Shown here: positions 1 to 64,000 of the stretch, one piece after another
How positions within the stretch are numbered: position 1 is the first letter of the stretch
How the letters are laid out: each line of letters starts with the position of its first letter
NCBI GenBank assembly: GCA_029245785.1
Contig: JAQWOR010000074.1
Location: forward strand, 4,758-68,757
DNA length: 64,000 nt
Reading direction: 5' to 3'
Origin: Polaribacter sp.
GTDB lineage: Bacteria; Bacteroidota; Bacteroidia; Flavobacteriales; Flavobacteriaceae
Translations under genes and position numbers: made by a program
Notes under the pieces: generated by a model
The model's database searches: none
The model's input: the letters and a program-made list of their open reading frames with translations, nothing else
What the model was told of the DNA's origin: nothing

Positions 1-133
1 TAATCTTTCCGTTTTTAACGGCTACTTCTCCTTTAAAAATTCGTTGATTTTGGATGTCTACAATCTTTCCTTGTACAATCATTTATGTGCTGTATTTAGT
101 ACAAATTTACAAAGAATTTTAATTGTTTTCTCA

Positions 134-1450
134 CTAATTTATCGGAAACAACTCAATCTCTTTTCCCAACCAATCCTGCAACTTTGCATGTATTTTTTGC
201 TGATCATCTTTAGAAAAATGTTTAATTCTTGTTCCGTGATGCCCTCCTTTTAAGACCATTTTCAGTGCATCAACTGTTGGTTTTGGAATTGGAGCACACG
301 CGCCCCAAGGATCATACTCTCCGTATATATACAAAATTTGATGCCCTTTGTTTTCTATAAAATCTCTCACTTCTCTTATGTACTCAGTATCGTATGGCAT
401 GGCTATATTTTCAGGGCCAAAACAAGCTAATGAAGATGTTTTTATATGCACTAGTAAATCTTGAACAGGTGCTGTATCATACCCATAATAACCCAATTCT
501 GTCATGTGCTGATAAAAAGAAGGCAGGTAATTGTAAATTCCAGCATCGCTGAATAAATAAAACCCAGCAACCTTTTTTAAATATGCAAATAACACTACTG
601 AACTTGCTGTGGCATTCGGAATCTCCTCACAACGACTTCCCCATTGCCAAAACGAAAACGGAAATTCTAACACGGCATGCTCCAACACCTCTTCTACTGG
701 CATCTTTGTAAACAACACCTTTTTTTCAGCCGCATATTTTTTGAGCTCTTCAAGAACTTCAACACCATTTTTTAACACAGCACGTTGAAATTGCACAATC
801 TTATCTCGGCATTCTTTTGTGCCAACAGTATTGATTAATTGTATTGTTCTAGGGTCTTCTTGAGTATTGATCAACGGCGCAACATAAGGCACGGCCACAT
901 CAATATCTTTTGGGTATTTTGATTTATAAATCAGCACCGTTTCCCCTCCTTTACTAATTCCGGCAGACAGCCATTTGCTTGTATACAATCGTTTTAATTT
1001 GGTGACTATCTTATGGTAATCTTCTACTGCTGCATCGTTTTTTAAATACTGCCATGGTATCGAGTCTGGCCTTGACTTTCCGTAAAAACGATATTCAACC
1101 TGCACTTGATTTGCTCTTAACATCTCACTCAGCTCGTAAGTTTGATATCTTGCATTATAGCCTTCAGTGACTAAAACTGTTGGCTTTTCATACCCGGCAT
1201 GAGAAACATATATGTAGTGATCAAAAGTTCCTGCAGATGCATCTTGATGATTTAACGATTGTTTTAGAATCAATTGATACGCTTCTGTAGAATGGTCTTG
1301 TGCTTTTACCGCATTTATTTCTGCAGACGGAAACAGCACTTTTAATTGTTCTTTAAATGACAAGCCTTCTAAATTGGACTCCACTTTCTTGCAAGAAACT
1401 ACTGCTGCACTTATGAACAGGAAAAAAAACAACTTTTTAAACATTGGCAT
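134..1450 (-). CDS. Peptidase S37/S28-like alpha/beta-hydrolase lipoprotein (PS-10 tripeptidyl aminopeptidase-like)
   Basis: Lipobox VVSC; EHRF-like EYRFYGKS motif; GISKGG nucleophile elbow; C-terminal GGHHG His. Confidence 0.8.
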   Translation of the reverse strand: MPMFKKLFFFLFISAAVVSCKKVESNLEGLSFKEQLKVLFPSAEINAVKAQDHSTEAYQLILKQSLNHQDASAGTFDHYIYVSHAGYEKPTVLVTEGYNARYQTYELSEMLRANQVQVEYRFYGKSRPDSIPWQYLKNDAAVEDYHKIVTKLKRLYTSKWLSAGISKGGETVLIYKSKYPKDIDVAVPYVAPLINTQEDPRTIQLINTVGTKECRDKIVQFQRAVLKNGVEVLEELKKYAAEKKVLFTKMPVEEVLEHAVLEFPFSFWQWGSRCEEIPNATASSVVLFAYLKKVAGFYLFSDAGIYNYLPSFYQHMTELGYYGYDTAPVQDLLVHIKTSSLACFGPENIAMPYDTEYIREVRDFIENKGHQILYIYGEYDPWGACAPIPKPTVDALKMVLKGGHHGTRIKHFSKDDQQKIHAKLQDWLGKEIELFPIN

Positions 1451-1586
1451 ATCTACTTATTTTACTCGCTAAAATTAGACCAACAATGTCACTTATTCTA
1501 ATACTATCTTAACCAAGTGTTTGCGTATTTTATGAGAATACTCGTTTGTATACTACTATAACTAAAGATTTAGCTACTTTTATCCT

Positions 1587-2546
1587 ATGAACAACACCAA
1601 GCTAATAAGCGGCGATTTTATAGAAAAAAATACTGTTTTTACAGAACTAATTACAGCATTAAAACAGGCTTTTTCTAATCGTAATGTATTGGTCCCAATG
1701 CGCCATCATCACGATTTTCCAAATCCAGAAATGCATGCAGACTCTACATTACTGCTGATGCCCGCCTGGAACCCAAGTAAAAATGCAGGCGTAAAAGTTG
1801 TCACCGTAAGCCCAGAAAATGGACAATTTGACTTGCCTTCTATTCAAGGAACCTATATTTATCTTGACGCTGTAAAAGGAACTATAAAAGCACTCTTAGA
1901 AGCTAAAAGACTGACTGTTAAAAGAACCGCAGCTGCCTCTGCGCTAGCATCCTCCTATTTATCTCGAAAAAATTCTTCTTCGTTATTAATGATTGGAACC
2001 GGAGCTTTATCAAAAAATTTAATCAAAGCACATGCTGCTGTTCGCCCAATTAAAAACGTATTTATTTGGGGACGAAATTTCGAAAAAGCAACAGCAATTG
2101 CTACTGAATTACAGCAGGAAAATTTCACAATTCAACCTATAAAAACCATTGAAGAAAAAATTTCTAACGTCGATATTATTTCGGCTGCGACCTTGTCTAA
2201 AATACCTTTGATTCTAGGAAAGCACTTAAAAAACGGACAACATATTGATTTGGTTGGCGCCTATAAAAAAGACATGCGCGAAGCTGATGACGAAACCATT
2301 TTAAAAGCAGTTGTTTATATAGATACCTTTCAGGGTGGCCTCAAAGAAAGTGGCGACATTGTGATTCCGCTTCAAAATGGAACGCTTAAAGAAGAAAACA
2401 TTAAAGCTGATTTATTTGAATTGGCATCCGAAGAAAAACAAGGAAGAAACAACAGCAATGAGATCACGGTTTTTAAATCTGTAGGGCATGCACTTGAAGA
2501 TTTAGCCGCTGCAACGTATTATTATAACAAATTTACAACTAACTGA
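1587..2546 (+). CDS. lhpI: Ornithine cyclodeaminase/mu-crystallin family; probable Delta1-pyrroline-2-carboxylate reductase
   Basis: RTAAASALA and IGTGA Rossmann motifs, FKSVGHALEDLAAA C-terminus; adjacent to a t3LHyp dehydratase. Confidence 0.75.
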   Translation: MNNTKLISGDFIEKNTVFTELITALKQAFSNRNVLVPMRHHHDFPNPEMHADSTLLLMPAWNPSKNAGVKVVTVSPENGQFDLPSIQGTYIYLDAVKGTIKALLEAKRLTVKRTAAASALASSYLSRKNSSSLLMIGTGALSKNLIKAHAAVRPIKNVFIWGRNFEKATAIATELQQENFTIQPIKTIEEKISNVDIISAATLSKIPLILGKHLKNGQHIDLVGAYKKDMREADDETILKAVVYIDTFQGGLKESGDIVIPLQNGTLKEENIKADLFELASEEKQGRNNSNEITVFKSVGHALEDLAAATYYYNKFTTN

Positions 2547-2634
2547 TGTCAGTTCGAGTAATCCCGAGTACTCGGGATTGTATCGAGAACAACATCTCGA
2601 TACATTTCGACAAGTCGAAACACTCGATGTGACA
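2547..2634. repeat. Nested palindromic REP/REPIN-like element
   Basis: Outer TGTCAGTTCGAGT...ACTCGATGTGACA arms enclose a perfect 20-bp palindrome AATCCCGAGTACTCGGGATT (2560-2579), a TGTATCGAGA/TCTCGATACA pair and TTTCGAC-AA-GTCGAAA. Confidence 0.8.
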
Positions 2635-2649
2635 AGAACTAATTTACCC

Positions 2650-3717
2650 ATGAGTAACACGTATCAAAATATCCTTTCAAAAACCAATTTCAACCCTCCA
2701 AAAGACTGGATGCAAATTAAAACCATTGACATGCATACGGGTGGAGAGCCGCTTCGTGTTATTGTGAGTGGATTTCCAAAATTGAGAGGAAATTCGGTAT
2801 TGGACTACAGACGTTATTGCAAAGAAAATTTCGATTACTTGCGTACTGCTTTGCTATTTGAACCTCGTGGCCATGCTGATATGTATGGCTGTATTTTGGT
2901 GCCTCCAAATGATGATGATGGAGATTTCGGCATTCTTTTTCTACACAACGAAGGCTATTCAACCATGTGTGGTCATGCCATTATTGCGATTTCTACACTG
3001 GCGGTTGAAATGAATTGGACCTCTGTACAAGAAGGCGAAAATATTCTGAAAATTGATGCGCCTTGTGGTAGAATTACCTCTTTTGTAAATGTGAAAAACG
3101 GAAAAGTGACAAACGTCCGCTTTCATTGTGTTCCCAGTTTTGTGGTGGGACTAAACAGAATTGTGGATGTAGCCGGCTTAGGAAAAGTAACCTATGACTT
3201 GGCTTATGGTGGTGCTTTTTATGCCTATGTAGACATGGCAAAAAATAATTTTAATTTTGATTTAAGCACCGATTCTTACAGAAACCTCATCAGTAAAGGA
3301 ATGGATATTAAACATGCTGTAATGAATGCTGACAACGAAATTTTACATCCTTTTGAAAACGATTTGAGTTTTTTATATGGAACCATTTTTATTGACAATA
3401 ACAAACAACCTTTTGGCGCAGACAGTAAAAATGTATGCATTTTTGCTGAAGGTGAAGTTGATCGTTGCCCAACAGGTTCTGGCGTTTCTGGTAGAATGGC
3501 CATACATAAAGCAAGAAATGAAATAGCCTATGGAGAAACCATGTCTATAGAAAGCATTACCGGTTCTGTATTTAAAGGTTCAGTAATTTCAGAAGAAGAC
3601 TATGGTACTTTTAAAGCGGTCATTCCTCAAGTAGAAGGCAGCGCCTACATTACAGGAATGCACACTTTTGTTATGGATCCAAATGACCCAATGAAAGAGG
3701 GGTTTATTTTAAGATAG
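2650..3717 (+). CDS. lhpH: Proline racemase family, trans-3-hydroxy-L-proline dehydratase type
   Basis: DMHTGGEPLR, STMCGH and DRCPTGSG motifs give a Cys/Thr catalytic pair; start moved from 2578 to ATG 2650 because the upstream codons lie in the palindromic element. Confidence 0.85.
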   Translation: MSNTYQNILSKTNFNPPKDWMQIKTIDMHTGGEPLRVIVSGFPKLRGNSVLDYRRYCKENFDYLRTALLFEPRGHADMYGCILVPPNDDDGDFGILFLHNEGYSTMCGHAIIAISTLAVEMNWTSVQEGENILKIDAPCGRITSFVNVKNGKVTNVRFHCVPSFVVGLNRIVDVAGLGKVTYDLAYGGAFYAYVDMAKNNFNFDLSTDSYRNLISKGMDIKHAVMNADNEILHPFENDLSFLYGTIFIDNNKQPFGADSKNVCIFAEGEVDRCPTGSGVSGRMAIHKARNEIAYGETMSIESITGSVFKGSVISEEDYGTFKAVIPQVEGSAYITGMHTFVMDPNDPMKEGFILR

Positions 3718-3814
3718 CCTATTAATGACCACCACTCAACTCTTGTGAAGCTTTTAAAAAAACACAACCAGTACCCACTAGTTTATCTTCAATTAAATAG
3801 CGTATATTTACACT

Positions 3815-4813
3815 ATGAGTATCATTAGAGTCAAAGAAAATTCAGACATCCCTAAATACAAACAGATTATTAAATCGGTAGAAGATGCCATTGTGAACAA
3901 TCAGGTAAAAAGAGGCGATAAACTACCATCTATTAATAGCATTAAGAACAGGTTCTCTTTATCTAGAGATACTGTTCTATTAGCTTATGGCGATTTAAAA
4001 GTTCGGGGCATCATTCAATCAATTCCTGGAAAAGGTTATTACCTTAAAAGAGAAAATATTGAAGTTTCACAAAAAATATTTTTGCTTTTTGATGAATTAA
4101 ATGCGTTTAAAGAAAATTTATACAAATCATTTTTAAAAAACTTAAGCCCTACTATCGAAGTAGACATTTATTTTCATCATTTTAATTACGAAGTCTTCAG
4201 CAAACATATCTATGATAATATTGGCAATTACAACCATTATATCATCATGCCAGCAAATTTAATAGATACCGATATAATTATCGGAAAATTACCTAAAAAC
4301 AACGTATACATTCTAGACCAAACACATGAGGAGCTTTCAAAGTACTCAACTATCTATCAAAACTTTAGAAAAGACATTAGCGTTGCATTAACACAATGCC
4401 TACCACAACTAAAAAAATACCATACAATTATCTTCATTTTTAATAAAAATAAACAACCACAAGAAATGTTGCATGGGTTTTATGATTTTTGTTCTAAACA
4501 CAATATAGACCATGAAATTATCATCAACAGTGACAACAGAACGTTACAAAAAGGAGAAGTGTATCTTATTCCTGAAGACAGGGACTTGATTCAAGTCATC
4601 AAAAAAATGAAAGAACAACAGTTAAGCATTGCTTCAGATATTGGTATCATTTCTTACAACGATACCTTATTAAAAGAAATTGTTGAGGGCGGTATTACAA
4701 CCATTTCAACAGATTTTAATGAAATGGGAGAAAAACTAGCAGCACTCATCTTTCATAAAGAGCTCACTAAAATAGAAAATACCAATCGACTTATTGTTAG
4801 AAACTCGTTATAA
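3815..4813 (+). CDS. GntR-family regulator with a LacI/periplasmic-binding-like C-terminal domain
   Basis: N-terminal PKYKQI...GDKLPS...PGKGYY winged HTH; C-terminal IGIISYNDT...ITTISTDF. Confidence 0.85.
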   Translation: MSIIRVKENSDIPKYKQIIKSVEDAIVNNQVKRGDKLPSINSIKNRFSLSRDTVLLAYGDLKVRGIIQSIPGKGYYLKRENIEVSQKIFLLFDELNAFKENLYKSFLKNLSPTIEVDIYFHHFNYEVFSKHIYDNIGNYNHYIIMPANLIDTDIIIGKLPKNNVYILDQTHEELSKYSTIYQNFRKDISVALTQCLPQLKKYHTIIFIFNKNKQPQEMLHGFYDFCSKHNIDHEIIINSDNRTLQKGEVYLIPEDRDLIQVIKKMKEQQLSIASDIGIISYNDTLLKEIVEGGITTISTDFNEMGEKLAALIFHKELTKIENTNRLIVRNSL

Positions 4814-4826
4814 AAAAAATGTCATT

Positions 4827-5727
4827 TTGTTCAAAATCAACTCCATAAAAAAAGCAGATACAGACTATCTAAAAATAGAAAGCATAGATCAGAAATCACA
4901 TGCCCTTATTTATTTAAGCAATGGTGGAAGTCTACAAGAATTAGTCCTACATAAAAAGAAAATAATCCACCAATTAACTACTGCTGACTACACAACATCG
5001 TATGCCTCTGCAATTTTGTTTCCTTTTGCCAATAGAATAGACAAAGCGTCCTATTCATTTCAAGAAAAAAAATACACGCTAAAAGTTAATTTAAAAGAAG
5101 AAAACAATGCCATTCATGGCTTGGTATACAACAAAAAATTTACCCTTAAAGACAAAGAAATTACCCAACAACAAGCGTCGGTAACACTTGTCTATTCTGA
5201 ACAAAACAAAGCTCAAGGATTCCCTTTTATATATACCATAGAACTTATATATACCCTTACAGAAGATGCACTTTCTCTAACAATTTGTATTACAAACAAT
5301 GATGTTGTTTCCTTTCCTTTTAATGTAGGATGGCATCCCTATTTTTATAGTTCTAATTTATACAACAGTAGTTTGTATATTGATAGTAGTAGCAAATTTT
5401 CATTTTCAACTAATGAAATGATTCCTATTAAAACAAAAGACGCAAGCATCCATAAAGAATTACAAATTAAAGATCGTTTTTTTGATGATTGCTATCTTTT
5501 AAATACAGATAAAATGGTATTTAAAACTCCTGATTATCATATACAAATCAATTCATCCTTAGAGAAAAATTATGTACAAATTTTTACACCTTCTGACAGG
5601 AAATCAATCGCAATAGAACCCATTACAGCACCACCAAATAGCTTTAATCATAAGTTAGGACTCGGCATTTTAAATCCGGATGAAAACTATACGGCTTCAT
5701 GGAAAGTCTCCTTAAAATCAACATCTC

Positions 5728-5738
<11 letters not shown>
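4827..5738 (+). CDS. Aldose 1-epimerase (galactose mutarotase) family
   Basis: LFPFANRI, NAIHG, GWHPYF and IAIEP motifs; start uncertain (TTG 4827 preferred over 4794, which overlaps the GntR gene). Confidence 0.8.
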
Positions 5739-17185
<11,447 letters not shown>

Positions 17186-17195
17186 CCCATATCTT

Positions 17196-17627
17196 ATGAA
17201 AAAAGCACTTTTAATATTCTCCGCATGCATGTTATTTCTTTCTTGTGCTACATCAACAGAGCAAGAAGATAAAAAAGCAATCTTAGAAATCATGGACCTA
17301 CAACAAAAAGCATGGTCAAAACACAATTTAGAAGGCTTTATGAAAGGATATTGGAAATCTGATTCTTTAAAGTTTTATGGAAGCAATGGCGTTACTTTAG
17401 GATGGAACAAAACCTTGGCAAATTATAAAAAAGGGTATCCAACTCCTGATCACTCTGGAAACTTACAATTTAAAATCAATGACATTTCTAAAATCAATGA
17501 TGGTGCTTATTTTGTAATGGGCGAATATCATTTAACACGAAACGTTGGAGATGCTAATGGCATCTTTATGATCATCTTTAAAAAGATCAATGGCGAATGG
17601 AAAATTATTGCCGATACCTCTTGTTAA
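17196..17627 (+). CDS. NTF2-like/DUF4440 (YybH-like) small lipoprotein
   Basis: ATG 17196 gives MKKALLIFSACMLFLSC (lipobox); AWSKHNLEGFMKGYW, WKIIADTS typical of SnoaL/NTF2 folds. Confidence 0.75.
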   Translation: MKKALLIFSACMLFLSCATSTEQEDKKAILEIMDLQQKAWSKHNLEGFMKGYWKSDSLKFYGSNGVTLGWNKTLANYKKGYPTPDHSGNLQFKINDISKINDGAYFVMGEYHLTRNVGDANGIFMIIFKKINGEWKIIADTSC

Positions 17628-18919
17628 TTGGTATTCATAATCGCTTCAATTTCTTCAATTTCAATAGGCATTGCCGCTGTTAAATTGATATTTCCATCGT
17701 TGGTAAGTAGGTAATCGTTTTCTAATCTACAACCAATGCCTTCTTCAGGAATGTAAATTCCGGGTTCGCAAGTCAATACCATTCCCGCTTCAAAAGGGCG
17801 CGAATACAAACCAACATCATGCACGTCTAAGCCAATATGATGCGCTGTTCCATGCATAAAGTATTTTTTGTATCGTGGTTTTTCAGGATCTTGATTGGCA
17901 ACCTCTGTTGCATCTAACAGTCCTAATTTAATCAATTGAGTCTCTACTAAATTTGCCATTTTCGCTTCATAATCTGAAGAGGTAATTCCTGGTTTTAACA
18001 AGCTACTTCCTTCTTTTAAACAGTGTAAAACGGAAGTATATACTTCTTTTTGCCGTGCCGAAAATTTTCCGCTCACAGGAAAACAACGTGTGGTATCGCT
18101 ATTGTAATTGGCATAACACACGCCAAAATCCATCAAAATCATTTCGCCGTCATTACACATAGCGTCATTGGTATTATAATGCAATGCACAAGCATTTTTA
18201 CCAGAAGCAACAATTGGTTGAAACGCATGATGCGACGCTCCTGCTTTTGTTAAGTTATAGGTCAATTCAGCCTCTAATTCATATTCCTTTACCTGTGGTT
18301 TACAGACTTTTAAAACACGTTTAAATGATGCAACACTAATAGCTGCAGCTTGTTGTATCAATGCAATTTCTTCTTCAGATTTTACAGGTCGTAACGCGCG
18401 TGTAATTTTTGCTGCACGGTAGTATTCGTGCAAAGGATATTTTTTCTTACACCAAGCAATCATTCTATCTTGTTGTGTTTCTTGATCTTTGGTGGCTCTT
18501 TTTAAATGTTCATTATGCCCAAGGTAAAATCCGTCAGCCTCAAAAGCCATGTACTGCAACGTCATTTCAAAATCTTGAACCCATTCTACATGCTTAATTC
18601 CTGAAACTTCAGTAGCCTGTTCTTTTGTTAGTTTTTCACCATCCCAAATTTTGATATGCTCGTTGGTTTCTTTTATAAATAAAATTTCACGCTGCTCTTT
18701 TTTATAGGCATCAGGGTATATGAGCAATATCGTTTCTTCTTGGTCTATTCCAGAGAGATAAAATAAGTCATTGTTTTGAGCAAATCCCATCACATCATCT
18801 GCATTGTTATGTTTTACATCGTTAGAGGTTAAAATAGCAATTGTATTTGCTTTCATTTTAGCTGTAAAACGGTCTCTGTTCTTTATGAATAATGTATTCT
18901 GAATCGGTTCGTATCTCAT
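17624..18919 (-). CDS. pepP: Xaa-Pro aminopeptidase (aminopeptidase P, M24B)
   Basis: DLFYLSGI, DFG...NSD, HGTAHHIGLDVHD, EPGIY, RLEND metal-ligand motifs. Confidence 0.88.
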   Translation of the reverse strand: MRYEPIQNTLFIKNRDRFTAKMKANTIAILTSNDVKHNNADDVMGFAQNNDLFYLSGIDQEETILLIYPDAYKKEQREILFIKETNEHIKIWDGEKLTKEQATEVSGIKHVEWVQDFEMTLQYMAFEADGFYLGHNEHLKRATKDQETQQDRMIAWCKKKYPLHEYYRAAKITRALRPVKSEEEIALIQQAAAISVASFKRVLKVCKPQVKEYELEAELTYNLTKAGASHHAFQPIVASGKNACALHYNTNDAMCNDGEMILMDFGVCYANYNSDTTRCFPVSGKFSARQKEVYTSVLHCLKEGSSLLKPGITSSDYEAKMANLVETQLIKLGLLDATEVANQDPEKPRYKKYFMHGTAHHIGLDVHDVGLYSRPFEAGMVLTCEPGIYIPEEGIGCRLENDYLLTNDGNINLTAAMPIEIEEIEAIMNTN

Positions 18920-18920
18920 A

Positions 18921-20168
18921 TTAAAATCTTCTATCTGGGTGAAATGGGTCTAAATCTAATGTTGTCTTTTTATTTGAAATGACTTCAGCAACCAACTTGC
19001 CTGTTGCAGGACCTAAGCTCCAACCCATCATGGCATGACCTGTTGCAATGGTTAGGTTGTTACATTTTGAAGATTTTCCGATATAAGGCAATCCATCTGG
19101 TGAACATGGGCGCAAACCACATTGTGCTGCGGCTTTTTCTTCTGAAGTAATTGCTAAGTCTTTATAAAAATTACTGGCGGCATTCGCAATCGCCTGTACA
19201 CGAACTGGGTTGATTGTATGATTGATTCCTGCAACTTCCATAGTTCCTGCAAAACGTGTAAAACCATCCATTGGTGTGACCGCTACTTTGGCTTCACATA
19301 AAATTGCCGGAATGGTAATATGGGTTTCTCGTGCTACATTAATTCGATATCCTTTTCCTGCTTGAACAGGAATTTTAATTCCTAGTTTTTTTGTCATCAA
19401 CGGGCTCCAACTTCCTGCTGCTAATACAACCTCATCTGCAGGGAGCTCTTGTTTATCTGTAATTACTTTTGAAATCACAGCATTAGAAACCTCTATGTCT
19501 TTGACCTCTTCATTCGCAAAGAACACCACCCCTTTCGATTTTAAATAGGCAAGCATTTCTGACATAAAATCGGTTGGTGTCATATGAGCATCACAATTAA
19601 AATAGACCGCTCCATTTATGTTTAAATTAGCATTTGGCTCTAATTTTTTAACTTCTGCTGCTGATAAATTTTGCGCTTCTAAACCTTCTTCAATCGCTCT
19701 TTTACCAACCTTCCACTCTTCTTCTCCTACTTTATCTGTTTGATAACACATCAACAATCCCTTTCGTTGATAATGAAAATTAAAATTGTTAGATGCTTTT
19801 ATCTCTTCATATAGATCTCTACTTAGTAAATTAATATCCTTAATCACAGGAATTGCCTTTTCAACTTTTAAAGGATTTGCTGACTTTTTAAAAGCCCAAA
19901 CCCATTTCAAAAAATCGATATCTAGTCGTGGTTTTACATAAAATGGACTTGCCGAATTAAACATCCACTTAATTCCTTTAGTGATCATTCCAGGAGCTGC
20001 CAAAGAAATAATATGGCTTGGCGTTATATAGCCAGCATTTACATATGATGCGCCGCTAGAAAAATCAGATTTGTCAATTACGGTCACTTGATGGCCTTCT
20101 TTTTGAAGGTAATATGCCGTACTCAATCCTATGATTCCGCCTCCTATAATTACTACATTCTTACTCAT
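18921..20168 (-). CDS. lhpB: FAD-dependent D-amino acid dehydrogenase family; probable D-hydroxyproline dehydrogenase
   Basis: IIGGGIIG FAD motif, ASYVNAG, GLRPCSPDGLP, GHAMMGWSLGP; directly downstream of the Hyp epimerase. Confidence 0.75.
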   Translation of the reverse strand: MSKNVVIIGGGIIGLSTAYYLQKEGHQVTVIDKSDFSSGASYVNAGYITPSHIISLAAPGMITKGIKWMFNSASPFYVKPRLDIDFLKWVWAFKKSANPLKVEKAIPVIKDINLLSRDLYEEIKASNNFNFHYQRKGLLMCYQTDKVGEEEWKVGKRAIEEGLEAQNLSAAEVKKLEPNANLNINGAVYFNCDAHMTPTDFMSEMLAYLKSKGVVFFANEEVKDIEVSNAVISKVITDKQELPADEVVLAAGSWSPLMTKKLGIKIPVQAGKGYRINVARETHITIPAILCEAKVAVTPMDGFTRFAGTMEVAGINHTINPVRVQAIANAASNFYKDLAITSEEKAAAQCGLRPCSPDGLPYIGKSSKCNNLTIATGHAMMGWSLGPATGKLVAEVISNKKTTLDLDPFHPDRRF

Positions 20169-20181
20169 TAAAAACTTGAAT

Positions 20182-21192
20182 TTAAATCACCTGAAAACCA
20201 AATGCATACGGATCGTCTTCTGTATCAATACTGATTGTATTATGGCCAAATATTTTTGCCCAACCTTGAATGCTTGGAATAATTGCTAACTTTCCATTTA
20301 GGCTTGTTTCTTCTTCAACACGGCCTATAAATTTACTACCTATAAAACTTTCGTGAATAAATTTTTCGCCTTTTTTTAATTTCCCTTTCGCATATAATTG
20401 TGCAATCCTAGCTGATGTTCCTGTTCCGCAAGGACTTCTGTCAATGGCTTTATCGCCATAAAACACGGCGTTTCTACCTGAAGATGTTGGATCAATCGGA
20501 TTTCCTGTCCATAGTAAATGTGTCACATCACGAATGGTATCATTTTCTGGATGGATAAATACATCAGGGTATTTCTCATTGATACGTTCTCTGATAACTT
20601 GTGAATATTGAATGATTTTACCTGCTGTAAAATCGTGAATTCCAGAGAAATTTTGCTGTGGATCTACAATCGCATAATAATTTCCACCATAAGCAACATC
20701 AAAAGTAAGTGTTCCTAATTCTGGACAATCTACAGTCAATCCTTCAGCCGCTAAAAAACTTTTTACATTGGTCAATTTCACCCAATCTACTTTGTTGCCT
20801 GTTTGTTGATACTCAATTTCAACCAAACCCGCAGGCGCTTCCATTTTAATTTTACCGGGAATTTTCGGTATTATCAATCCTTCTTCTATTGCAATGGTAA
20901 TGGTACCGATAGTTCCATGTCCACACATTGGTAAACAGCCAGAAGTTTCGATAAATAGAATTGCAAAGTCGTTTTTTGGATTGTGAGGCGGAAATAATAT
21001 ACTTCCACTCATCATATCGTGTCCACGAGGCTCAAACATGAGTCCTTTCCGAATCCAATCATATTCTTTTAAAAAGTGTTGACGCTTTTCGCTCATGGTT
21101 GCCCCTTTTAAATTAGGGCCTCCTTCAACTACTACCCGAACTGGGTTTCCGCAGGTATGTGCATCAATACAAGAAAATATATTACGACTCAT
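20182..21192 (-). CDS. lhpA: 4-hydroxyproline 2-epimerase
   Basis: DAHTCGNP, PMCGHG and DRSPCGTG give a Cys/Cys catalytic pair. Confidence 0.9.
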   Translation of the reverse strand: MSRNIFSCIDAHTCGNPVRVVVEGGPNLKGATMSEKRQHFLKEYDWIRKGLMFEPRGHDMMSGSILFPPHNPKNDFAILFIETSGCLPMCGHGTIGTITIAIEEGLIIPKIPGKIKMEAPAGLVEIEYQQTGNKVDWVKLTNVKSFLAAEGLTVDCPELGTLTFDVAYGGNYYAIVDPQQNFSGIHDFTAGKIIQYSQVIRERINEKYPDVFIHPENDTIRDVTHLLWTGNPIDPTSSGRNAVFYGDKAIDRSPCGTGTSARIAQLYAKGKLKKGEKFIHESFIGSKFIGRVEEETSLNGKLAIIPSIQGWAKIFGHNTISIDTEDDPYAFGFQVI

Positions 21193-22906
21193 TTTTTTGT
21201 TTTTCTATATAGCTATCAATTCTTTTTTCTAAGATCGATAAAGTAACGGTTCCTTCTGACAATAGCACTTCATGAAAATCTCGAACATCAAACTTGTTGC
21301 CCAATATTTTTTCAGCTTTTGCACGTAACTGTTTTATTTTAATCTCTCCTATTTTATACGAAATTGCTTGACCAGGCCAAGAAATATATCGATCTGTTTC
21401 TGTGGTAATTTCATGAATAGACAAGGCGGTATTTTCTGACATATATGCAATTACTTGTTGCCGTGTCCATCCCTTAGCATGCACACCTGGATCTACCACC
21501 AATCTACATGCACGCCACATTTCATAGGTAAGTTTTCCAAATTTTTCATAGAGTGTGGTATAAATTCCCATTTCGTCTGCCAAGGTTTCTGAATACAAAC
21601 CCCAACCCTCTCCATAAGCAGAAAGGTATAAATTTCGTCTAAAACTCGGAATGGTTTTAGGCAATTCACTATTCAACGACATTTGCAAATGATGTCCTGG
21701 AACAGCTTCATGTGCTGTTAACGCTGGAATTGTATACAACGTTCTACTTGGCAAATCATAGGTGTTTATCCAATAATGCCCTGCACTTGTTTCGTTTCTT
21801 GGCGGAGAATACCTTCCGCTTGTATATTTAGGTGCTATAGCAGCAGGAACTGGTACAACTCCGTACGGTTTTCGAGGCAAGGTCTTGAAAAATTTTGGCA
21901 ATTGATCATCAATTCTTTTCGAAACATCTCTTGCAAACATTAATAACTCTTTGGGGGTTTTTGCGAAAAACTGGGCATCGGTTCTTAAGAATTTTAAAAA
22001 ATCTGCAAAACTCCCTTTAAACCCCAACTCCTTAATAATCTGTTGCATTTCTGCTTTAATTCTAGCCACTTCTTCTAATCCAATAGCATATACATCATCT
22101 GCCGTATACTGATTGCTAGTTGTATAAAAATTGATTCTGTTTTGATAAAACGCCTTTCCATTAGGCACCGTAAACACCCCTAAGCCTTTTCGAGTATTCG
22201 GAAAATATTCTGTTTCAAAAAAGGCTTTAATCTTTTTGTACTGATCTACCGCATTTTTTTGAACACTCCTTTTCGCCACTTTAATAATTGAGTCTTTTAA
22301 CGCTTTTGAAAATGATTCAGGCAACTGATGAAAAGGTGTGTAGAATTCACTCTTTGTCACCTCTGTAACAAGGTGTTTGTCATAGGTAAATTCATACTTG
22401 GTAAAAACTGCTTTGGGCTGTGAGATCCCTTCTTCAATTCCTGCTCTTAACAGATTTAAATTATAAGCAACCTTTTGGGGTAATGCTTCCAACTGTTTCA
22501 AATACTCTCCTACCTGTTTTTTGTTTTCAAAGGTTCTATTTCCCATTCGACTTAAATTTAAATGGAAAGCGGATTCGTTTGTAATCGGGTTCAAATACAT
22601 TTTAAATGTATGTTGATCTATTTTATCTTGTAAAATAAACAACAGTAGTTCACGTGAAATTTGGTCTGTTTCTGATAAATTATTAGCTGTTATTTTTTTT
22701 ATTTCAGAAATTAGGTTTTTAGAAAAAGTCGCTTCAGCTTCAAAATATTTAGTGGTACTTTCTAGAGACTCTCCTCTTTTAAAATCATACGCTCTGGGCT
22801 CTTCATAAGTCGCTATTAAAGAGTACAACTGATTACTTGAAGAAGTGTTTTTACAAGCTGTAAGGCTTAGCAATAAGAAAAGGCCAAAGAGTCTAATTAT
22901 TTTCAT
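21182..22906 (-). CDS. DUF885 family lipoprotein (possible zinc metallopeptidase)
   Basis: Lipobox LTAC; HEAVPGHHLQ, EGWGLYSE, RACRLVVD, PGQAISYKIG motifs. Confidence 0.8.
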   Translation of the reverse strand: MKIIRLFGLFLLLSLTACKNTSSSNQLYSLIATYEEPRAYDFKRGESLESTTKYFEAEATFSKNLISEIKKITANNLSETDQISRELLLFILQDKIDQHTFKMYLNPITNESAFHLNLSRMGNRTFENKKQVGEYLKQLEALPQKVAYNLNLLRAGIEEGISQPKAVFTKYEFTYDKHLVTEVTKSEFYTPFHQLPESFSKALKDSIIKVAKRSVQKNAVDQYKKIKAFFETEYFPNTRKGLGVFTVPNGKAFYQNRINFYTTSNQYTADDVYAIGLEEVARIKAEMQQIIKELGFKGSFADFLKFLRTDAQFFAKTPKELLMFARDVSKRIDDQLPKFFKTLPRKPYGVVPVPAAIAPKYTSGRYSPPRNETSAGHYWINTYDLPSRTLYTIPALTAHEAVPGHHLQMSLNSELPKTIPSFRRNLYLSAYGEGWGLYSETLADEMGIYTTLYEKFGKLTYEMWRACRLVVDPGVHAKGWTRQQVIAYMSENTALSIHEITTETDRYISWPGQAISYKIGEIKIKQLRAKAEKILGNKFDVRDFHEVLLSEGTVTLSILEKRIDSYIEKQKNES

Positions 22907-22909
22907 GTG

Positions 22910-24493
22910 TTATACTTTATTTGTTGTTTTTACACCATTTATAGTTCTTAAAATTTTTAATGGATTTTCGTTTTTCAATGCTTCTGGCAGCAAGTTATTG
23001 GGCCAAGATTGAAAACTAAAAGGCCGTACCCAACGTTTTATAGAACCAACACCAACGGCTGTAAATCTTGCATCTGTAGATGCTGGATAAGGCCCTCCGT
23101 GTTGCATAGATGGGCACACCTCTACGCCTGTTGGAACTCCATTAAAAATAATTCTTCCCACCTTATCCTGTAAGGCTGAAACAACCTCTTTATAATTAAA
23201 AAGGTCTTCTCCTTCTCCAATAATAGTTCCTGTTAATTGCCCTTCTAGCTGTTTAACAACCTGTTCTAATTGTTGTTTGTCTTCACATTGAACTAGTAAA
23301 GAAAATGGGCCAAAAACTTCCTGATGTAAGGTTGGGTTTTCTAAAAACATTTTACCCTCAACTTTTGAAACTATTTGGCGGCCATAATTGCCTTTTATTT
23401 CTTGAGAGGATTCTGCTAAAACTTCTATTCCGCTTTGAGAAACCACGTGGGCTTTATTGCTTTCATAAGCCCCAACAATAGCTGGATGCAACATACAACT
23501 AGGTTCTACTTTTACAATTTCTTCTGCCAATACTTGAGAAAACTGATGTAATTGATTACTTTTAATTGCTATTAATAACCCTGGGTTTGTACAAAACTGC
23601 CCAGCTCCCAAGGTAATGGAACCTGCATAGGTTTTTGCCCAATCAGCAGCTTTTTCTTGTAATGCTTCAGGTAAAATAACTACTGGATTGACAGATCCCA
23701 TTTCTGCAAAAACCGGAATGGGCTCTGGTCTATTAGCTGCCAAATTAAACAATGCTCTACCTCCTCTAATACTTCCTGTAAATCCAACTCCTTTTACTAC
23801 CGGGTGTTGTACCAATTCTTGCCCAACTTCGATCCCGCTACTATTTAAATTAGAAAACACGCCATTTGGCATGCCTGTTTTTTCTGCGGCTTTAATAATC
23901 GCAGAAGCTACTAACTCTCCAGTTCCTGCATGCATTGGATGCGATTTTACAAGTACTGGGCAACCTGCTGCTAAAGCAGCAGCTGTATCTCCTCCGGCTG
24001 TAGAAAACGCCAAGGGAAAATTAGAAGCTCCAAAAACCACTATGGGCCCTAATGGTACTAGCATTTTTCGTAAATCTACCTTTGGTGTTGGCTGACGATC
24101 TGGTTGTGCTGTATCAATACTTGCTGCTATCCAAGAGCCTTCTTCTAAATGCGCTGCAAACGCTCTTAATTGTCCAACTGTTCTTCCTCGTTCTCCCATG
24201 GCTCTTCCTGTCGGCAAACCAGATTCTGATGTATAGACTTCTATTAATTCTGCTCCCAATGCTTCTATTTCTTCAGCAATTGCTCGTAAAAATACAGCCT
24301 TGTCTTTGCCTGACTTTTTACTATACGTTTGAAAGGCTTTAGAAGCCAATAGAGCCGCATCATTAATTTCATCTGAAGTTGCTTCTGTAAAAACAATGGT
24401 GTTTTCAGTATTCTTTTGCGGATTGAAAGTTGTATATGTTTTACTTCCAAGCGCTGAAAGTGTGTTTCCTATGTAATTTTTTCCTGTAATCAT
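22910..24493 (-). CDS. lhpG: NADP-dependent aldehyde dehydrogenase, alpha-ketoglutarate semialdehyde dehydrogenase type
   Basis: FGASNFPLAFS, FTGS, EMGSVNP, GQFCTNPG, EVFGP, HGGPYPA. Confidence 0.85.
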   Translation of the reverse strand: MITGKNYIGNTLSALGSKTYTTFNPQKNTENTIVFTEATSDEINDAALLASKAFQTYSKKSGKDKAVFLRAIAEEIEALGAELIEVYTSESGLPTGRAMGERGRTVGQLRAFAAHLEEGSWIAASIDTAQPDRQPTPKVDLRKMLVPLGPIVVFGASNFPLAFSTAGGDTAAALAAGCPVLVKSHPMHAGTGELVASAIIKAAEKTGMPNGVFSNLNSSGIEVGQELVQHPVVKGVGFTGSIRGGRALFNLAANRPEPIPVFAEMGSVNPVVILPEALQEKAADWAKTYAGSITLGAGQFCTNPGLLIAIKSNQLHQFSQVLAEEIVKVEPSCMLHPAIVGAYESNKAHVVSQSGIEVLAESSQEIKGNYGRQIVSKVEGKMFLENPTLHQEVFGPFSLLVQCEDKQQLEQVVKQLEGQLTGTIIGEGEDLFNYKEVVSALQDKVGRIIFNGVPTGVEVCPSMQHGGPYPASTDARFTAVGVGSIKRWVRPFSFQSWPNNLLPEALKNENPLKILRTINGVKTTNKV

Positions 24494-24756
24494 TTTTTCT
24501 GTATTCTTTTTAAATGGGCTTCTACATCTACTGGTTTATAAATTGTTTTTGTTGATACTGGATATTTTTCTAACAATGTCTTTGGTCGTATTGGGCGTTT
24601 TGTAAAGTTGCCTCCACAATTGGGGCAAACATGCTGTAACACCGTTGCAACACACTGGGCACAAAAGGTGCATTCAAATGTACAGATCATTGCTTCTTGA
24701 GCATCAAATGGCAATGTTTTATTACAATGTTCGCATGTTGGTCTTATCTCTAGCAT
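24490..24756 (-). CDS. DUF1272 family Cys-rich small protein
   Basis: MLEIRPTCEHC...ICTFECTFC...CPNCGG...RP pattern. Confidence 0.8.
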   Translation of the reverse strand: MLEIRPTCEHCNKTLPFDAQEAMICTFECTFCAQCVATVLQHVCPNCGGNFTKRPIRPKTLLEKYPVSTKTIYKPVDVEAHLKRIQKK

Positions 24757-24863
24757 GGTTTTTTATTTTGTGTTAAGGATTGCAGCGATATCCTTTTGTT
24801 TTTTTAACAAAAGATTTAGCTAAAAGCCTGACCGCGCCAAAGCGTGGTAACACCCAAATTATT

Positions 24864-25778
24864 TTACAACTGTTTATATGCTGGTAACGTTGGCCTGGTT
24901 TTCAATCCGTTTTCTATAATTGCCAATACATTTTCTCTTTCTTCACCAACTAATGGCAAGCGCGGCTCCCGCACATTTTCAGTTCCAATTCCAGTGGCTA
25001 CTTCTGCCAACTTAATATTTTGCACTAATTTAGTGTTTATATCTAACTCTAACAATGGTAAAAACCAACGATAAATTTTGATAGCTTCTTGTACTTTATC
25101 TGCTTTTGCTAGTTTGTAAATTGCAACCGTTTCTGCAGGAAACGCACAAACCAGTCCTGCAACCCAACCGTCTGCTCCCATTAGTAAACTTTCTAAAGCG
25201 AGTGTATCTACACCGCTTAAAATTGCAAAACGGTCTCCAAAACGAGTTTTCATTCTCGAAATATTAGAAATATCTCTAGTAGATTCTTTTACCGCTTGTA
25301 TGTTTTTACATGTGGCCAATTCTTCAAACATGTCTAAGGTAACTTCAATACCATAATCTACTGGATTATTGTAAATCATTATTGGTAATGATGTACTATT
25401 GGCTACTTTTTTAAAATACACAACTGTTTCTCTATCATCTGCTTTGTAACGCATTGGAGGTAGCATCATTAAGCCAGATGCGCCATCTTCTTCTGCCTTT
25501 CTAGCTGCATCTATAGCTGCTGTTGTAGTTTGTTCAGCTATATTTATAATTACCGGAACTGCTCCATCAACTATTTCTACTGTTTTTCTAATTAAAATTC
25601 TTTTTTCATCATCAGTTAATGTACTAGCTTCTCCTAGTGTTCCTCCTAAAATAATTCCGCTAACACCAGCTGCTAACTGTGCCTTGATGTTTACTTCAAA
25701 ATTCACTAAATCTAAGGTGTCTTCACTTGTAAATTTGGTGGTTACTGCTGGCATAACGCCTTTCCATTGTATACTCAT
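24864..25778 (-). CDS. lhpC: DHDPS/NAL family; probable Delta1-pyrroline-4-hydroxy-2-carboxylate deaminase
   Basis: GGTLGE, YNNP and Schiff-base KES motifs; first gene of the Hyp operon. Confidence 0.8.
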   Translation of the reverse strand: MSIQWKGVMPAVTTKFTSEDTLDLVNFEVNIKAQLAAGVSGIILGGTLGEASTLTDDEKRILIRKTVEIVDGAVPVIINIAEQTTTAAIDAARKAEEDGASGLMMLPPMRYKADDRETVVYFKKVANSTSLPIMIYNNPVDYGIEVTLDMFEELATCKNIQAVKESTRDISNISRMKTRFGDRFAILSGVDTLALESLLMGADGWVAGLVCAFPAETVAIYKLAKADKVQEAIKIYRWFLPLLELDINTKLVQNIKLAEVATGIGTENVREPRLPLVGEERENVLAIIENGLKTRPTLPAYKQL

Positions 25779-25798
25779 ACTTATTGTGTTATTTTTTA

Positions 25799-25806
25799 CA
25801 AATTTA
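25799..25806 (-). promoter_or_regulatory. Bacteroidota -7 promoter element (TAAATTTG) for the Hyp operon
   Basis: Exact TAnnTTTG match about 20 nt upstream of the 25778 start. Confidence 0.6.
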
Positions 25807-25905
25807 CAGCCGAAATAAGAATTCTAGATTATCGCATATTAACTAATGCTGATATTTTATTACCCTTCTAGTATATTATTATCAATTTTTAGGTGAATTT
25901 TAGCA

Positions 25906-25913
25906 TATATTTG
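25906..25913 (+). promoter_or_regulatory. Bacteroidota -7 promoter element (TATATTTG) for the AraC gene
   Basis: Exact TAnnTTTG match 12 nt upstream of ATG 25926. Confidence 0.6.
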
Positions 25914-25925
25914 TAAAAAAAACTT

Positions 25926-26765
25926 ATGAAAATACTTCCTTTTAAAATTTCGAAATCGGAAAATGTATCGCTTATTTACCAAGAAGATATAGGAGAAATA
26001 TTCTACGATAAATTACACCAACATGAAGAGATACAACTTTGCGCTATTGTAGAGGGCGAAGGGAATTTGGTTGTTGGCGATACCATTAACGAATATACTT
26101 CTGGAGATGTTTTAGTGATTGGAAGTAACCTGCCTCACGTATTTAAAAGTGACACAAGCACTTATAAATCAACTTTTATGATGACTCTTTTTTTTACCAA
26201 AGACTCTTTTGGAGAGCGGTTTTTTAAGCTTGGAGATTTTAGTGTAGTTGAAAAATTATTTAAAATTAGCAGCACAGGAGGAAAAGTAACATCAAACCAA
26301 ACTGCTTTAATGGCCTTGTTTTTATCTTTAAAAAAGGCGTCATATTTAGATCGGTTTATCATCTTCTTAAGAATTGTAAGTCTTATTTTAACATCTGAAT
26401 CTGTACCGCTGTCTAATTTTGTCTATCAAAAAGCATATTCTGACAATGAAGGAAAAAGAATGAGTAATGTGATGGATTTTACAATGAATCATTTTTTTAC
26501 AGAAATTAATTTAAAAACCATCTCCGGAGTTTCAAATATGACTCCCAATGCGTTTTGTAGGTATTTTAAACAACGTACAAATAAAACCTATTTTCAGTTT
26601 TTAATAGAGGTTAGAATTGAGAATGCTTGTCGTTTATTAAAGAATAAAGATTTGTTAGTTTCTGAAATTTCTGAAAAATCTGGCTTTAAAAACATCTCCA
26701 ATTTTAATCGAAAATTTAAAAGCGTAAAAGGTATTACGCCTTCTGCATATAGGTTATCAAGCTAA
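25926..26765 (+). CDS. AraC-family regulator (cupin + HTH), divergent from the Hyp operon
   Basis: LHQHEEIQL cupin; FCRYFK...RIENAC...SGFKNISNFNRKFK double HTH. Confidence 0.9.
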   Translation: MKILPFKISKSENVSLIYQEDIGEIFYDKLHQHEEIQLCAIVEGEGNLVVGDTINEYTSGDVLVIGSNLPHVFKSDTSTYKSTFMMTLFFTKDSFGERFFKLGDFSVVEKLFKISSTGGKVTSNQTALMALFLSLKKASYLDRFIIFLRIVSLILTSESVPLSNFVYQKAYSDNEGKRMSNVMDFTMNHFFTEINLKTISGVSNMTPNAFCRYFKQRTNKTYFQFLIEVRIENACRLLKNKDLLVSEISEKSGFKNISNFNRKFKSVKGITPSAYRLSS

Positions 26766-26787
26766 AAATTTAACAAATATCATTTAC

Positions 26788-28299
26788 TCAAAAAGGAGGA
26801 AGCTCATAAACAAATCCTGGAGCACCTACTCCTGAATTAAGAGATGTTATCCAAGGCCCAATATAAGGTTTAGAGGTAGATGGGTAATTTTCATGAGTTA
26901 GATAGGTCAATTTAGAAGAGGTATTTGGAGCTACACCAGACAGTTTTAAATACATCACTTTTCCTTCATCATTGGTTGTTTTACCTACTTCTGTAACTGA
27001 TACAGAAGACGAACTAATACTTATAAAATCTTTTAAATCATAAGACACACCAGCCACAGACAATGACTGCTGTACAGTAATAGCACGATCATATTTAATA
27101 AAGATTGAATCAGCACTTTGAGCATAAGTAACATCTACAATTTTAGGAACGTCATATTCTAATTTTCTATCATAAAAATCGTCCAAGATCAGGTTACCAA
27201 TCCAATTGGCAAGTGTTTCATATGCATGGGCATGATAATGACACCCGTCGCTAAGAAAATAATTACCATTGTTATTTTGGTCAGGAAGAAAACCGTGACG
27301 GGTCATAAGTCTTATATTTTCATTTTCAACTGCAAACTGCCTTTGGGCTTCTCTTACTCCGGCATGGTTACCAAGTGAAGCACATCCTGGAGGAGTTTGT
27401 ACAAGATAGAATTTTTCAAAAGAAAAATCACTATTTAACGAATTGTACAAATTTTTCAATGCAGACTTATAGCTATCTACTGAAGCATTACCATTACTTT
27501 CACCTTGATTCCATACAAAACCCTTGATAGCATTTCTTACTCCTCCTTTATTTAAACGGTAGCTTAACCGATCATAAGGAGTATTTTGATGGCTATCAGC
27601 AGATGATAAATAATGATCTATAGATCCTCCTCCTCCAGCTCCATTGATAATAGCAATAGGTACATTTAATGAATCTACTAATTTTACACCCAAGTTAATA
27701 CCTAGTACACCTACCATACCAGAACCAACATATTCTTGCATGGATAAGTCTGGGGCCTTCCCTCTTGCCTTATACCAAAGAGTATCTCTTGCGTGCGGTA
27801 ATATCGCTGATTTGCTATAAACATGCATGGCACCTATTGTTCTTACCCAATCTGCAGAAGCTGGTAGATCATTGTCGTTATATTTATTATCATAATCCTG
27901 AGCCCATGCGTTGGACTGTCCGTGGATTACATACACATCTCCGCATACTACATTTTTCACTTGTTCAATAAGGGCTGAAGTAGCTCCTTCTTTTCCGAAT
28001 ATATCAAATGTATAATTCTTTAGTTCGGCATTTATAATTACTTCTTTTGAAAACTCTCCTCTTGTCACAACTGCTTCTATATGTTGAGCAGCAGCACCTT
28101 CTTTTTTGATAGTAATGGCAATACTATTGTATTTAGCCGAAGTACCTGCAATAGTTATAATACAATCACCTTTTGTGTTTCTAGCGTATAACTGATTGTC
28201 TAAAGGCACCTTTGTAAGAGTTGTTTTAATTGTTGACTGCCCACCATCACCTGGCTCGATTATACCAGGATCTTCAATGTTTTTAGAACAAGAAAACAT
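26788..28299 (-). CDS. SASA/CE6-like carbohydrate O-acetylesterase lipoprotein; 5' end appears truncated
   Basis: HGQSNA, WNQGESN and DGCHY SGNH-type motifs; the in-frame hydrophobic stretch LITITISLSVLIG-MFSC upstream has no start codon before a TAA. Confidence 0.7.
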   Translation of the reverse strand: MFSCSKNIEDPGIIEPGDGGQSTIKTTLTKVPLDNQLYARNTKGDCIITIAGTSAKYNSIAITIKKEGAAAQHIEAVVTRGEFSKEVIINAELKNYTFDIFGKEGATSALIEQVKNVVCGDVYVIHGQSNAWAQDYDNKYNDNDLPASADWVRTIGAMHVYSKSAILPHARDTLWYKARGKAPDLSMQEYVGSGMVGVLGINLGVKLVDSLNVPIAIINGAGGGGSIDHYLSSADSHQNTPYDRLSYRLNKGGVRNAIKGFVWNQGESNGNASVDSYKSALKNLYNSLNSDFSFEKFYLVQTPPGCASLGNHAGVREAQRQFAVENENIRLMTRHGFLPDQNNNGNYFLSDGCHYHAHAYETLANWIGNLILDDFYDRKLEYDVPKIVDVTYAQSADSIFIKYDRAITVQQSLSVAGVSYDLKDFISISSSSVSVTEVGKTTNDEGKVMYLKLSGVAPNTSSKLTYLTHENYPSTSKPYIGPWITSLNSGVGAPGFVYELPPF

Positions 28300-28338
28300 T
28301 CCTATTAGTACGCTAAGGCTTATTGTTATTGTTATTAA

Positions 28339-28662
28339 GAAGCTAAGAACTTACTAGGGCAAGATCCTTCTGCAGAAATCAATAAAATTAGAGCAAGAGC
28401 TTATGGAGCTAATTATGTTTCAGCAACTCACGGTTATACTAATAGCGGTAAAACTGATAATGCTAACGCCATTCTTAATGAGCGTTATAAAGAGTTTATT
28501 GCTGAAGGTAAAAGATGGTATGATCTAAGAAGAGCTGGAAATAGCTTTGTGTATGACAACGTGCAATATATAGATGCATCTAAATCTCATTTATTACTTC
28601 TTCCGATTAGAACAAGTGATATTGGAGCAAATGATTTACTGGTACAAACTCCAGGATATTAA
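28339..28662 (+). pseudogene. susD: 3' fragment (107 codons) of a SusD/RagB gene; not in the ORF track
   Basis: Manual translation: EAKNLLGQDPSAEINKIRARAY...ILNERYKEFIAEGKRWYDLRR...LLLPI...QTPGY*; no start codon, preceded by TAA. Confidence 0.88.
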
Positions 28663-28890
28663 TTAAAATTAAACTTTGTTTTCATTGAGTTTAGGTTAAT
28701 TTGAATTAAAGAGGGACTTAGCTTCAATTCGTCCCTCTTTTATAAACTGAAATTACTTGTTTCAATTGGTCTGATAAATAGAAACCATCTATTGAAACAA
28801 ACAACTAGACATTAAAATTAAACTTTTTTTTATTAGAGTTTAGATTAGGTTAATTTAAAGAGGGACTCAGCTCCAATTCTGTCCCTCTTT
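28663..28890 (+). repeat. Two imperfect ~78-bp direct repeats (28663-28740, 28812-28890), each ending in an AAAGAGGGAC...GTCCCTCTTT terminator-like hairpin
   Basis: Direct alignment of the two units by eye. Confidence 0.85.
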
Positions 28891-28947
28891 TTCAACACTA
28901 AACCAACTTTAAAATGAATAATAAATTTATACTTGGTTTATTTTACC

Positions 28948-28977
28948 AAAAAGAGGAAGCATATGCTTCCTCTTTTT
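28948..28977. terminator. Perfect 30-bp palindrome, bidirectional intrinsic terminator
   Basis: AAAAAGAGGAAGCAT|ATGCTTCCTCTTTTT. Confidence 0.8.
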
Positions 28978-29087
28978 TTACTTTTATCCTAAAAATTCTT
29001 CTTCCTTCTGCCCAATAACTATTGGTTATAAATTGGTAAATAACATCTATTTGAAGATTCAATTTACCAATAGAAATGGTTGTCATT

Positions 29088-29834
29088 TTATGTTATTTCA
29101 TATAAAACGGGCTTACTTGGGCTTGCATCATTTTCAAAAGGCGCAATCATAAGATTTAAAAAATAGGTGCCGTCGTTCACTGAATTTGGCACATAAATAA
29201 ATTCGGTAATTGTAGCATCTAACCTTATTTTACCAGCGGTATTCCAAAATGCATTGTGAGACAACAATTGTCCTCCATCTTTCTCTTTATCAACAGAAGG
29301 TAAATCGATTAATAAATGTTTGATTCCTTTTTCTCGCAAATATACCGCAGCTTCTTCTAACATATATGTTGGGTTTGTATTTGAGTACTGCATCTCTTTT
29401 TTATCTTCTAAATTCGGAAGTGTGCGAATTACCAACGCATCTCTTTTTTTATTTCCTAAGGCAAATTGAAGTTGTTTTTTAGAAATTACAAAATCGTCAT
29501 TCAATTGCTGTGGAGCAATGGTAATTACCTCCGCTAAAAAGAAAAATTGCTGTAAATTTTTATTGACAGAATACACTTTTTCAGTAATATGCCCTACACA
29601 TTCTGTATGTGTAATATGCGAATGTGGATTAAACTCAATCGTATTAAAATTCACATCTGCTCCCTCTGCAACACTTCCAATCCAATCTTCTGACGCTACA
29701 GGGAAAATTTTAGGAGCATCAATATACCAAGCGTTTATATTTTGTTTTGAAGTATCAATAGCAATAGAAATATCAATAGGTTTTGAAAAATCTATCTGGT
29801 ATTTTTTAGAGTTGTATTTTATTTCTGCAATCAT
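29088..29834 (-). CDS. Cyclase family metal-dependent hydrolase (kynurenine formamidase-like)
   Basis: HSHITHTECVGH, LLIDLPSVD, H..., E..., DASPSKPVL motifs. Confidence 0.85.
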   Translation of the reverse strand: MIAEIKYNSKKYQIDFSKPIDISIAIDTSKQNINAWYIDAPKIFPVASEDWIGSVAEGADVNFNTIEFNPHSHITHTECVGHITEKVYSVNKNLQQFFFLAEVITIAPQQLNDDFVISKKQLQFALGNKKRDALVIRTLPNLEDKKEMQYSNTNPTYMLEEAAVYLREKGIKHLLIDLPSVDKEKDGGQLLSHNAFWNTAGKIRLDATITEFIYVPNSVNDGTYFLNLMIAPFENDASPSKPVLYEIT

Positions 29835-29836
29835 TT

Positions 29837-29860
29837 ATACTGAATTTATTTCAGTATCTC
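29837..29860 (+). repeat. REP-like palindrome ATACTGAA-TTTAT-TTCAGTATCTC
   Basis: 8-bp stem; matches copies at 30223, 42902, 60094 and 60181. Confidence 0.8.
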
Positions 29861-29872
29861 TTAATCGAAATA

Positions 29873-30158
29873 CTATAACTCCAAATATAAGTTTTTTAAT
29901 TGAGGGTTATTCATTTTTATCAAATTCCATTTCCATTCTTTATGCCAATTTTTTAATTGTTTTTCTCTTAAAAACGCTTTATGAAAGTTTTGAATATTTT
30001 TCAAAATACATCAATTCATTTACACTATACTTCTTTGTAAACCTAGCTGCTTTACCATCAATATAAAGCTCAACTCTTTTCTTTAAATCTTTTGTAGCTC
30101 CTATATATAGAACTGTTTTGTTTTTATTTGTCAGAATATACAAATATCCTTCAATCAT
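29873..30158 (-). pseudogene. Small GIY-YIG nuclease (YazA/UPF0213-like), frameshifted by one extra A; not in the ORF track
   Basis: MIEGYLYILTNKNKTVLYIGATKDLKKRV...; removing one A from tcAAAActtt (29988-29991) restores ...KYSNFHKAFLREKQLKNWHKEWKWNLIKMNNPQLKNL, 94 aa. Confidence 0.85.
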
Positions 30159-30222
30159 AGCATTTTTTTGAAGTGAATCTTAAAAATATGGAAACTAATT
30201 AAAAGTTCAATTAGATTTTAAC

Positions 30223-30245
30223 AGATACTGAAACTAGTTCAGTAT
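30223..30245 (-). repeat. REP-like palindrome, inverted relative to the 29837 copy; contains the hemW stop codon
   Basis: AGATACTGAAACTAGTTCAGTAT. Confidence 0.75.
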
Positions 30246-31379
30246 AAACAATTCACTTGCCAAACCGTCTGCCAAGAATTTTCCTTTTGAGGTTGTTTTT
30301 AGATGTTGACGCTGCTCAGTGGTGTTTTTTTCTATTAGCAACAATCCTTGTTTGATAAACTTCTCTGCAGATGCTACCAATTGCTCTCTACACTTTATAC
30401 CAAATTCTTGTTCAACCCGGTTTAATGAAATACCCCAAATAGTTCGCAAACCTGTCATGACATACTCATTAAAGCGATCCTTTAGTGTCAACTCTTCTGT
30501 TTCACTTGGTAGTGTGTTTTCTTGAAGCGCCTTAATGTATATTGTATTGTTAGCAACATTCCAGCTTCGATGTGTTTTATTGAATGAGTGTGCTGATGGA
30601 CCAATTCCTAGATATGTTTTACTCAACCAATAACTGGTATTATGTTTCGAAAAATAAGTAGGTTTTCCGAAATTAGAAATTTCATATTGAACAAACCCTT
30701 GTTTTTCAGTTTCTGAAACCAAAATATCAAAATGCTCACGAGCAAGTTCTTCATCTACATTTGGATATTTTCCTTGTTTGATAAATGATGCCAATGCTGT
30801 TTTTGGTTCTACTGTCAAAGCATAACTAGAAATATGATTTACTCCAAAACCAAAGGCGATCTGTAAATTTTCTTTCCAGCGTTTGTTGCTCATGTTCGGA
30901 ATTCCATACATTAAATCGATTGTAATATTATCAAAATGGCGAGTCGCCATTGACAAGCAATTTTTCGCTTCATCAGAAGAATGAGCACGGTGCATCTTTT
31001 GTAAATCTTCTTCAAAAAAAGACTGAATTCCAATGCTTAACCGATTAATTGGACTTTTAGATAATTGGAGTATTAGATGTTCAGACAAATCATCTGGATT
31101 GGCTTCTAAGGTAATTTCTGGGCTTTCTGAAACTTGGTAGTTTTTATAAATTGTATCTAACAATCGTTGTAACTCATCAATTGTTAATAAAGAAGGAGTG
31201 CCTCCTCCAAAATAAATGGTTTCTACAACTTCACTTTCTAATTCTCGATTGCGAATTTCGAGCTCTTTAACCATCGCAGCAATCATTTTTTCTTTCTTTT
31301 TTAGTGACGTAGAAAAATGAAAGTCGCAATAATGACAGGCTTGTTTGCAAAATGGGATATGTAGATAAATTCCGGACAT
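30234..31379 (-). CDS. hemW: Radical SAM heme chaperone HemW
   Basis: YLHIPFCKQACHYCDF (CxxxCxxC), FGGGTPS, YEISNF, GIGPSAHS. Confidence 0.92.
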   Translation of the reverse strand: MSGIYLHIPFCKQACHYCDFHFSTSLKKKEKMIAAMVKELEIRNRELESEVVETIYFGGGTPSLLTIDELQRLLDTIYKNYQVSESPEITLEANPDDLSEHLILQLSKSPINRLSIGIQSFFEEDLQKMHRAHSSDEAKNCLSMATRHFDNITIDLMYGIPNMSNKRWKENLQIAFGFGVNHISSYALTVEPKTALASFIKQGKYPNVDEELAREHFDILVSETEKQGFVQYEISNFGKPTYFSKHNTSYWLSKTYLGIGPSAHSFNKTHRSWNVANNTIYIKALQENTLPSETEELTLKDRFNEYVMTGLRTIWGISLNRVEQEFGIKCREQLVASAEKFIKQGLLLIEKNTTEQRQHLKTTSKGKFLADGLASELFILN

Positions 31380-31470
31380 AGTTCAGTTATCGGTGATCAA
31401 TAAACAATTATCAGTGATCAACTAGAGGCAATCAAGTATTGATTCTAGATCTTTTTAAAATTGTTTATTG

Positions 31471-32022
31471 TTACTTAATTTTTTTAGGATTATCTTTTAC
31501 AAATGCTGCCCAACCTGTATAATTTTTACCTCCAACCACTTTTCCTGCATTGTAGAAATGGCAAACTGCTGCTGCCAATCCATCTGTTGCATCAAGGTTT
31601 TTAGGCAAGGTCTTTAGGTTTAACAATGATTTTAACATCAATGCCACTTGTTCTTTACTCGCATTTCCATTTCCTGTAATTGCCATTTTAATTTTCTTTG
31701 GCAAATATTCTGTAATCGGAATTTCACGAGACAAGCCTGCTGCCATTGCAACTCCTTGTGCTCGCCCAAGCTTTAGCATAGATTGTACATTTTTACCAAA
31801 AAAAGGGGCTTCAATGGCAATTTCATCAGGGTGATAAGTGTCAATCAATTCAATCGTTCGTTCAAAAATTAGTTTCAGTTTTAGATAGTGGTCGTCGTAT
31901 TTTTTTAATAACAATTCATTCATCTGAATAAATTCCATGTTTTTTCCAACTACTTTGATCAAACCAAAACCCATAATTGTGGTTCCAGGATCAATACCTA
32001 ATATAATTTTTTCTGCTTTCAC
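31471..32022 (-). CDS. ruvC: Holliday junction resolvase RuvC
   Basis: [37 protein letters not shown]. Confidence 0.95.
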
Positions 32023-32029
32023 TTAAATT

Positions 32030-32161
32030 CTATTGAAAAAACTTGGTAATAAAAGATTCTGTATTCATCCACAAATACACAATGATAATCAATAAAGCTA
32101 CCAAGATAATTCCTCTTTTAGGATTTGATTTTTTACGCTCTCTAATTTTTCTGAATTTCAT
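32030..32161 (-). CDS. 43-aa small single-pass membrane protein; below the ORF-track cutoff
   Basis: MKFRKIRERKKSNPKRGIILVALLIIIVYLWMNTESFITKFFQ*; stop 7 nt before the ruvC start. Confidence 0.6.
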   Translation of the reverse strand: MKFRKIRERKKSNPKRGIILVALLIIIVYLWMNTESFITKFFQ

Positions 32162-32184
32162 ACTATTTAAATTTTAATTGTGAC

Positions 32185-32283
32185 TAACATTTAGCTCCGC
32201 TGAATATTACTCATAACTTTCGTTGCACGTAACATTTAGCTCCGCTGAATATTACTTCATAACTTTCGTTGCACGTAACATTT
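32185..32283. repeat. Tandem duplication of a 45/46-bp unit plus a partial third copy, overlapping the mnmD 3' end
   Basis: TAACATTTAGCTCCGCTGAATATTAC(T)TCATAACTTTCGTTGCACG at 32185-32229 and 32230-32275. Confidence 0.9.
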
Positions 32284-32920
32284 CTCTTTTTCCAGGAGGC
32301 CCAGGCAAACGTTCAACGTCAAAACCAACTTCTTGTAAAGCTCTTCGCACACTCCCTTTGGCCGAATAAGTGACTAAAATACCATTTATTTTTAATGCGT
32401 TAAACATTTTCTCAAAAATTATAGTCGTCCATAAGTGAGGCTGATGCTCTGCACCAAATGCATCAAAATAAACAAGGTCAAACTCATTTTTATCATTAAT
32501 ATCCTGAAAAAATTGCTGTCTTTTATGAAGATGAAAGTTAAATGAAATTTCTTTTTTCTCCTCCCAAGAACACTGATGCATCGTTTCAAATACTGATTTT
32601 TTTTCTACCGCCTTTAACTCAGACACATAGTTTAATTTCAACACTTCTTCTTCAGTAACAGGATAAGCTTCTACCCCCACATAACTAATAACAAGGTTCC
32701 TTTTTTGAGCTTCTAACAAGGTGATAAAACAATTTAAGGCAGTCCCAAAACCAATCTCAAGAATTGAAATTTTTGGTATTAAAACAGCTTCTAATCCATA
32801 CTTGATAAATACGTGATACGCCTCTTGTATTGCGCCGTGTTTAGAATGGTATTGCTCATTCCAATCTGGTAAATGAATGGTGGCAGACCCATCTGAAGTG
32901 ATCCTTATTTCTCTTTTCAA
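32252..32920 (-). CDS. mnmD: tRNA mnm5s2U34 methyltransferase (stand-alone MnmC methyltransferase domain)
   Basis: EQYHSKHGA, ILEIGFGT, YFDAF, GPPGKREM. Confidence 0.9.
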   Translation of the reverse strand: MKREIRITSDGSATIHLPDWNEQYHSKHGAIQEAYHVFIKYGLEAVLIPKISILEIGFGTALNCFITLLEAQKRNLVISYVGVEAYPVTEEEVLKLNYVSELKAVEKKSVFETMHQCSWEEKKEISFNFHLHKRQQFFQDINDKNEFDLVYFDAFGAEHQPHLWTTIIFEKMFNALKINGILVTYSAKGSVRRALQEVGFDVERLPGPPGKREMLRATKVMK

Positions 32921-33099
32921 AATTGCAGGTTATTTATGCATTAACTCATTCGCCTTAAGACAACAAGCAAAACTCTTCGTGAGAATTTTATCAAAAAATT
33001 CTTTACAAATGTATGGATTTAAACAATAAAACCAAGTCTTTCCTATAGAAACAGATTAATAAATTACGTACCTTTGTAGTCTCTAAAACAAGAATTGAA

Positions 33100-34155
33100 A
33101 TGAGCTCAAACATTCAAATAGAATTGATACAAAAATCTAATATTGACAATGTAGATTTTAATAATTTATCTTTTGGCAGCGTGTTTTCAGACCATATGCT
33201 TGTCTGTGATTATGTAGATGGAAAATGGCAATCACCAACAATATTGCCCTATGCTCCAATACAATTAGACCCTTCTGCTAAGATTTTTCATTATGGTCAA
33301 TCCATTTTTGAAGGAATGAAAGCCTACAAAGACACAGACAATAACATCTTACTATTTAGACCATTAGACAATTGCAAGAGATTGAACAAATCTGCTAAAC
33401 GTTTAGTAATTCCTACTTTTCCTGAAGATGTTTTTATGGATGGACTAAAGGAATTGTTAAAAATTGACAGTGCTTGGATTCCAAAAAACGAAGGAAGCTC
33501 TTTATATATCAGGCCTTTTATTTTTGCTTCTGGCGAAGGTTTTCATGCATCTCCCGCAGATGAATACAAATTAATCATTGCTACCGCTCCTTCTGGCGCA
33601 TACTTTTCTGGGAAAGTGAAGGTTTTGATTGAAGAAAAATATGCCCGTGCAGCAAATGGAGGTGTTGGCTTTGCAAAAGCTGGTGGTAATTATGCTGCAC
33701 AATTTTACCCAACGCAATTGGCCATTGAAAAAGGATACAATCAAGTGATTTGGACAGATGATAATACACACGAGTATATTGAAGAAGCTGGTGCCATGAA
33801 TATCTTTATCAGAATTAATGACACCTTAATTACAAGTCCGACTAGTGACCGAATTTTAGATGGAATTACCCGAAAAAGCATTTTACAAATTGCCGAAGAT
33901 GAAAACATCGCTATAGAAGTACGAAAAATTACGGTAAGTGAAGTTGTTGAAGCTGCTAAAAACAGAAGCTTAAAGGAAATGTTTGGAGCAGGAACTGCTG
34001 CTGTAATTTCTCCAATTGCTGGTTTTGGTTATCAAAATACAGATTATGACTTGCCTGAGCTTAAAAGTAGTTACGCTTCTTTATTAAAAAAACGCATCAC
34101 AGATATACAAACAAACAAAGCTCCAGATCCTTACGGATGGAGAGTTCTTGTTTAA
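33100..34155 (+). CDS. ilvE: Branched-chain amino acid aminotransferase
   Basis: HYGQSIFEGMKAY, YIRPF, AKAGGNYA (PLP Lys), EEAGAMN, ILDGITR; TACCTTTG promoter element at 33069-33076. Confidence 0.93.
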   Translation: MSSNIQIELIQKSNIDNVDFNNLSFGSVFSDHMLVCDYVDGKWQSPTILPYAPIQLDPSAKIFHYGQSIFEGMKAYKDTDNNILLFRPLDNCKRLNKSAKRLVIPTFPEDVFMDGLKELLKIDSAWIPKNEGSSLYIRPFIFASGEGFHASPADEYKLIIATAPSGAYFSGKVKVLIEEKYARAANGGVGFAKAGGNYAAQFYPTQLAIEKGYNQVIWTDDNTHEYIEEAGAMNIFIRINDTLITSPTSDRILDGITRKSILQIAEDENIAIEVRKITVSEVVEAAKNRSLKEMFGAGTAAVISPIAGFGYQNTDYDLPELKSSYASLLKKRITDIQTNKAPDPYGWRVLV

Positions 34156-34176
34156 ACAGCACTTCTTTATAATTTC

Positions 34177-34210
34177 AAAAAGCACCTGTTTTAAAATTGG
34201 TGCTTTTTTT
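34177..34210 (+). terminator. Intrinsic terminator after ilvE
   Basis: AAAAAGCACC...GGTGCTTTTT stem followed by a T-run. Confidence 0.7.
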
Positions 34211-34238
34211 TGTAGTTTTAGAGAATAAAACAACAACC

Positions 34239-35192
34239 ATGAAGCCCTTATTTTTCTTTTCTTTTTTGTTCATTATTTGTACCGGTTGCCAACAGAACAG
34301 CACACAAAAAATCGACAAACACACCACTGCATTTAAGCAATATATTACTGTATTAGGAATTGCGCAAGACGGCGGCTACCCTCATATTGGCTGTCAGAAA
34401 GAATGTTGCAAGAACTATTACAATGGAAAAAACCCAGCAAAAAAAGTAGTTTCATTAGGCTTGATAGATCTTGAAAACACTCAAAAATGGCTATTTGATG
34501 CCACACCAGATATTTCTACTCAATTAGCAGAATTAGAGCAACATCACTTAAAAAAAGAAACGATTATTGATGGTGTTTTCTTAACTCATGCACATATTGG
34601 GCATTATACTGGGCTCATGTATTTTGGAAGAGAAGCCCTTGGAAGAAAAAACACCAAGGTGTTTGCAATGCCTAAAATGAAAACCTTTTTAGAAGAAAAT
34701 GGTCCTTGGAGTCAGTTAATTGACATCCAAAACATCGCTATTAAAAGGCTCCAAAAAGATTCGACCATTGTATTGAATAACCGTTTAAAAGTAACTCCTT
34801 TTGTGGTTCCACATCGCGATGAATTTTCGGAAACTGTTGGTTATACAATTGAGGGACCTAAAAAAACAGCCTTGTTTATTCCAGATATTGACAAGTGGCA
34901 CAAATGGAAGAAAAATATTATTGAAGAAGTAAAAAAGGTAGATATTGCTTTTCTAGACGCCTCTTTCTTGAAAGATGGAGAAATTAACAGACCAATGTCT
35001 GAAATTCCACATCCGTTTACCTCAGAAACCGTTGCCTTATTCAAAAACGAATCTATAGAAACGAAACACAAAGTGATTTTTATTCACTTTAATCATACAA
35101 ACCCTACGTTACAAACGGGCAGTAAAGAAAGAAAGCAAATCGAAAAACTAGGCTTTCAATTTGCTAAAGAAGGTCAAAATTACGAATTATAA
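34239..35192 (+). CDS. PqqB-like metallo-beta-lactamase-fold lipoprotein
   Basis: ATG 34239 gives a signal peptide ending ICTGC; VLGIAQDGGYPH, THAHIGH, VPHRDE, HFNHTNP. Confidence 0.75.
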   Translation: MKPLFFFSFLFIICTGCQQNSTQKIDKHTTAFKQYITVLGIAQDGGYPHIGCQKECCKNYYNGKNPAKKVVSLGLIDLENTQKWLFDATPDISTQLAELEQHHLKKETIIDGVFLTHAHIGHYTGLMYFGREALGRKNTKVFAMPKMKTFLEENGPWSQLIDIQNIAIKRLQKDSTIVLNNRLKVTPFVVPHRDEFSETVGYTIEGPKKTALFIPDIDKWHKWKKNIIEEVKKVDIAFLDASFLKDGEINRPMSEIPHPFTSETVALFKNESIETKHKVIFIHFNHTNPTLQTGSKERKQIEKLGFQFAKEGQNYEL

Positions 35193-35274
35193 TCTTCCTT
35201 TATCTCTAAAATGAGTTTAAAAGGTTCTCAATTCACATTGATAAAATTTTGAAAATTTTTCTTGTACCAATGTC

Positions 35275-35661
35275 TTACTTCTCCAAAATCTCTTTGATGT
35301 GTGGTTTGAAATAGTTAGGCCCTTTTAACACTTTGCCATCTTCGCGGTAAATAGGCTTTCCATCTGCTCCCAGCTTACTCATATTACTCCGCTGTATTTC
35401 ATTGAACACTTCTTCAATTTTATCTTGCATTCCATGTTCTATAATAGTTCCGCATAAAATATAAAGCATATCTCCCAAAGCATCCGCAACCTCAACCAAG
35501 TCGTTGTTTTGTGCAGCTTCAAAATACTCTTCATTTTCTTCTTTCATCAATTCGAAACGAAGCTTATTTCTATCTTCTCCAATATTTGCAGTTGGTAAAT
35601 TATTAATTCCCAATTTAAAGGCAGTGTGAAATTCGTGTACTGCAGCGATTCTTTTTTTCAT
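35275..35661 (-). CDS. MazG-like/PRA-PH nucleoside triphosphate pyrophosphohydrolase
   Basis: EENEEY, EVADALGD, EIQRSNMSK, DGKVLKG. Confidence 0.85.
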   Translation of the reverse strand: MKKRIAAVHEFHTAFKLGINNLPTANIGEDRNKLRFELMKEENEEYFEAAQNNDLVEVADALGDMLYILCGTIIEHGMQDKIEEVFNEIQRSNMSKLGADGKPIYREDGKVLKGPNYFKPHIKEILEK

Positions 35662-35732
35662 GTGACTTGATTTGTTTTCTACTTTTTATGTACCACACCA
35701 AATCATGATACACTATTGACATTAACTATTCT

Positions 35733-36455
35733 TTACATTACTTTCTTTAACAACCTAGCGGGTATCATTTTTAATACAATGGCAATCAAACTCCAACGCT
35801 TAGAAATATAGGCTTTCCGTTTTTTCTTTTTGATGGCAGCATACGTTTGCTTTACGGCTTTATCTAATGATGCCATCCAAAACACATCTGCTCCTAAAGC
35901 CATTGCCGTATCAACAAAACCAGGGCGAATATCTGTAATAAACACTTGCTTAGATTTAATGGTTTTAGTTTTAAAATACAAGCCTTCTAAATATGATTTT
36001 TGATATGCCTTTGACGCAAAATAAGCAGGAGCCCCTCTGTTTCCTCGTAAAGACGCAATGGATGAAATACCTACCAAATGACCAAACTCTTGCTTTCTAA
36101 ACAAGTTGTACGCCAAATCATACACTTTTGTAGCTCCCAACACATTTGTATTGATGGTTTGCACCTCTAAATCCCATTTTAATTTGGTGTTTATAAAACC
36201 ACATCCTGAAGATTGAATAATCAAATCTACACCTCCAAATTCTACCACAATTTCATTAAAAACCTTTTCAACATCTTCTACATCCTGTATGTCATTTTGT
36301 TTAACAAGATATTGGTCTGGACTGCTTGCTTTAAGTTCTTCTAGCTTTTCTAACCTTCTTCCTGTAACGGCTACTTTATAACCGTCATTTACCAACAGTT
36401 TTGCCAATTCTTTTCCAATACCAGATGTTGCTCCAAAAACGATTGCTGTCTTCAT
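35733..36455 (-). CDS. Short-chain dehydrogenase/reductase
   Basis: GATSGIG, SS, YFASK (YxxxK), PGFVDT. Confidence 0.88.
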   Translation of the reverse strand: MKTAIVFGATSGIGKELAKLLVNDGYKVAVTGRRLEKLEELKASSPDQYLVKQNDIQDVEDVEKVFNEIVVEFGGVDLIIQSSGCGFINTKLKWDLEVQTINTNVLGATKVYDLAYNLFRKQEFGHLVGISSIASLRGNRGAPAYFASKAYQKSYLEGLYFKTKTIKSKQVFITDIRPGFVDTAMALGADVFWMASLDKAVKQTYAAIKKKKRKAYISKRWSLIAIVLKMIPARLLKKVM

Positions 36456-36487
36456 TTAATTTGTATTTTTGCTAAAAATACGAATTT

Positions 36488-36679
36488 ATGTTTACTAAAG
36501 GTCAATTAATTTTTGCTGGTTTTTTTATAGTTGCTTTTACATTTTTAATGGCCTGGAGCTATCGAAAAGACATTAAAAATCATAAAATTTATTATAAAAA
36601 CACGGCGTTAAAAGTTGGATTTTGGTTTGTGGTTGCTATTATTTTTTTCAGGCTTATCAACCTATATCTTAAAAGCTAG
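36488..36679 (+). CDS. Small two-helix membrane hypothetical protein
   Basis: 63 aa with two hydrophobic segments; fills the gap between the SDR and tag genes. Confidence 0.6.
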   Translation: MFTKGQLIFAGFFIVAFTFLMAWSYRKDIKNHKIYYKNTALKVGFWFVVAIIFFRLINLYLKS

Positions 36680-37251
36680 CGTACTCCACGCTCTATTTCA
36701 TCATAACAAAAACAATCAATCACATGGTCATTTACCATACCTGTTGCTTGCATAAAAGCATAGATAATTGTTGATCCTACAAATTTAAATCCTCTTTTTT
36801 TCAATGCCTTAGAAATACAGTCTGACAATGCTGTTGTAGCAGGAATGTATTTCATTGCTTTGAACTTGTTGGCAATAGGTTTCCCATCTACAAAAGACCA
36901 AATATAGGTTGAAAACGAACCGAATTCTTTTTGAATTTCTATAAACAACTGGGCATTTTTTATGGCAGATCTAATTTTCAGCTTGTTTCTAACAATCCCC
37001 GCATCCAACAACAAATTATCATATTTTTCTTCTGAGTAATTTGCAATTTTCTGATAATCAAAATTGTCAAATGCTTTTCTGAAATTTTCTCTTTTTTTTA
37101 GAATCGTAATCCAACTTAAACCTGCTTGAAAGCTTTCTAAGAGTAAAAACTCAAACAGGGTCTCATCATCATAAACAGGGGTTCCCCATTCTGTATCGTG
37201 GTATTTTACATACAAAGGATCTTGTCCGGCCCAATCACATCTTTTTTTCAT
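36676..37251 (-). CDS. tag: DNA-3-methyladenine glycosylase I
   Basis: RCDW, YHDTEWG, ESFQAGLSW, FKFVG, NDHVIDC. Confidence 0.93.
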   Translation of the reverse strand: MKKRCDWAGQDPLYVKYHDTEWGTPVYDDETLFEFLLLESFQAGLSWITILKKRENFRKAFDNFDYQKIANYSEEKYDNLLLDAGIVRNKLKIRSAIKNAQLFIEIQKEFGSFSTYIWSFVDGKPIANKFKAMKYIPATTALSDCISKALKKRGFKFVGSTIIYAFMQATGMVNDHVIDCFCYDEIERGVR

Positions 37252-37350
37252 GAATTGCTTTTTAATGAACGAAAATTAATATTAAAACTTGAATGAATCA
37301 ACATTTTTTGGAATAATTTTTGCAGTTTTACTAGTCAAAACTTCTTGATT

Positions 37351-37755
37351 ATGAAACTTTTAAAACAACTACTGCTGCTACTTTCTATTAGTGTACTTGT
37401 TTATGCATGTAGTATATCTCCCATAAAAAACAAGCCTACTAAAGAACAACCTGTTGTCATTGCTAATGATAGCCTTGAATACCAAATCATTATTATTGAT
37501 ATTGGGTTTAACCTGTACTTAAACACCATTGCCAAACCCATGAGTTATTACTCTCAAAGCTATTTAGAAAACAAAAACAATTTTTATGTAACTACTTGGA
37601 ATGAAAGAGCTCGAAACCCAATTAAGTACAACCATAACATTTATGAAAATATTATTGAATACAATTCACATATCAATTACGGACTCGAAGTAAACTATAA
37701 ATTGTATTGGTATTTTAAATTTGCAGAGCAGAAATACAATATGCGTTTGCAGTAA
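37351..37755 (+). CDS. Conserved Bacteroidota lipoprotein (DUF6146-like)
   Basis: Signal peptide ending VYAC; NDSLEYQIIIID...YGLEVNYKLY pattern. Confidence 0.65.
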   Translation: MKLLKQLLLLLSISVLVYACSISPIKNKPTKEQPVVIANDSLEYQIIIIDIGFNLYLNTIAKPMSYYSQSYLENKNNFYVTTWNERARNPIKYNHNIYENIIEYNSHINYGLEVNYKLYWYFKFAEQKYNMRLQ

Positions 37756-37777
37756 ATACTTTGCGAAAAAGAAATAG

Positions 37778-38269
37778 TTATGTTCTTTTTTTGTAGGTCA
37801 AAAAACTATAATCGTACTTGTTATTTTCATCAGATTTACAATCTTCTCTAGCCGTTTCTTCCCATACCTTTAAGTCAATTTCTGGAAAAAACACATCTGC
37901 ATCAAATGCTTTATGCACCAAGGTTATATCTAGTTGATCTACCAAATCTAAAGCCATTGCTTGTTGATAAACCTGTGCGCCTCCAATGATAAAAACCTCT
38001 GTATCTTCTTTGGCAACTTCAATTGCTTTTTCGATAGAATTCACCACCAAACAGCCTTCAAATACATAGTCTTTATTTCTGGTAATGATAACCGCTGTTC
38101 TATTTGGCAATGGTTTTCCAATAGATTCAAACGTATTTCTACCCATTAAGATATGGTGTCCTGAGGTAACTTTTTTAAACCGTTTTAAATCGGCAGGTAA
38201 ATGCCAAATCAAATCGTTGTCTTTACCTAAGGCGTTATTTGTTGCAATGGCTGCTATTAGTGTAATCAT
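37778..38269 (-). CDS. folA: Dihydrofolate reductase
   Basis: LIWHLPADLKRFK, MGRNTFESI, PLPNR, IIGG. Confidence 0.95.
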   Translation of the reverse strand: MITLIAAIATNNALGKDNDLIWHLPADLKRFKKVTSGHHILMGRNTFESIGKPLPNRTAVIITRNKDYVFEGCLVVNSIEKAIEVAKEDTEVFIIGGAQVYQQAMALDLVDQLDITLVHKAFDADVFFPEIDLKVWEETAREDCKSDENNKYDYSFLTYKKRT

Positions 38270-38278
38270 AGGTCTTTT

Positions 38279-39103
38279 TTAAACAGCTACTTTCCCTTTT
38301 ATATGAGGATGCGGATTGTAATCTACCAATTCAAAATCATCAAAAGTAAAGTCAAAAATACTTTGTATGTTCGGATTGATTTTCATTGTTGGTAAGGTTC
38401 TTACTTCTCGAGACAATTGCAATTCTAACTGTTCTTGATGGTTGTTATAAATATGTGCATCTCCAAAAGTGTGAATAAAATCACCTGCTTCATAGCCACA
38501 AACTTGTGCCATCATCATGGTAAACAACGCATAGGATGCTATGTTAAACGGAACTCCTAAAAAAACATCTGCACTTCGTTGATACAACTGACAAGATAAT
38601 TTCCCATCTGCAACATAAAACTGAAAAAAGGCATGACAAGGTGGTAGTGCAGCTTTTCCATTGGCCACATTTTCTGAAAATGAAATAGATGTGTCTGGTA
38701 ACACACTTGGGTTCCATGCAGAAACTAACATTCTTCTACTGTTTGGATTCTTTTTTAAGGTATGGATTACCTCTTTTAATTGGTCAATATCATCACTATT
38801 CCAATTGCGCCATTGATGTCCGTAAACCGGGCCTAAATCTCCATTTTCATCTGCCCAATCATTCCAAATTCGAACACCATTTTCTTGTAAGTAATTGATA
38901 TTTGTATCTCCTTTTATAAACCAAAGTAGTTCATAAATAATTGATTTTAAATGTAGCTTTTTAGTGGTTACCATCGGAAATCCTTTGCTCAAATCAAACC
39001 GCATTTGATAGCCAAAAACGCTTTTTGTTCCTGTTCCTGTTCTGTCTCCTTTTTCGTTCCCGTTTTTTAAAACGTGGTCTACTAAATCTAAATATTGTCT
39101 CAT
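38279..39103 (-). CDS. thyA: Thymidylate synthase
   Basis: [31 protein letters not shown]. Confidence 0.97.
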
Positions 39104-39249
39104 ATTCCCTATTCTTTTCTTCTCTAAGGAGAAAAAATTATTTTGTGTAAAAATAGAAAAAGCACGAGCTTTTTTGGCAGGTGCTTTTTAAATACTATGA
39201 AAAGTTATCAACTATTGTGTTTTGTTTTTTGCTTGTCATACACTGCAAG

Positions 39250-41055
39250 CTACCCAATCATCATTCCTGCTATTGTTGCAGAAAGTAATGATGCAATAGT
39301 ACCTCCAATCAACGCCTTCATTCCAAATTCTGACAAGGTTTTTCGCTGTCCGGGTGCTAAAGAGCCAATTCCTCCAATTTGAATTCCGATAGATGCAAAA
39401 TTTGCAAAACCACACAACATATAAGTTGCCATAATAATTGATTTATTATAGTTTAAGTGCACCAAGTTGGTCACATTTTTTAGTTCTGCCAATTGAATAT
39501 AGCCAATAAATTCACTTGCCACCAATTTTATTCCAAGTAATTGCCCCATCAAAGTCATGTCCTCTTTCGCAACACCAATCAGCCACATTAAAGGTGCGAA
39601 CAGGTAGCCCAAAATAAATTCTAAAGACAAATTTTCATAGGCTGTATTTGCAGCCAACCACTCATTGATTGTTGTCACATCTCCAACCCAACCAAGAATT
39701 CCGTTAATCATGGCAATAAATGCAACAAACACCAACAACATTGCTCCTACATTTACCGCTAAACGTAGTCCTTCAGTAGTTCCATTAGAAATGGCATCTA
39801 AAATATTAGATCCTATTTTATCTGATGAAACATGTACATCTGTATTTACTTCTTCTGTTTGTGGGTATAATATTTTAGACACAACAATTGCTCCTGGGGC
39901 TGCCATTACAGAGGCTGCTAGTAGGTGTTTTGCGAATTCCAATCGCATTACCTCATCATCACCTCCTAAAAAACCAATATAAGCTGCCAGCACGGCTCCT
40001 GCTACAGTGGCCATTCCACCAATCATTACCAACAGCATTTCAGACTTGTTCATTTTTTCTAAGTAAGCCTTAATCAACAACGGAGCTTCTGTTTGTCCTA
40101 AAAAGATATTTCCTGCAACTGACAGACTTTCTGCACCAGAAATTCCTAAAACCTTAGTAAGTACTAAGGCCATTATTTTTACCAGTTTCTGAATGATTCC
40201 TAAATAAAACAATACTGAGGTTAGTGCAGAGAAAAAGATAATGGTTGGCAGCACTTGAAAAGCAAAAATGAAGCCATAGGAATCAATATCCATCAATCCA
40301 GAAAACAAAAACTCGCTTCCTCCTCTTGTATAATCAAGAATATTAACAAATACTTTTCCAATACCTTCAAATCCTTTTTGCACAAAAGGCACCTTTAAAA
40401 CTCCAACCGCAATAACAAGTTGCAACACCAAGCCAATTCCTACGCTTTTCCATTTGATTGCTTTTCGGTTGCTGCTAAATAAAAATGCGATCAGCAATAA
40501 AGACACCATTCCTAAAATTCCTCTCCATATAGAGGTTATTGAAAGACCTTGGTTTGGGGTTAAAACATCGCTACTTTTTTTTGAAGCAGCAAATAAGGGG
40601 TGTTTATTTGTGACAAATTTATATTCGTGTTCATTTCTTTTTAAAATCAAATAATCAGAGGCATGCTTAACAATTTGATAATTTCGTTGCCCTACAAAGG
40701 GCACTTTTTGTTCTAATAAAATAAACTTTTGATTTTGAAGCCAAAACCCTTCACTATAGTTTCCTGAAACCAACAATTTATAGTTCCCTTTTTTATCAAA
40801 AATTAAGAAATCACTTCCTTTTTCTACAGAAACCTCAGCTGTAATGCTAGTACTTATACGTTCTTTTTTAGCAATGTCTTCTTCTTCAATCCATTTCGGA
40901 TTTGCAATGTCCTTTTTATGGGCTACTAATTGCCAAAAATTATTTAAACGTACTTCTTTATCTGAAACACTGGTACTAACAATAGAATCTGTTTTTGTTT
41001 GTGCCAATGAAGCTGTCAAAAAAAATAGCGTGATTAAAACATGTAATTTCCTCAT
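39250..41055 (-). CDS. nupC: Concentrative nucleoside transporter (NupC/CNT) with a ~170-aa N-terminal soluble extension
   Basis: FAFQVLPTIIFFS, GNIFLGQTE, GFANFASIGIQIGG. Confidence 0.88.
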   Translation of the reverse strand: MRKLHVLITLFFLTASLAQTKTDSIVSTSVSDKEVRLNNFWQLVAHKKDIANPKWIEEEDIAKKERISTSITAEVSVEKGSDFLIFDKKGNYKLLVSGNYSEGFWLQNQKFILLEQKVPFVGQRNYQIVKHASDYLILKRNEHEYKFVTNKHPLFAASKKSSDVLTPNQGLSITSIWRGILGMVSLLLIAFLFSSNRKAIKWKSVGIGLVLQLVIAVGVLKVPFVQKGFEGIGKVFVNILDYTRGGSEFLFSGLMDIDSYGFIFAFQVLPTIIFFSALTSVLFYLGIIQKLVKIMALVLTKVLGISGAESLSVAGNIFLGQTEAPLLIKAYLEKMNKSEMLLVMIGGMATVAGAVLAAYIGFLGGDDEVMRLEFAKHLLAASVMAAPGAIVVSKILYPQTEEVNTDVHVSSDKIGSNILDAISNGTTEGLRLAVNVGAMLLVFVAFIAMINGILGWVGDVTTINEWLAANTAYENLSLEFILGYLFAPLMWLIGVAKEDMTLMGQLLGIKLVASEFIGYIQLAELKNVTNLVHLNYNKSIIMATYMLCGFANFASIGIQIGGIGSLAPGQRKTLSEFGMKALIGGTIASLLSATIAGMMIG

Positions 41056-41073
41056 AATATAATGGATTGGTTA

Positions 41074-41682
41074 TTAAGAGCGCTTTTTAATTTCGTCTCT
41101 AATTTTAGCTGCCAGTTCGTAGTTTTCATCTGCAACGGCGCTATCTAACTTTTTGTGTAATTCTTTCAATTCTTTTTTACTTGCTTTTCCTTCAGAAACA
41201 TTTGATTCTATTTCCGAAAGAATCGTATCTTCTTCAAATTCACCTTCACCTATAGATAGTTCTTCTTCTATTTTTAAATAGACCCCGGCTTTGTCTAAAA
41301 TAGTTTCATAAGTGTAGATTGGTGCTTCAAAACGCACTGCCAATGCAATGGCATCAGAAGTTCTTGTATCAATAACTTCTTCTACTCCATCACGCCCACA
41401 TATCAAACTAGAAAAGAAAACGCCATCTACTAATTTATGAATAATCACTTGCTTGACTTCAATCAAATATCGATCAGCAAAAGTTTTAAACAAGTCATGT
41501 GTTAATGGTCTTGGTGGTTTGATTTCTTTTTCTAAAGCAATGGCTATAGATTGTGCTTCAAAAGCTCCAATAATAATTGGCAACGTACGATCTCCTTCCA
41601 TCTCACTAAGTACCAGCGCATAAGCGCCACTTTGTGTTTGGCTGTATGAAATCCCTTTAATTGTTAGTTGTATCAAACTCAT
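41074..41682 (-). CDS. Bifunctional nuclease (DUF151) with a C-terminal UVR domain
   Basis: LPIIIGAFEA, RPLTHDL, RTSDAIALA, ENYELAAKIRD. Confidence 0.88.
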   Translation of the reverse strand: MSLIQLTIKGISYSQTQSGAYALVLSEMEGDRTLPIIIGAFEAQSIAIALEKEIKPPRPLTHDLFKTFADRYLIEVKQVIIHKLVDGVFFSSLICGRDGVEEVIDTRTSDAIALAVRFEAPIYTYETILDKAGVYLKIEEELSIGEGEFEEDTILSEIESNVSEGKASKKELKELHKKLDSAVADENYELAAKIRDEIKKRS

Positions 41683-41921
41683 ATATTAATTGCAGTCGTT
41701 ATCCAAAATAAAAAGCAATTTGCTTAAAATGAAAGCGTCTTTTGCAGGGCACAATTTAATAAAAATTATGTGTTGAAAATATGATTTTAAGAAAAGAAAT
41801 AATTATTTTATCATAGATTTTAAAAGAAAACGACGAAGTGCCTCTTTATAAAAAGAAATACTTCGTCGTTCTAAATAATTTCTCTCTATAAACGAGAAAC
41901 TACACTATTGTAAAAACAGGT

Positions 41922-42884
41922 CTATGCCTGTTTAAATGCTTTTAATTTTTCTATCAACTTCGGCACTACTTCAAAAGCGTCACCAACAATACCGTAATCT
42001 GCCGCTTTAAAGAAAGGAGCTTCTGGATCTGTGTTAATTACTACTTTTACTTTAGAGGCATTAATTCCTGCTAGGTGCTGAATGGCTCCTGAAATACCAA
42101 TAGCAATGTATAAGTTTGCCGCTACTGGTTTTCCTGTTTGCCCTACATGTTCATTATGCGGACGCCATCCCAAATCAGAAACAGGTTTAGAACAAGCCGT
42201 TGCTGCTCCAAGAACCGTTGCCAATTCTTCTACCATTCCCCAATTTTCTGGTCCTTTTAATCCACGTCCTCCAGAAACCACAATATCTGCATCAGCAATC
42301 GTGATGGTTCCAGATGTTTTTTCTACGCTAACTGATGTTACTCCAAAACTGGCATCAGAAACTGTAGGTTCAAAGTTTTCTGTTGTTCCTGCAACTGCAT
42401 TTTCATGAACCCCATAGGAGTTTTTAGCCACACCTACCACTTTTACATCCGTAGTAATTACCGTGTTGTTAAATGCTTTGCTTGAAAATGCTTTTCTTTT
42501 TACTGTAAAAGGACTTGTAGTACTTGGTAATGCTACGACATTAGAAGCGTAACCTGCTTCTAAATGTATTGCAACCATTGGCGCAAGGTACAATCCGTTT
42601 ACACTTGAGTCTATAACAACAACAGTAGCGCCCTCTTTTTGTGCAGCTTGCTGTACAACAGTAGCATAGGCTTTTCCATTAAAATTTTTCAAGTTGTCAT
42701 TAGAAACCGCTACCACTTTTTCTGCACCATAGGCATATAATTCTGAGGCATCGGTTGCATTGATTGTTAAAGCAACAACGTTGCTCCCTAACAATTCTGC
42801 TACTTTTTTTCCGTATGAAACGACCTCAAAGGCAGATTTCTTAAATTTCCCTTCCGATGAATCGGCAAAAACTAAAACTGACAT
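41922..42884 (-). CDS. etfA: Electron transfer flavoprotein alpha subunit
   Basis: VSGGRG, GQTGK, GISGAIQHLAG, INTDPEAP. Confidence 0.95.
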   Translation of the reverse strand: MSVLVFADSSEGKFKKSAFEVVSYGKKVAELLGSNVVALTINATDASELYAYGAEKVVAVSNDNLKNFNGKAYATVVQQAAQKEGATVVVIDSSVNGLYLAPMVAIHLEAGYASNVVALPSTTSPFTVKRKAFSSKAFNNTVITTDVKVVGVAKNSYGVHENAVAGTTENFEPTVSDASFGVTSVSVEKTSGTITIADADIVVSGGRGLKGPENWGMVEELATVLGAATACSKPVSDLGWRPHNEHVGQTGKPVAANLYIAIGISGAIQHLAGINASKVKVVINTDPEAPFFKAADYGIVGDAFEVVPKLIEKLKAFKQA

Positions 42885-42901
42885 ATATTTTTAAATTTTT
42901 C

Positions 42902-43019
42902 ATCCTGAACTTTTACGCTAAACTTGTTTCAGTGTACTTCAGGATCTGTTATTTTATTTTGTTTTATTCATGAGATTCCGAAACAATGCTAAAAATAAAT
43001 TCAGCACAAGGTTCGGAAC
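42902..43019. repeat. Inverted doublet of nested REP-like palindromes between etfB and etfA
   Basis: ATCCTGAAC[TACGCTAAACTTGTTTCAGTGTA]CTTCAGGATCT and GAGATTCCGAA[TGCTAAAAATAAATTCAGCA]TTCGGAA. Confidence 0.75.
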
Positions 43020-43033
43020 GATTTAACCTTCCA

Positions 43034-43780
43034 TTAAATCACTTTGGCTTCGTTATGCAATAAGCTGATTAACTCATCTACATTGTCTGCGTCTACTAAT
43101 TTTACAGCTCCTTTTGGCGCTGGTTTTTCAAATGATTGTGAAGAAGTTGCTGCTATTGCAGCTACAGAGTCAAGAACTGTTAAAGGCTTTTTACGCGCCA
43201 TCATAATTCCTCTCATATTAGGAATACGCAGATCTTTTTCTTCTACCAATCCTTTTTGACCTGCAACAACCAACGGTAAATCTGCCGAAAGTTGCTCGCT
43301 TCCTCCATCAATTTCTCTACTTAATGTTGCTGAATTCCCATCTACTTCCATTCCTATACATCCATTCACAAAATTAAAATCTAACAAGGATGCTAACATC
43401 CCTGGAACCATTCCTCCATTATAATCAATAGATTCTCTTCCTGCCAATACCAAATCGTACCCGCCATTTTTAACAACTTCTGCCAATTGTTTTGCAACAA
43501 AAAAACCATCGGTAGCGTCTGCATGTACTCGAATGGCATCATCTGCTCCAATGGCCAATGCCTTACGCAATGTTGGCTCTGTAGCTGCATTACCAACACT
43601 TACAACCGTTACTGTTGCTCCTTGTTTTTCTTTAAACCACATGGCGCGAGTTAAACTAAACTCATCATATGGATTGATCACAAACTGAACCCCGTTTGTA
43701 TCAAACGTGGTGTTGTTGTCTGTGAAATTAATTTTTGAAGTGGTATCTGGCACGTGGCTGATACAAACTAATATTTTCAT
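43034..43780 (-). CDS. etfB: Electron transfer flavoprotein beta subunit
   Basis: VPDT, NPYDE, ALAIGAD, RIPNMRGIM. Confidence 0.95.
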   Translation of the reverse strand: MKILVCISHVPDTTSKINFTDNNTTFDTNGVQFVINPYDEFSLTRAMWFKEKQGATVTVVSVGNAATEPTLRKALAIGADDAIRVHADATDGFFVAKQLAEVVKNGGYDLVLAGRESIDYNGGMVPGMLASLLDFNFVNGCIGMEVDGNSATLSREIDGGSEQLSADLPLVVAGQKGLVEEKDLRIPNMRGIMMARKKPLTVLDSVAAIAATSSQSFEKPAPKGAVKLVDADNVDELISLLHNEAKVI

Positions 43781-43986
43781 CCTATAAATTTTTTGTAAAT
43801 ATTCTGTTGATGTATTGCTGACAAAGCTATGACTTTTTTTTCGATTTACTATGCGTGCATAGTATTTTTTTTGTTCATCCCAAAAAATAAAACAGGTATA
43901 AATTTAAGAATGAAAGCATTTTATTACTATTAATTTTTCTTATTTTCGCAGTTCAAAATAAAGAAGGTAAAGAGATTCTTTATTTT

Positions 43987-44011
43987 AGATTCCCGTTTTC
44001 ACGGGAATGAC
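43987..44011. repeat. REP-like palindrome AGATTCCCG-TTTTCA-CGGGAATGAC
   Basis: ATTCCCG/CGGGAAT stem; AGAT tag as in the other REP copies, ending in GAC. Confidence 0.7.
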
Positions 44012-44080
44012 AATTTCAATGGAAACCCCGAGGCAAAACCTCGAGGAATTCTTTTCAATTAAAGTAAGGATATATATAGG

Positions 44081-45058
44081 ATGAGAACAGTTCAATTTAG
44101 AGAAGCTATTTGTGAGGCCATGAGTGAAGAAATGCGCAGAGATGAGAGCATTTATTTAATTGGTGAAGAAGTTGCAGAATACAACGGAGCATACAAAGCT
44201 TCTAAAGGAATGTTGGATGAATTTGGCGAAAAAAGAGTGATTGACGCTCCGATTGCTGAGCTTGGTTTTGCAGGAATTGCCATTGGTTCTGCCATGAATG
44301 GAAATAGACCGATTGTAGAATACATGACCTTTAATTTCTCTTTGGTTGGAATTGACCAAATCATTAACAATGCGGCAAAAATCAGACAAATGTCTGGAGG
44401 GCAATTCAATTGCCCTATTGTATTTAGAGGACCAACTGGTTCTGCCGGACAACTGGGCGCTACGCATTCGCAAGCTTTTGAAAACTGGTTTGCAAACACA
44501 CCTGGGTTAAAAGTAGTAGTTCCTTCAAATCCGTATGATGCAAAAGGCTTATTAAAAGCAGCCTTAAGAGATGACGATCCTGTAATTTTTATGGAATCTG
44601 AACAAATGTATGGTGATAAAATGGAGATTCCTGAAGGAGAATATATCATTCCGATTGGTGTTGCAGACATCAAAAGAGAAGGAACAGATGTGACCATTGT
44701 TTCTTTTGGAAAAATCATCAAAGAAGCATATAAAGCTGCGGATGAATTGGCCAAAGAAAATATTTCTGTAGAAATCATCGATTTAAGAACCGTTCGTCCA
44801 ATGGACACTGACGCAATTTTAGCATCGGTTAAAAAAACAAATAGATTGGTTATTTTAGAAGAAGCTTGGCCTTTTGGTAGCGTTTCTTCAGAAATTACTT
44901 TTAGAATACAAGACCAAGCATTTGACCATTTAGATGCACCTATTAAAAGAATTACCACAGCAGATACGCCTGCTCCTTATTCTCCAGTTTTATTAGAAGA
45001 ATGGATGCCGAATGCAAGTGATGTTGTAAAAGCTGTTAAAGAGGTATTGTACCTATAA
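44081..45058 (+). CDS. pdhB: Pyruvate dehydrogenase E1 beta subunit
   Basis: GEEVAEYNGAYK, DAPIAE, AQH-like ATHSQ, DLRTVRP. Confidence 0.95.
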   Translation: MRTVQFREAICEAMSEEMRRDESIYLIGEEVAEYNGAYKASKGMLDEFGEKRVIDAPIAELGFAGIAIGSAMNGNRPIVEYMTFNFSLVGIDQIINNAAKIRQMSGGQFNCPIVFRGPTGSAGQLGATHSQAFENWFANTPGLKVVVPSNPYDAKGLLKAALRDDDPVIFMESEQMYGDKMEIPEGEYIIPIGVADIKREGTDVTIVSFGKIIKEAYKAADELAKENISVEIIDLRTVRPMDTDAILASVKKTNRLVILEEAWPFGSVSSEITFRIQDQAFDHLDAPIKRITTADTPAPYSPVLLEEWMPNASDVVKAVKEVLYL

Positions 45059-45128
45059 TTTAGTTCACAAAAATACTAAAGGTCCTTTTTTATAGTTACG
45101 CTACTATAGAAAAGGATTTTTTTATACC

Positions 45129-47630
45129 ATGAAGTTACGAATTCTTATCATACTATTTTTTATCAGTTGTGCTGCTCGCGCCCAATTTAAAATATCGGGA
45201 GTGGTGTTGGACACCCAAAAACAACCGTTGCCTTATGTGAATGTCTATTTTAAAAACTCTACCAACGGTATTGTTACTGATTTTCAAGGAAGGTTTGAAT
45301 TGAACTCCACCAAAAAAAGAGGTAAGATAGAAGTTTCATTTATAGGTTATAAAACAAAAACACTACGATTTAACTCTAAAAAAAGTCATCTTACGGTATA
45401 TTTAGAGGAAGATAACAACACATTAGATGAGGTAGTAATTGTTGTAAAACCTAAAAAAAGGCTTCGTAAAAAAGAAAATCCTGCCTACAGAATTTTAAAG
45501 GAAATCTGGAAACGAAAAAAGAAAAATGGACTGAAGCTAGTTTCATATTACCAATACAAAAAACTCCAAACTACAGCCATAAGTCTAAACAATTTAGACA
45601 CAATCTTTCTACAAAAAATCTTTAAAAAAGACTATAAAAAAACAATAGAAGAATTGCCTTATAATGAAAATGGCATCAACTATTCCATTCCGTTGTACCT
45701 TCATGAAATGGTAAGCAACGTATACGGATCCAATACAAGCAATAGCAAAAGAGAAGACCTTGAAGCAGAAAAAAACAAAGGCATTAACCAAGAAGGTTTT
45801 GTTTTTAAAAGAATGACAAACACCTTTAACAGCATTGATATTCATCAAAATAACATCACCATTTTTAAGAAGTCTTTTGTAAGTCCAATTTCTACTTCAG
45901 GATTTGAAACGTATGATTATGTATTGCATGATAGCACTTCTGTAAACAATAAAAAGTTTTATCGCATTTATTTTTTCCCAAGAAGAAGTGGCGACTTGGC
46001 TTTTGAAGGCTATTTTTGGGTTGCAGATAAAAACTTTTCAATTACTAAAATTAAGATGAAAGTCCATAAAGACATCAACCTTAATTTTGTCAGAAAACTA
46101 TCTTTCGAAAAAGAATACACAATTAAAGACGACAGTATTTATTTTCCTAAATCAGAGATGTTTACCGGCGATTTTACCCTTACTGACAAAGACGAGACAA
46201 ACAAAGGCTTGACCATTAAAAAAACAATCGCTTTCTCTCATTACGAATTTAACAACGCGCTTTCACCCAATTTTTATACTGAAAAATCAGCTCGTTTTAA
46301 ACCAAATCAATACCAAAAAAATCAATCTTACTGGAATAGTGTTACTACCAACACTGACCAAAAAGAGACCTATCAACTTATTGAATCACTCAAAAAGAAA
46401 CGAGAAATCAGACAAATTACAGGCTTATTAAACACAATTTCAACAGGGTATGTATACATCTCTCCAACTTTTCAATTTGGAAAATATTGGAATACGATTG
46501 TCAGAAACAGTGTAGAAGGTCTAAAAGTAAAAGCAGGGTTTCGAAGCTTTTATAGCACCGAAGATCGATTTCGATTGAGTGGTTTTTTGGGCTACGGAAC
46601 CAAAGACAAACGGTTTAAGTTTGGGCTCGAATCTAAGTACCTCGTTTCTTATAAACCTAGAATTTCAGTAGGCGCTTCTTATTTATATGACATTGAGCAA
46701 TTGGGAGGAAAACTCTTAAACTCAAACGGACTAAACACCAATGTTTTTGACCCCAACGCCTTGTTTTCTAGAGGAGAAAATTACTTTTTATCATTTGTAG
46801 ATAAATTCGTTCTAAAGTTTGACATTGCCATCAACAACAATTTACATATTGGTATTTCTACCGCTCAAAACAATATAAAAAGTGCTTCTCCTGCAGATTT
46901 CTCAATAGATTATCTTACAAAAAAAGGCAGCATTGCTTCACGAGTAACAGATGTAAGTACAGACATCTATATTGCCTATACTCCAGGTAGATTTGTGTAT
47001 GGCTTTGGAGTAGAACAAAAATTTGGCAAAAACCTACACCCCTCTTTTCTGATCAATTACCGCAAAGGATATGCTGGAATTTTAAATGGATCTTTTAATT
47101 ACGACAAACTTCAGCTCAAATACAGCCAACCCCTAATATTGGGTAAAATAGGGGTGTTAAAAACAACCATAGATGCAGGAAAAACATTCGGTAAAGTTCC
47201 AATTGTGCTATTAAGCCCAATTCCTGCCAACCAAACCTATTGGATTACACAAAACACTTTTTCCTTAATTAATTATTATGATTTTGTAACGGATACTTAT
47301 ATTTCAGGACATTTCGAGCATCATTTTAATGGCTTAATTCTCAATAAAATTCCGTTGATACAAAACTTAAAACTACGAAGTTTACTAACTTTTAAAACCG
47401 TGTACGGAACCATTTCTGATAAAAACAACGCCATCAACAGATCAAACATTACCTATGCAGCTCCAACAGATAAGTTGTATTACGAATACGGTTTTGGTTT
47501 TGAAAACATCGGGTACAGAAATATCAGACCCCTTCGAATCGATTTTATTACAAGAGGAGATCACAAAAGTATAAACGGTTTGCCTTCTCCCAAATTTGCA
47601 ATTCGTGTCGGCATAAAATCCGGCTTCTAA
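45129..47630 (+). CDS. Outer-membrane protein with CarboxypepD_reg-like and DUF5686 domains
   Basis: N-terminal ISGVV...LPYVNV...TDFQGRF...SFIGY...LDEVVIV; beta-rich C-terminus ending in Phe. Confidence 0.8.
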   Translation: MKLRILIILFFISCAARAQFKISGVVLDTQKQPLPYVNVYFKNSTNGIVTDFQGRFELNSTKKRGKIEVSFIGYKTKTLRFNSKKSHLTVYLEEDNNTLDEVVIVVKPKKRLRKKENPAYRILKEIWKRKKKNGLKLVSYYQYKKLQTTAISLNNLDTIFLQKIFKKDYKKTIEELPYNENGINYSIPLYLHEMVSNVYGSNTSNSKREDLEAEKNKGINQEGFVFKRMTNTFNSIDIHQNNITIFKKSFVSPISTSGFETYDYVLHDSTSVNNKKFYRIYFFPRRSGDLAFEGYFWVADKNFSITKIKMKVHKDINLNFVRKLSFEKEYTIKDDSIYFPKSEMFTGDFTLTDKDETNKGLTIKKTIAFSHYEFNNALSPNFYTEKSARFKPNQYQKNQSYWNSVTTNTDQKETYQLIESLKKKREIRQITGLLNTISTGYVYISPTFQFGKYWNTIVRNSVEGLKVKAGFRSFYSTEDRFRLSGFLGYGTKDKRFKFGLESKYLVSYKPRISVGASYLYDIEQLGGKLLNSNGLNTNVFDPNALFSRGENYFLSFVDKFVLKFDIAINNNLHIGISTAQNNIKSASPADFSIDYLTKKGSIASRVTDVSTDIYIAYTPGRFVYGFGVEQKFGKNLHPSFLINYRKGYAGILNGSFNYDKLQLKYSQPLILGKIGVLKTTIDAGKTFGKVPIVLLSPIPANQTYWITQNTFSLINYYDFVTDTYISGHFEHHFNGLILNKIPLIQNLKLRSLLTFKTVYGTISDKNNAINRSNITYAAPTDKLYYEYGFGFENIGYRNIRPLRIDFITRGDHKSINGLPSPKFAIRVGIKSGF

Positions 47631-47721
47631 ACCGCCCTTAAAATAAGTTGAATTTTTAGTGTTAAAAGGCAAATTATCATTACTTTTGCCCTCCAATTTT
47701 CAACCATAGAAATCCAAAAAT

Positions 47722-48249
47722 ATGACTGCGAAAGAAAAACTAACTTTTGATGTTTTGATAGAGATTCCGAAAGGAAGTAGAAACAAATACGAGTACGACT
47801 TTGAATTGTCTAAAATCCGTTTTGATAGAATGTTATTTTCATCAATGATGTATCCAGCAGATTATGGATTTATTCCTGAAACCTTAGCATTAGATGGAGA
47901 TCCTTTAGATGTGTTAGTTTTAGGAACTGAACCTACATTTCCAATGTGTGTGATGGAGGTAAAACCTATTGGAGTTTTCCATATGGCAGATGAAAAAGGA
48001 CCTGATGAAAAAGTAATTTGCGTTCCCATTTCAGATCCTATTTGGAATGCATTGAACAATTTAGAAGACATGAATCCGCACTTAGTAAAAGAAATCACAC
48101 ATTTTTTTCAAGTATATAAAGACCTTGAAAAGAAAAAAGTAGATGTTGGCGGATGGGGAGATGCATCAGAAGCATATCAAATTGTAGATAAATGTATTGA
48201 ACGCTATCAACAAAGCGAACATAAAACAAATAGAAATTTCACTATTTAA
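47722..48249 (+). CDS. ppa: Soluble family I inorganic pyrophosphatase
   Basis: EIPKGSRNKYE, YPADYG, DGDPLD, D..K; TACTTTTG promoter element at 47681-47688. Confidence 0.95.
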   Translation: MTAKEKLTFDVLIEIPKGSRNKYEYDFELSKIRFDRMLFSSMMYPADYGFIPETLALDGDPLDVLVLGTEPTFPMCVMEVKPIGVFHMADEKGPDEKVICVPISDPIWNALNNLEDMNPHLVKEITHFFQVYKDLEKKKVDVGGWGDASEAYQIVDKCIERYQQSEHKTNRNFTI

Positions 48250-48276
48250 GCGAGTTTCCAACGTCCAATTAAAATG

Positions 48277-48310
48277 AAAGCTCTCAACCTATGTTGAGAG
48301 CTTTTTTTTT
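48277..48310 (+). terminator. Intrinsic terminator after ppa
   Basis: AAAGCTCTCAAC-CTAT-GTTGAGAGCTTT followed by a T-run. Confidence 0.85.
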
Positions 48311-48353
48311 GTTACTTTTACGTCCATTAAAATTAATCAAATACTAAAAACAT

Positions 48354-50828
48354 ATGGAATCAATGATGATTTACATGCCACTTGTTGCTGCAGCAATTGG
48401 TTTAATTTACATGCAAATTAAGAAGTCTTGGGTATTAAAACAAGACGCAGGAGATGGTAAAATGAAAGAAATTTCTGACCACATTTACGAAGGAGCTTTG
48501 GCTTTCTTAAAAGCAGAATACAGGCTGTTAACAATTTTTGTAGTAGTAGTAAGCATATTGCTTGCTGTTGTTTCTCAATTTGTAGAATCAACACATATTT
48601 TAATCGTTATCGCCTTTATTTTCGGAGCATTTTTCTCTGCTTTCGCAGGAAATATGGGAATGAAAATTGCTACTAAAACAAATGTAAGAACGACACAAGC
48701 TGCTCGTACAAGTTTGCCAAATGCATTAAAAGTATCTTTTGGTGGTGGTACTGTAATGGGCTTAGGGGTTGCTGGTTTAGCAGTGTTAGGATTGACTGCC
48801 TTTTTTATCATTTTTTACCAATTCATTTTTATGCCTAACGGATGGACTTCTGTTAAAGACATGACTATGGTACTAGAAACCCTTGCTGGTTTTTCTTTAG
48901 GCGCAGAATCAATTGCCTTATTTGCACGTGTTGGAGGCGGAATTTACACCAAAGCTGCTGATGTTGGTGCTGATTTAGTAGGTAAAGTAGAAGCTGGTAT
49001 TCCTGAGGATGACCCAAGAAACCCTGCAACAATTGCAGACAATGTTGGTGATAATGTAGGAGATGTTGCTGGTATGGGAGCTGATTTATTTGGATCATAC
49101 GTAGCAACGGTATTAGCTGCAATGGTATTAGGAAATTACATTATTAAAGACATGGGCGGAAGCATTGAAGATGCTTTTGGTGGAATTGGACCTATCTTAT
49201 TGCCTATGGCAATTGCAGGTGCAGGAATCATTATTTCTTTGATTGGTACTACGCTAGTAAACATAAAATCAAACGATGCCAAAGAAGCTCAAGTCATGAA
49301 AGCTTTAAATATTGGAAATATTACATCCATCATTTTAGTTGCAATATCTAGTTTCTTTCTAGTAACATGGATGTTGCCAGAAAGCATGAACATGCATTTC
49401 TTTGGAGAAGGACTAATTGAAATCTCTGCTACAAGAGTATTTTATGCAACACTTATCGGTTTACTTGTAGGTGGCGTAATTTCTTCAGTAACTGAATACT
49501 ATACAGGATTGGGTAAAAAACCTATTTTAAATATTGTTCAAAAATCTGCAACAGGAGCAGGAACAAATATCATTGCAGGATTAGCAACAGGAATGATTTC
49601 TACATTCCCAACAGTATTATTATTTGCAGGTGCCATTTGGGCATCGTATGCATTTGCAGGATTCTATGGAGTTGCCATGGCAGCTTCTGCAATGATGGCT
49701 ACAACAGCCATGCAATTAGCTATTGATGCTTTCGGACCAATTTCTGACAATGCAGGTGGAATTGCTGAAATGAGCGAACAAGATCCTATTGTTAGAGAAC
49801 GTACCGATATTTTAGACTCTGTTGGTAATACAACTGCAGCAACAGGAAAAGGGTTTGCAATCGCCTCTGCTGCATTGACCTCATTAGCGCTTTTCGCTGC
49901 TTATGTAACTTTTACAGGTATTGACGGAATTAATATCTTTAAAGCGCCTGTATTGGCCATGTTATTTGTAGGTGGAATGATTCCTGTAGTATTCTCTGCT
50001 TTGGCAATGAATGCTGTTGGTAAAGCAGCTATGGAAATGGTGTATGAAGTGAGACGTCAATTCAAAGAAATTCCTGGAATTATGGAAGGAACTGGGAAAC
50101 CAGAATATGACAAATGTGTAGAAATCTCTACAAAAGCATCGTTAAAAGAAATGATGCTACCAGGCTTCTTAACCATCGGATTTCCTTTAATCATCACATT
50201 TCTTCCTATGTTATTTGGAATGAACAATATGATCATTGCTGAAATGTTAGGAGGTTATATGGCTGGAGTTACCGTAAGCGGTGTGCTTTGGGCAATTTTT
50301 CAAAACAATGCTGGTGGCGCTTGGGACAATGCAAAGAAATCATTTGAAGCTGGAGTAATGATTAATGGAGAAATGACTCACAAAGGTTCTGCTGCTCACG
50401 AAGCGGCAATTACTGGAGATACTGTTGGTGACCCTTTTAAAGATACTTCTGGGCCTTCTATGAATATCCTAATCAAATTAACCTGTTTAATTGGTTTGGT
50501 AATCGCTCCAATTTTAGGTGGTCATTCAGAATCAAAGGCACATACAGACACTCACAATATAACACTTCATGTTGATAGTGATGAGCTTCACAAAAATGCT
50601 TCTAAAGAAGTAAGAGTTGAGATGAAAAAAGAGGGAGATGTAACGGTTGCAACAGTAACTACTACCACAACAGTAGATGGTAAAAAAGCAACAACTACTC
50701 AAGACTTTAAAGGCACAGAAGCTGAAGTAAAAGCTCAAATTGAAGCACTATCTTCTAAAGAATCTGGACAACACATGAAGGTGAAGAAAATCATCAAGAA
50801 AGAAGTTCACGAAGAGCACAAAAAGTAA
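48354..50828 (+). CDS. hppA: Membrane-integral ion-pumping pyrophosphatase, K+-dependent type, with a ~100-aa hydrophilic C-terminal extension
   Basis: [55 protein letters not shown]. Confidence 0.93.
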
Positions 50829-50852
50829 GCGTTTATCGTTTTACAACAGTAC

Positions 50853-50884
50853 AAAAGAGGTTACCTAAAAAGGTAACCTCTTTT
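50853..50884. terminator. Bidirectional terminator between hppA and pxpC
   Basis: AAAAGAGGTTACCT-AAAA-AGGTAACCTCTTTT. Confidence 0.85.
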
Positions 50885-50887
50885 ATT

Positions 50888-51739
50888 TTACAAAGAAACC
50901 AACTCAAATGTAAATTGAGCTCCTGTTGTTTTTTGTGCCAACACATCAATGGCATAGTTCGATAATTGCAACACCCTTGGATAACCTCCTGTTACTTGAC
51001 AATCTCGCATCAATACAATTAATTTTCCTGAAGGCGTTAACTGCACAGTTCCTGGTAAAACCGCCGATGTTAACATTGAAGGTAAATCATTTTTTACAGA
51101 CTCTTCCAATCGATAGCCCATTCTGCTATTGTCTTTTGAAATGGTAAACGTTATTTTCTTCAATTGTTCTTGTTGAAATTCAGACAACAAATGATATTCT
51201 GGGCCTTGATAACAACACACTCGGTTTGACTGAAAATGCGCTTCGTTTATTTTTACTGACGAAAATGTTTTTGTTACAAATTGGCTCCGCTTTTCTACAG
51301 GCAATAGCATGCCTTTTTGAAGCCATGAACCTTTAGTTACTCCTTTATAATAACTTCTGCTATGCAACACCTTTTCTGTTTTAAACCCACCTTTTACCGC
51401 TACATAAGTTCGCACTCCATAATCTTGCTTTCCAAAAGATAAGACAGCTCCTTTCTGAACCTGTATCGGAACATTTAAAGCTACCTTTAGGTCATTAATT
51501 TTGGGTAAAAAATTAGCTCCGGTAATGCAAATAAGCTGCTCCTCTTCAAATAGAAATGTTGCATTTCCAAAAGTTATTTCAAGTACAGCATCGTGTTTAT
51601 CATTAGACAAGAGCTGATTGGCAAGTTGAGCAGAATACCCATCCATAACTCCAGATACTGGAACACCAATATGAGCAAAGCCAATTCTCCCCAAATCTTG
51701 AACTGTTGTGTAAAACCCCGCTGTAAGAACTCTAATCAT
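50888..51739 (-). CDS. pxpC: 5-oxoprolinase subunit C
   Basis: TVQDLGR, GVRTYVAV, SRMGYRL, QVTGGYP. Confidence 0.88.
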   Translation of the reverse strand: MIRVLTAGFYTTVQDLGRIGFAHIGVPVSGVMDGYSAQLANQLLSNDKHDAVLEITFGNATFLFEEEQLICITGANFLPKINDLKVALNVPIQVQKGAVLSFGKQDYGVRTYVAVKGGFKTEKVLHSRSYYKGVTKGSWLQKGMLLPVEKRSQFVTKTFSSVKINEAHFQSNRVCCYQGPEYHLLSEFQQEQLKKITFTISKDNSRMGYRLEESVKNDLPSMLTSAVLPGTVQLTPSGKLIVLMRDCQVTGGYPRVLQLSNYAIDVLAQKTTGAQFTFELVSL

Positions 51740-52464
51740 CTAATTGCGGTTTTATTGATTACATAAGTGTTTGCAAGTACTTGTTTTTCTAGCACTTTAT
51801 ATTCGGCAGCAGAAATAGGCACAAATTGTATTTCATCTCCTGGCTTTGCAAAACAAGGAGTTTCTTTCTCTATATCAAAAAATAAAATGGGTGTTTTTCC
51901 TATAATATTCCATCCTCCAGCGCTTGTATTTGGGTAAATTCCTGTTTGAGAACCGCCAATTCCAACAGCTCCTTTTGCTACTTGTAACCTTGGAGTTGAC
52001 TTTCTTTCTATGCATAATTTTTTATTCAGCCCTCCCAAGTATAAAAACCCTGGTAAAAACCCAATAAAATAAACGGTATACGTTGAAGCAGTATGCAGTC
52101 TAATAATCTCATTAATAGGCAAAGAAGTTGTTTCAGACATTTCTTTCAAATCAAGACCAAATTCTTTCTCATAACATACAGGAATACGCCAGCTAAAATT
52201 CACGGTTCCTTGTTTGAGAATTGGCTTGGCATAGATCGACTTTAATAGTGCTATTTCTTGATCAACATCTCTTGAATCATCATTGTATTTTAACGTCAAT
52301 GAGCTATATCCAACAATACTATCTATAATATTTGTGTTTGGCAAACATTGAATTGCATATTGAAAAGCAATAATATCTTTGCTAATTGCTGGGTCAATCT
52401 TAGAGGGCCATTCAATCAAAATTGCTTGTTCACCAAAAGGTTTATATGTAAGCTTGTAACTCAA
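51736..52464 (-). CDS. pxpB: 5-oxoprolinase subunit B
   Basis: IPVCY, GFLPGFLYL, GAVGIGG, YP...GGWNIIG. Confidence 0.9.
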   Translation of the reverse strand: MSYKLTYKPFGEQAILIEWPSKIDPAISKDIIAFQYAIQCLPNTNIIDSIVGYSSLTLKYNDDSRDVDQEIALLKSIYAKPILKQGTVNFSWRIPVCYEKEFGLDLKEMSETTSLPINEIIRLHTASTYTVYFIGFLPGFLYLGGLNKKLCIERKSTPRLQVAKGAVGIGGSQTGIYPNTSAGGWNIIGKTPILFFDIEKETPCFAKPGDEIQFVPISAAEYKVLEKQVLANTYVINKTAIR

Positions 52465-53199
52465 TTAGTATACTTTAATGTGATGTTCTTCTAATAATTG
52501 TACTACATTTTTCACCAATTCAATTGCCTTCGGATGGTCTCCGTGTACACAAAAAGTGCTTGCTTTAATAGGCACTTCTTTCCCTGACACAGTAGTTACT
52601 TTCTGATCAGTTACCATTGCATAAACATGCTTAAAGGCAGCTGTTTTATCAACAATTAAAGCATTTTCTGCACTTCGAGAAACCAAACTCAAATCATCAT
52701 TATAATTCCGATCTGCAAAAGCTTCGTAGATAATTTTTATATTATTTTGCAATGCAATTTTTTCAATAACAGAATTACAAGGCACATATAAAAACACTTC
52801 TTCTGTGGTGTTTTTGATTGCTTTAACCAACACGTTCGCCGTCACCTGGTCAATCGCAGAAAGATTGTACAAGGCTCCGTGTGCTTTTACATGGTGTAAC
52901 TTTGCTCCTGAAACCGCAAGTCTTTCATTCATCAAGTTTAGTTGTTCTTCAATACTTTTCTGAAGATCATTGGGAGAGATTTCTAGTATTTTTCTACCAA
53001 AATTAGCGGCATCAGGAAAAGAAGGGTGCGCGCCAATTTTTACCGTATGTTGTTGTGCCAATTGTATGGTTGCATCAATGGTATTAATAGTTCCTGCATG
53101 ACCACCACAAGCAATATTACAAGAAGATATATAAGGCATTAATTGGGCTTCATTCCCAATTCCTTCACCTACATCGCAATTGATATCTACAACAATCAT
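52465..53199 (-). CDS. pxpA: 5-oxoprolinase subunit A (LamB/YcsF)
   Basis: DINCDVGE, NIACGGHAG, GAHPSFPD, HVKAHGALYN, EAFADR, CVHGD. Confidence 0.93.
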   Translation of the reverse strand: MIVVDINCDVGEGIGNEAQLMPYISSCNIACGGHAGTINTIDATIQLAQQHTVKIGAHPSFPDAANFGRKILEISPNDLQKSIEEQLNLMNERLAVSGAKLHHVKAHGALYNLSAIDQVTANVLVKAIKNTTEEVFLYVPCNSVIEKIALQNNIKIIYEAFADRNYNDDLSLVSRSAENALIVDKTAAFKHVYAMVTDQKVTTVSGKEVPIKASTFCVHGDHPKAIELVKNVVQLLEEHHIKVY

Positions 53200-54425
53200 T
53201 AGATGAAATTAAGCACTTTTAAAATACTTTTCAAGACCAAAAAGAGGGTTGCAGCCACAATAACAATTCCTATTGCATTTTGAAACTTGGAATTCACAAA
53301 AGTTCCTAACAATGCTTTTTTATTCATAATCCACAGTAAAAACCCAGCAACAACAGGCAACAAAACTCCATTAGCAACTTGAGCAAACTTGATAATTTCT
53401 ATTGGTTTTATTCCTATTGACGAAAATCCAACGCCTAAAAACAAGATGACCATCCATACCATTCTAAACTGTTTCGATTTCAATCCGCCTTGCCACCCTA
53501 AACAACCTTTTGCCACATACGCTGCAGCCAATGGTGCTGTAATGGCAGATGTGATTCCCGCAGCAAACAAGCCCAATCCTAAAAAATAGGTAGAAAAATT
53601 GCCATATAATGGCGCCAAGCTTTTTGCTAAATCTGCAGCGTTTGCAACCTCCTTTGAAGGGATTGCAGCAGCCGATATGATAATAGCCATTGATACCAAC
53701 CCTCCAAGTCCAATGGCAATGATGGTGTCTTTTCTGGCGTGTTTTAAATCTGTTTTTGTTTTCCATTTCTCTTTTACCAAAGCTGCGTGTAAAAACAAAT
53801 TATAAGGCACAACGGTTGTTCCTATCAGGCCAACAATCATCAAGATACTTTTTTCAGGAAACTTAGGAACAAATAGCCCTTTTAAAATTTCTAACACATC
53901 TGGCTTGGTTAAAAAAGCAGTCACCAAAAATGAAAGACTCATCAGTATTACCAAGGTAATCAATACTTTTTCTAAAAATTTATAATTTCCAATATACAGC
54001 AATACAAAAGCAATTAGCCCAATAAGAAGACTCATCGTATGAATTGAAAACGAGCCAACATCCATAGTAACATCACCAAAAACAGTTTCCAATCCCAACA
54101 TTCCTCCGCTGATATTTCCTGCTTCATACGAGGCGTTTCCTACCACAATTGCAGACAATATAAGTAGTGTTACAAGTTGCTTGACAAAAGGGTGTTTGAT
54201 TTCACTTCGGATGACTTCTGACAATCCTTTTTGGGAAACAATCCCTAAGCGAGCTGCCATTTCTTGTAATACAATTGTTGCCATGACAGAAAGCAACATT
54301 GCCCATAATAAATTTACTCCAAAATTAACCCCTGCTAGCGTACAAATTGTTACGGTTCCTGGGCCAATAAATGCGGCTGACACTAATGCTCCAGGTCCAA
54401 TATTTTGAAACCATTTCTTTATCAT
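53199..54425 (-). CDS. Nramp-family (YcsG-like) transporter
   Basis: GPGALVSAAFIGPGTV, LQEMAARLG, GTTVVPYNLFLH; shares base 53199 with the pxpA start. Confidence 0.85.
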   Translation of the reverse strand: MIKKWFQNIGPGALVSAAFIGPGTVTICTLAGVNFGVNLLWAMLLSVMATIVLQEMAARLGIVSQKGLSEVIRSEIKHPFVKQLVTLLILSAIVVGNASYEAGNISGGMLGLETVFGDVTMDVGSFSIHTMSLLIGLIAFVLLYIGNYKFLEKVLITLVILMSLSFLVTAFLTKPDVLEILKGLFVPKFPEKSILMIVGLIGTTVVPYNLFLHAALVKEKWKTKTDLKHARKDTIIAIGLGGLVSMAIIISAAAIPSKEVANAADLAKSLAPLYGNFSTYFLGLGLFAAGITSAITAPLAAAYVAKGCLGWQGGLKSKQFRMVWMVILFLGVGFSSIGIKPIEIIKFAQVANGVLLPVVAGFLLWIMNKKALLGTFVNSKFQNAIGIVIVAATLFLVLKSILKVLNFI

Positions 54426-54526
54426 TTTTTCGAAGTATTTAATGCATAAATAGCAAGAGGATAGACTACTTGTGCACGTTTCATAAATAGCTAATTGTTT
54501 AAGCTATAAATATAGAAAAAAGATTC

Positions 54527-54566
54527 CATTTTATAGGAGCGCGATTAATCGCGCTCCTATAAAATG
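54527..54566. terminator. Perfect 40-bp palindrome immediately after the pckA stop
   Basis: CATTTTATAGGAGCGCGATT|AATCGCGCTCCTATAAAATG. Confidence 0.8.
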
Positions 54567-54568
54567 AT

Positions 54569-56170
54569 CTACACTAAAGGTCCTCCAGCTAATATTTCTT
54601 TATTTGCATATTCTTCAAATTTTTCAAAGTTGGCTTTGAACGAATCTGCTAATTTTTGTGCTGTTTTATAATAGCCTTCATCATTATTCCATGATTTTCT
54701 AGGGCTCAACACCTCTGTTGGTACATTTGGGCATGTTCTTGGCTGTGCCAATCCGAAAACAGAGTGCACATGGTAATTGTCTTTGTTTGCAGCTTCTAAG
54801 CTTCCGTCCATTGCAGCAGTAATCATTGCTCTTGTATACTTTAATTTCATTCTGCTTCCAATGCCATAAGGACCTCCTGTCCAGCCTGTATTTACCAACC
54901 AAACAGTTACGCCTGCTTCTTGCATTTTTGCACTCAACATTTCTGCATAACGCGTTGGGTGCAACGGCATAAAAGGGGCTCCGAAACAAGCTGAAAAACT
55001 TGGTACTGGTTCGGTAACTCCAGCTTCTGTTCCTGCCACTTTTGCGGTATACCCAGAAATAAAGTGATAGGCCGCTTGTCCTGGTGTTAATTTTGAGATT
55101 GGAGGCAATACACCAAAAGCGTCTGCTGTTAAGAAAAAGATGTTTTTTGGGTTTTTCCCGATGGATCCTTCTTGAATATTATCGATGTGGTAAATAGGAT
55201 AACTTACGCGTGTATTTTGTGTGATGGAAACATCTTCAAAATCAACTTCTCCATTTTCTTTGAAAATTACATTTTCAAGAATAGCTCCTTTTTTAATGGC
55301 ATGGTAAATATCTGGTTCTTTTTCTTCTGTTAGGTCAATTACTTTTGCATAACAGCCTCCTTCAAAATTAAAAACAGTATTCTCATTGGTCCAACCGTGT
55401 TCATCATCTCCAATTAATTTTCTTTCTGGATCTGCAGATAAGGTTGTTTTTCCTGTTCCAGACAATCCGAAGAAAATAGCAGTATCTCCATCTTTACCAA
55501 CATTGGCAGAGCAATGCATTGGCAAGGTGTTTTTATTTACGGGTAAAATAAAATTAAGGGCAGAAAAAATTCCTTTTTTAATTTCTCCTGTATATCCTGT
55601 TCCTCCAATAAGTGCAATTTTTTTAGAAAAATTTAAAACCGCAAAATTGTGTTGCCGTGTTCCGTCAATAGCAGCATCTGCCATAAAACCTGGCGCATTG
55701 ATCACGGTCCATTCTGGAGAAAATGATTTCAGTTCTTCTTTTGTTGGGCGTAAAAACATGTTATGCGCAAACATATTACTCCAAGCATGTTCATTTACAA
55801 CTCTAATGTTTAGTTTGTAACTCTCATCGGCACATACATAACTGTCTCTAACAAAAACTTCTTTGTTCGATAAATAGTCAGTTACTTTTGCATATAGTTT
55901 GTCAAATTTATCTGAATCAAAAGGCAAGTTGATGTTTCCCCACCAAACTTCTTCTTTTGTAATCGCATCTTTTACAATAAAACGATCCATTGGAGAGCGT
56001 CCTGTAAATTCTCCTGTGTTAATTGCTAAAGCTCCAGAACTAGCTTCAACTCCTTGTCCTTTTTCAATAGTAACGGCATGCAATTCATCAGATGTTAAAT
56101 TGTACCGTACAGTTGCATTTGAAATTCCTAAAGTATCTAGCGAAATCGATTTCGTATCAATATTTACCAT
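54569..56170 (-). CDS. pckA: PEP carboxykinase (ATP)
   Basis: YTGEIKK, MHCSAN, GLSGTGKTT (Walker A), GDDEHGW, ENTR-like QNTR; start moved to ATG 56170 because a TATTTTTG promoter element lies at 56219-56226. Confidence 0.95.
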   Translation of the reverse strand: MVNIDTKSISLDTLGISNATVRYNLTSDELHAVTIEKGQGVEASSGALAINTGEFTGRSPMDRFIVKDAITKEEVWWGNINLPFDSDKFDKLYAKVTDYLSNKEVFVRDSYVCADESYKLNIRVVNEHAWSNMFAHNMFLRPTKEELKSFSPEWTVINAPGFMADAAIDGTRQHNFAVLNFSKKIALIGGTGYTGEIKKGIFSALNFILPVNKNTLPMHCSANVGKDGDTAIFFGLSGTGKTTLSADPERKLIGDDEHGWTNENTVFNFEGGCYAKVIDLTEEKEPDIYHAIKKGAILENVIFKENGEVDFEDVSITQNTRVSYPIYHIDNIQEGSIGKNPKNIFFLTADAFGVLPPISKLTPGQAAYHFISGYTAKVAGTEAGVTEPVPSFSACFGAPFMPLHPTRYAEMLSAKMQEAGVTVWLVNTGWTGGPYGIGSRMKLKYTRAMITAAMDGSLEAANKDNYHVHSVFGLAQPRTCPNVPTEVLSPRKSWNNDEGYYKTAQKLADSFKANFEKFEEYANKEILAGGPLV

Positions 56171-56266
56171 TTTTAAGATTTTAGTTGTTTTTGTTTTAGT
56201 TGTGTTCAAATAATAGGGCAAAAATACAGTTTATTTTTACAATGCTTTGCTCTAATTTTATTTTTA

Positions 56267-56653
56267 TTAACTATTTATTGTTGATTTCTTTTTCGCAAAA
56301 GACCAACTCATAGCACTCCATCCTAGCACCAAAAACAAACCACCCAATGGAGTTACAAACCAAATACTTTTGGCAGTAATTTCTGTTAGCTGAATCACAT
56401 AAATAGACCCTGAAAAGAGTGCAATTCCTATAAAAAACAGCACACTTATGCTATTTCTAGTCTTTTCAGAAAACCCTTGATAGCTATGCACAAATAACAA
56501 GACTATTACATGATACATTTGATAGCGAACTGCAGTTTCAAAACTATGCAAACCATCTATAGACAGCTTCTCTTTTAATGCATGTGCGCCAAAAGCGCCT
56601 AAGGCAATTGTTAAAATTCCTAATACTGAGGTGATTGTTAAATTTTTATGCAT
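56267..56653 (-). CDS. DUF423 family membrane protein
   Basis: GAFGAH, YQMYH, FSGSIY, TPLGG. Confidence 0.88.
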   Translation of the reverse strand: MHKNLTITSVLGILTIALGAFGAHALKEKLSIDGLHSFETAVRYQMYHVIVLLFVHSYQGFSEKTRNSISVLFFIGIALFSGSIYVIQLTEITAKSIWFVTPLGGLFLVLGWSAMSWSFAKKKSTINS

Positions 56654-56771
56654 TTTTTCAATTTTTGTTTTATTTTAAACTTTTTCTAATGAATTGTGTA
56701 TTTTAGCTTCGTCAATTTAGTACTGACTTAATACTGATGTAAAAGTAATAAAACCAACACAAAATTTACAA

Positions 56772-58133
56772 ATGCGAAACATATTAATCATTGGAGCTGG
56801 AAGATCAAGTTCTTCACTTATTAAATACTTACTAGAAAAATCATCTGAAGAAAATTTTCGCATCATAATTGGTGACGTTTCTTTAGACAATGCTCAGAGT
56901 ATTGTAGGAAATCATCCAAATGCAAGTGCAATTGTTTTAGATGTTTTTGACAAAAAACAACGAAAAGAAGCAGTTCAAAAAGCAAGTGTTGTCATTTCAA
57001 TGTTGCCTGCTCGCTTTCATCTAGAGGTTGCTAAAGACTGTGTTGCATTTGAAAAACACTTGGTAACAGCTTCTTATATTTCTGAAGAAATGAAAGCGCT
57101 AGATACAGCCGCTAAAGAAAAAGGCTTGGTTTTGATGAACGAAATTGGACTAGATCCAGGTATCGATCATATGAGTGCCATGCAAGTAATTGACAGAATT
57201 CATGAAAGTGGTGCCAAAATGTTGTTATTCGAATCTTTTTGCGGTGGATTGGTTGCTCCAGAAAGCGATACCAATTTATGGAACTATAAGTTTACATGGA
57301 ACCCGAGAAATGTAGTCTTAGCAGGACAAGGTGGAGCTGCCATGTTTATCCAAGAAGGCACATATAAATACATTCCATATCATAAGCTATTTCGAAGAAC
57401 TGAATTTTTAACCATTAATGGTCATGGAAAATTTGAAGCCTATGCCAATCGAGACTCTTTAAAGTACAGAAATATTTATGGCTTAGACAATGTTCCAACA
57501 ATGTATAGAGGAACCATTCGAAAAGTGGGGTTTTCTAGAGCTTGGAATACCTTTATAGAATTAGGTATGACTGACGACACTTATACCATCGAAAATTCTG
57601 AAACGATGAGCTATCGAGATTTTACAAATTTATTCTTGGCATACAACCCAAATGATTCTGTAGAATTAAAACTCCGATCTTATTTAAAAATAGAGCAAGA
57701 CGATATTATGTGGAGTAAGCTGCTAGAATTAGACCTTTTCAATCCAACTAAAAAAGTGGGAATTAAAAATGCGACGCCTGCACAAATTTTGCAAAAAATA
57801 CTTTCTGATCAATGGACCTTAGAAAAAGAGGACAAAGACATGATTGTAATGCATCATAAATTTGGTTATGAAGCTAACGGAAAACAACAGCAACTAGAAA
57901 GCAGCATGATTATTAATGGTGATGATCAAACCTATACTGCCATGGCAAAAACTGTTGGCTTGCCTGTTGCAATGGCAGCATTGCGTATTTTAAATGGCAA
58001 AATTAAAACTCCTGGAGTTCAGTTGCCAATTCAAAAAGAAGTCTATGAACCTATCTTAAAGGAACTGGAAGATTACGGAATTATCTTTACAGAAAAAGAA
58101 GTCCCATATTTAGGTTACAACCCTAAGGGTTAA
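56772..58133 (+). CDS. Saccharopine dehydrogenase family (LYS9-like)
   Basis: IIGAGRS, EIGLDPGIDH, SFCGGL, YKFTWNP, TAMAKTVG. Confidence 0.88.
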   Translation: MRNILIIGAGRSSSSLIKYLLEKSSEENFRIIIGDVSLDNAQSIVGNHPNASAIVLDVFDKKQRKEAVQKASVVISMLPARFHLEVAKDCVAFEKHLVTASYISEEMKALDTAAKEKGLVLMNEIGLDPGIDHMSAMQVIDRIHESGAKMLLFESFCGGLVAPESDTNLWNYKFTWNPRNVVLAGQGGAAMFIQEGTYKYIPYHKLFRRTEFLTINGHGKFEAYANRDSLKYRNIYGLDNVPTMYRGTIRKVGFSRAWNTFIELGMTDDTYTIENSETMSYRDFTNLFLAYNPNDSVELKLRSYLKIEQDDIMWSKLLELDLFNPTKKVGIKNATPAQILQKILSDQWTLEKEDKDMIVMHHKFGYEANGKQQQLESSMIINGDDQTYTAMAKTVGLPVAMAALRILNGKIKTPGVQLPIQKEVYEPILKELEDYGIIFTEKEVPYLGYNPKG

Positions 58134-58153
58134 GTTGGGCACTTGAAATTTCC

Positions 58154-58873
58154 TTACATTTTTAAGTAAAAATCTTTTGTCAAATCGATATATGCTTGCG
58201 TGTATTTATGTCGGGAAATTTCAATAATCAATTCCTCTTGTATCAAGTCTTTTTTCTGAAAAGAAAATTCCAACAAACTGCGCTTCACTTCAGAAGTTGG
58301 CGTACCTTTTACCCTACAAGCCTTAGTTAAAAACAAGTTATTTTCTAACGCCAATGCTACAAATTTTTGTTGTTCTTTAAACGGAATGATTACAGAAAAA
58401 GTTCCTTGATCAGCAAGCAACTTAGAAACCCCTGAAACGAGTTCTTTAAAGGAAAGAGAGGATGTAAAGCGCGCGTTGTTTCTCGCGGTATCTTGTGATT
58501 CAAAATCATCAGAATAAAATGGCGGATTGCTAACAATAAGATCGTACTTTTCTTCTGCCTCTTCCATTTCTTGCGTAAAATCTTCAAAAGAAGCATGGTA
58601 ACAAAATAGGCGGTCACTCCAAGTGCTCAATTCAAAATTTTCTACAGACTGCTCGTGAGCAGCATCATTAATTTCAACAGCATCAATAGTCATGGCATCA
58701 GAACGCTGTGCCAACATTAAAGAAACAACTCCTGTTCCTGAGCCAACATCTAGCATTGTATCTGGAAAATTATCTACAGAACACCAAGCTCCCAACAAGA
58801 CAGCATCCGTACCAATCTTCATAGCAGCTTTGTCTTGATGAACAATAAATTCTTTGAATTGAAATGGCTGCAA
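58154..58873 (-). CDS. trmN6: tRNA1(Val) A37 N6-methyltransferase
   Basis: MKIGTDAVLLGAW, LDVGSGTG, NPPF; TTG start. Confidence 0.85.
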   Translation of the reverse strand: MQPFQFKEFIVHQDKAAMKIGTDAVLLGAWCSVDNFPDTMLDVGSGTGVVSLMLAQRSDAMTIDAVEINDAAHEQSVENFELSTWSDRLFCYHASFEDFTQEMEEAEEKYDLIVSNPPFYSDDFESQDTARNNARFTSSLSFKELVSGVSKLLADQGTFSVIIPFKEQQKFVALALENNLFLTKACRVKGTPTSEVKRSLLEFSFQKKDLIQEELIIEISRHKYTQAYIDLTKDFYLKM

Positions 58874-58913
58874 ACTAATAACGTTTCGTTTTTATGAAGT
58901 TTCTTTTTAACTG

Positions 58914-59306
58914 TTAGCGTTTCTTATCAAGCCCTAATAGTCTTTTCAAATCTTCTTTATCAGACCTCAAATCTACAATTTGATTCTCCAATACTACTAT
59001 CATCTTATCTTTTTCGACACAACTTTTACAACTCCGTTTATACTCTTTTCCTTCTTCTTCAACTAAATACTCCCCAGCAGAAAACACTTTTTTAGCCGAA
59101 CCTCTCAACAACCAGTACAAATCTGTATCTGGGTATTTCGTAATTATATTTACAATAGCATTTGAGTTCAACGGAGTTTCTTTTGCCTTGCCTCTAAAGC
59201 TTGCAGAAGTCATTCCGATACTCTTAAAAAAGTCTTCTTTACTTATATCTTGTTTTTCGGCAACTTCTACAACCCGGTCTTTTATATTTGTAAATTTATT
59301 TTCCAT
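58914..59306 (-). CDS. Phage-repressor (cI)-like HTH protein with a coiled-coil tail and no S24 peptidase domain
   Basis: IKDRV...FFKSIG...NSNAIVNI...YPDTDLYWLLRG pattern of Bacteroidota repressor N-termini. Confidence 0.65.
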   Translation of the reverse strand: MENKFTNIKDRVVEVAEKQDISKEDFFKSIGMTSASFRGKAKETPLNSNAIVNIITKYPDTDLYWLLRGSAKKVFSAGEYLVEEEGKEYKRSCKSCVEKDKMIVVLENQIVDLRSDKEDLKRLLGLDKKR

Positions 59307-59333
59307 TTATTATTGTTTTGTAAATTTATTTAC
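59290..59333. promoter_or_regulatory. Two candidate operators GTAAAT-nn-ATTTAC, 30 bp apart
   Basis: GTAAATTTATTTTC (59290-59303) and GTAAATTTATTTAC (59320-59333); TTTGTAAATTTATTT repeats exactly. Confidence 0.5.
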
Positions 59334-59401
59334 ATATCTTGTGCTATACCAAAACAACAACAAGATAGCAACAATTATCCTAATACCAAAAAGCAATTAC
59401 T

Positions 59402-59665
59402 ATGATTACAGAATTAGAACAAAAACAATTAAAACTTCTTTTTAAAAACCATTATGCAGATGATGTTTTAACCATTTTGAACAATCAACATATTTATAAC
59501 AGAAACGGACAGCCACACAATGTTAGGTACATCAGAATGGTTTTTCAAAGAGTTCGGAAAAACTCAGATATAGAAGCTGCTATCTGGCAATTGGCTACTC
59601 AAAGAAAAGAACAATTAGAAATTCAAAGATTGCAAAAACAAAAAATACTTAACAGAACAATTTAA
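59402..59665 (+). CDS. Small basic hypothetical protein divergent from the repressor (Cro-like position)
   Basis: 87-aa ORF with ATG in an AT-rich context; helical, Arg/Lys-rich. Confidence 0.55.
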   Translation: MITELEQKQLKLLFKNHYADDVLTILNNQHIYNRNGQPHNVRYIRMVFQRVRKNSDIEAAIWQLATQRKEQLEIQRLQKQKILNRTI

Positions 59666-59970
59666 ACTTATTTAAGGGGGGGATTTTAAAAGGGAGGTCA
59701 AGGCAAACATAGCTGCCTTGACTTTATGAATAGTACGTACGTAGAATTTACTTTCTATGTAGGTGCTATTCTATTTTAGCATCTAAAAAGAACCCCTGCA
59801 AACTTTTGTATTTTCTTTACAAATTAGTCAAAAGTATTTTCTAGAGAGATTCACTTCGTGCATCCCAAAAGGAATCATGGAGCAAGCATAAAAACCTGGC
59901 AAGCTACGCTTGTTGCTTTTTTTATTTCAGAAAACACTTAAAAGCAAGCTTTTGTTTTTTCTGAAATAAA

Positions 59971-59998
59971 AAAACCTTTGACGAATGTCAAAGGTTTT
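59971..59998 (-). terminator. Terminator downstream of tRNA-Ser
   Basis: AAAACCTTTGAC-GAAT-GTCAAAGGTTTT. Confidence 0.8.
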
Positions 59999-60004
59999 CT
60001 TTTG

Positions 60005-60089
60005 CAGAGAGGAAGGGATTCGAACCCTCGATACGTTGCCGTATACACGCTTTCCAAGCGTGCGCCTTCGACCACTCGGCCACCTCTCT
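60005..60089 (-). tRNA. tRNA-Ser(GGA), 85 nt, long variable arm, CCA not encoded
   Basis: AGAGAGG/CCTCTCT acceptor stem, CACGC-TTGGAAA-GCGTG anticodon arm, GGTTCGAATCC T-arm, G discriminator. Confidence 0.97.
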
Positions 60090-60093
60090 TTTT

Positions 60094-60204
60094 ACACTGA
60101 ACTTGTTTCAGTGTCTCAGTATCCATTCTTTCAGAAGCTCTTAAAAGAACCTTAAACAGTAAACTAAATCAGGCCTTAATGAGATCCTGAAATAAATTCA
60201 GGAT
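60094..60204. repeat. Inverted REP doublet between tRNA-Ser and rimM; the right copy contains the rimM stop codon
   Basis: ACACTGAACTTGTTTCAGTGTCTC (60094-60117) and GAGATCCTGAAATAAATTCAGGAT (60181-60204). Confidence 0.8.
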
Positions 60205-60725
60205 AAATACATCTCTATCAACCCCGATGGAGTCTCTACTTCAATAATTTGACGCTTTCTATCTACTTTTTTTATAAAATGGTCAATCATCGGAATAAAA
60301 ACGTCTTTATCTCCGTTCTTAATTTCAAACAATGGTTGTGCCGTTTTATCATTGATTCCGTGAATAACTCCCACTTCTCCATAATTTACATCTACCGCTT
60401 TGAAACCGATAATCTCATGAAAATAAAATTTATTCCCTGATAATTTTGGCAACAAATCTAAAGGCAAATACACGTCAGATTTTAAAATGCTATCTGCCTC
60501 TGCTTCTGAAGCGATTCCTTCAAACTGAACTCGCAATTGATTTCCTTTTTGAAGCAAACTTTTTTTAATAAAAAATGGAATCAAGTTATTGCCTAAATCG
60601 ACAAAAATTGATTCCATTTCTTTATACAATTCGGGTTCATCTGTATCTAATTTGATAACAACCTCACCCTTAAAACTATGTTTTCTAACAATCTTGCCTA
60701 AATAAAAACAATCTTCTTTACGCAT
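60198..60725 (-). CDS. rimM: Ribosome maturation factor RimM
   Basis: LGKIVRKHSFKGEV, FYFHEIIG, Q..., FIP, PSGLI. Confidence 0.93.
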   Translation of the reverse strand: MRKEDCFYLGKIVRKHSFKGEVVIKLDTDEPELYKEMESIFVDLGNNLIPFFIKKSLLQKGNQLRVQFEGIASEAEADSILKSDVYLPLDLLPKLSGNKFYFHEIIGFKAVDVNYGEVGVIHGINDKTAQPLFEIKNGDKDVFIPMIDHFIKKVDRKRQIIEVETPSGLIEMYLS

Positions 60726-60742
60726 CTCGTTAGTTCGTTGAA

Positions 60743-61357
60743 TTACTCTGCAGATTTCTCTTCAGTAGCTTCTTCTGTTTTAGTTTCTTCTGTTGCAACT
60801 TCTTCTGTTGCTTCTTCAACTACTTCTTCAGTAGTTGCTTCTGCAGCTTCTTTTTCTGCTACAGCAGCAGCCTCAGCAGCTTCTTTCTCTGCAATTAATG
60901 CAGCTTCAGCTTCTTTTACAGCATTGATACGAGCTTCGTTTACTGCTTTTTCAGCTTCTAACGCTTTTGCTTTTGCATCTGCTTGAGATTTTGCTAAACC
61001 ATCTTCTTTTGCAGTTACTTTACCTGCTTTTTCTTCCAACCAAGCAGTAAATTTTGCATCTGCTTGCTCTTGTGTTAAAGCCCCTTTCTTTACTCCACCT
61101 GCTAAATGATTTTTTAACATCGCACCTTTGTAAGACAAAATTGCTCTCGCAGTATCTGTTGGTTGTGCTCCGTTTTGTAACCATGTTACAGTACCATCAA
61201 TATCTAAATCAATAATAGCTGGGTTTACGTTTGGATTGTAGGTTCCTAATTTTTCTAAGAACTTACCATCTCTTTTTGAACGGCCATCGGCAGCAACGAT
61301 CCAGTAGAATGGCTTGCCTTTTTTACCGTGTCTTTGTAATCTGATCTTTACAGACAT
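60743..61357 (-). CDS. rpsP: 30S ribosomal protein S16 with an Ala/Glu-rich C-terminal extension
   Basis: MSVKIRLQRHGKKGKPFY, GTYNP, GAQPTDT; TACATTTG promoter element at 61406-61413. Confidence 0.96.
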   Translation of the reverse strand: MSVKIRLQRHGKKGKPFYWIVAADGRSKRDGKFLEKLGTYNPNVNPAIIDLDIDGTVTWLQNGAQPTDTARAILSYKGAMLKNHLAGGVKKGALTQEQADAKFTAWLEEKAGKVTAKEDGLAKSQADAKAKALEAEKAVNEARINAVKEAEAALIAEKEAAEAAAVAEKEAAEATTEEVVEEATEEVATEETKTEEATEEKSAE

Positions 61358-61475
61358 AATTGTTAAATTTTTAAGGTTCTCGACCTTGATTATTAATTAA
61401 GGGTGCAAATGTAGTAACTTTTCTCAATATAAAAGACTAATACAACATTAATTATAGCTAAAAATAGGGTTTCAA

Positions 61476-64000
61476 TTATTTTACAAACTCTTTAAATGTT
61501 TTTAGTTTTAATGCTTCTAAAAATTTTACTTTCTTTTTTATTTTTGCATATGCTTTTTTAGAGTTCATAAAACGTTCGGAAACTAAAGATAAACTTTCTA
61601 ATTCTGCATTTGATGGCTTGTCATAACTGGTAGCAATTTTACTATACAGATCAGACATTTTCTCTCTTAATTGTGGTTCCGAAGAACCAACATAATTGTC
61701 TCCAGTTGTAATTACCAACGATTTTTTTAGCTGGGTAAGCTTCTTTACCAATTTCTTTTTCTTTAAGCTCTTTCCCTCTACCAAAATGGCATCTAATTCA
61801 TATACTAGATATGCCAATTCTTGCATCATATCGTACATTTTCATAGTAGTATTATGCTTAAACACTCTGTCTTCTTTACTCAAATTAGATTTTGAATCAT
61901 ATACAAGCTCTATTTTTTGTGTAAAGGTTTCTCTTCCTTTCTTTAAGACAACATTATAAGTACCTGCTTCCGCTAAGGGAGAGGTAAAACCTCCAAAACT
62001 AAATGTTTTTCCTTTAGCTACCTTAGGCTGCTTTATCCTATAATTCCAATTTACAATATTAATTCCTTTAGATTTTCCTGGACCAAGCTTACCAACTACA
62101 TCCCCTTTTTCATCTTGAATTTCCATGGTCATTTTACCAAAAGTATGGCGCTTTTTAAGGTAATATTTTATTTGTGCTGCCCTACTTGGGTTGGCTCCTA
62201 CAAACTGAGTTTCGGCTCCAAAACTACCCGAAAAACTTCCTTCTTCATAAATAACCGTTGGCGATGAATTAAAAAAGTGCACTTTCTTTGTCAGCATCTT
62301 TTGGTTTATTTCTCTTAATGGTGAAATATCGTCAATAATAATGACTCCCCTACCATGTGTTCCCATGACCAAATCATTTGTTTGTTTTTGCAAATCAATA
62401 AAATGCACCGCAACTGAAGGCATATTGTTGGTAAATTTATTCCAATTTTCTCCACCATCAATAGTAATATACAATCCAAATTCTGTTCCTAAAAACAACA
62501 GGTCTGGATTCTCATAATCTTCTTGAATATTTCTAACAAACCCTACCACATCATCAGAAATAATACTTTTCCAAGTTTTTCCAAAGTTAGTTGTTTTATA
62601 AGCATAAGGTTTCATATCATTCATTGTATGTCCATCAAAAACAGCATAAGCAGTCCCTTTATCAAAAACACTTGCTTCAATATGATATACCCATGTATTC
62701 TTTGGTAAACCTGAAATATTCATCGATGTATTTGTCCAAGTTTTACCCCCGTTTTGAGTTACCTGTACATTTCCATCATCTGTACCTACCCAAATTACAT
62801 TTTCATCTAATGTAGATTCTGCAATTGTAAAAATGGTGGTGTGATTTTCTGCTCCAGAATTATCTTTCGACAAGCCTCCTGAATTATCTTGATTTTGTTT
62901 CTTTGGATCATTTGTTGTCAAATCTGGAGAAATAATTTTCCAGGTATCCCCCATGTCTTCTGACTTATGTAAAAATTGACTTCCCATATAGAATCGATCT
63001 GGCTGATGTACACTTACGGCCATCGGCGCATTCCAATTATAACGTAGTTTTGGAAATCCTTTTTGTGGCAATGGCTGAATTGTCTTGATTCTCTTATGAT
63101 CAACATCATAACGCCAAACATTTGCAGCCCCTTGCATTTCTGAATAAATAATATTTTTAGTAGGGTGTTTTAATACTCTAAATCCATCTCCACCTCCAAT
63201 AGAGTTCCAATCTCTAGCCTGTATTCCTCCAGCCGAAGAAGAAGGACCATACCAAGAACCATTATCTTGTAGTCCTCCATAAATATTATACGGTTCAGCA
63301 TCATCAACACTGATGTGATAAAATTGTGATAGTGGTAAATTTTCAACAATTTCCATTGTTGTTCCTCCATTTAATGAGCGGTACACACCTCCATCTGTAC
63401 CCACATACATTCTGTCAGAATCATGAATATCAAAAGTAATGTCATGAATATCACTATGCATATTTCCTAAGCCTTTAAATGTTTTTCCTCCGTCTCTTGA
63501 AATAGATCCGGTCAATCCTCCTTTTACAATTACATCTGGGTTTTTAGGATCTACGACTATTCTTGAAAAATAAAACGGGCGTACCGTAATTCCAAAATCA
63601 TTGTTTAATTGTTTCCAACTTGCTCCTGCATCGACACTTTTATACAAGCCTTTTCTTTCGCTCTTTTCTGCCTCAATAACAGTATACAACACATTAGAGT
63701 CTGAAGGTGCTACAGCAATTCCTAACCTACCTAATTTGCCTTCTGGGAAACCATTGTGAATTTTATTCCACGTTGTACCACCATCTACAGACTTATAGAG
63801 CGCACTGTTTTCTCCTCCAGATTCAAAAGACCAACCTGTACGTCTAAATTCCCACATCGAGGCATACAAGATGCTTGGATTTTCAGGATCCATCATTAAA
63901 TCTGCACATCCTGTTTTTTGATTTGTGTACAGAATTTTATTCCATGTTACGCCTCCGTCAATGGTTTTATAAACACCTCGTTCTTCGCTATCTCCCCAAA
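61476..64000 (-). CDS. VPS10/BNR (Asp-box) repeat beta-propeller protein, glycosyl hydrolase-like; 5' end outside the window
   Basis: Repeated SxDGGxTW boxes; the frame stays open past 63896 to the window edge (WGDSEERGVYKTIDGGVTW). Confidence 0.85.
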   Translation of the reverse strand, partial: WGDSEERGVYKTIDGGVTWNKILYTNQKTGCADLMMDPENPSILYASMWEFRRTGWSFESGGENSALYKSVDGGTTWNKIHNGFPEGKLGRLGIAVAPSDSNVLYTVIEAEKSERKGLYKSVDAGASWKQLNNDFGITVRPFYFSRIVVDPKNPDVIVKGGLTGSISRDGGKTFKGLGNMHSDIHDITFDIHDSDRMYVGTDGGVYRSLNGGTTMEIVENLPLSQFYHISVDDAEPYNIYGGLQDNGSWYGPSSSAGGIQARDWNSIGGGDGFRVLKHPTKNIIYSEMQGAANVWRYDVDHKRIKTIQPLPQKGFPKLRYNWNAPMAVSVHQPDRFYMGSQFLHKSEDMGDTWKIISPDLTTNDPKKQNQDNSGGLSKDNSGAENHTTIFTIAESTLDENVIWVGTDDGNVQVTQNGGKTWTNTSMNISGLPKNTWVYHIEASVFDKGTAYAVFDGHTMNDMKPYAYKTTNFGKTWKSIISDDVVGFVRNIQEDYENPDLLFLGTEFGLYITIDGGENWNKFTNNMPSVAVHFIDLQKQTNDLVMGTHGRGVIIIDDISPLREINQKMLTKKVHFFNSSPTVIYEEGSFSGSFGAETQFVGANPSRAAQIKYYLKKRHTFGKMTMEIQDEKGDVVGKLGPGKSKGINIVNWNYRIKQPKVAKGKTFSFGGFTSPLAEAGTYNVVLKKGRETFTQKIELVYDSKSNLSKEDRVFKHNTTMKMYDMMQELAYLVYELDAILVEGKSLKKKKLVKKLTQLKKSLVITTGDNYVGSSEPQLREKMSDLYSKIATSYDKPSNAELESLSLVSERFMNSKKAYAKIKKKVKFLEALKLKTFKEFVK

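What the first reader, a model, noticed from the sequence alone, without database searches (positions are those of the whole stretch)
134..26765. A 27-kb island that looks built to salvage the modified residues of collagen
Seen in sequence: two convergent operons (1587/3815 to 17627 on +, 25778 to 17624 on -) meet with a 4-bp overlap, and many genes are joined by start/stop overlaps. A GntR gene heads the left arm and an AraC gene is divergent from the right arm. Established: collagen's distinctive modifications are 4-Hyp, 3-Hyp, 5-hydroxylysine and (Glc-)Gal-hydroxylysine, all in Gly-X-Y repeats. The island has a plausible enzyme for each. 3-Hyp: dehydratase plus reductase. 4-Hyp: epimerase, dehydrogenase, deaminase and KGSA dehydrogenase. 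Hyl: kinase plus phospholyase. Glycan: GH63, two GH2s and a mutarotase. Peptide trimming: S37, PepP, and possibly DUF885 and M23. Inference: this is one collagen/gelatin end-product utilization locus, a protein counterpart of a polysaccharide utilization locus. The Hyp pathways are known individually; I am not aware of this full combination being described.
Basis: partly seen in the sequence, partly recalled or inferred. Interest (0 to 1): 0.95.

Follow-up and report, generated by a model that had tools for sequence, protein, structure and literature searches.

The report
Collagen breakdown-product salvage gene island
A marine flavobacterium carries, side by side, genes that look able to strip the sugars off collagen's hydroxylysine, break down hydroxylysine and both hydroxyprolines, and trim proline-rich peptides; the grouping recurs in dozens of related species, so a so-far undescribed bacterial route for eating collagen's modified residues is likely, but it is untested.

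Summary
One 88-aa gene was missed.

The key gene is a 1015-aa fusion of a kinase, an M23 domain and a class-III PLP enzyme. Its PLP domain falls clearly in the phospholyase clade. In 60 species genomes with full flanks, this fusion lies next to GH63/GH2 genes in 45, next to hydroxyproline genes in 25, and next to both in 21. In the reverse test, 35 of 40 GH63 orthologues have the fusion immediately downstream.

The conserved core is GH63–fusion–GH2, a predicted Glc-Gal-hydroxylysine operon. It occurs either with SusC/D (a true PUL), or joined to 3-Hyp, 4-Hyp and prolyl-peptidase modules as here, or with both.

The island is therefore modular, not one unit. It has two different regulators. Within the 64-kb window no SusC/D, collagenase or candidate uptake system for these products was found.

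I found no description of this combination in the open-access papers and preprints searched. Enzyme specificities and induction remain untested.

The parts
134..1450 (-). Lipoprotein serine peptidase, family S37 (also matches the S28 family); candidate exopeptidase for proline-rich peptides
   Evidence: Pfam S37 193 bits and S28 44 bits. The N-terminus ends ...AAVVSC, a lipobox. S37 or an S37 paralogue recurs in related loci.
1587..2546 (+). Delta1-pyrroline-2-carboxylate reductase (OCD/mu-crystallin family); second step of trans-3-Hyp catabolism, giving L-proline
   Evidence: NCBIfam NF004793 380 bits, above its 322 cut-off. It lies next to the dehydratase gene in 17 related species loci.
2578..3717 (+). 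trans-3-hydroxy-L-proline dehydratase (proline-racemase superfamily); the likely true start is the ATG at 2710
   Evidence: Pfam Pro_racemase 333 bits. The catalytic pair is Cys/Thr (MCGH...DRCPTGS), conserved in 20 of 20 orthologues. The best NCBIfam match is the T3LHyp dehydratase model, but at 370 bits it is below the 540 cut-off.
3815..4813 (+). Regulator with a GntR helix-turn-helix and a LacI-type sugar-binding domain; heads the sugar/hydroxylysine operon
   Evidence: Pfam GntR and Peripla_BP_3. It holds the same position in 9 related loci, and in other loci a TPR/LuxR-type regulator takes its place.
4794..5738 (+). Aldose 1-epimerase (mutarotase), cytoplasmic
   Evidence: Pfam Aldose_epim 151 bits. 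No signal peptide.
5728..7704 (+). GH63 alpha-glucosidase lipoprotein, YgjK-like; proposed to remove the alpha-1,2-glucose from Glc-Gal-hydroxylysine
   Evidence: Pfam MGH1-like_GH, GH63 and YgjK_N. 254 bits to E. coli YgjK, with the acid Asp (WESGMD) and base Glu (RENYHP) conserved. Lipobox ...LLFSNC. It is directly upstream of the fusion in 34 of 80 loci. 35 of 40 orthologues have the fusion downstream.
7718..11008 (+). GH2 LacZ-type beta-galactosidase 'a', secreted; an accessory member of the cluster
   Evidence: All five LacZ domains are present. NF052611 971 bits, against a 999 cut-off. Signal peptide. Orthologues occur in only 10 of 80 related loci.
11005..14052 (+). Cytoplasmic three-domain fusion. 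Domains: APH-fold kinase (about aa 1-400), M23 metallopeptidase domain (about aa 445-542) and class-III PLP phospholyase (about aa 585-1010). Proposed function: hydroxylysine kinase plus 5-phosphohydroxylysine phospholyase. The likely start is the ATG at 11023.
   Evidence: Pfam APH, Peptidase_M23 and Aminotran_3. NF004799 1122 bits, against a 1128 cut-off. The PLP domain scores 444 bits to human ethanolamine-phosphate phospho-lyase 6TOR, 293 bits to phospholyase 5G4I, and at most 168 bits to anything else. The M23 zinc and catalytic motifs HxxxD, YGH and PHLHF are kept. The protein is 71-79% identical across 80 species.
14063..17185 (+). GH2 LacZ-type beta-galactosidase 'b', a lipoprotein and a core member of the cluster; proposed to release galactose from Gal-beta-hydroxylysine
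   Evidence: LacZ-type domain set, with the three N-terminal domains, LacZ_4 and Bgal_small_N. NF052611 990 bits, against a 999 cut-off. Lipobox ...LLFSRC. It is directly downstream of the fusion in 40 of 80 loci.
17196..17627 (+). DUF4440 (SnoaL-like) lipoprotein of unknown role, linked to the fusion
   Evidence: Pfam DUF4440. Lipobox from the internal Met. Present in 22 of 80 loci, including loci without any GH gene.
17624..18919 (-). Xaa-Pro aminopeptidase (M24B, PepP type), cytoplasmic
   Evidence: Pfam AMP_N and Peptidase_M24. The best NCBIfam match is Xaa-Pro aminopeptidase, 265 bits, below its cut-off. Present in 15 related loci.
18921..20168 (-). FAD-dependent D-amino-acid dehydrogenase type enzyme; proposed cis-4-hydroxy-D-proline dehydrogenase
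   Evidence: Pfam DAO 229 bits. The best NCBIfam match is D-amino acid dehydrogenase. It lies next to the epimerase in related loci. The substrate is inferred from context.
20182..21192 (-). 4-hydroxyproline 2-epimerase
   Evidence: NF010578 584 bits, above its 376 cut-off. The catalytic pair is Cys/Cys (MCGH...DRSPCGT), conserved in 15 of 15 orthologues.
21182..22906 (-). DUF885 lipoprotein of unknown function; possibly a zinc peptidase
   Evidence: Pfam DUF885 505 bits. Lipobox ...SLTAC. The HEAVPGHH motif is conserved in 10 of 10 orthologues. All PDB relatives are uncharacterised. The fold search gives only a weak hit to oligoendopeptidase F, E=0.047.
22910..24493 (-). NAD(P)+ aldehyde dehydrogenase; proposed alpha-ketoglutarate semialdehyde dehydrogenase
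   Evidence: Pfam Aldedh. The nearest PDB entries are 3V4C and 1EYY. The best NCBIfam matches are 2,5-dioxovalerate and KGSA dehydrogenases, at low scores. The role is inferred from its position in the operon.
24490..24756 (-).
   Evidence: ORF with a 4-nt overlap onto the ALDH start. It is called DUF1272 in the contig annotation. It is 71-80% identical in L005, L053, L069, L073 and L144.
24864..25778 (-). [quoted passage not shown]
   Evidence: Pfam DHDPS 201 bits. It scores below the dapA cut-off, 170 against 206. It is the first gene of the 4-Hyp arm in the window and in L042, L069, L072, L073 and L144.
25926..26765 (+). AraC-family regulator, divergent from the 4-Hyp arm
   Evidence: Pfam HTH_18, AraC and Cupin. 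It holds the same divergent position in L023, L069, L073 and L144. TAnnTTTG boxes lie on both strands of the 147-nt spacer, at 25806 (-) and 25906 (+).

Best explanation
The island is a modular catabolic cluster for the residues that remain when collagen or gelatin is digested. What is shown is gene content, order, catalytic motifs and export signals. All substrates and reaction steps below are inferred.

**Step 1, outside the cytoplasm.** Six proteins carry signal peptides or lipoboxes. The YgjK-like GH63 would take the alpha-1,2-glucose off Glc-Gal-hydroxylysine. The GH2 beta-galactosidase 'b', helped by accessory 'a', would take off the beta-galactose. The S37 peptidase, and possibly DUF885, would trim peptides. 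The role of DUF4440 is unknown.

**Step 2, uptake.** No candidate transporter for these products was found in the window. Relatives use SusC/D, a sodium:solute symporter or LysO-family proteins.

**Step 3, in the cytoplasm.**
- PepP cleaves Xaa-Pro and Xaa-Hyp peptides.
- The three-domain fusion phosphorylates the 5-hydroxyl of hydroxylysine. Its PLP domain then eliminates phosphate and ammonia to give 2-aminoadipate semialdehyde, which enters lysine catabolism elsewhere in the genome. Its intact M23 domain may first free hydroxylysine from short Gly-containing peptides.
- The mutarotase prepares the released sugars for the Leloir pathway and glycolysis.

**Step 4, trans-3-Hyp.** It goes through the Cys/Thr dehydratase and the Pyr2C reductase to proline.

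**Step 5, trans-4-Hyp.** It goes through the epimerase, the DAO-type dehydrogenase, the DHDPS-like deaminase and the aldehyde dehydrogenase to 2-oxoglutarate.

**Step 6, regulation.** A GntR regulator with a sugar-binding domain controls the sugar/hydroxylysine operon, and an AraC regulator controls the 4-Hyp operon. The arms probably respond to different collagen-derived molecules.
For: **Domains and curated family scores:**

**Phospholyase clade.** The PLP domain scores 444 and 293 bits to the two solved phospholyases, against at most 168 bits for all transaminases, racemases and decarboxylases.

**Kinase domain.**
- It matches only the PRK06148/06149 fusion families, plus weakly homoserine kinase II.
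- Its predicted fold resembles small-molecule hydroxyl kinases, including aminopropanol kinase.
Treat this as a lead only.
- The bacterial fusion is cited as the clue that identified the human enzymes.

**GH63.** It is a YgjK homologue with both catalytic residues. [quoted passage not shown]

**Hyp enzymes.** Cys/Thr and Cys/Cys signatures are conserved.

**Localisation.** Export signals sit on the GHs, S37, DUF885 and DUF4440, and none on the fusion or the Hyp enzymes.

**Synteny.**
- In 60 species genomes with full 10-kb flanks: GH63/GH2 in 45, GH63 plus GH2b in 38, Hyp genes in 25, both in 21. Prolyl-type peptidases occur in 29, and always with GH or Hyp genes.
- GH63 is the gene directly upstream of the fusion in 34 of 80 loci, and GH2b the gene directly downstream in 40 of 80.
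- In the reverse test, 35 of 40 GH63 orthologues have the fusion downstream.
- Composite islands hold S37, the 3-Hyp genes, SusC/D, GH63, the fusion and GH2b together (L084, L087, L088, L098, L099).
- A second lineage, with only 58% fusion identity, keeps GH63-fusion-GH2 with overlapping junctions (L134, L165, L166).
- Recurrent neighbours fit the model: GalK, GalT, a symporter, an M24 prolidase, S9 DPP-IV, a LysO-family pair and a secreted cyclophilin.
Against: - No enzyme in the island has been assayed, and no expression data exist for this organism.
- Nearly all informative loci come from one family, Flavobacteriaceae, so shared ancestry inflates the counts.
- In Melioribacteraceae, Flammeovirgaceae, Bacteroidales and another Bacteroidota MAG, the fusion stands alone in unrelated contexts. 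Its substrate need not be tied to glycosides.
- Kinase-phospholyase pairs for other amino alcohols are known from my own knowledge: ethanolamine and 1-amino-2-propanol. The best PDB match is the phosphoethanolamine enzyme.
- About half of the related genomes keep the core away from Hyp genes. A relative whose left-arm genes are 68-90% identical (L082) has Leloir genes in place of the 4-Hyp arm.
- No SusC/D, collagenase or candidate uptake system for these products was found among the ORFs scanned in the 64 kb.
- Some relatives add a GH27 alpha-galactosidase, a GH29 fucosidase or a sulfatase. Vertebrate collagen does not require these.
Confidence: 0.65

Rival explanations
1. The chemistry is the same but the source is different. 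The cluster salvages hydroxylated and glycosylated residues from non-collagen or non-vertebrate material. Candidates are algal or diatom hydroxyproline-rich cell-wall glycoproteins, invertebrate or sponge collagens carrying other glycans, or collagen-like proteins of microbes and viruses.
For: - The carriers are marine Flavobacteriaceae, many of them from plankton metagenomes.
- Some related loci add a GH27 alpha-galactosidase, a GH29 fucosidase or a sulfatase. The vertebrate Glc-Gal-Hyl unit does not need these.
- From my own knowledge, diatom walls contain hydroxyproline and modified hydroxylysine, and algal glycoproteins carry Hyp-O-galactosides.
Against: [quoted passage not shown] Together these match the collagen unit exactly.
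- A PLP lyase needs a free primary amine, which trimethylated diatom hydroxylysine lacks (inference).
- Several carriers are named for animal hosts such as sponge, fish gut, sea anemone and sea urchin, and some appear to be bone-biofilm MAGs. This is anecdotal.
Confidence: 0.12
2. The genes are neighbours by descent, not by function. An ordinary beta-galactoside/alpha-glucoside sugar operon, an amino-alcohol catabolic enzyme and two hydroxyproline operons share a chromosomal neighbourhood inherited within one bacterial family.
For: - All 80 genome loci are Flavobacteriaceae. Housekeeping-like neighbours (DUF4407, PhnA, BlaI, M20, adenine deaminase) also recur, which shows a conserved chromosomal region.
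- The modules separate in about half of the genomes.
- The two arms have different regulators.
Against: - The fusion is embedded between GH63 and GH2b with 10-14-nt gaps here, and with overlapping junctions in a lineage only 52-58% identical.
- The association survives many rearrangements: insertion of SusC/D, of a PD40-amidohydrolase, of GH2a and of GH27, and inversion of the 3-Hyp pair.
- The association is reciprocal, 35 of 40.
- GH63 homologues below 40% identity never have the fusion.
Confidence: 0.12
3. The fusion acts on another vicinal amino alcohol, such as ethanolamine/phosphoethanolamine or 1-amino-2-propanol. The flanking glycosidases release that amino alcohol, or an unrelated sugar, from some other glycoconjugate.
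For: - The best solved relative of the PLP domain is the phosphoethanolamine lyase.
- The predicted kinase fold matches aminopropanol kinase and ethanolamine kinase about as well as other APH-fold kinases.
- The fusion occurs alone in unrelated contexts in other phyla.
Against: - No aldehyde dehydrogenase, microcompartment or ethanolamine-utilisation genes accompany the fusion.
- It is repeatedly joined to hydroxyproline and prolyl-peptidase genes, which points to collagen-type peptides.
- LysO-family lysine-type transporters follow the core in four loci.
Confidence: 0.08

Closest known systems
Animal hydroxylysine catabolism: hydroxylysine kinase (HYKK/AGPHD1), 5-phosphohydroxy-L-lysine phospholyase (PHYKPL/AGXT2L2) and the GH65 glucosidase PGGHG
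   Same: The predicted chemistry is the same: removal of the alpha-1,2-glucose, phosphorylation of the 5-hydroxyl, then PLP-dependent elimination of phosphate and ammonia. The PLP domain is in the same clade as the human phospholyase solved as 6TOR. The bacterial kinase-lyase fusion is cited as the clue that identified the human enzymes. PGGHG activity is described in the paper read.
   Different: Here the two activities sit in one polypeptide, with an intact M23 metallopeptidase domain between them. The glucosidase is GH63, not GH65. The cluster adds beta-galactosidases, whereas to my knowledge animals excrete Gal-Hyl uncleaved. No bacterial member has been assayed as far as I could find.
Bacterial hydroxyproline pathways: 4-Hyp epimerase, D-Hyp dehydrogenase, Pyr4H2C deaminase and KGSA dehydrogenase; and trans-3-Hyp dehydratase with Pyr2C reductase
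   Same: The families and catalytic signatures are the same. The order of the genes in each arm matches a complete pathway.
   Different: Nothing is new in the chemistry. The difference is physical linkage to a hydroxylysine/glycoside module. In addition, a DUF885 lipoprotein and a DUF1272 gene lie inside the 4-Hyp operon.
Colwellia collagen-utilisation gene cluster (mSystems 2021, PMC7883544)
   Same: It is a roughly 21-kb cluster that joins Hyp and Pro catabolism, prolyl peptidases, regulators and a secreted cyclophilin. A secreted cyclophilin also recurs near the flavobacterial islands.
   Different: The Colwellia cluster has an M9 collagenase, an MFS transporter and a TonB receptor, but no hydroxylysine or glycoside genes. 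The word hydroxylysine does not occur in that paper. This island has the reverse content.
Bacteroidota polysaccharide utilisation loci (SusC/SusD-based PULs)
   Same: Surface or periplasmic lipoprotein glycosidases and a dedicated regulator. In 18 of 60 related genomes a SusC/D pair lies directly next to the GH63-fusion-GH2 core.
   Different: No ORF scanned in the 64-kb window is a SusC/D. The predicted substrate is a glycosylated amino acid or peptide, not a polysaccharide. The operon also contains a cytoplasmic amino-acid-degrading enzyme.
E. coli YgjK (GH63 alpha-glucosidase)
   Same: Clear homologue at 254 bits, with the catalytic Asp and Glu conserved. [quoted passage not shown]
   Different: The reported preferred substrate of YgjK is nigerose. 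To my knowledge its physiological role is unknown. The flavobacterial enzyme is a lipoprotein in a hydroxylysine context.

Membership tests
Polysaccharide utilisation locus (PUL) | An adjacent SusC-like TonB-dependent transporter and SusD-like lipoprotein next to the degradative genes | tested here: not met
   No ORF scanned in the 64-kb window has Plug or SusD domains. Besides the two GH2s and the fusion, the only ORFs above 800 aa are DUF5686, an H+-PPase and a BNR/sortilin protein. The feature is met in relatives: 18 of 60 genomes and the composite islands L084, L087, L088, L098 and L099.
Hydroxylysine kinase / 5-phosphohydroxylysine phospholyase (HYKK + PHYKPL type) | A class-III PLP domain belonging to the phospholyase clade and not to the transaminases | tested here: met
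   444 bits to 6TOR and 293 bits to 5G4I, against at most 168 bits to any other PDB class-III enzyme.
Hydroxylysine kinase / 5-phosphohydroxylysine phospholyase (HYKK + PHYKPL type) | An APH-fold kinase orthologous to hydroxylysine kinase | tested here: inconclusive
   The Pfam APH domain is present. There is no PDB relative by sequence. The model has pLDDT 65, and its fold matches generic small-molecule kinases. BLASTP gives E=3e-26 against a human HYKK sequence recalled from memory, which is unverified.
Hydroxylysine kinase / 5-phosphohydroxylysine phospholyase (HYKK + PHYKPL type) | Activity on 5-hydroxy-L-lysine and on 5-phosphohydroxy-L-lysine | not testable with these tools
   This needs enzyme assays. 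Only genomic context points to hydroxylysine.
trans-3-hydroxy-L-proline dehydratase (proline racemase superfamily) | A Cys/Thr catalytic pair in place of Cys/Cys | tested here: met
   MCGH...DRCPTGS in the window protein, and a Thr at that position in 20 of 20 orthologues. The curated NCBIfam cut-off is not reached, 370 against 540.
4-hydroxyproline 2-epimerase | A Cys/Cys pair and a score above the curated equivalog cut-off | tested here: met
   NF010578 584 bits, above 376. MCGH...DRSPCGT in 15 of 15 orthologues.
Delta1-pyrroline-2-carboxylate reductase (OCD/mu-crystallin) | A score above the curated equivalog cut-off | tested here: met
   NF004793 380 bits, above 322.
GH63 (clan GH-G inverting alpha-glucosidases) | An (alpha/alpha)6 catalytic domain with the general acid Asp and general base Glu | tested here: met
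   The alignment to YgjK keeps the Asp of WESGxD and the Glu of ENY. The residue roles are taken from the paper read.
GH63 acting on the collagen disaccharide | Hydrolysis of Glc-alpha-1,2-Gal-beta-Hyl | not testable with these tools
GH2 LacZ-type beta-galactosidase | The LacZ-type multi-domain architecture and a score above the curated cut-off | tested here: inconclusive
   All five domains are present in both proteins. NF052611 scores of 971 and 990 fall just under the 999 cut-off. The aglycone specificity is unknown.
M23 metallopeptidase | The HxxxD and HxH zinc and catalytic motifs | tested here: met
   HLGID at 446-450, YGH at 498-500 and PHLHF at 535-539. Among the 81 homologues, HxGxD is present in all, YGH in 78 and PHLHF in 76. 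Peptidase activity and substrate were not tested.
DUF885 as a peptidase | A recognisable metallopeptidase fold or motif | tested here: inconclusive
   There is no HEXXH motif. A conserved HEAVPGHH is present. The solved relatives are uncharacterised. The fold search gives only a weak hit to oligoendopeptidase F (E=0.047), and the motif region of the model has low confidence.

The most novel reading that the evidence does not exclude
Marine Flavobacteriaceae have a complete, dedicated pathway for glycosylated hydroxylysine that has not been described. It would consist of three parts. The first is a GH63 that is the bacterial functional analogue of animal PGGHG. The second is a GH2 that cleaves Gal-beta-O-hydroxylysine, a bond that to my knowledge animals do not cleave. 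The third is a trifunctional cytoplasmic enzyme whose M23 domain frees hydroxylysine from short collagen peptides before its kinase and phospholyase domains destroy it. In many species this core is served by its own SusC/D pair, which would make it a PUL for a glycosylated amino acid.
Probability: 0.4. Interest if true: 0.75.

Novelty: new variant of a known kind. Interest (0 to 1): 0.62.

Why it matters
Collagen is the most abundant animal protein. Its glycosylated hydroxylysine is the part that animals excrete without fully degrading it (my own knowledge).

If the prediction holds, several things follow:
- It would identify how marine bacteria recycle that fraction.
- It would give a physiological role to YgjK-type GH63 enzymes.
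- It would supply enzymes that cleave Glc-Gal-Hyl and Gal-Hyl, which would be useful for collagen glycan analysis and for bone-turnover markers.
- It would extend the PUL concept to a glycosylated amino acid.
- It would provide a marker gene set (GH63, fusion, GH2) for collagen degradation in metagenomes, including fish pathogens and bone or carcass communities.

All of this can be tested directly with a few recombinant enzymes and with the cultured carriers named in the report.

Tried and rejected
- **Compositional island.** GC content is flat across the window, so there is no sign of recent horizontal acquisition.
- **Expression.** The window occurs only in marine metagenome DNA runs, and no RNA run was found. 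Runs found for Tenacibaculum were of unknown kind and were not pursued.
- **Primary paper on hydroxylysine kinase** (JBC 2012). It is not held under its DOI, PubMed id or PMC id. Only citing reviews could be read.
- **Kinase specificity from structure.** The model has pLDDT 65, and the fold search returns generic APH-fold kinases. Not informative.
- **DUF885 as a peptidase.** Inconclusive.
- **Flavo-1 RNA as a Hyp-operon element.** Rejected. A second copy lies after the fusion gene in L042, and there is none in five other Hyp loci.
- **Promoters.** I did not use the sigma-70 promoter scan, because Bacteroidota promoters differ. A TAnnTTTG search found boxes only in the AraC/DHDPS spacer.
- **Generality beyond the family.** In four other lineages the fusion stands alone. 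The glycoside link therefore does not hold in every lineage that carries the fusion.

Full report
**1. Observation.**

The + arm runs from 1587 to 17627 and the - arm from 25778 down to 17624. The two arms end in a 4-nt overlap.

Junctions from GntR to DUF4440 are -20, -11, +13, +14, +10 and +10 nt. Junctions from PepP to the small DUF1272 ORF are +1, +13, -11, +3 and -4 nt.

- The OCD and dehydratase genes are separated from each other (163 nt, three perfect hairpins) and from GntR (97 nt). The left arm therefore holds at least two transcription units.
- Three starts are probably internal ATGs: 2710, 11023 and 17196.
- An 88-aa DUF1272 gene (24490-24756, -) was missed. It is conserved in five related loci.
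- GC content is flat, so "island" can only mean a functional cluster.

**2. What each gene is.**

*Curated cut-offs passed.* These are the Pyr2C/Pip2C reductase (380 bits, cut-off 322) and the 4-Hyp epimerase (584 bits, cut-off 376).

*Proline-racemase paralogues.* Paralogue 1 has the Cys/Thr pair typical of trans-3-Hyp dehydratases, in 20 of 20 orthologues. Paralogue 2 has Cys/Cys, in 15 of 15.

*GH63.* It is a YgjK homologue (254 bits) with both catalytic carboxylates. [quoted passage not shown]

*GH2 proteins.* Both are full LacZ-type enzymes just under an equivalog cut-off. They are only about 39% identical to each other.

*The 1015-aa fusion.*
- It nearly reaches the PRK06148 model (1122 bits, cut-off 1128).
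- Its PLP domain scores 444 bits to human ethanolamine-phosphate phospho-lyase and 293 bits to the Arthrobacter phospholyase. Every other class-III enzyme in the PDB scores 168 bits or less.
- Its kinase domain has no solved relative by sequence. A moderate-confidence model matches small-molecule hydroxyl kinases.
- Its M23 domain keeps all zinc and catalytic motifs.

*Context-only assignments.* The DAO, DHDPS-like and ALDH assignments to the 4-Hyp pathway rest on family membership plus operon context.

*Unknowns.* DUF885 stays unknown. DUF4440 and DUF1272 have no assignable function.

**3. Localisation.**

Reading the N-termini gives two groups:
- S37, GH63, GH2b, DUF885 and DUF4440 have lipoboxes, and GH2a has a signal peptide.
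- The fusion, PepP, the mutarotase and all Hyp enzymes have none.

This fits deglycosylation and trimming outside the cytoplasm, with amino-acid catabolism inside.

**4. Related genomes.**

The fusion is 71-79% identical across 80 species-level Flavobacteriaceae genomes. I called ORFs in all loci, clustered them, and named the recurrent clusters with Pfam.

Counts in the 60 genomes with full 10-kb flanks:

| Feature next to the fusion | Genomes |
|---|---|
| GH63 or GH2 | 45 |
| GH63 and GH2b together | 38 |
| Hyp genes | 25 |
| Both GH and Hyp genes | 21 |
| GH genes without Hyp genes | 24 (18 of these with SusC/D) |
| Hyp genes without GH genes | 4 |
| Neither | 11 |
| Prolyl-type peptidases | 29, always in loci with GH or Hyp genes |

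A random 20-kb window covers under 1% of such a genome.

The reverse scan was anchored on GH63 in metagenome contigs. The fusion lies downstream of 35 of 40 orthologues and next to none of the GH63 homologues below 40% identity.

The loci fall into four architectures:
- **A.** SusD-SusC-TPR regulator, then GH63-fusion-GH2b. This is a true PUL.
- **B.** The window type, in which the core is joined to 3-Hyp, 4-Hyp and peptidase modules.
- **C.** The fusion directly beside the Hyp operon without GH genes, for example in Tenacibaculum finnmarkense.
- **D.** The fusion alone.

Composite islands contain S37, the 3-Hyp genes, SusC/D, GH63, the fusion and GH2b together (L084, L087, L088, L098, L099).

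Other recurrent neighbours fit the model:
- GalK, GalT and a sodium:solute symporter
- an M24 prolidase, S9 DPP-IV and a PD40-amidohydrolase
- LysO-family transporters and a secreted cyclophilin

**5. Beyond the family.**

A lineage with only 58% fusion identity keeps GH63-fusion-GH2 with overlapping junctions. There it lies beside fucosidase, sulfatase and GH97 genes, without Hyp genes (L134, L165, L166).

In Melioribacteraceae, Flammeovirgaceae, Bacteroidales and another Bacteroidota MAG the fusion stands alone. The glycoside link is therefore strong in two lineages but is not universal.

**6. Mechanism.**

The most economical reading has the following elements:
- A conserved core operon handles Glc-Gal-hydroxylysine. 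GH63 removes the glucose, GH2b removes the galactose, and the fusion destroys the hydroxylysine by phosphorylation and PLP-dependent elimination to 2-aminoadipate semialdehyde.
- In this genome the core is attached to complete trans-3-Hyp and trans-4-Hyp pathways and to proline-specific peptidases.
- The two arms have separate regulators: a GntR regulator with a sugar-binding domain, and an AraC regulator. Bacteroidota-type -7 boxes are visible only in the AraC/DHDPS spacer. I expect a modular response and not a single regulon.
- The intact M23 domain inside a cytoplasmic metabolic enzyme is unexplained. A role in freeing hydroxylysine from short Gly-containing peptides is a guess.

**7. Comparison with what is known.**

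- The Hyp pathways are established.
- The kinase-lyase fusion is cited as the gene-fusion clue behind the human hydroxylysine kinase and phospholyases.
- The animal glucosidase for Glc-Gal-Hyl is GH65, not GH63.
- The only collagen-utilisation cluster I found described is that of Colwellia. It has a collagenase and Hyp genes but no hydroxylysine or glycoside genes.
- Ten full-text searches found no description of a bacterial Glc-Gal-Hyl locus or of this combination. That library excludes most subscription journals.

**8. Limits.**

- Nothing here has been assayed.
- No expression data exist for this organism.
- The counts are not corrected for phylogeny.
- No SusC/D, collagenase or candidate uptake system for these products was found in the window.
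- A relative whose left-arm genes are 68-90% identical (L082) has Leloir genes in place of the 4-Hyp arm.

**9. Verdict.**

A functional link to collagen-type modified residues is likely (confidence about 0.65). However, the locus is a modular assembly around an autonomous GH63-fusion-GH2 core.
- It is a new variant of known kinds (PUL, Hyp operons, animal hydroxylysine catabolism).
- It is of moderate to high interest because it can be tested directly.

Noticed in passing
window 24490-24756 (-): An 88-aa Cys-rich DUF1272 ORF lies between the DHDPS-like gene and the ALDH gene and overlaps the ALDH start by 4 nt. It is 71-80% identical at the same place in L005, L053, L069, L073 and L144. Its function is unknown.
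   Followed up: partly
window 24761-24837 (+); L042 13057-13140 (-): A Flavo-1 RNA motif (Rfam RF01705, 51 bits) lies in the spacer after the DHDPS-like gene, on the strand opposite to the operon. A second copy lies just after the fusion gene in Tenacibaculum finnmarkense, and there is none in five other Hyp loci. It looks like a dispersed intergenic element.
   Followed up: partly
window 2547-2640: Three consecutive perfect hairpins (AATCCCGAGTACTCGGGATT, TATCGAGAACAACATCTCGATA, TTTCGACAAGTCGAAA) lie between the reductase gene and the likely start of the dehydratase gene. They could be a terminator, an attenuator or a repeat element.
   Followed up: no
window 17196-17627 (+) and 22 related loci: A small DUF4440 (SnoaL-like) lipoprotein follows the fusion or GH2b in 22 of 80 loci, including loci that have no GH gene. 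It seems tied to the fusion itself. Its role is unknown.
   Followed up: partly
L161 position 9785 (window ALDH codon 458): In another assembly of near-identical DNA (identical DUF885 protein; one difference in the 1584-nt ALDH gene), a single G-to-T change turns Glu458 of the ALDH into a stop codon and splits the gene into 457 + 65 aa. This is either a population variant or a sequencing error.
   Followed up: partly
L071, L100, L103, L123 (downstream of GH2b): A split pair of LysO-family (lysine exporter, PF03956) membrane proteins follows the GH63-(fusion)-GH2b core in four SusC/D-type loci. They are a candidate hydroxylysine or lysine transporter. The pair is absent from the window.
   Followed up: partly
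L007, L045, L048, L090, L114, L115 (between GH2a and the fusion): A secreted GH27 alpha-galactosidase is inserted in several loci that also carry GH2a. The vertebrate collagen glycan does not need this enzyme, which hints at a broader set of galactosides or at invertebrate ones.
   Followed up: no
related loci, downstream of DUF4440 or the fusion (18 of 80): A 157-aa GNAT acetyltransferase recurs right after the core, and a second GNAT of 169 aa sits between GH63 and the fusion in three loci. The window has none. The role is unknown.
   Followed up: no
window 56772-58133 (+) and 41922-43780 (-): A saccharopine-dehydrogenase-family gene and the ETF alpha and beta subunit genes lie 15-30 kb from the island. 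They are possible downstream partners, for aminoadipate-semialdehyde/lysine metabolism and as an electron acceptor for the DAO-type dehydrogenase. There is no evidence of linkage.
   Followed up: no
L016, L018, L038: Three carriers of the SusC/D or GntR form are MAGs labelled BB42, BB35 and BB24. These appear to be bone-surface bins from the marine bone-degradation study that described the Colwellia collagen cluster. This is anecdotal ecological support, and I did not verify the study link.
   Followed up: no
window 60005-60089 (-) and 61363-61397 (-): A tRNA gene and an S16-Flavobacteria ribosomal-protein leader. These are ordinary housekeeping features that confirm a flavobacterial chromosomal context.
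   Followed up: no

Follow-up and report, generated by a model that had tools for sequence, protein, structure and literature searches.

Within the 64,000-nucleotide stretch of DNA that was analysed (hereafter the window), hemW (30234-31379, minus strand; radical SAM and HemN_C domains in Pfam) lies upstream of a putative cyclase gene (29088-29834, minus strand; PF04199 in Pfam), and the spacer of ~400 bp between these two neighbours holds an apparently broken gene for a small nuclease bracketed by a pair of hairpins. The palindrome at the core of the pair, ATACTGAA-N5-TTCAGTAT, is present exactly at 29837-29857 and at 30225-30245, and the whole window contains 4 matches to the hairpin at up to 2 mismatches, compared with 0.03 expected. 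As single-stranded DNA, each hairpin forms a stem of 8 bp closed by a loop of 5 nt. The upstream hairpin (30222-30248, minus strand; TTTAT-A-CTGAA-CTAGT-TTCAG-T-ATCTG; -5.3 kcal/mol, z -3.8) is built into the end of hemW, the last codons of which make its 5' arm and the stop codon of which (TAG, 30234-30236) lies in its loop. The downstream hairpin (29834-29860, plus strand; TTTAT-A-CTGAA-TTTAT-TTCAG-T-ATCTC; -5.4 kcal/mol, z -4.8) is inverted relative to the upstream one, and the cyclase ATG (29832-29834) touches its outer tag. The two hairpins are thus oriented inward: ATCTC or ATCTG lies toward the gene, and TTTAT is outermost. Searching Rfam at a permissive threshold over positions 29000-31000 returned chance snoRNA-level matches only.

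An apparently broken GIY-YIG nuclease gene

The enclosed gene (29873-30158, minus strand) appears to be a pseudogene of an Ssn-like single-domain GIY-YIG nuclease, with 94 codons when its frameshift is read through. It consists of two overlapping open reading frames (ORFs) in adjacent frames of the minus strand, 29979-30158 (59 aa) and 29873-30004 (43 aa). PF01541 matched the 59-aa ORF alone with an E value of 7e-11 and the joined 94-aa protein with 1.8e-14, spanning residues 4-77 of the latter, and Pfam identified no second domain; searches of NCBIfam and of PDB sequences with the same protein gave weak UvrC and UPF0213 matches and nothing else. These results, together with the exact hairpins on either side, bear out the first-pass annotation, which had described a 94-codon GIY-YIG gene with one extra A lying between inverted palindromes in the hemW/cyclase interval.

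The break occurs at a run of A residues with one surplus A (29988-29991, minus strand), after which the frame shifts, following codon 57; at this position, the intact orthologues, the nearest relative and others, read EKYSNFH in the alignment. The catalytic Glu, part of a conserved Arg-Glu-Lys motif, falls downstream of the frameshift, so that Glu65 is out of frame and the catalytic core (Tyr, Tyr, Arg, His, Glu) is incomplete. In addition, the alignment of the window protein with six homologues, which runs full length, has His in 6/6 of them where the window has Tyr32 (codon 30063-30065, minus strand), four residues past the conserved Arg; we take this position to be that of His31 of I-TevI, and Tyr32 would be a second degenerative change in this copy. 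Based on the frameshift and the His-to-Tyr change, the window copy is most likely dead. The surplus A could be an assembly error, in which case the frame would be unbroken. Programmed frameshifting is disfavoured by the uninterrupted frames of most of the 80 public homologues described below and by the His-to-Tyr change that this copy also carries. The gene is the sole member of its clade found in its own assembly (90% complete), and it is broken.

The hairpin family and other GIY-YIG genes in the same genome

The genome to which the window belongs (2.29 Mb, 34% G+C, 81 contigs) contains CTGAA-N5-TTCAG at 38 sites, compared with 3 for the reversed control. Approximately 24 of the 38 sites fit the form [GTC or TTT]AT-N-CTGAA-YTTRT-TTCAG-N'-ATCT. 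The base pair beside CTGAA varies among A:T, T:A, G:C and C:G, a covariation that preserves the stem, and on the tail-bearing strand G:T was encountered ~9 times versus ~3 for A:C, an excess suggesting that one strand in particular is the one that folds. The GTC form of the tag, which is absent from the window's own copies, occurs in other copies in this genome (G000; C16:30355, C19:2413 and C69:5077) and also at loci L037 and L041. Some hairpins of the family lie within the loops of others, and some at the tips of terminator-like stems.

Seven further GIY-YIG matches in the genome, not counting UvrC, comprise six full-length small paralogues and a contig-end fragment. Four of the paralogues each have their own flanking repeat family or tRNA-end duplications. 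The copy on contig C7 is flanked by GTCATTCCTGCGAAAGCAGGAATC, a near match to the core of the 28-nt NTS repeat of Neisseria discussed below, the C54 copy by GGCTGAGCGTAGTCGAAGCC and the C62 copy by GTCAGTTCGAGTG...GTATCGAGAAC, while tRNA-end duplications flank paralogues on C55 and C47. Exact flanking inverted repeats of at least 14 nt were present at 3/7 GIY-YIG loci versus 6/1974 crude genes.

Doublets that lack the nuclease gene

The window holds two further hairpin pairs, both inward-facing and both without a nuclease gene. Between tRNA-Ser(GGA) and rimM, the pair is clean (60091-60117 and 60181-60207): the first hairpin (plus strand; TTTAC-A-CTGAA-CTTGT-TTCAG-T-GTCTC; -6.7 kcal/mol, z -3.7) adjoins tRNA-Ser(GGA), and the second (minus strand; TTTAT-C-CTGAA-TTTAT-TTCAG-G-ATCTC; -6.5 kcal/mol, z -5.4) contains the rimM stop codon TGA (60198-60200) inside one arm. 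Between etfB and etfA, each member of the pair is composite, with one hairpin set within the loop of a second. The composite at 42902-42948 (plus strand) has the outer arms ATCCTGAA...TTCAGGAT-CTG with a degenerate second hairpin in the loop, and that at 42972-43019 (minus strand) has outer arms TTCCGAA...TTCGGAA-TCTC, a CCGAA variant, around an inner GCTGAA...TTTAGC. The earlier statement that the same doublet recurs twice without the nuclease therefore holds for the orientation of both pairs and for the clean pair at 60.1 kb, but at 42.9 kb the members are nested composites.

Both pairs are lineage-specific. In the closest relatives, the rimM/tRNA-Ser junction measures 10-15 bp and is free of hairpins, and the composite pair at etfB/etfA was found in 0/23 relatives, making it peculiar to its own genome among 24. 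A GIY-YIG gene was likewise present in 0/29 relatives at the rimM/tRNA-Ser junction and in 0/23 at the etfB/etfA junction. Because no sampled relative has the gene at either place, loss of a nuclease gene in situ does not explain these doublets and was rejected as the source of both; at the hemW junction, such loss does account for the remnant in G014 described below. An all-against-all comparison of hairpin sites further revealed that the sequence common to them is 31-38 bp long, that is, the hairpin itself, and that the spacers of the doublets are unrelated. Since only ~30 bp is common to the sites, the doublet, unlike a REPIN, was rejected as the replicating unit.

Filled, decayed and empty alleles of the hemW-cyclase junction

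In 27 genomes, drawn from the genus and the order and including the one studied here, hemW and the cyclase gene lie next to each other. Among the 26 relatives, the nuclease gene occupies the junction in 2 (G024 and G007), and a third (G014) has a 3' remnant and one hairpin there; the junction is empty in most, several having a spacing of just 7-20 bp. The orthologue in G024 is intact and 77% identical to the window protein by alignment (74% by tblastn), and the hairpins adjacent to it have been amplified into a tandem array; the G007 orthologue, also intact, is 61% identical. G014 retains the last ~40 bp of the gene together with the downstream hairpin, and single hairpins or remnants occupy the junction in G020, G012 and G002. 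The comparison with relatives proposed earlier thus yielded the empty junctions that it looked for, and the GIY-YIG gene is not a fixed core gene.

A tree of hemW plus the cyclase gene places the window genome, G014 and G024 in one clade and G007 elsewhere. The shared clade of the first three is consistent with a single insertion in their ancestor that has since been in decay. The junction is also filled in Flavobacterium terrigena, F. lacus, several Flavobacterium MAGs and Salinimicrobium, and in all of those filled junctions the hemW stop codon lies within the upstream hairpin. Given that filled junctions occur in scattered lineages, the site has experienced either repeated entry of the cassette or an old occupation with frequent clearing.

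Association of the nuclease clade with the CTGAA hairpin

In a sample of 61 genomes of the genus, close homologues of the window gene (at least 47% identity) had CTGAA-type (or CCGAA) hairpins on both sides in 11/11 cases, versus 0/19 distant paralogues with a CTGAA-type hairpin, the latter having other, GTCAT-tagged hairpins instead. The 11 close homologues sit at four or more different junctions, namely hemW/cyclase and hisA-like, hisB-like and bioA-like sites (names read by eye from translations; the hisA- and hisB-like genes are downstream genes, and the bioA-like gene follows the cassette). Hairpin density was ~2.8 times higher in the genomes that have the clade, with a median of 16.6 per Mb in 11 genomes versus 6.0 per Mb in the 50 without it (Mann-Whitney p 1.7e-6, uncorrected for phylogeny). 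Some genomes of the genus nevertheless combine numerous CTGAA hairpins with the lack of any detectable homologue, among them G045 with 72 sites.

The association extended well beyond the genus. A public set of 80 homologue loci (49-77% identity) from Flavobacteriaceae, Crocinitomicaceae, Cytophagales, Bacteroidales, Saprospiraceae, Balneolaceae and Chloroherpetonaceae was scanned for hairpins of the type C[TC]GAA-N4-6-TTC[AG]G within 200 bp, and all 80 had one, on both sides at 68/80 and on one side at 12/80. The commonest form is ACCCTGAA-CTTGT-TTCAGGGT upstream with the inverted ATGCTGAA-CTTGT-TTCAGCAT downstream; some public copies have a CGTC tag, and a copy at hisC/hisB recurs at one site in several genera. 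The nuclease clade and the CTGAA hairpin are therefore a specific pair and not a chance juxtaposition, which upholds the suggestion in the first-pass annotation that a small GIY-YIG nuclease is the partner of the palindrome; homologues of the gene are enriched for these flanks, and the hemW-cyclase junction, as noted, is empty in most relatives.

Relationship to the Ssn system and to other known elements

A pairing of this kind has already been published and biochemically tested. SsnA of Neisseria meningitidis is a 94-aa single-domain GIY-YIG protein (CDD cd10448) that binds the NTS repeat (CGTCATTCCCGCGMAVGCGGGAATCYRG) in single-stranded form, on one strand only, and cuts just upstream of it (Chenal et al. 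2025, PMC11893778). Ssn proteins do not cut double-stranded DNA, the activity tested being hydrolytic cutting of single-stranded DNA; SsnA homologues in many phyla adjoin related hairpins, designated SRM, 42% of them on both sides; and each of four homologues tested cuts its own repeat (PMC11893778). SsnA modulates natural transformation in Neisseria, the effect shown being on transformation and not on mobility, and the authors point out both the IS-like NTS-ssnA-NTS layout and the parallel with REP-associated transposases (PMC11893778). The main text of that paper does not mention Bacteroidota. A second body of work describes CGTC-tagged REPs, which have the same hairpin design, occur in five phyla including Bacteroidetes, are mostly head-to-head dimers and are "apparently lacking a dedicated transposase" (Di Nocera et al. 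2013, PMC3733652).

Homology of the window protein to an NTS-associated Ssn protein was gauged indirectly, with a gammaproteobacterial MAG locus (L143) as the yardstick: at L143, the ATG of the GIY-YIG gene lies 2 nt from an exact 28-nt NTS, and its product shares 40% identity with the window protein over residues 3-94 (E 9e-20). Identity was 42% to the protein of a second locus (L142); with the C7 paralogue described above, it was 36% by alignment (39.5%, E 3.6e-16, by tblastn). A search for small GIY-YIG genes in N. lactamica NS19 found only a YhbQ-like 91-aa protein of a different type, free of hairpins and without NTS flanks, and the same search in N. mucosa found none; at one locus with an NTS pair 443 bp apart (L068), no GIY-YIG ORF lies between the repeats.

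The window locus resembles the published Ssn/SRM loci in its single-domain GIY-YIG protein of ~94 aa, in its inverted, oriented hairpin flanks, in the dispersal of the repeat through the genome, in a partner hairpin that differs between homologues, and in the hairpin design itself (a tag, a stem starting with AT, a short loop and an ATC-type tail). It differs from them in its AT-rich stem with a CTGAA core, in having TTT for GTC in the tag, in its flavobacterial host and in the window copy being, by all appearances, a pseudogene. The published SRM motif, HGTCWYN(0-2)YYVSBRHN(0-5)WNVSBRGN(0-2)RNCYNB, had 0 matches in the whole genome, compared with 1-4 in shuffles, and misses all four clean (non-composite) hairpins of the window. 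Because size, domain, flanks and dispersal fit while the SRM motif and the tag differ, we file the locus as Ssn with a variant hairpin; judged from its sequence, it is very probably a new example of the Ssn system and not a new principle.

The hairpins likewise share with CGTC-tagged REPs a stem of 8-9 bp starting with A-T, a loop of 4-5 nt and a short unpaired tail, as well as the head-to-head dimers and the location of copies near or inside gene ends. The tag is CGTC or TGTC in some copies of the family, versus TTT in the window's own, and, unlike the CGTC-tagged REPs, for which no enzyme gene was found (PMC3733652), the hairpins described here and those in PMC11893778 have a GIY-YIG gene as a constant partner. 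Free-standing GIY-YIG homing endonuclease genes (Seg, T-even phages) offer a third comparison. Like them, the window gene is a small, selfish-looking GIY-YIG gene between conserved genes with a patchy distribution and empty alleles in relatives; unlike them, it encodes no DNA-binding domain and always has hairpins alongside, and the relatives of its product cut single-stranded DNA only.

Discussion

We consider it highly probable that the locus, in a genome resembling those of Flavobacterium, is a decaying module of the Ssn type. Such a module would comprise a gene for a GIY-YIG nuclease of ~94 residues between two inverted copies of its partner hairpin, and, by homology to SsnA, the intact enzyme would be expected to bind one strand of the hairpin when single-stranded and to cut just 5' of it. 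The hairpin would be an AT-rich variant of the CGTC-tagged REP/SRM type, [GTC or TTT]AT-N-CTGAA-5 nt-TTCAG-N'-ATCT, that co-occurs with one nuclease clade across Bacteroidota. According to this explanation, the cassette entered the hemW-cyclase junction in the ancestor of the window genome and its two nearest relatives and would since have remained intact in one of them, become frameshifted in the window and, in the third, been reduced to one hairpin and a 3' stub. Hairpins without the gene would belong to the same dispersed family, inserted in individual lineages at the ends of genes or within existing hairpin loops.

How the hairpins came to be dispersed is a separate matter, and here the first-pass annotation had drawn an analogy with REPINs, which the RAYT transposase has been proposed to spread. 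By this reading, the nuclease excises and inserts hairpins or doublets through single-stranded DNA, and the gene-less doublets are non-autonomous copies mobilised in trans. The gains of hairpins at rimM/tRNA-Ser and etfB/etfA in a single lineage, at junctions without a GIY-YIG gene in 29 and 23 relatives, are consistent with such movement, as are the hairpins found inside the loops of other hairpins and inside terminator-like stems, the higher hairpin density in genomes with the clade and the tandem array beside the intact gene of G024. Support also comes from the report of CGTC-type REPs without a dedicated transposase (PMC3733652) and from the same analogy as drawn by Chenal et al. (PMC11893778). 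The likeness to REPIN/RAYT systems lies in an enzyme gene between inverted, dispersed hairpins, in a repeat type specific to the enzyme clade, in the inverted doublets and in some gene copies that are long-lived at fixed sites. It did not survive at the level of the enzyme: RAYT is an HUH/Y1 transposase related to IS200/IS605, whereas the window gene encodes a GIY-YIG (PF01541) hydrolase; nor is there a GTAG tag, the doublets are not conserved units, and several GIY-YIG paralogues occur per genome in place of the one RAYT.

Against movement by the nuclease stand four observations. To our knowledge, no strand-transfer chemistry has been described for Ssn-type GIY-YIG nucleases, and the Ssn activity tested is hydrolytic (PMC11893778). 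Unlike in REPINs, the ~30-bp hairpin alone is common to sites with otherwise unrelated spacers. In addition, the 38 sites of the window genome persist despite the broken state of its sole clade gene, and G045 has its 72 sites with no detectable homologue. For these reasons, we hold the REPIN-like reading only tentatively, as a possibility that falls well short of being the expected outcome. The same tentative standing applies to its more general form, in which CTGAA hairpins, and CGTC-type REPs generally, might be copied via single-stranded DNA by a partner Ssn nuclease and land just 3' of TTTAY or GTCAY at gene ends and in hairpin loops.

An alternative concerns the cassette as a whole. Instead of transposing, it may pass between genomes into one and the same allelic site, with the conserved genes on either side serving for homologous recombination and the nuclease perhaps first cutting the empty allele or the incoming single-stranded DNA; gene-less doublets would be the leftovers of gene deletion in place. 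Such homing-like entry would account for the hemW-cyclase cassette in separate lineages (the window clade, G007, F. terrigena, F. lacus and Salinimicrobium) with many intervening empty junctions, for the decay in place in G014 and the gene-less hairpin remnants in G012 and G002, and for the recurrence of the hisC/hisB copy at one site in several genera; the modulation of natural transformation by SsnA (PMC11893778) is in keeping with it. The patchiness would, however, follow equally from one old insertion and many losses, the protein lacks a DNA-binding domain, its relatives leave double-stranded DNA uncut (PMC11893778), and the leftovers are contradicted by the sampled relatives, none of which has a GIY-YIG gene at rimM/tRNA-Ser or etfB/etfA. 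We therefore regard this reading as rather unlikely, although it is compatible with the spreading of hairpins by the nuclease and does not exclude it. It is highly improbable that the hairpins simply serve the host as terminators, RNA stabilisers or operator sites, with the gene between two of them by coincidence, since, for all that they lie at gene ends, supply stop codons and start-codon context, in some cases cap terminator-like stems and persist in genomes without the gene, the hairpin type accompanies 80/80 homologues in several orders and switches with the protein clade, the hairpins are followed by no T-run, and they match no Rfam family.

Within the window itself, the Ssn-type module would be a defunct representative of an element type already known. 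Its wider value lies in adding to the Ssn/hairpin system a Bacteroidota clade whose CTGAA-core hairpin falls outside the published search motif, and in presenting filled, decayed and empty alleles clearly at one gene junction. The locus also provides a predicted enzyme/target pair for the single-stranded-DNA tools proposed in the Ssn paper (PMC11893778), and the cultured hosts F. terrigena (DSM 17934) and F. lacus (CGMCC 1.12504), which have an intact orthologue, would allow the putative spreading of hairpins by the nuclease to be tested. If the nuclease does copy the hairpins, a hydrolytic GIY-YIG protein of ~94 residues would supply the enzyme that has long been missing for this repeat superfamily and would represent a new kind of protein resembling transposases.

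Hairpins at gene ends and within other hairpins

In the window, the CTGAA hairpin (a stem-loop of the form CTGAA-5 nt-TTCAG with an outer TTTAT or GTCAT tag) contains the stop codons of two genes, the TAG of hemW at 30234-30236 and the TGA of rimM at 60198-60200, and the hairpin tag together with the 5' arm (TTTAT-N-CTGAA) encodes the final codons of both. The terminal codons of hemW and rimM are likewise TTTAT-like in relatives that lack the hairpins, and TTTAT-like gene ends may be a preferred site of hairpin insertion.

Elsewhere in the same genome assembly, at C53:45044, C7:9424, C55:71333, C64:51490 and C11:16835, a CTGAA hairpin either tops a longer G+C-rich terminator-like stem or is nested in a second CTGAA hairpin, a placement that looks as though insertion had been directed to hairpin loops. 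Downstream of the intact orthologue in the nearest relative (G024) lies a tandem array (L002:2241-2570; L002 and L185 are the same record, JBDNGO010000067.1) of ~38-bp units, each holding a partly degenerate CTGAA hairpin, which ends in two hairpin-in-hairpin composites immediately ahead of the cyclase ATG.

Flanks of other small GIY-YIG genes

The copy of the window gene's nuclease clade that lies 5' of a hisB-like gene recurred in Polaribacter, Winogradskyella, Flavivirga, Algibacter and others (loci L196, L202, L206, L208, L211, L213, L215, L216, L218, L223 and L226), and was always preceded by a hairpin with a 12-13-bp stem (GAAATTRATnrAA-4-6 nt-complement). Outside the window, two tandem small GIY-YIG genes (C55:70103-71577) are each preceded by a duplicated tRNA-Leu gene 3' end, and another (C47:40557-41665) is flanked by a disrupted tRNA-Pro-like copy and an intact tRNA-Pro; CTGAA hairpins were absent from the immediate flanks of these tRNA-linked paralogues.

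In Neisseria lactamica NS19, a genome bearing NTS, the hairpin repeat of Neisseria SsnA, the only small GIY-YIG gene found encodes a 91-aa protein (L181:1489-1764) and overlaps the end of a membrane-protein gene. NTS does not flank this gene, and its product is therefore of a type distinct from the hairpin-flanked small GIY-YIG proteins.

A scan of the whole Polaribacter assembly with the published search motif for Ssn-related hairpins (SRM; Chenal et al. 2025, PMC11893778) returned 0 sites, even though GIY-YIG genes in this assembly have several families of hairpins at their flanks. Surveys based on the SRM motif would under-count AT-rich genomes.
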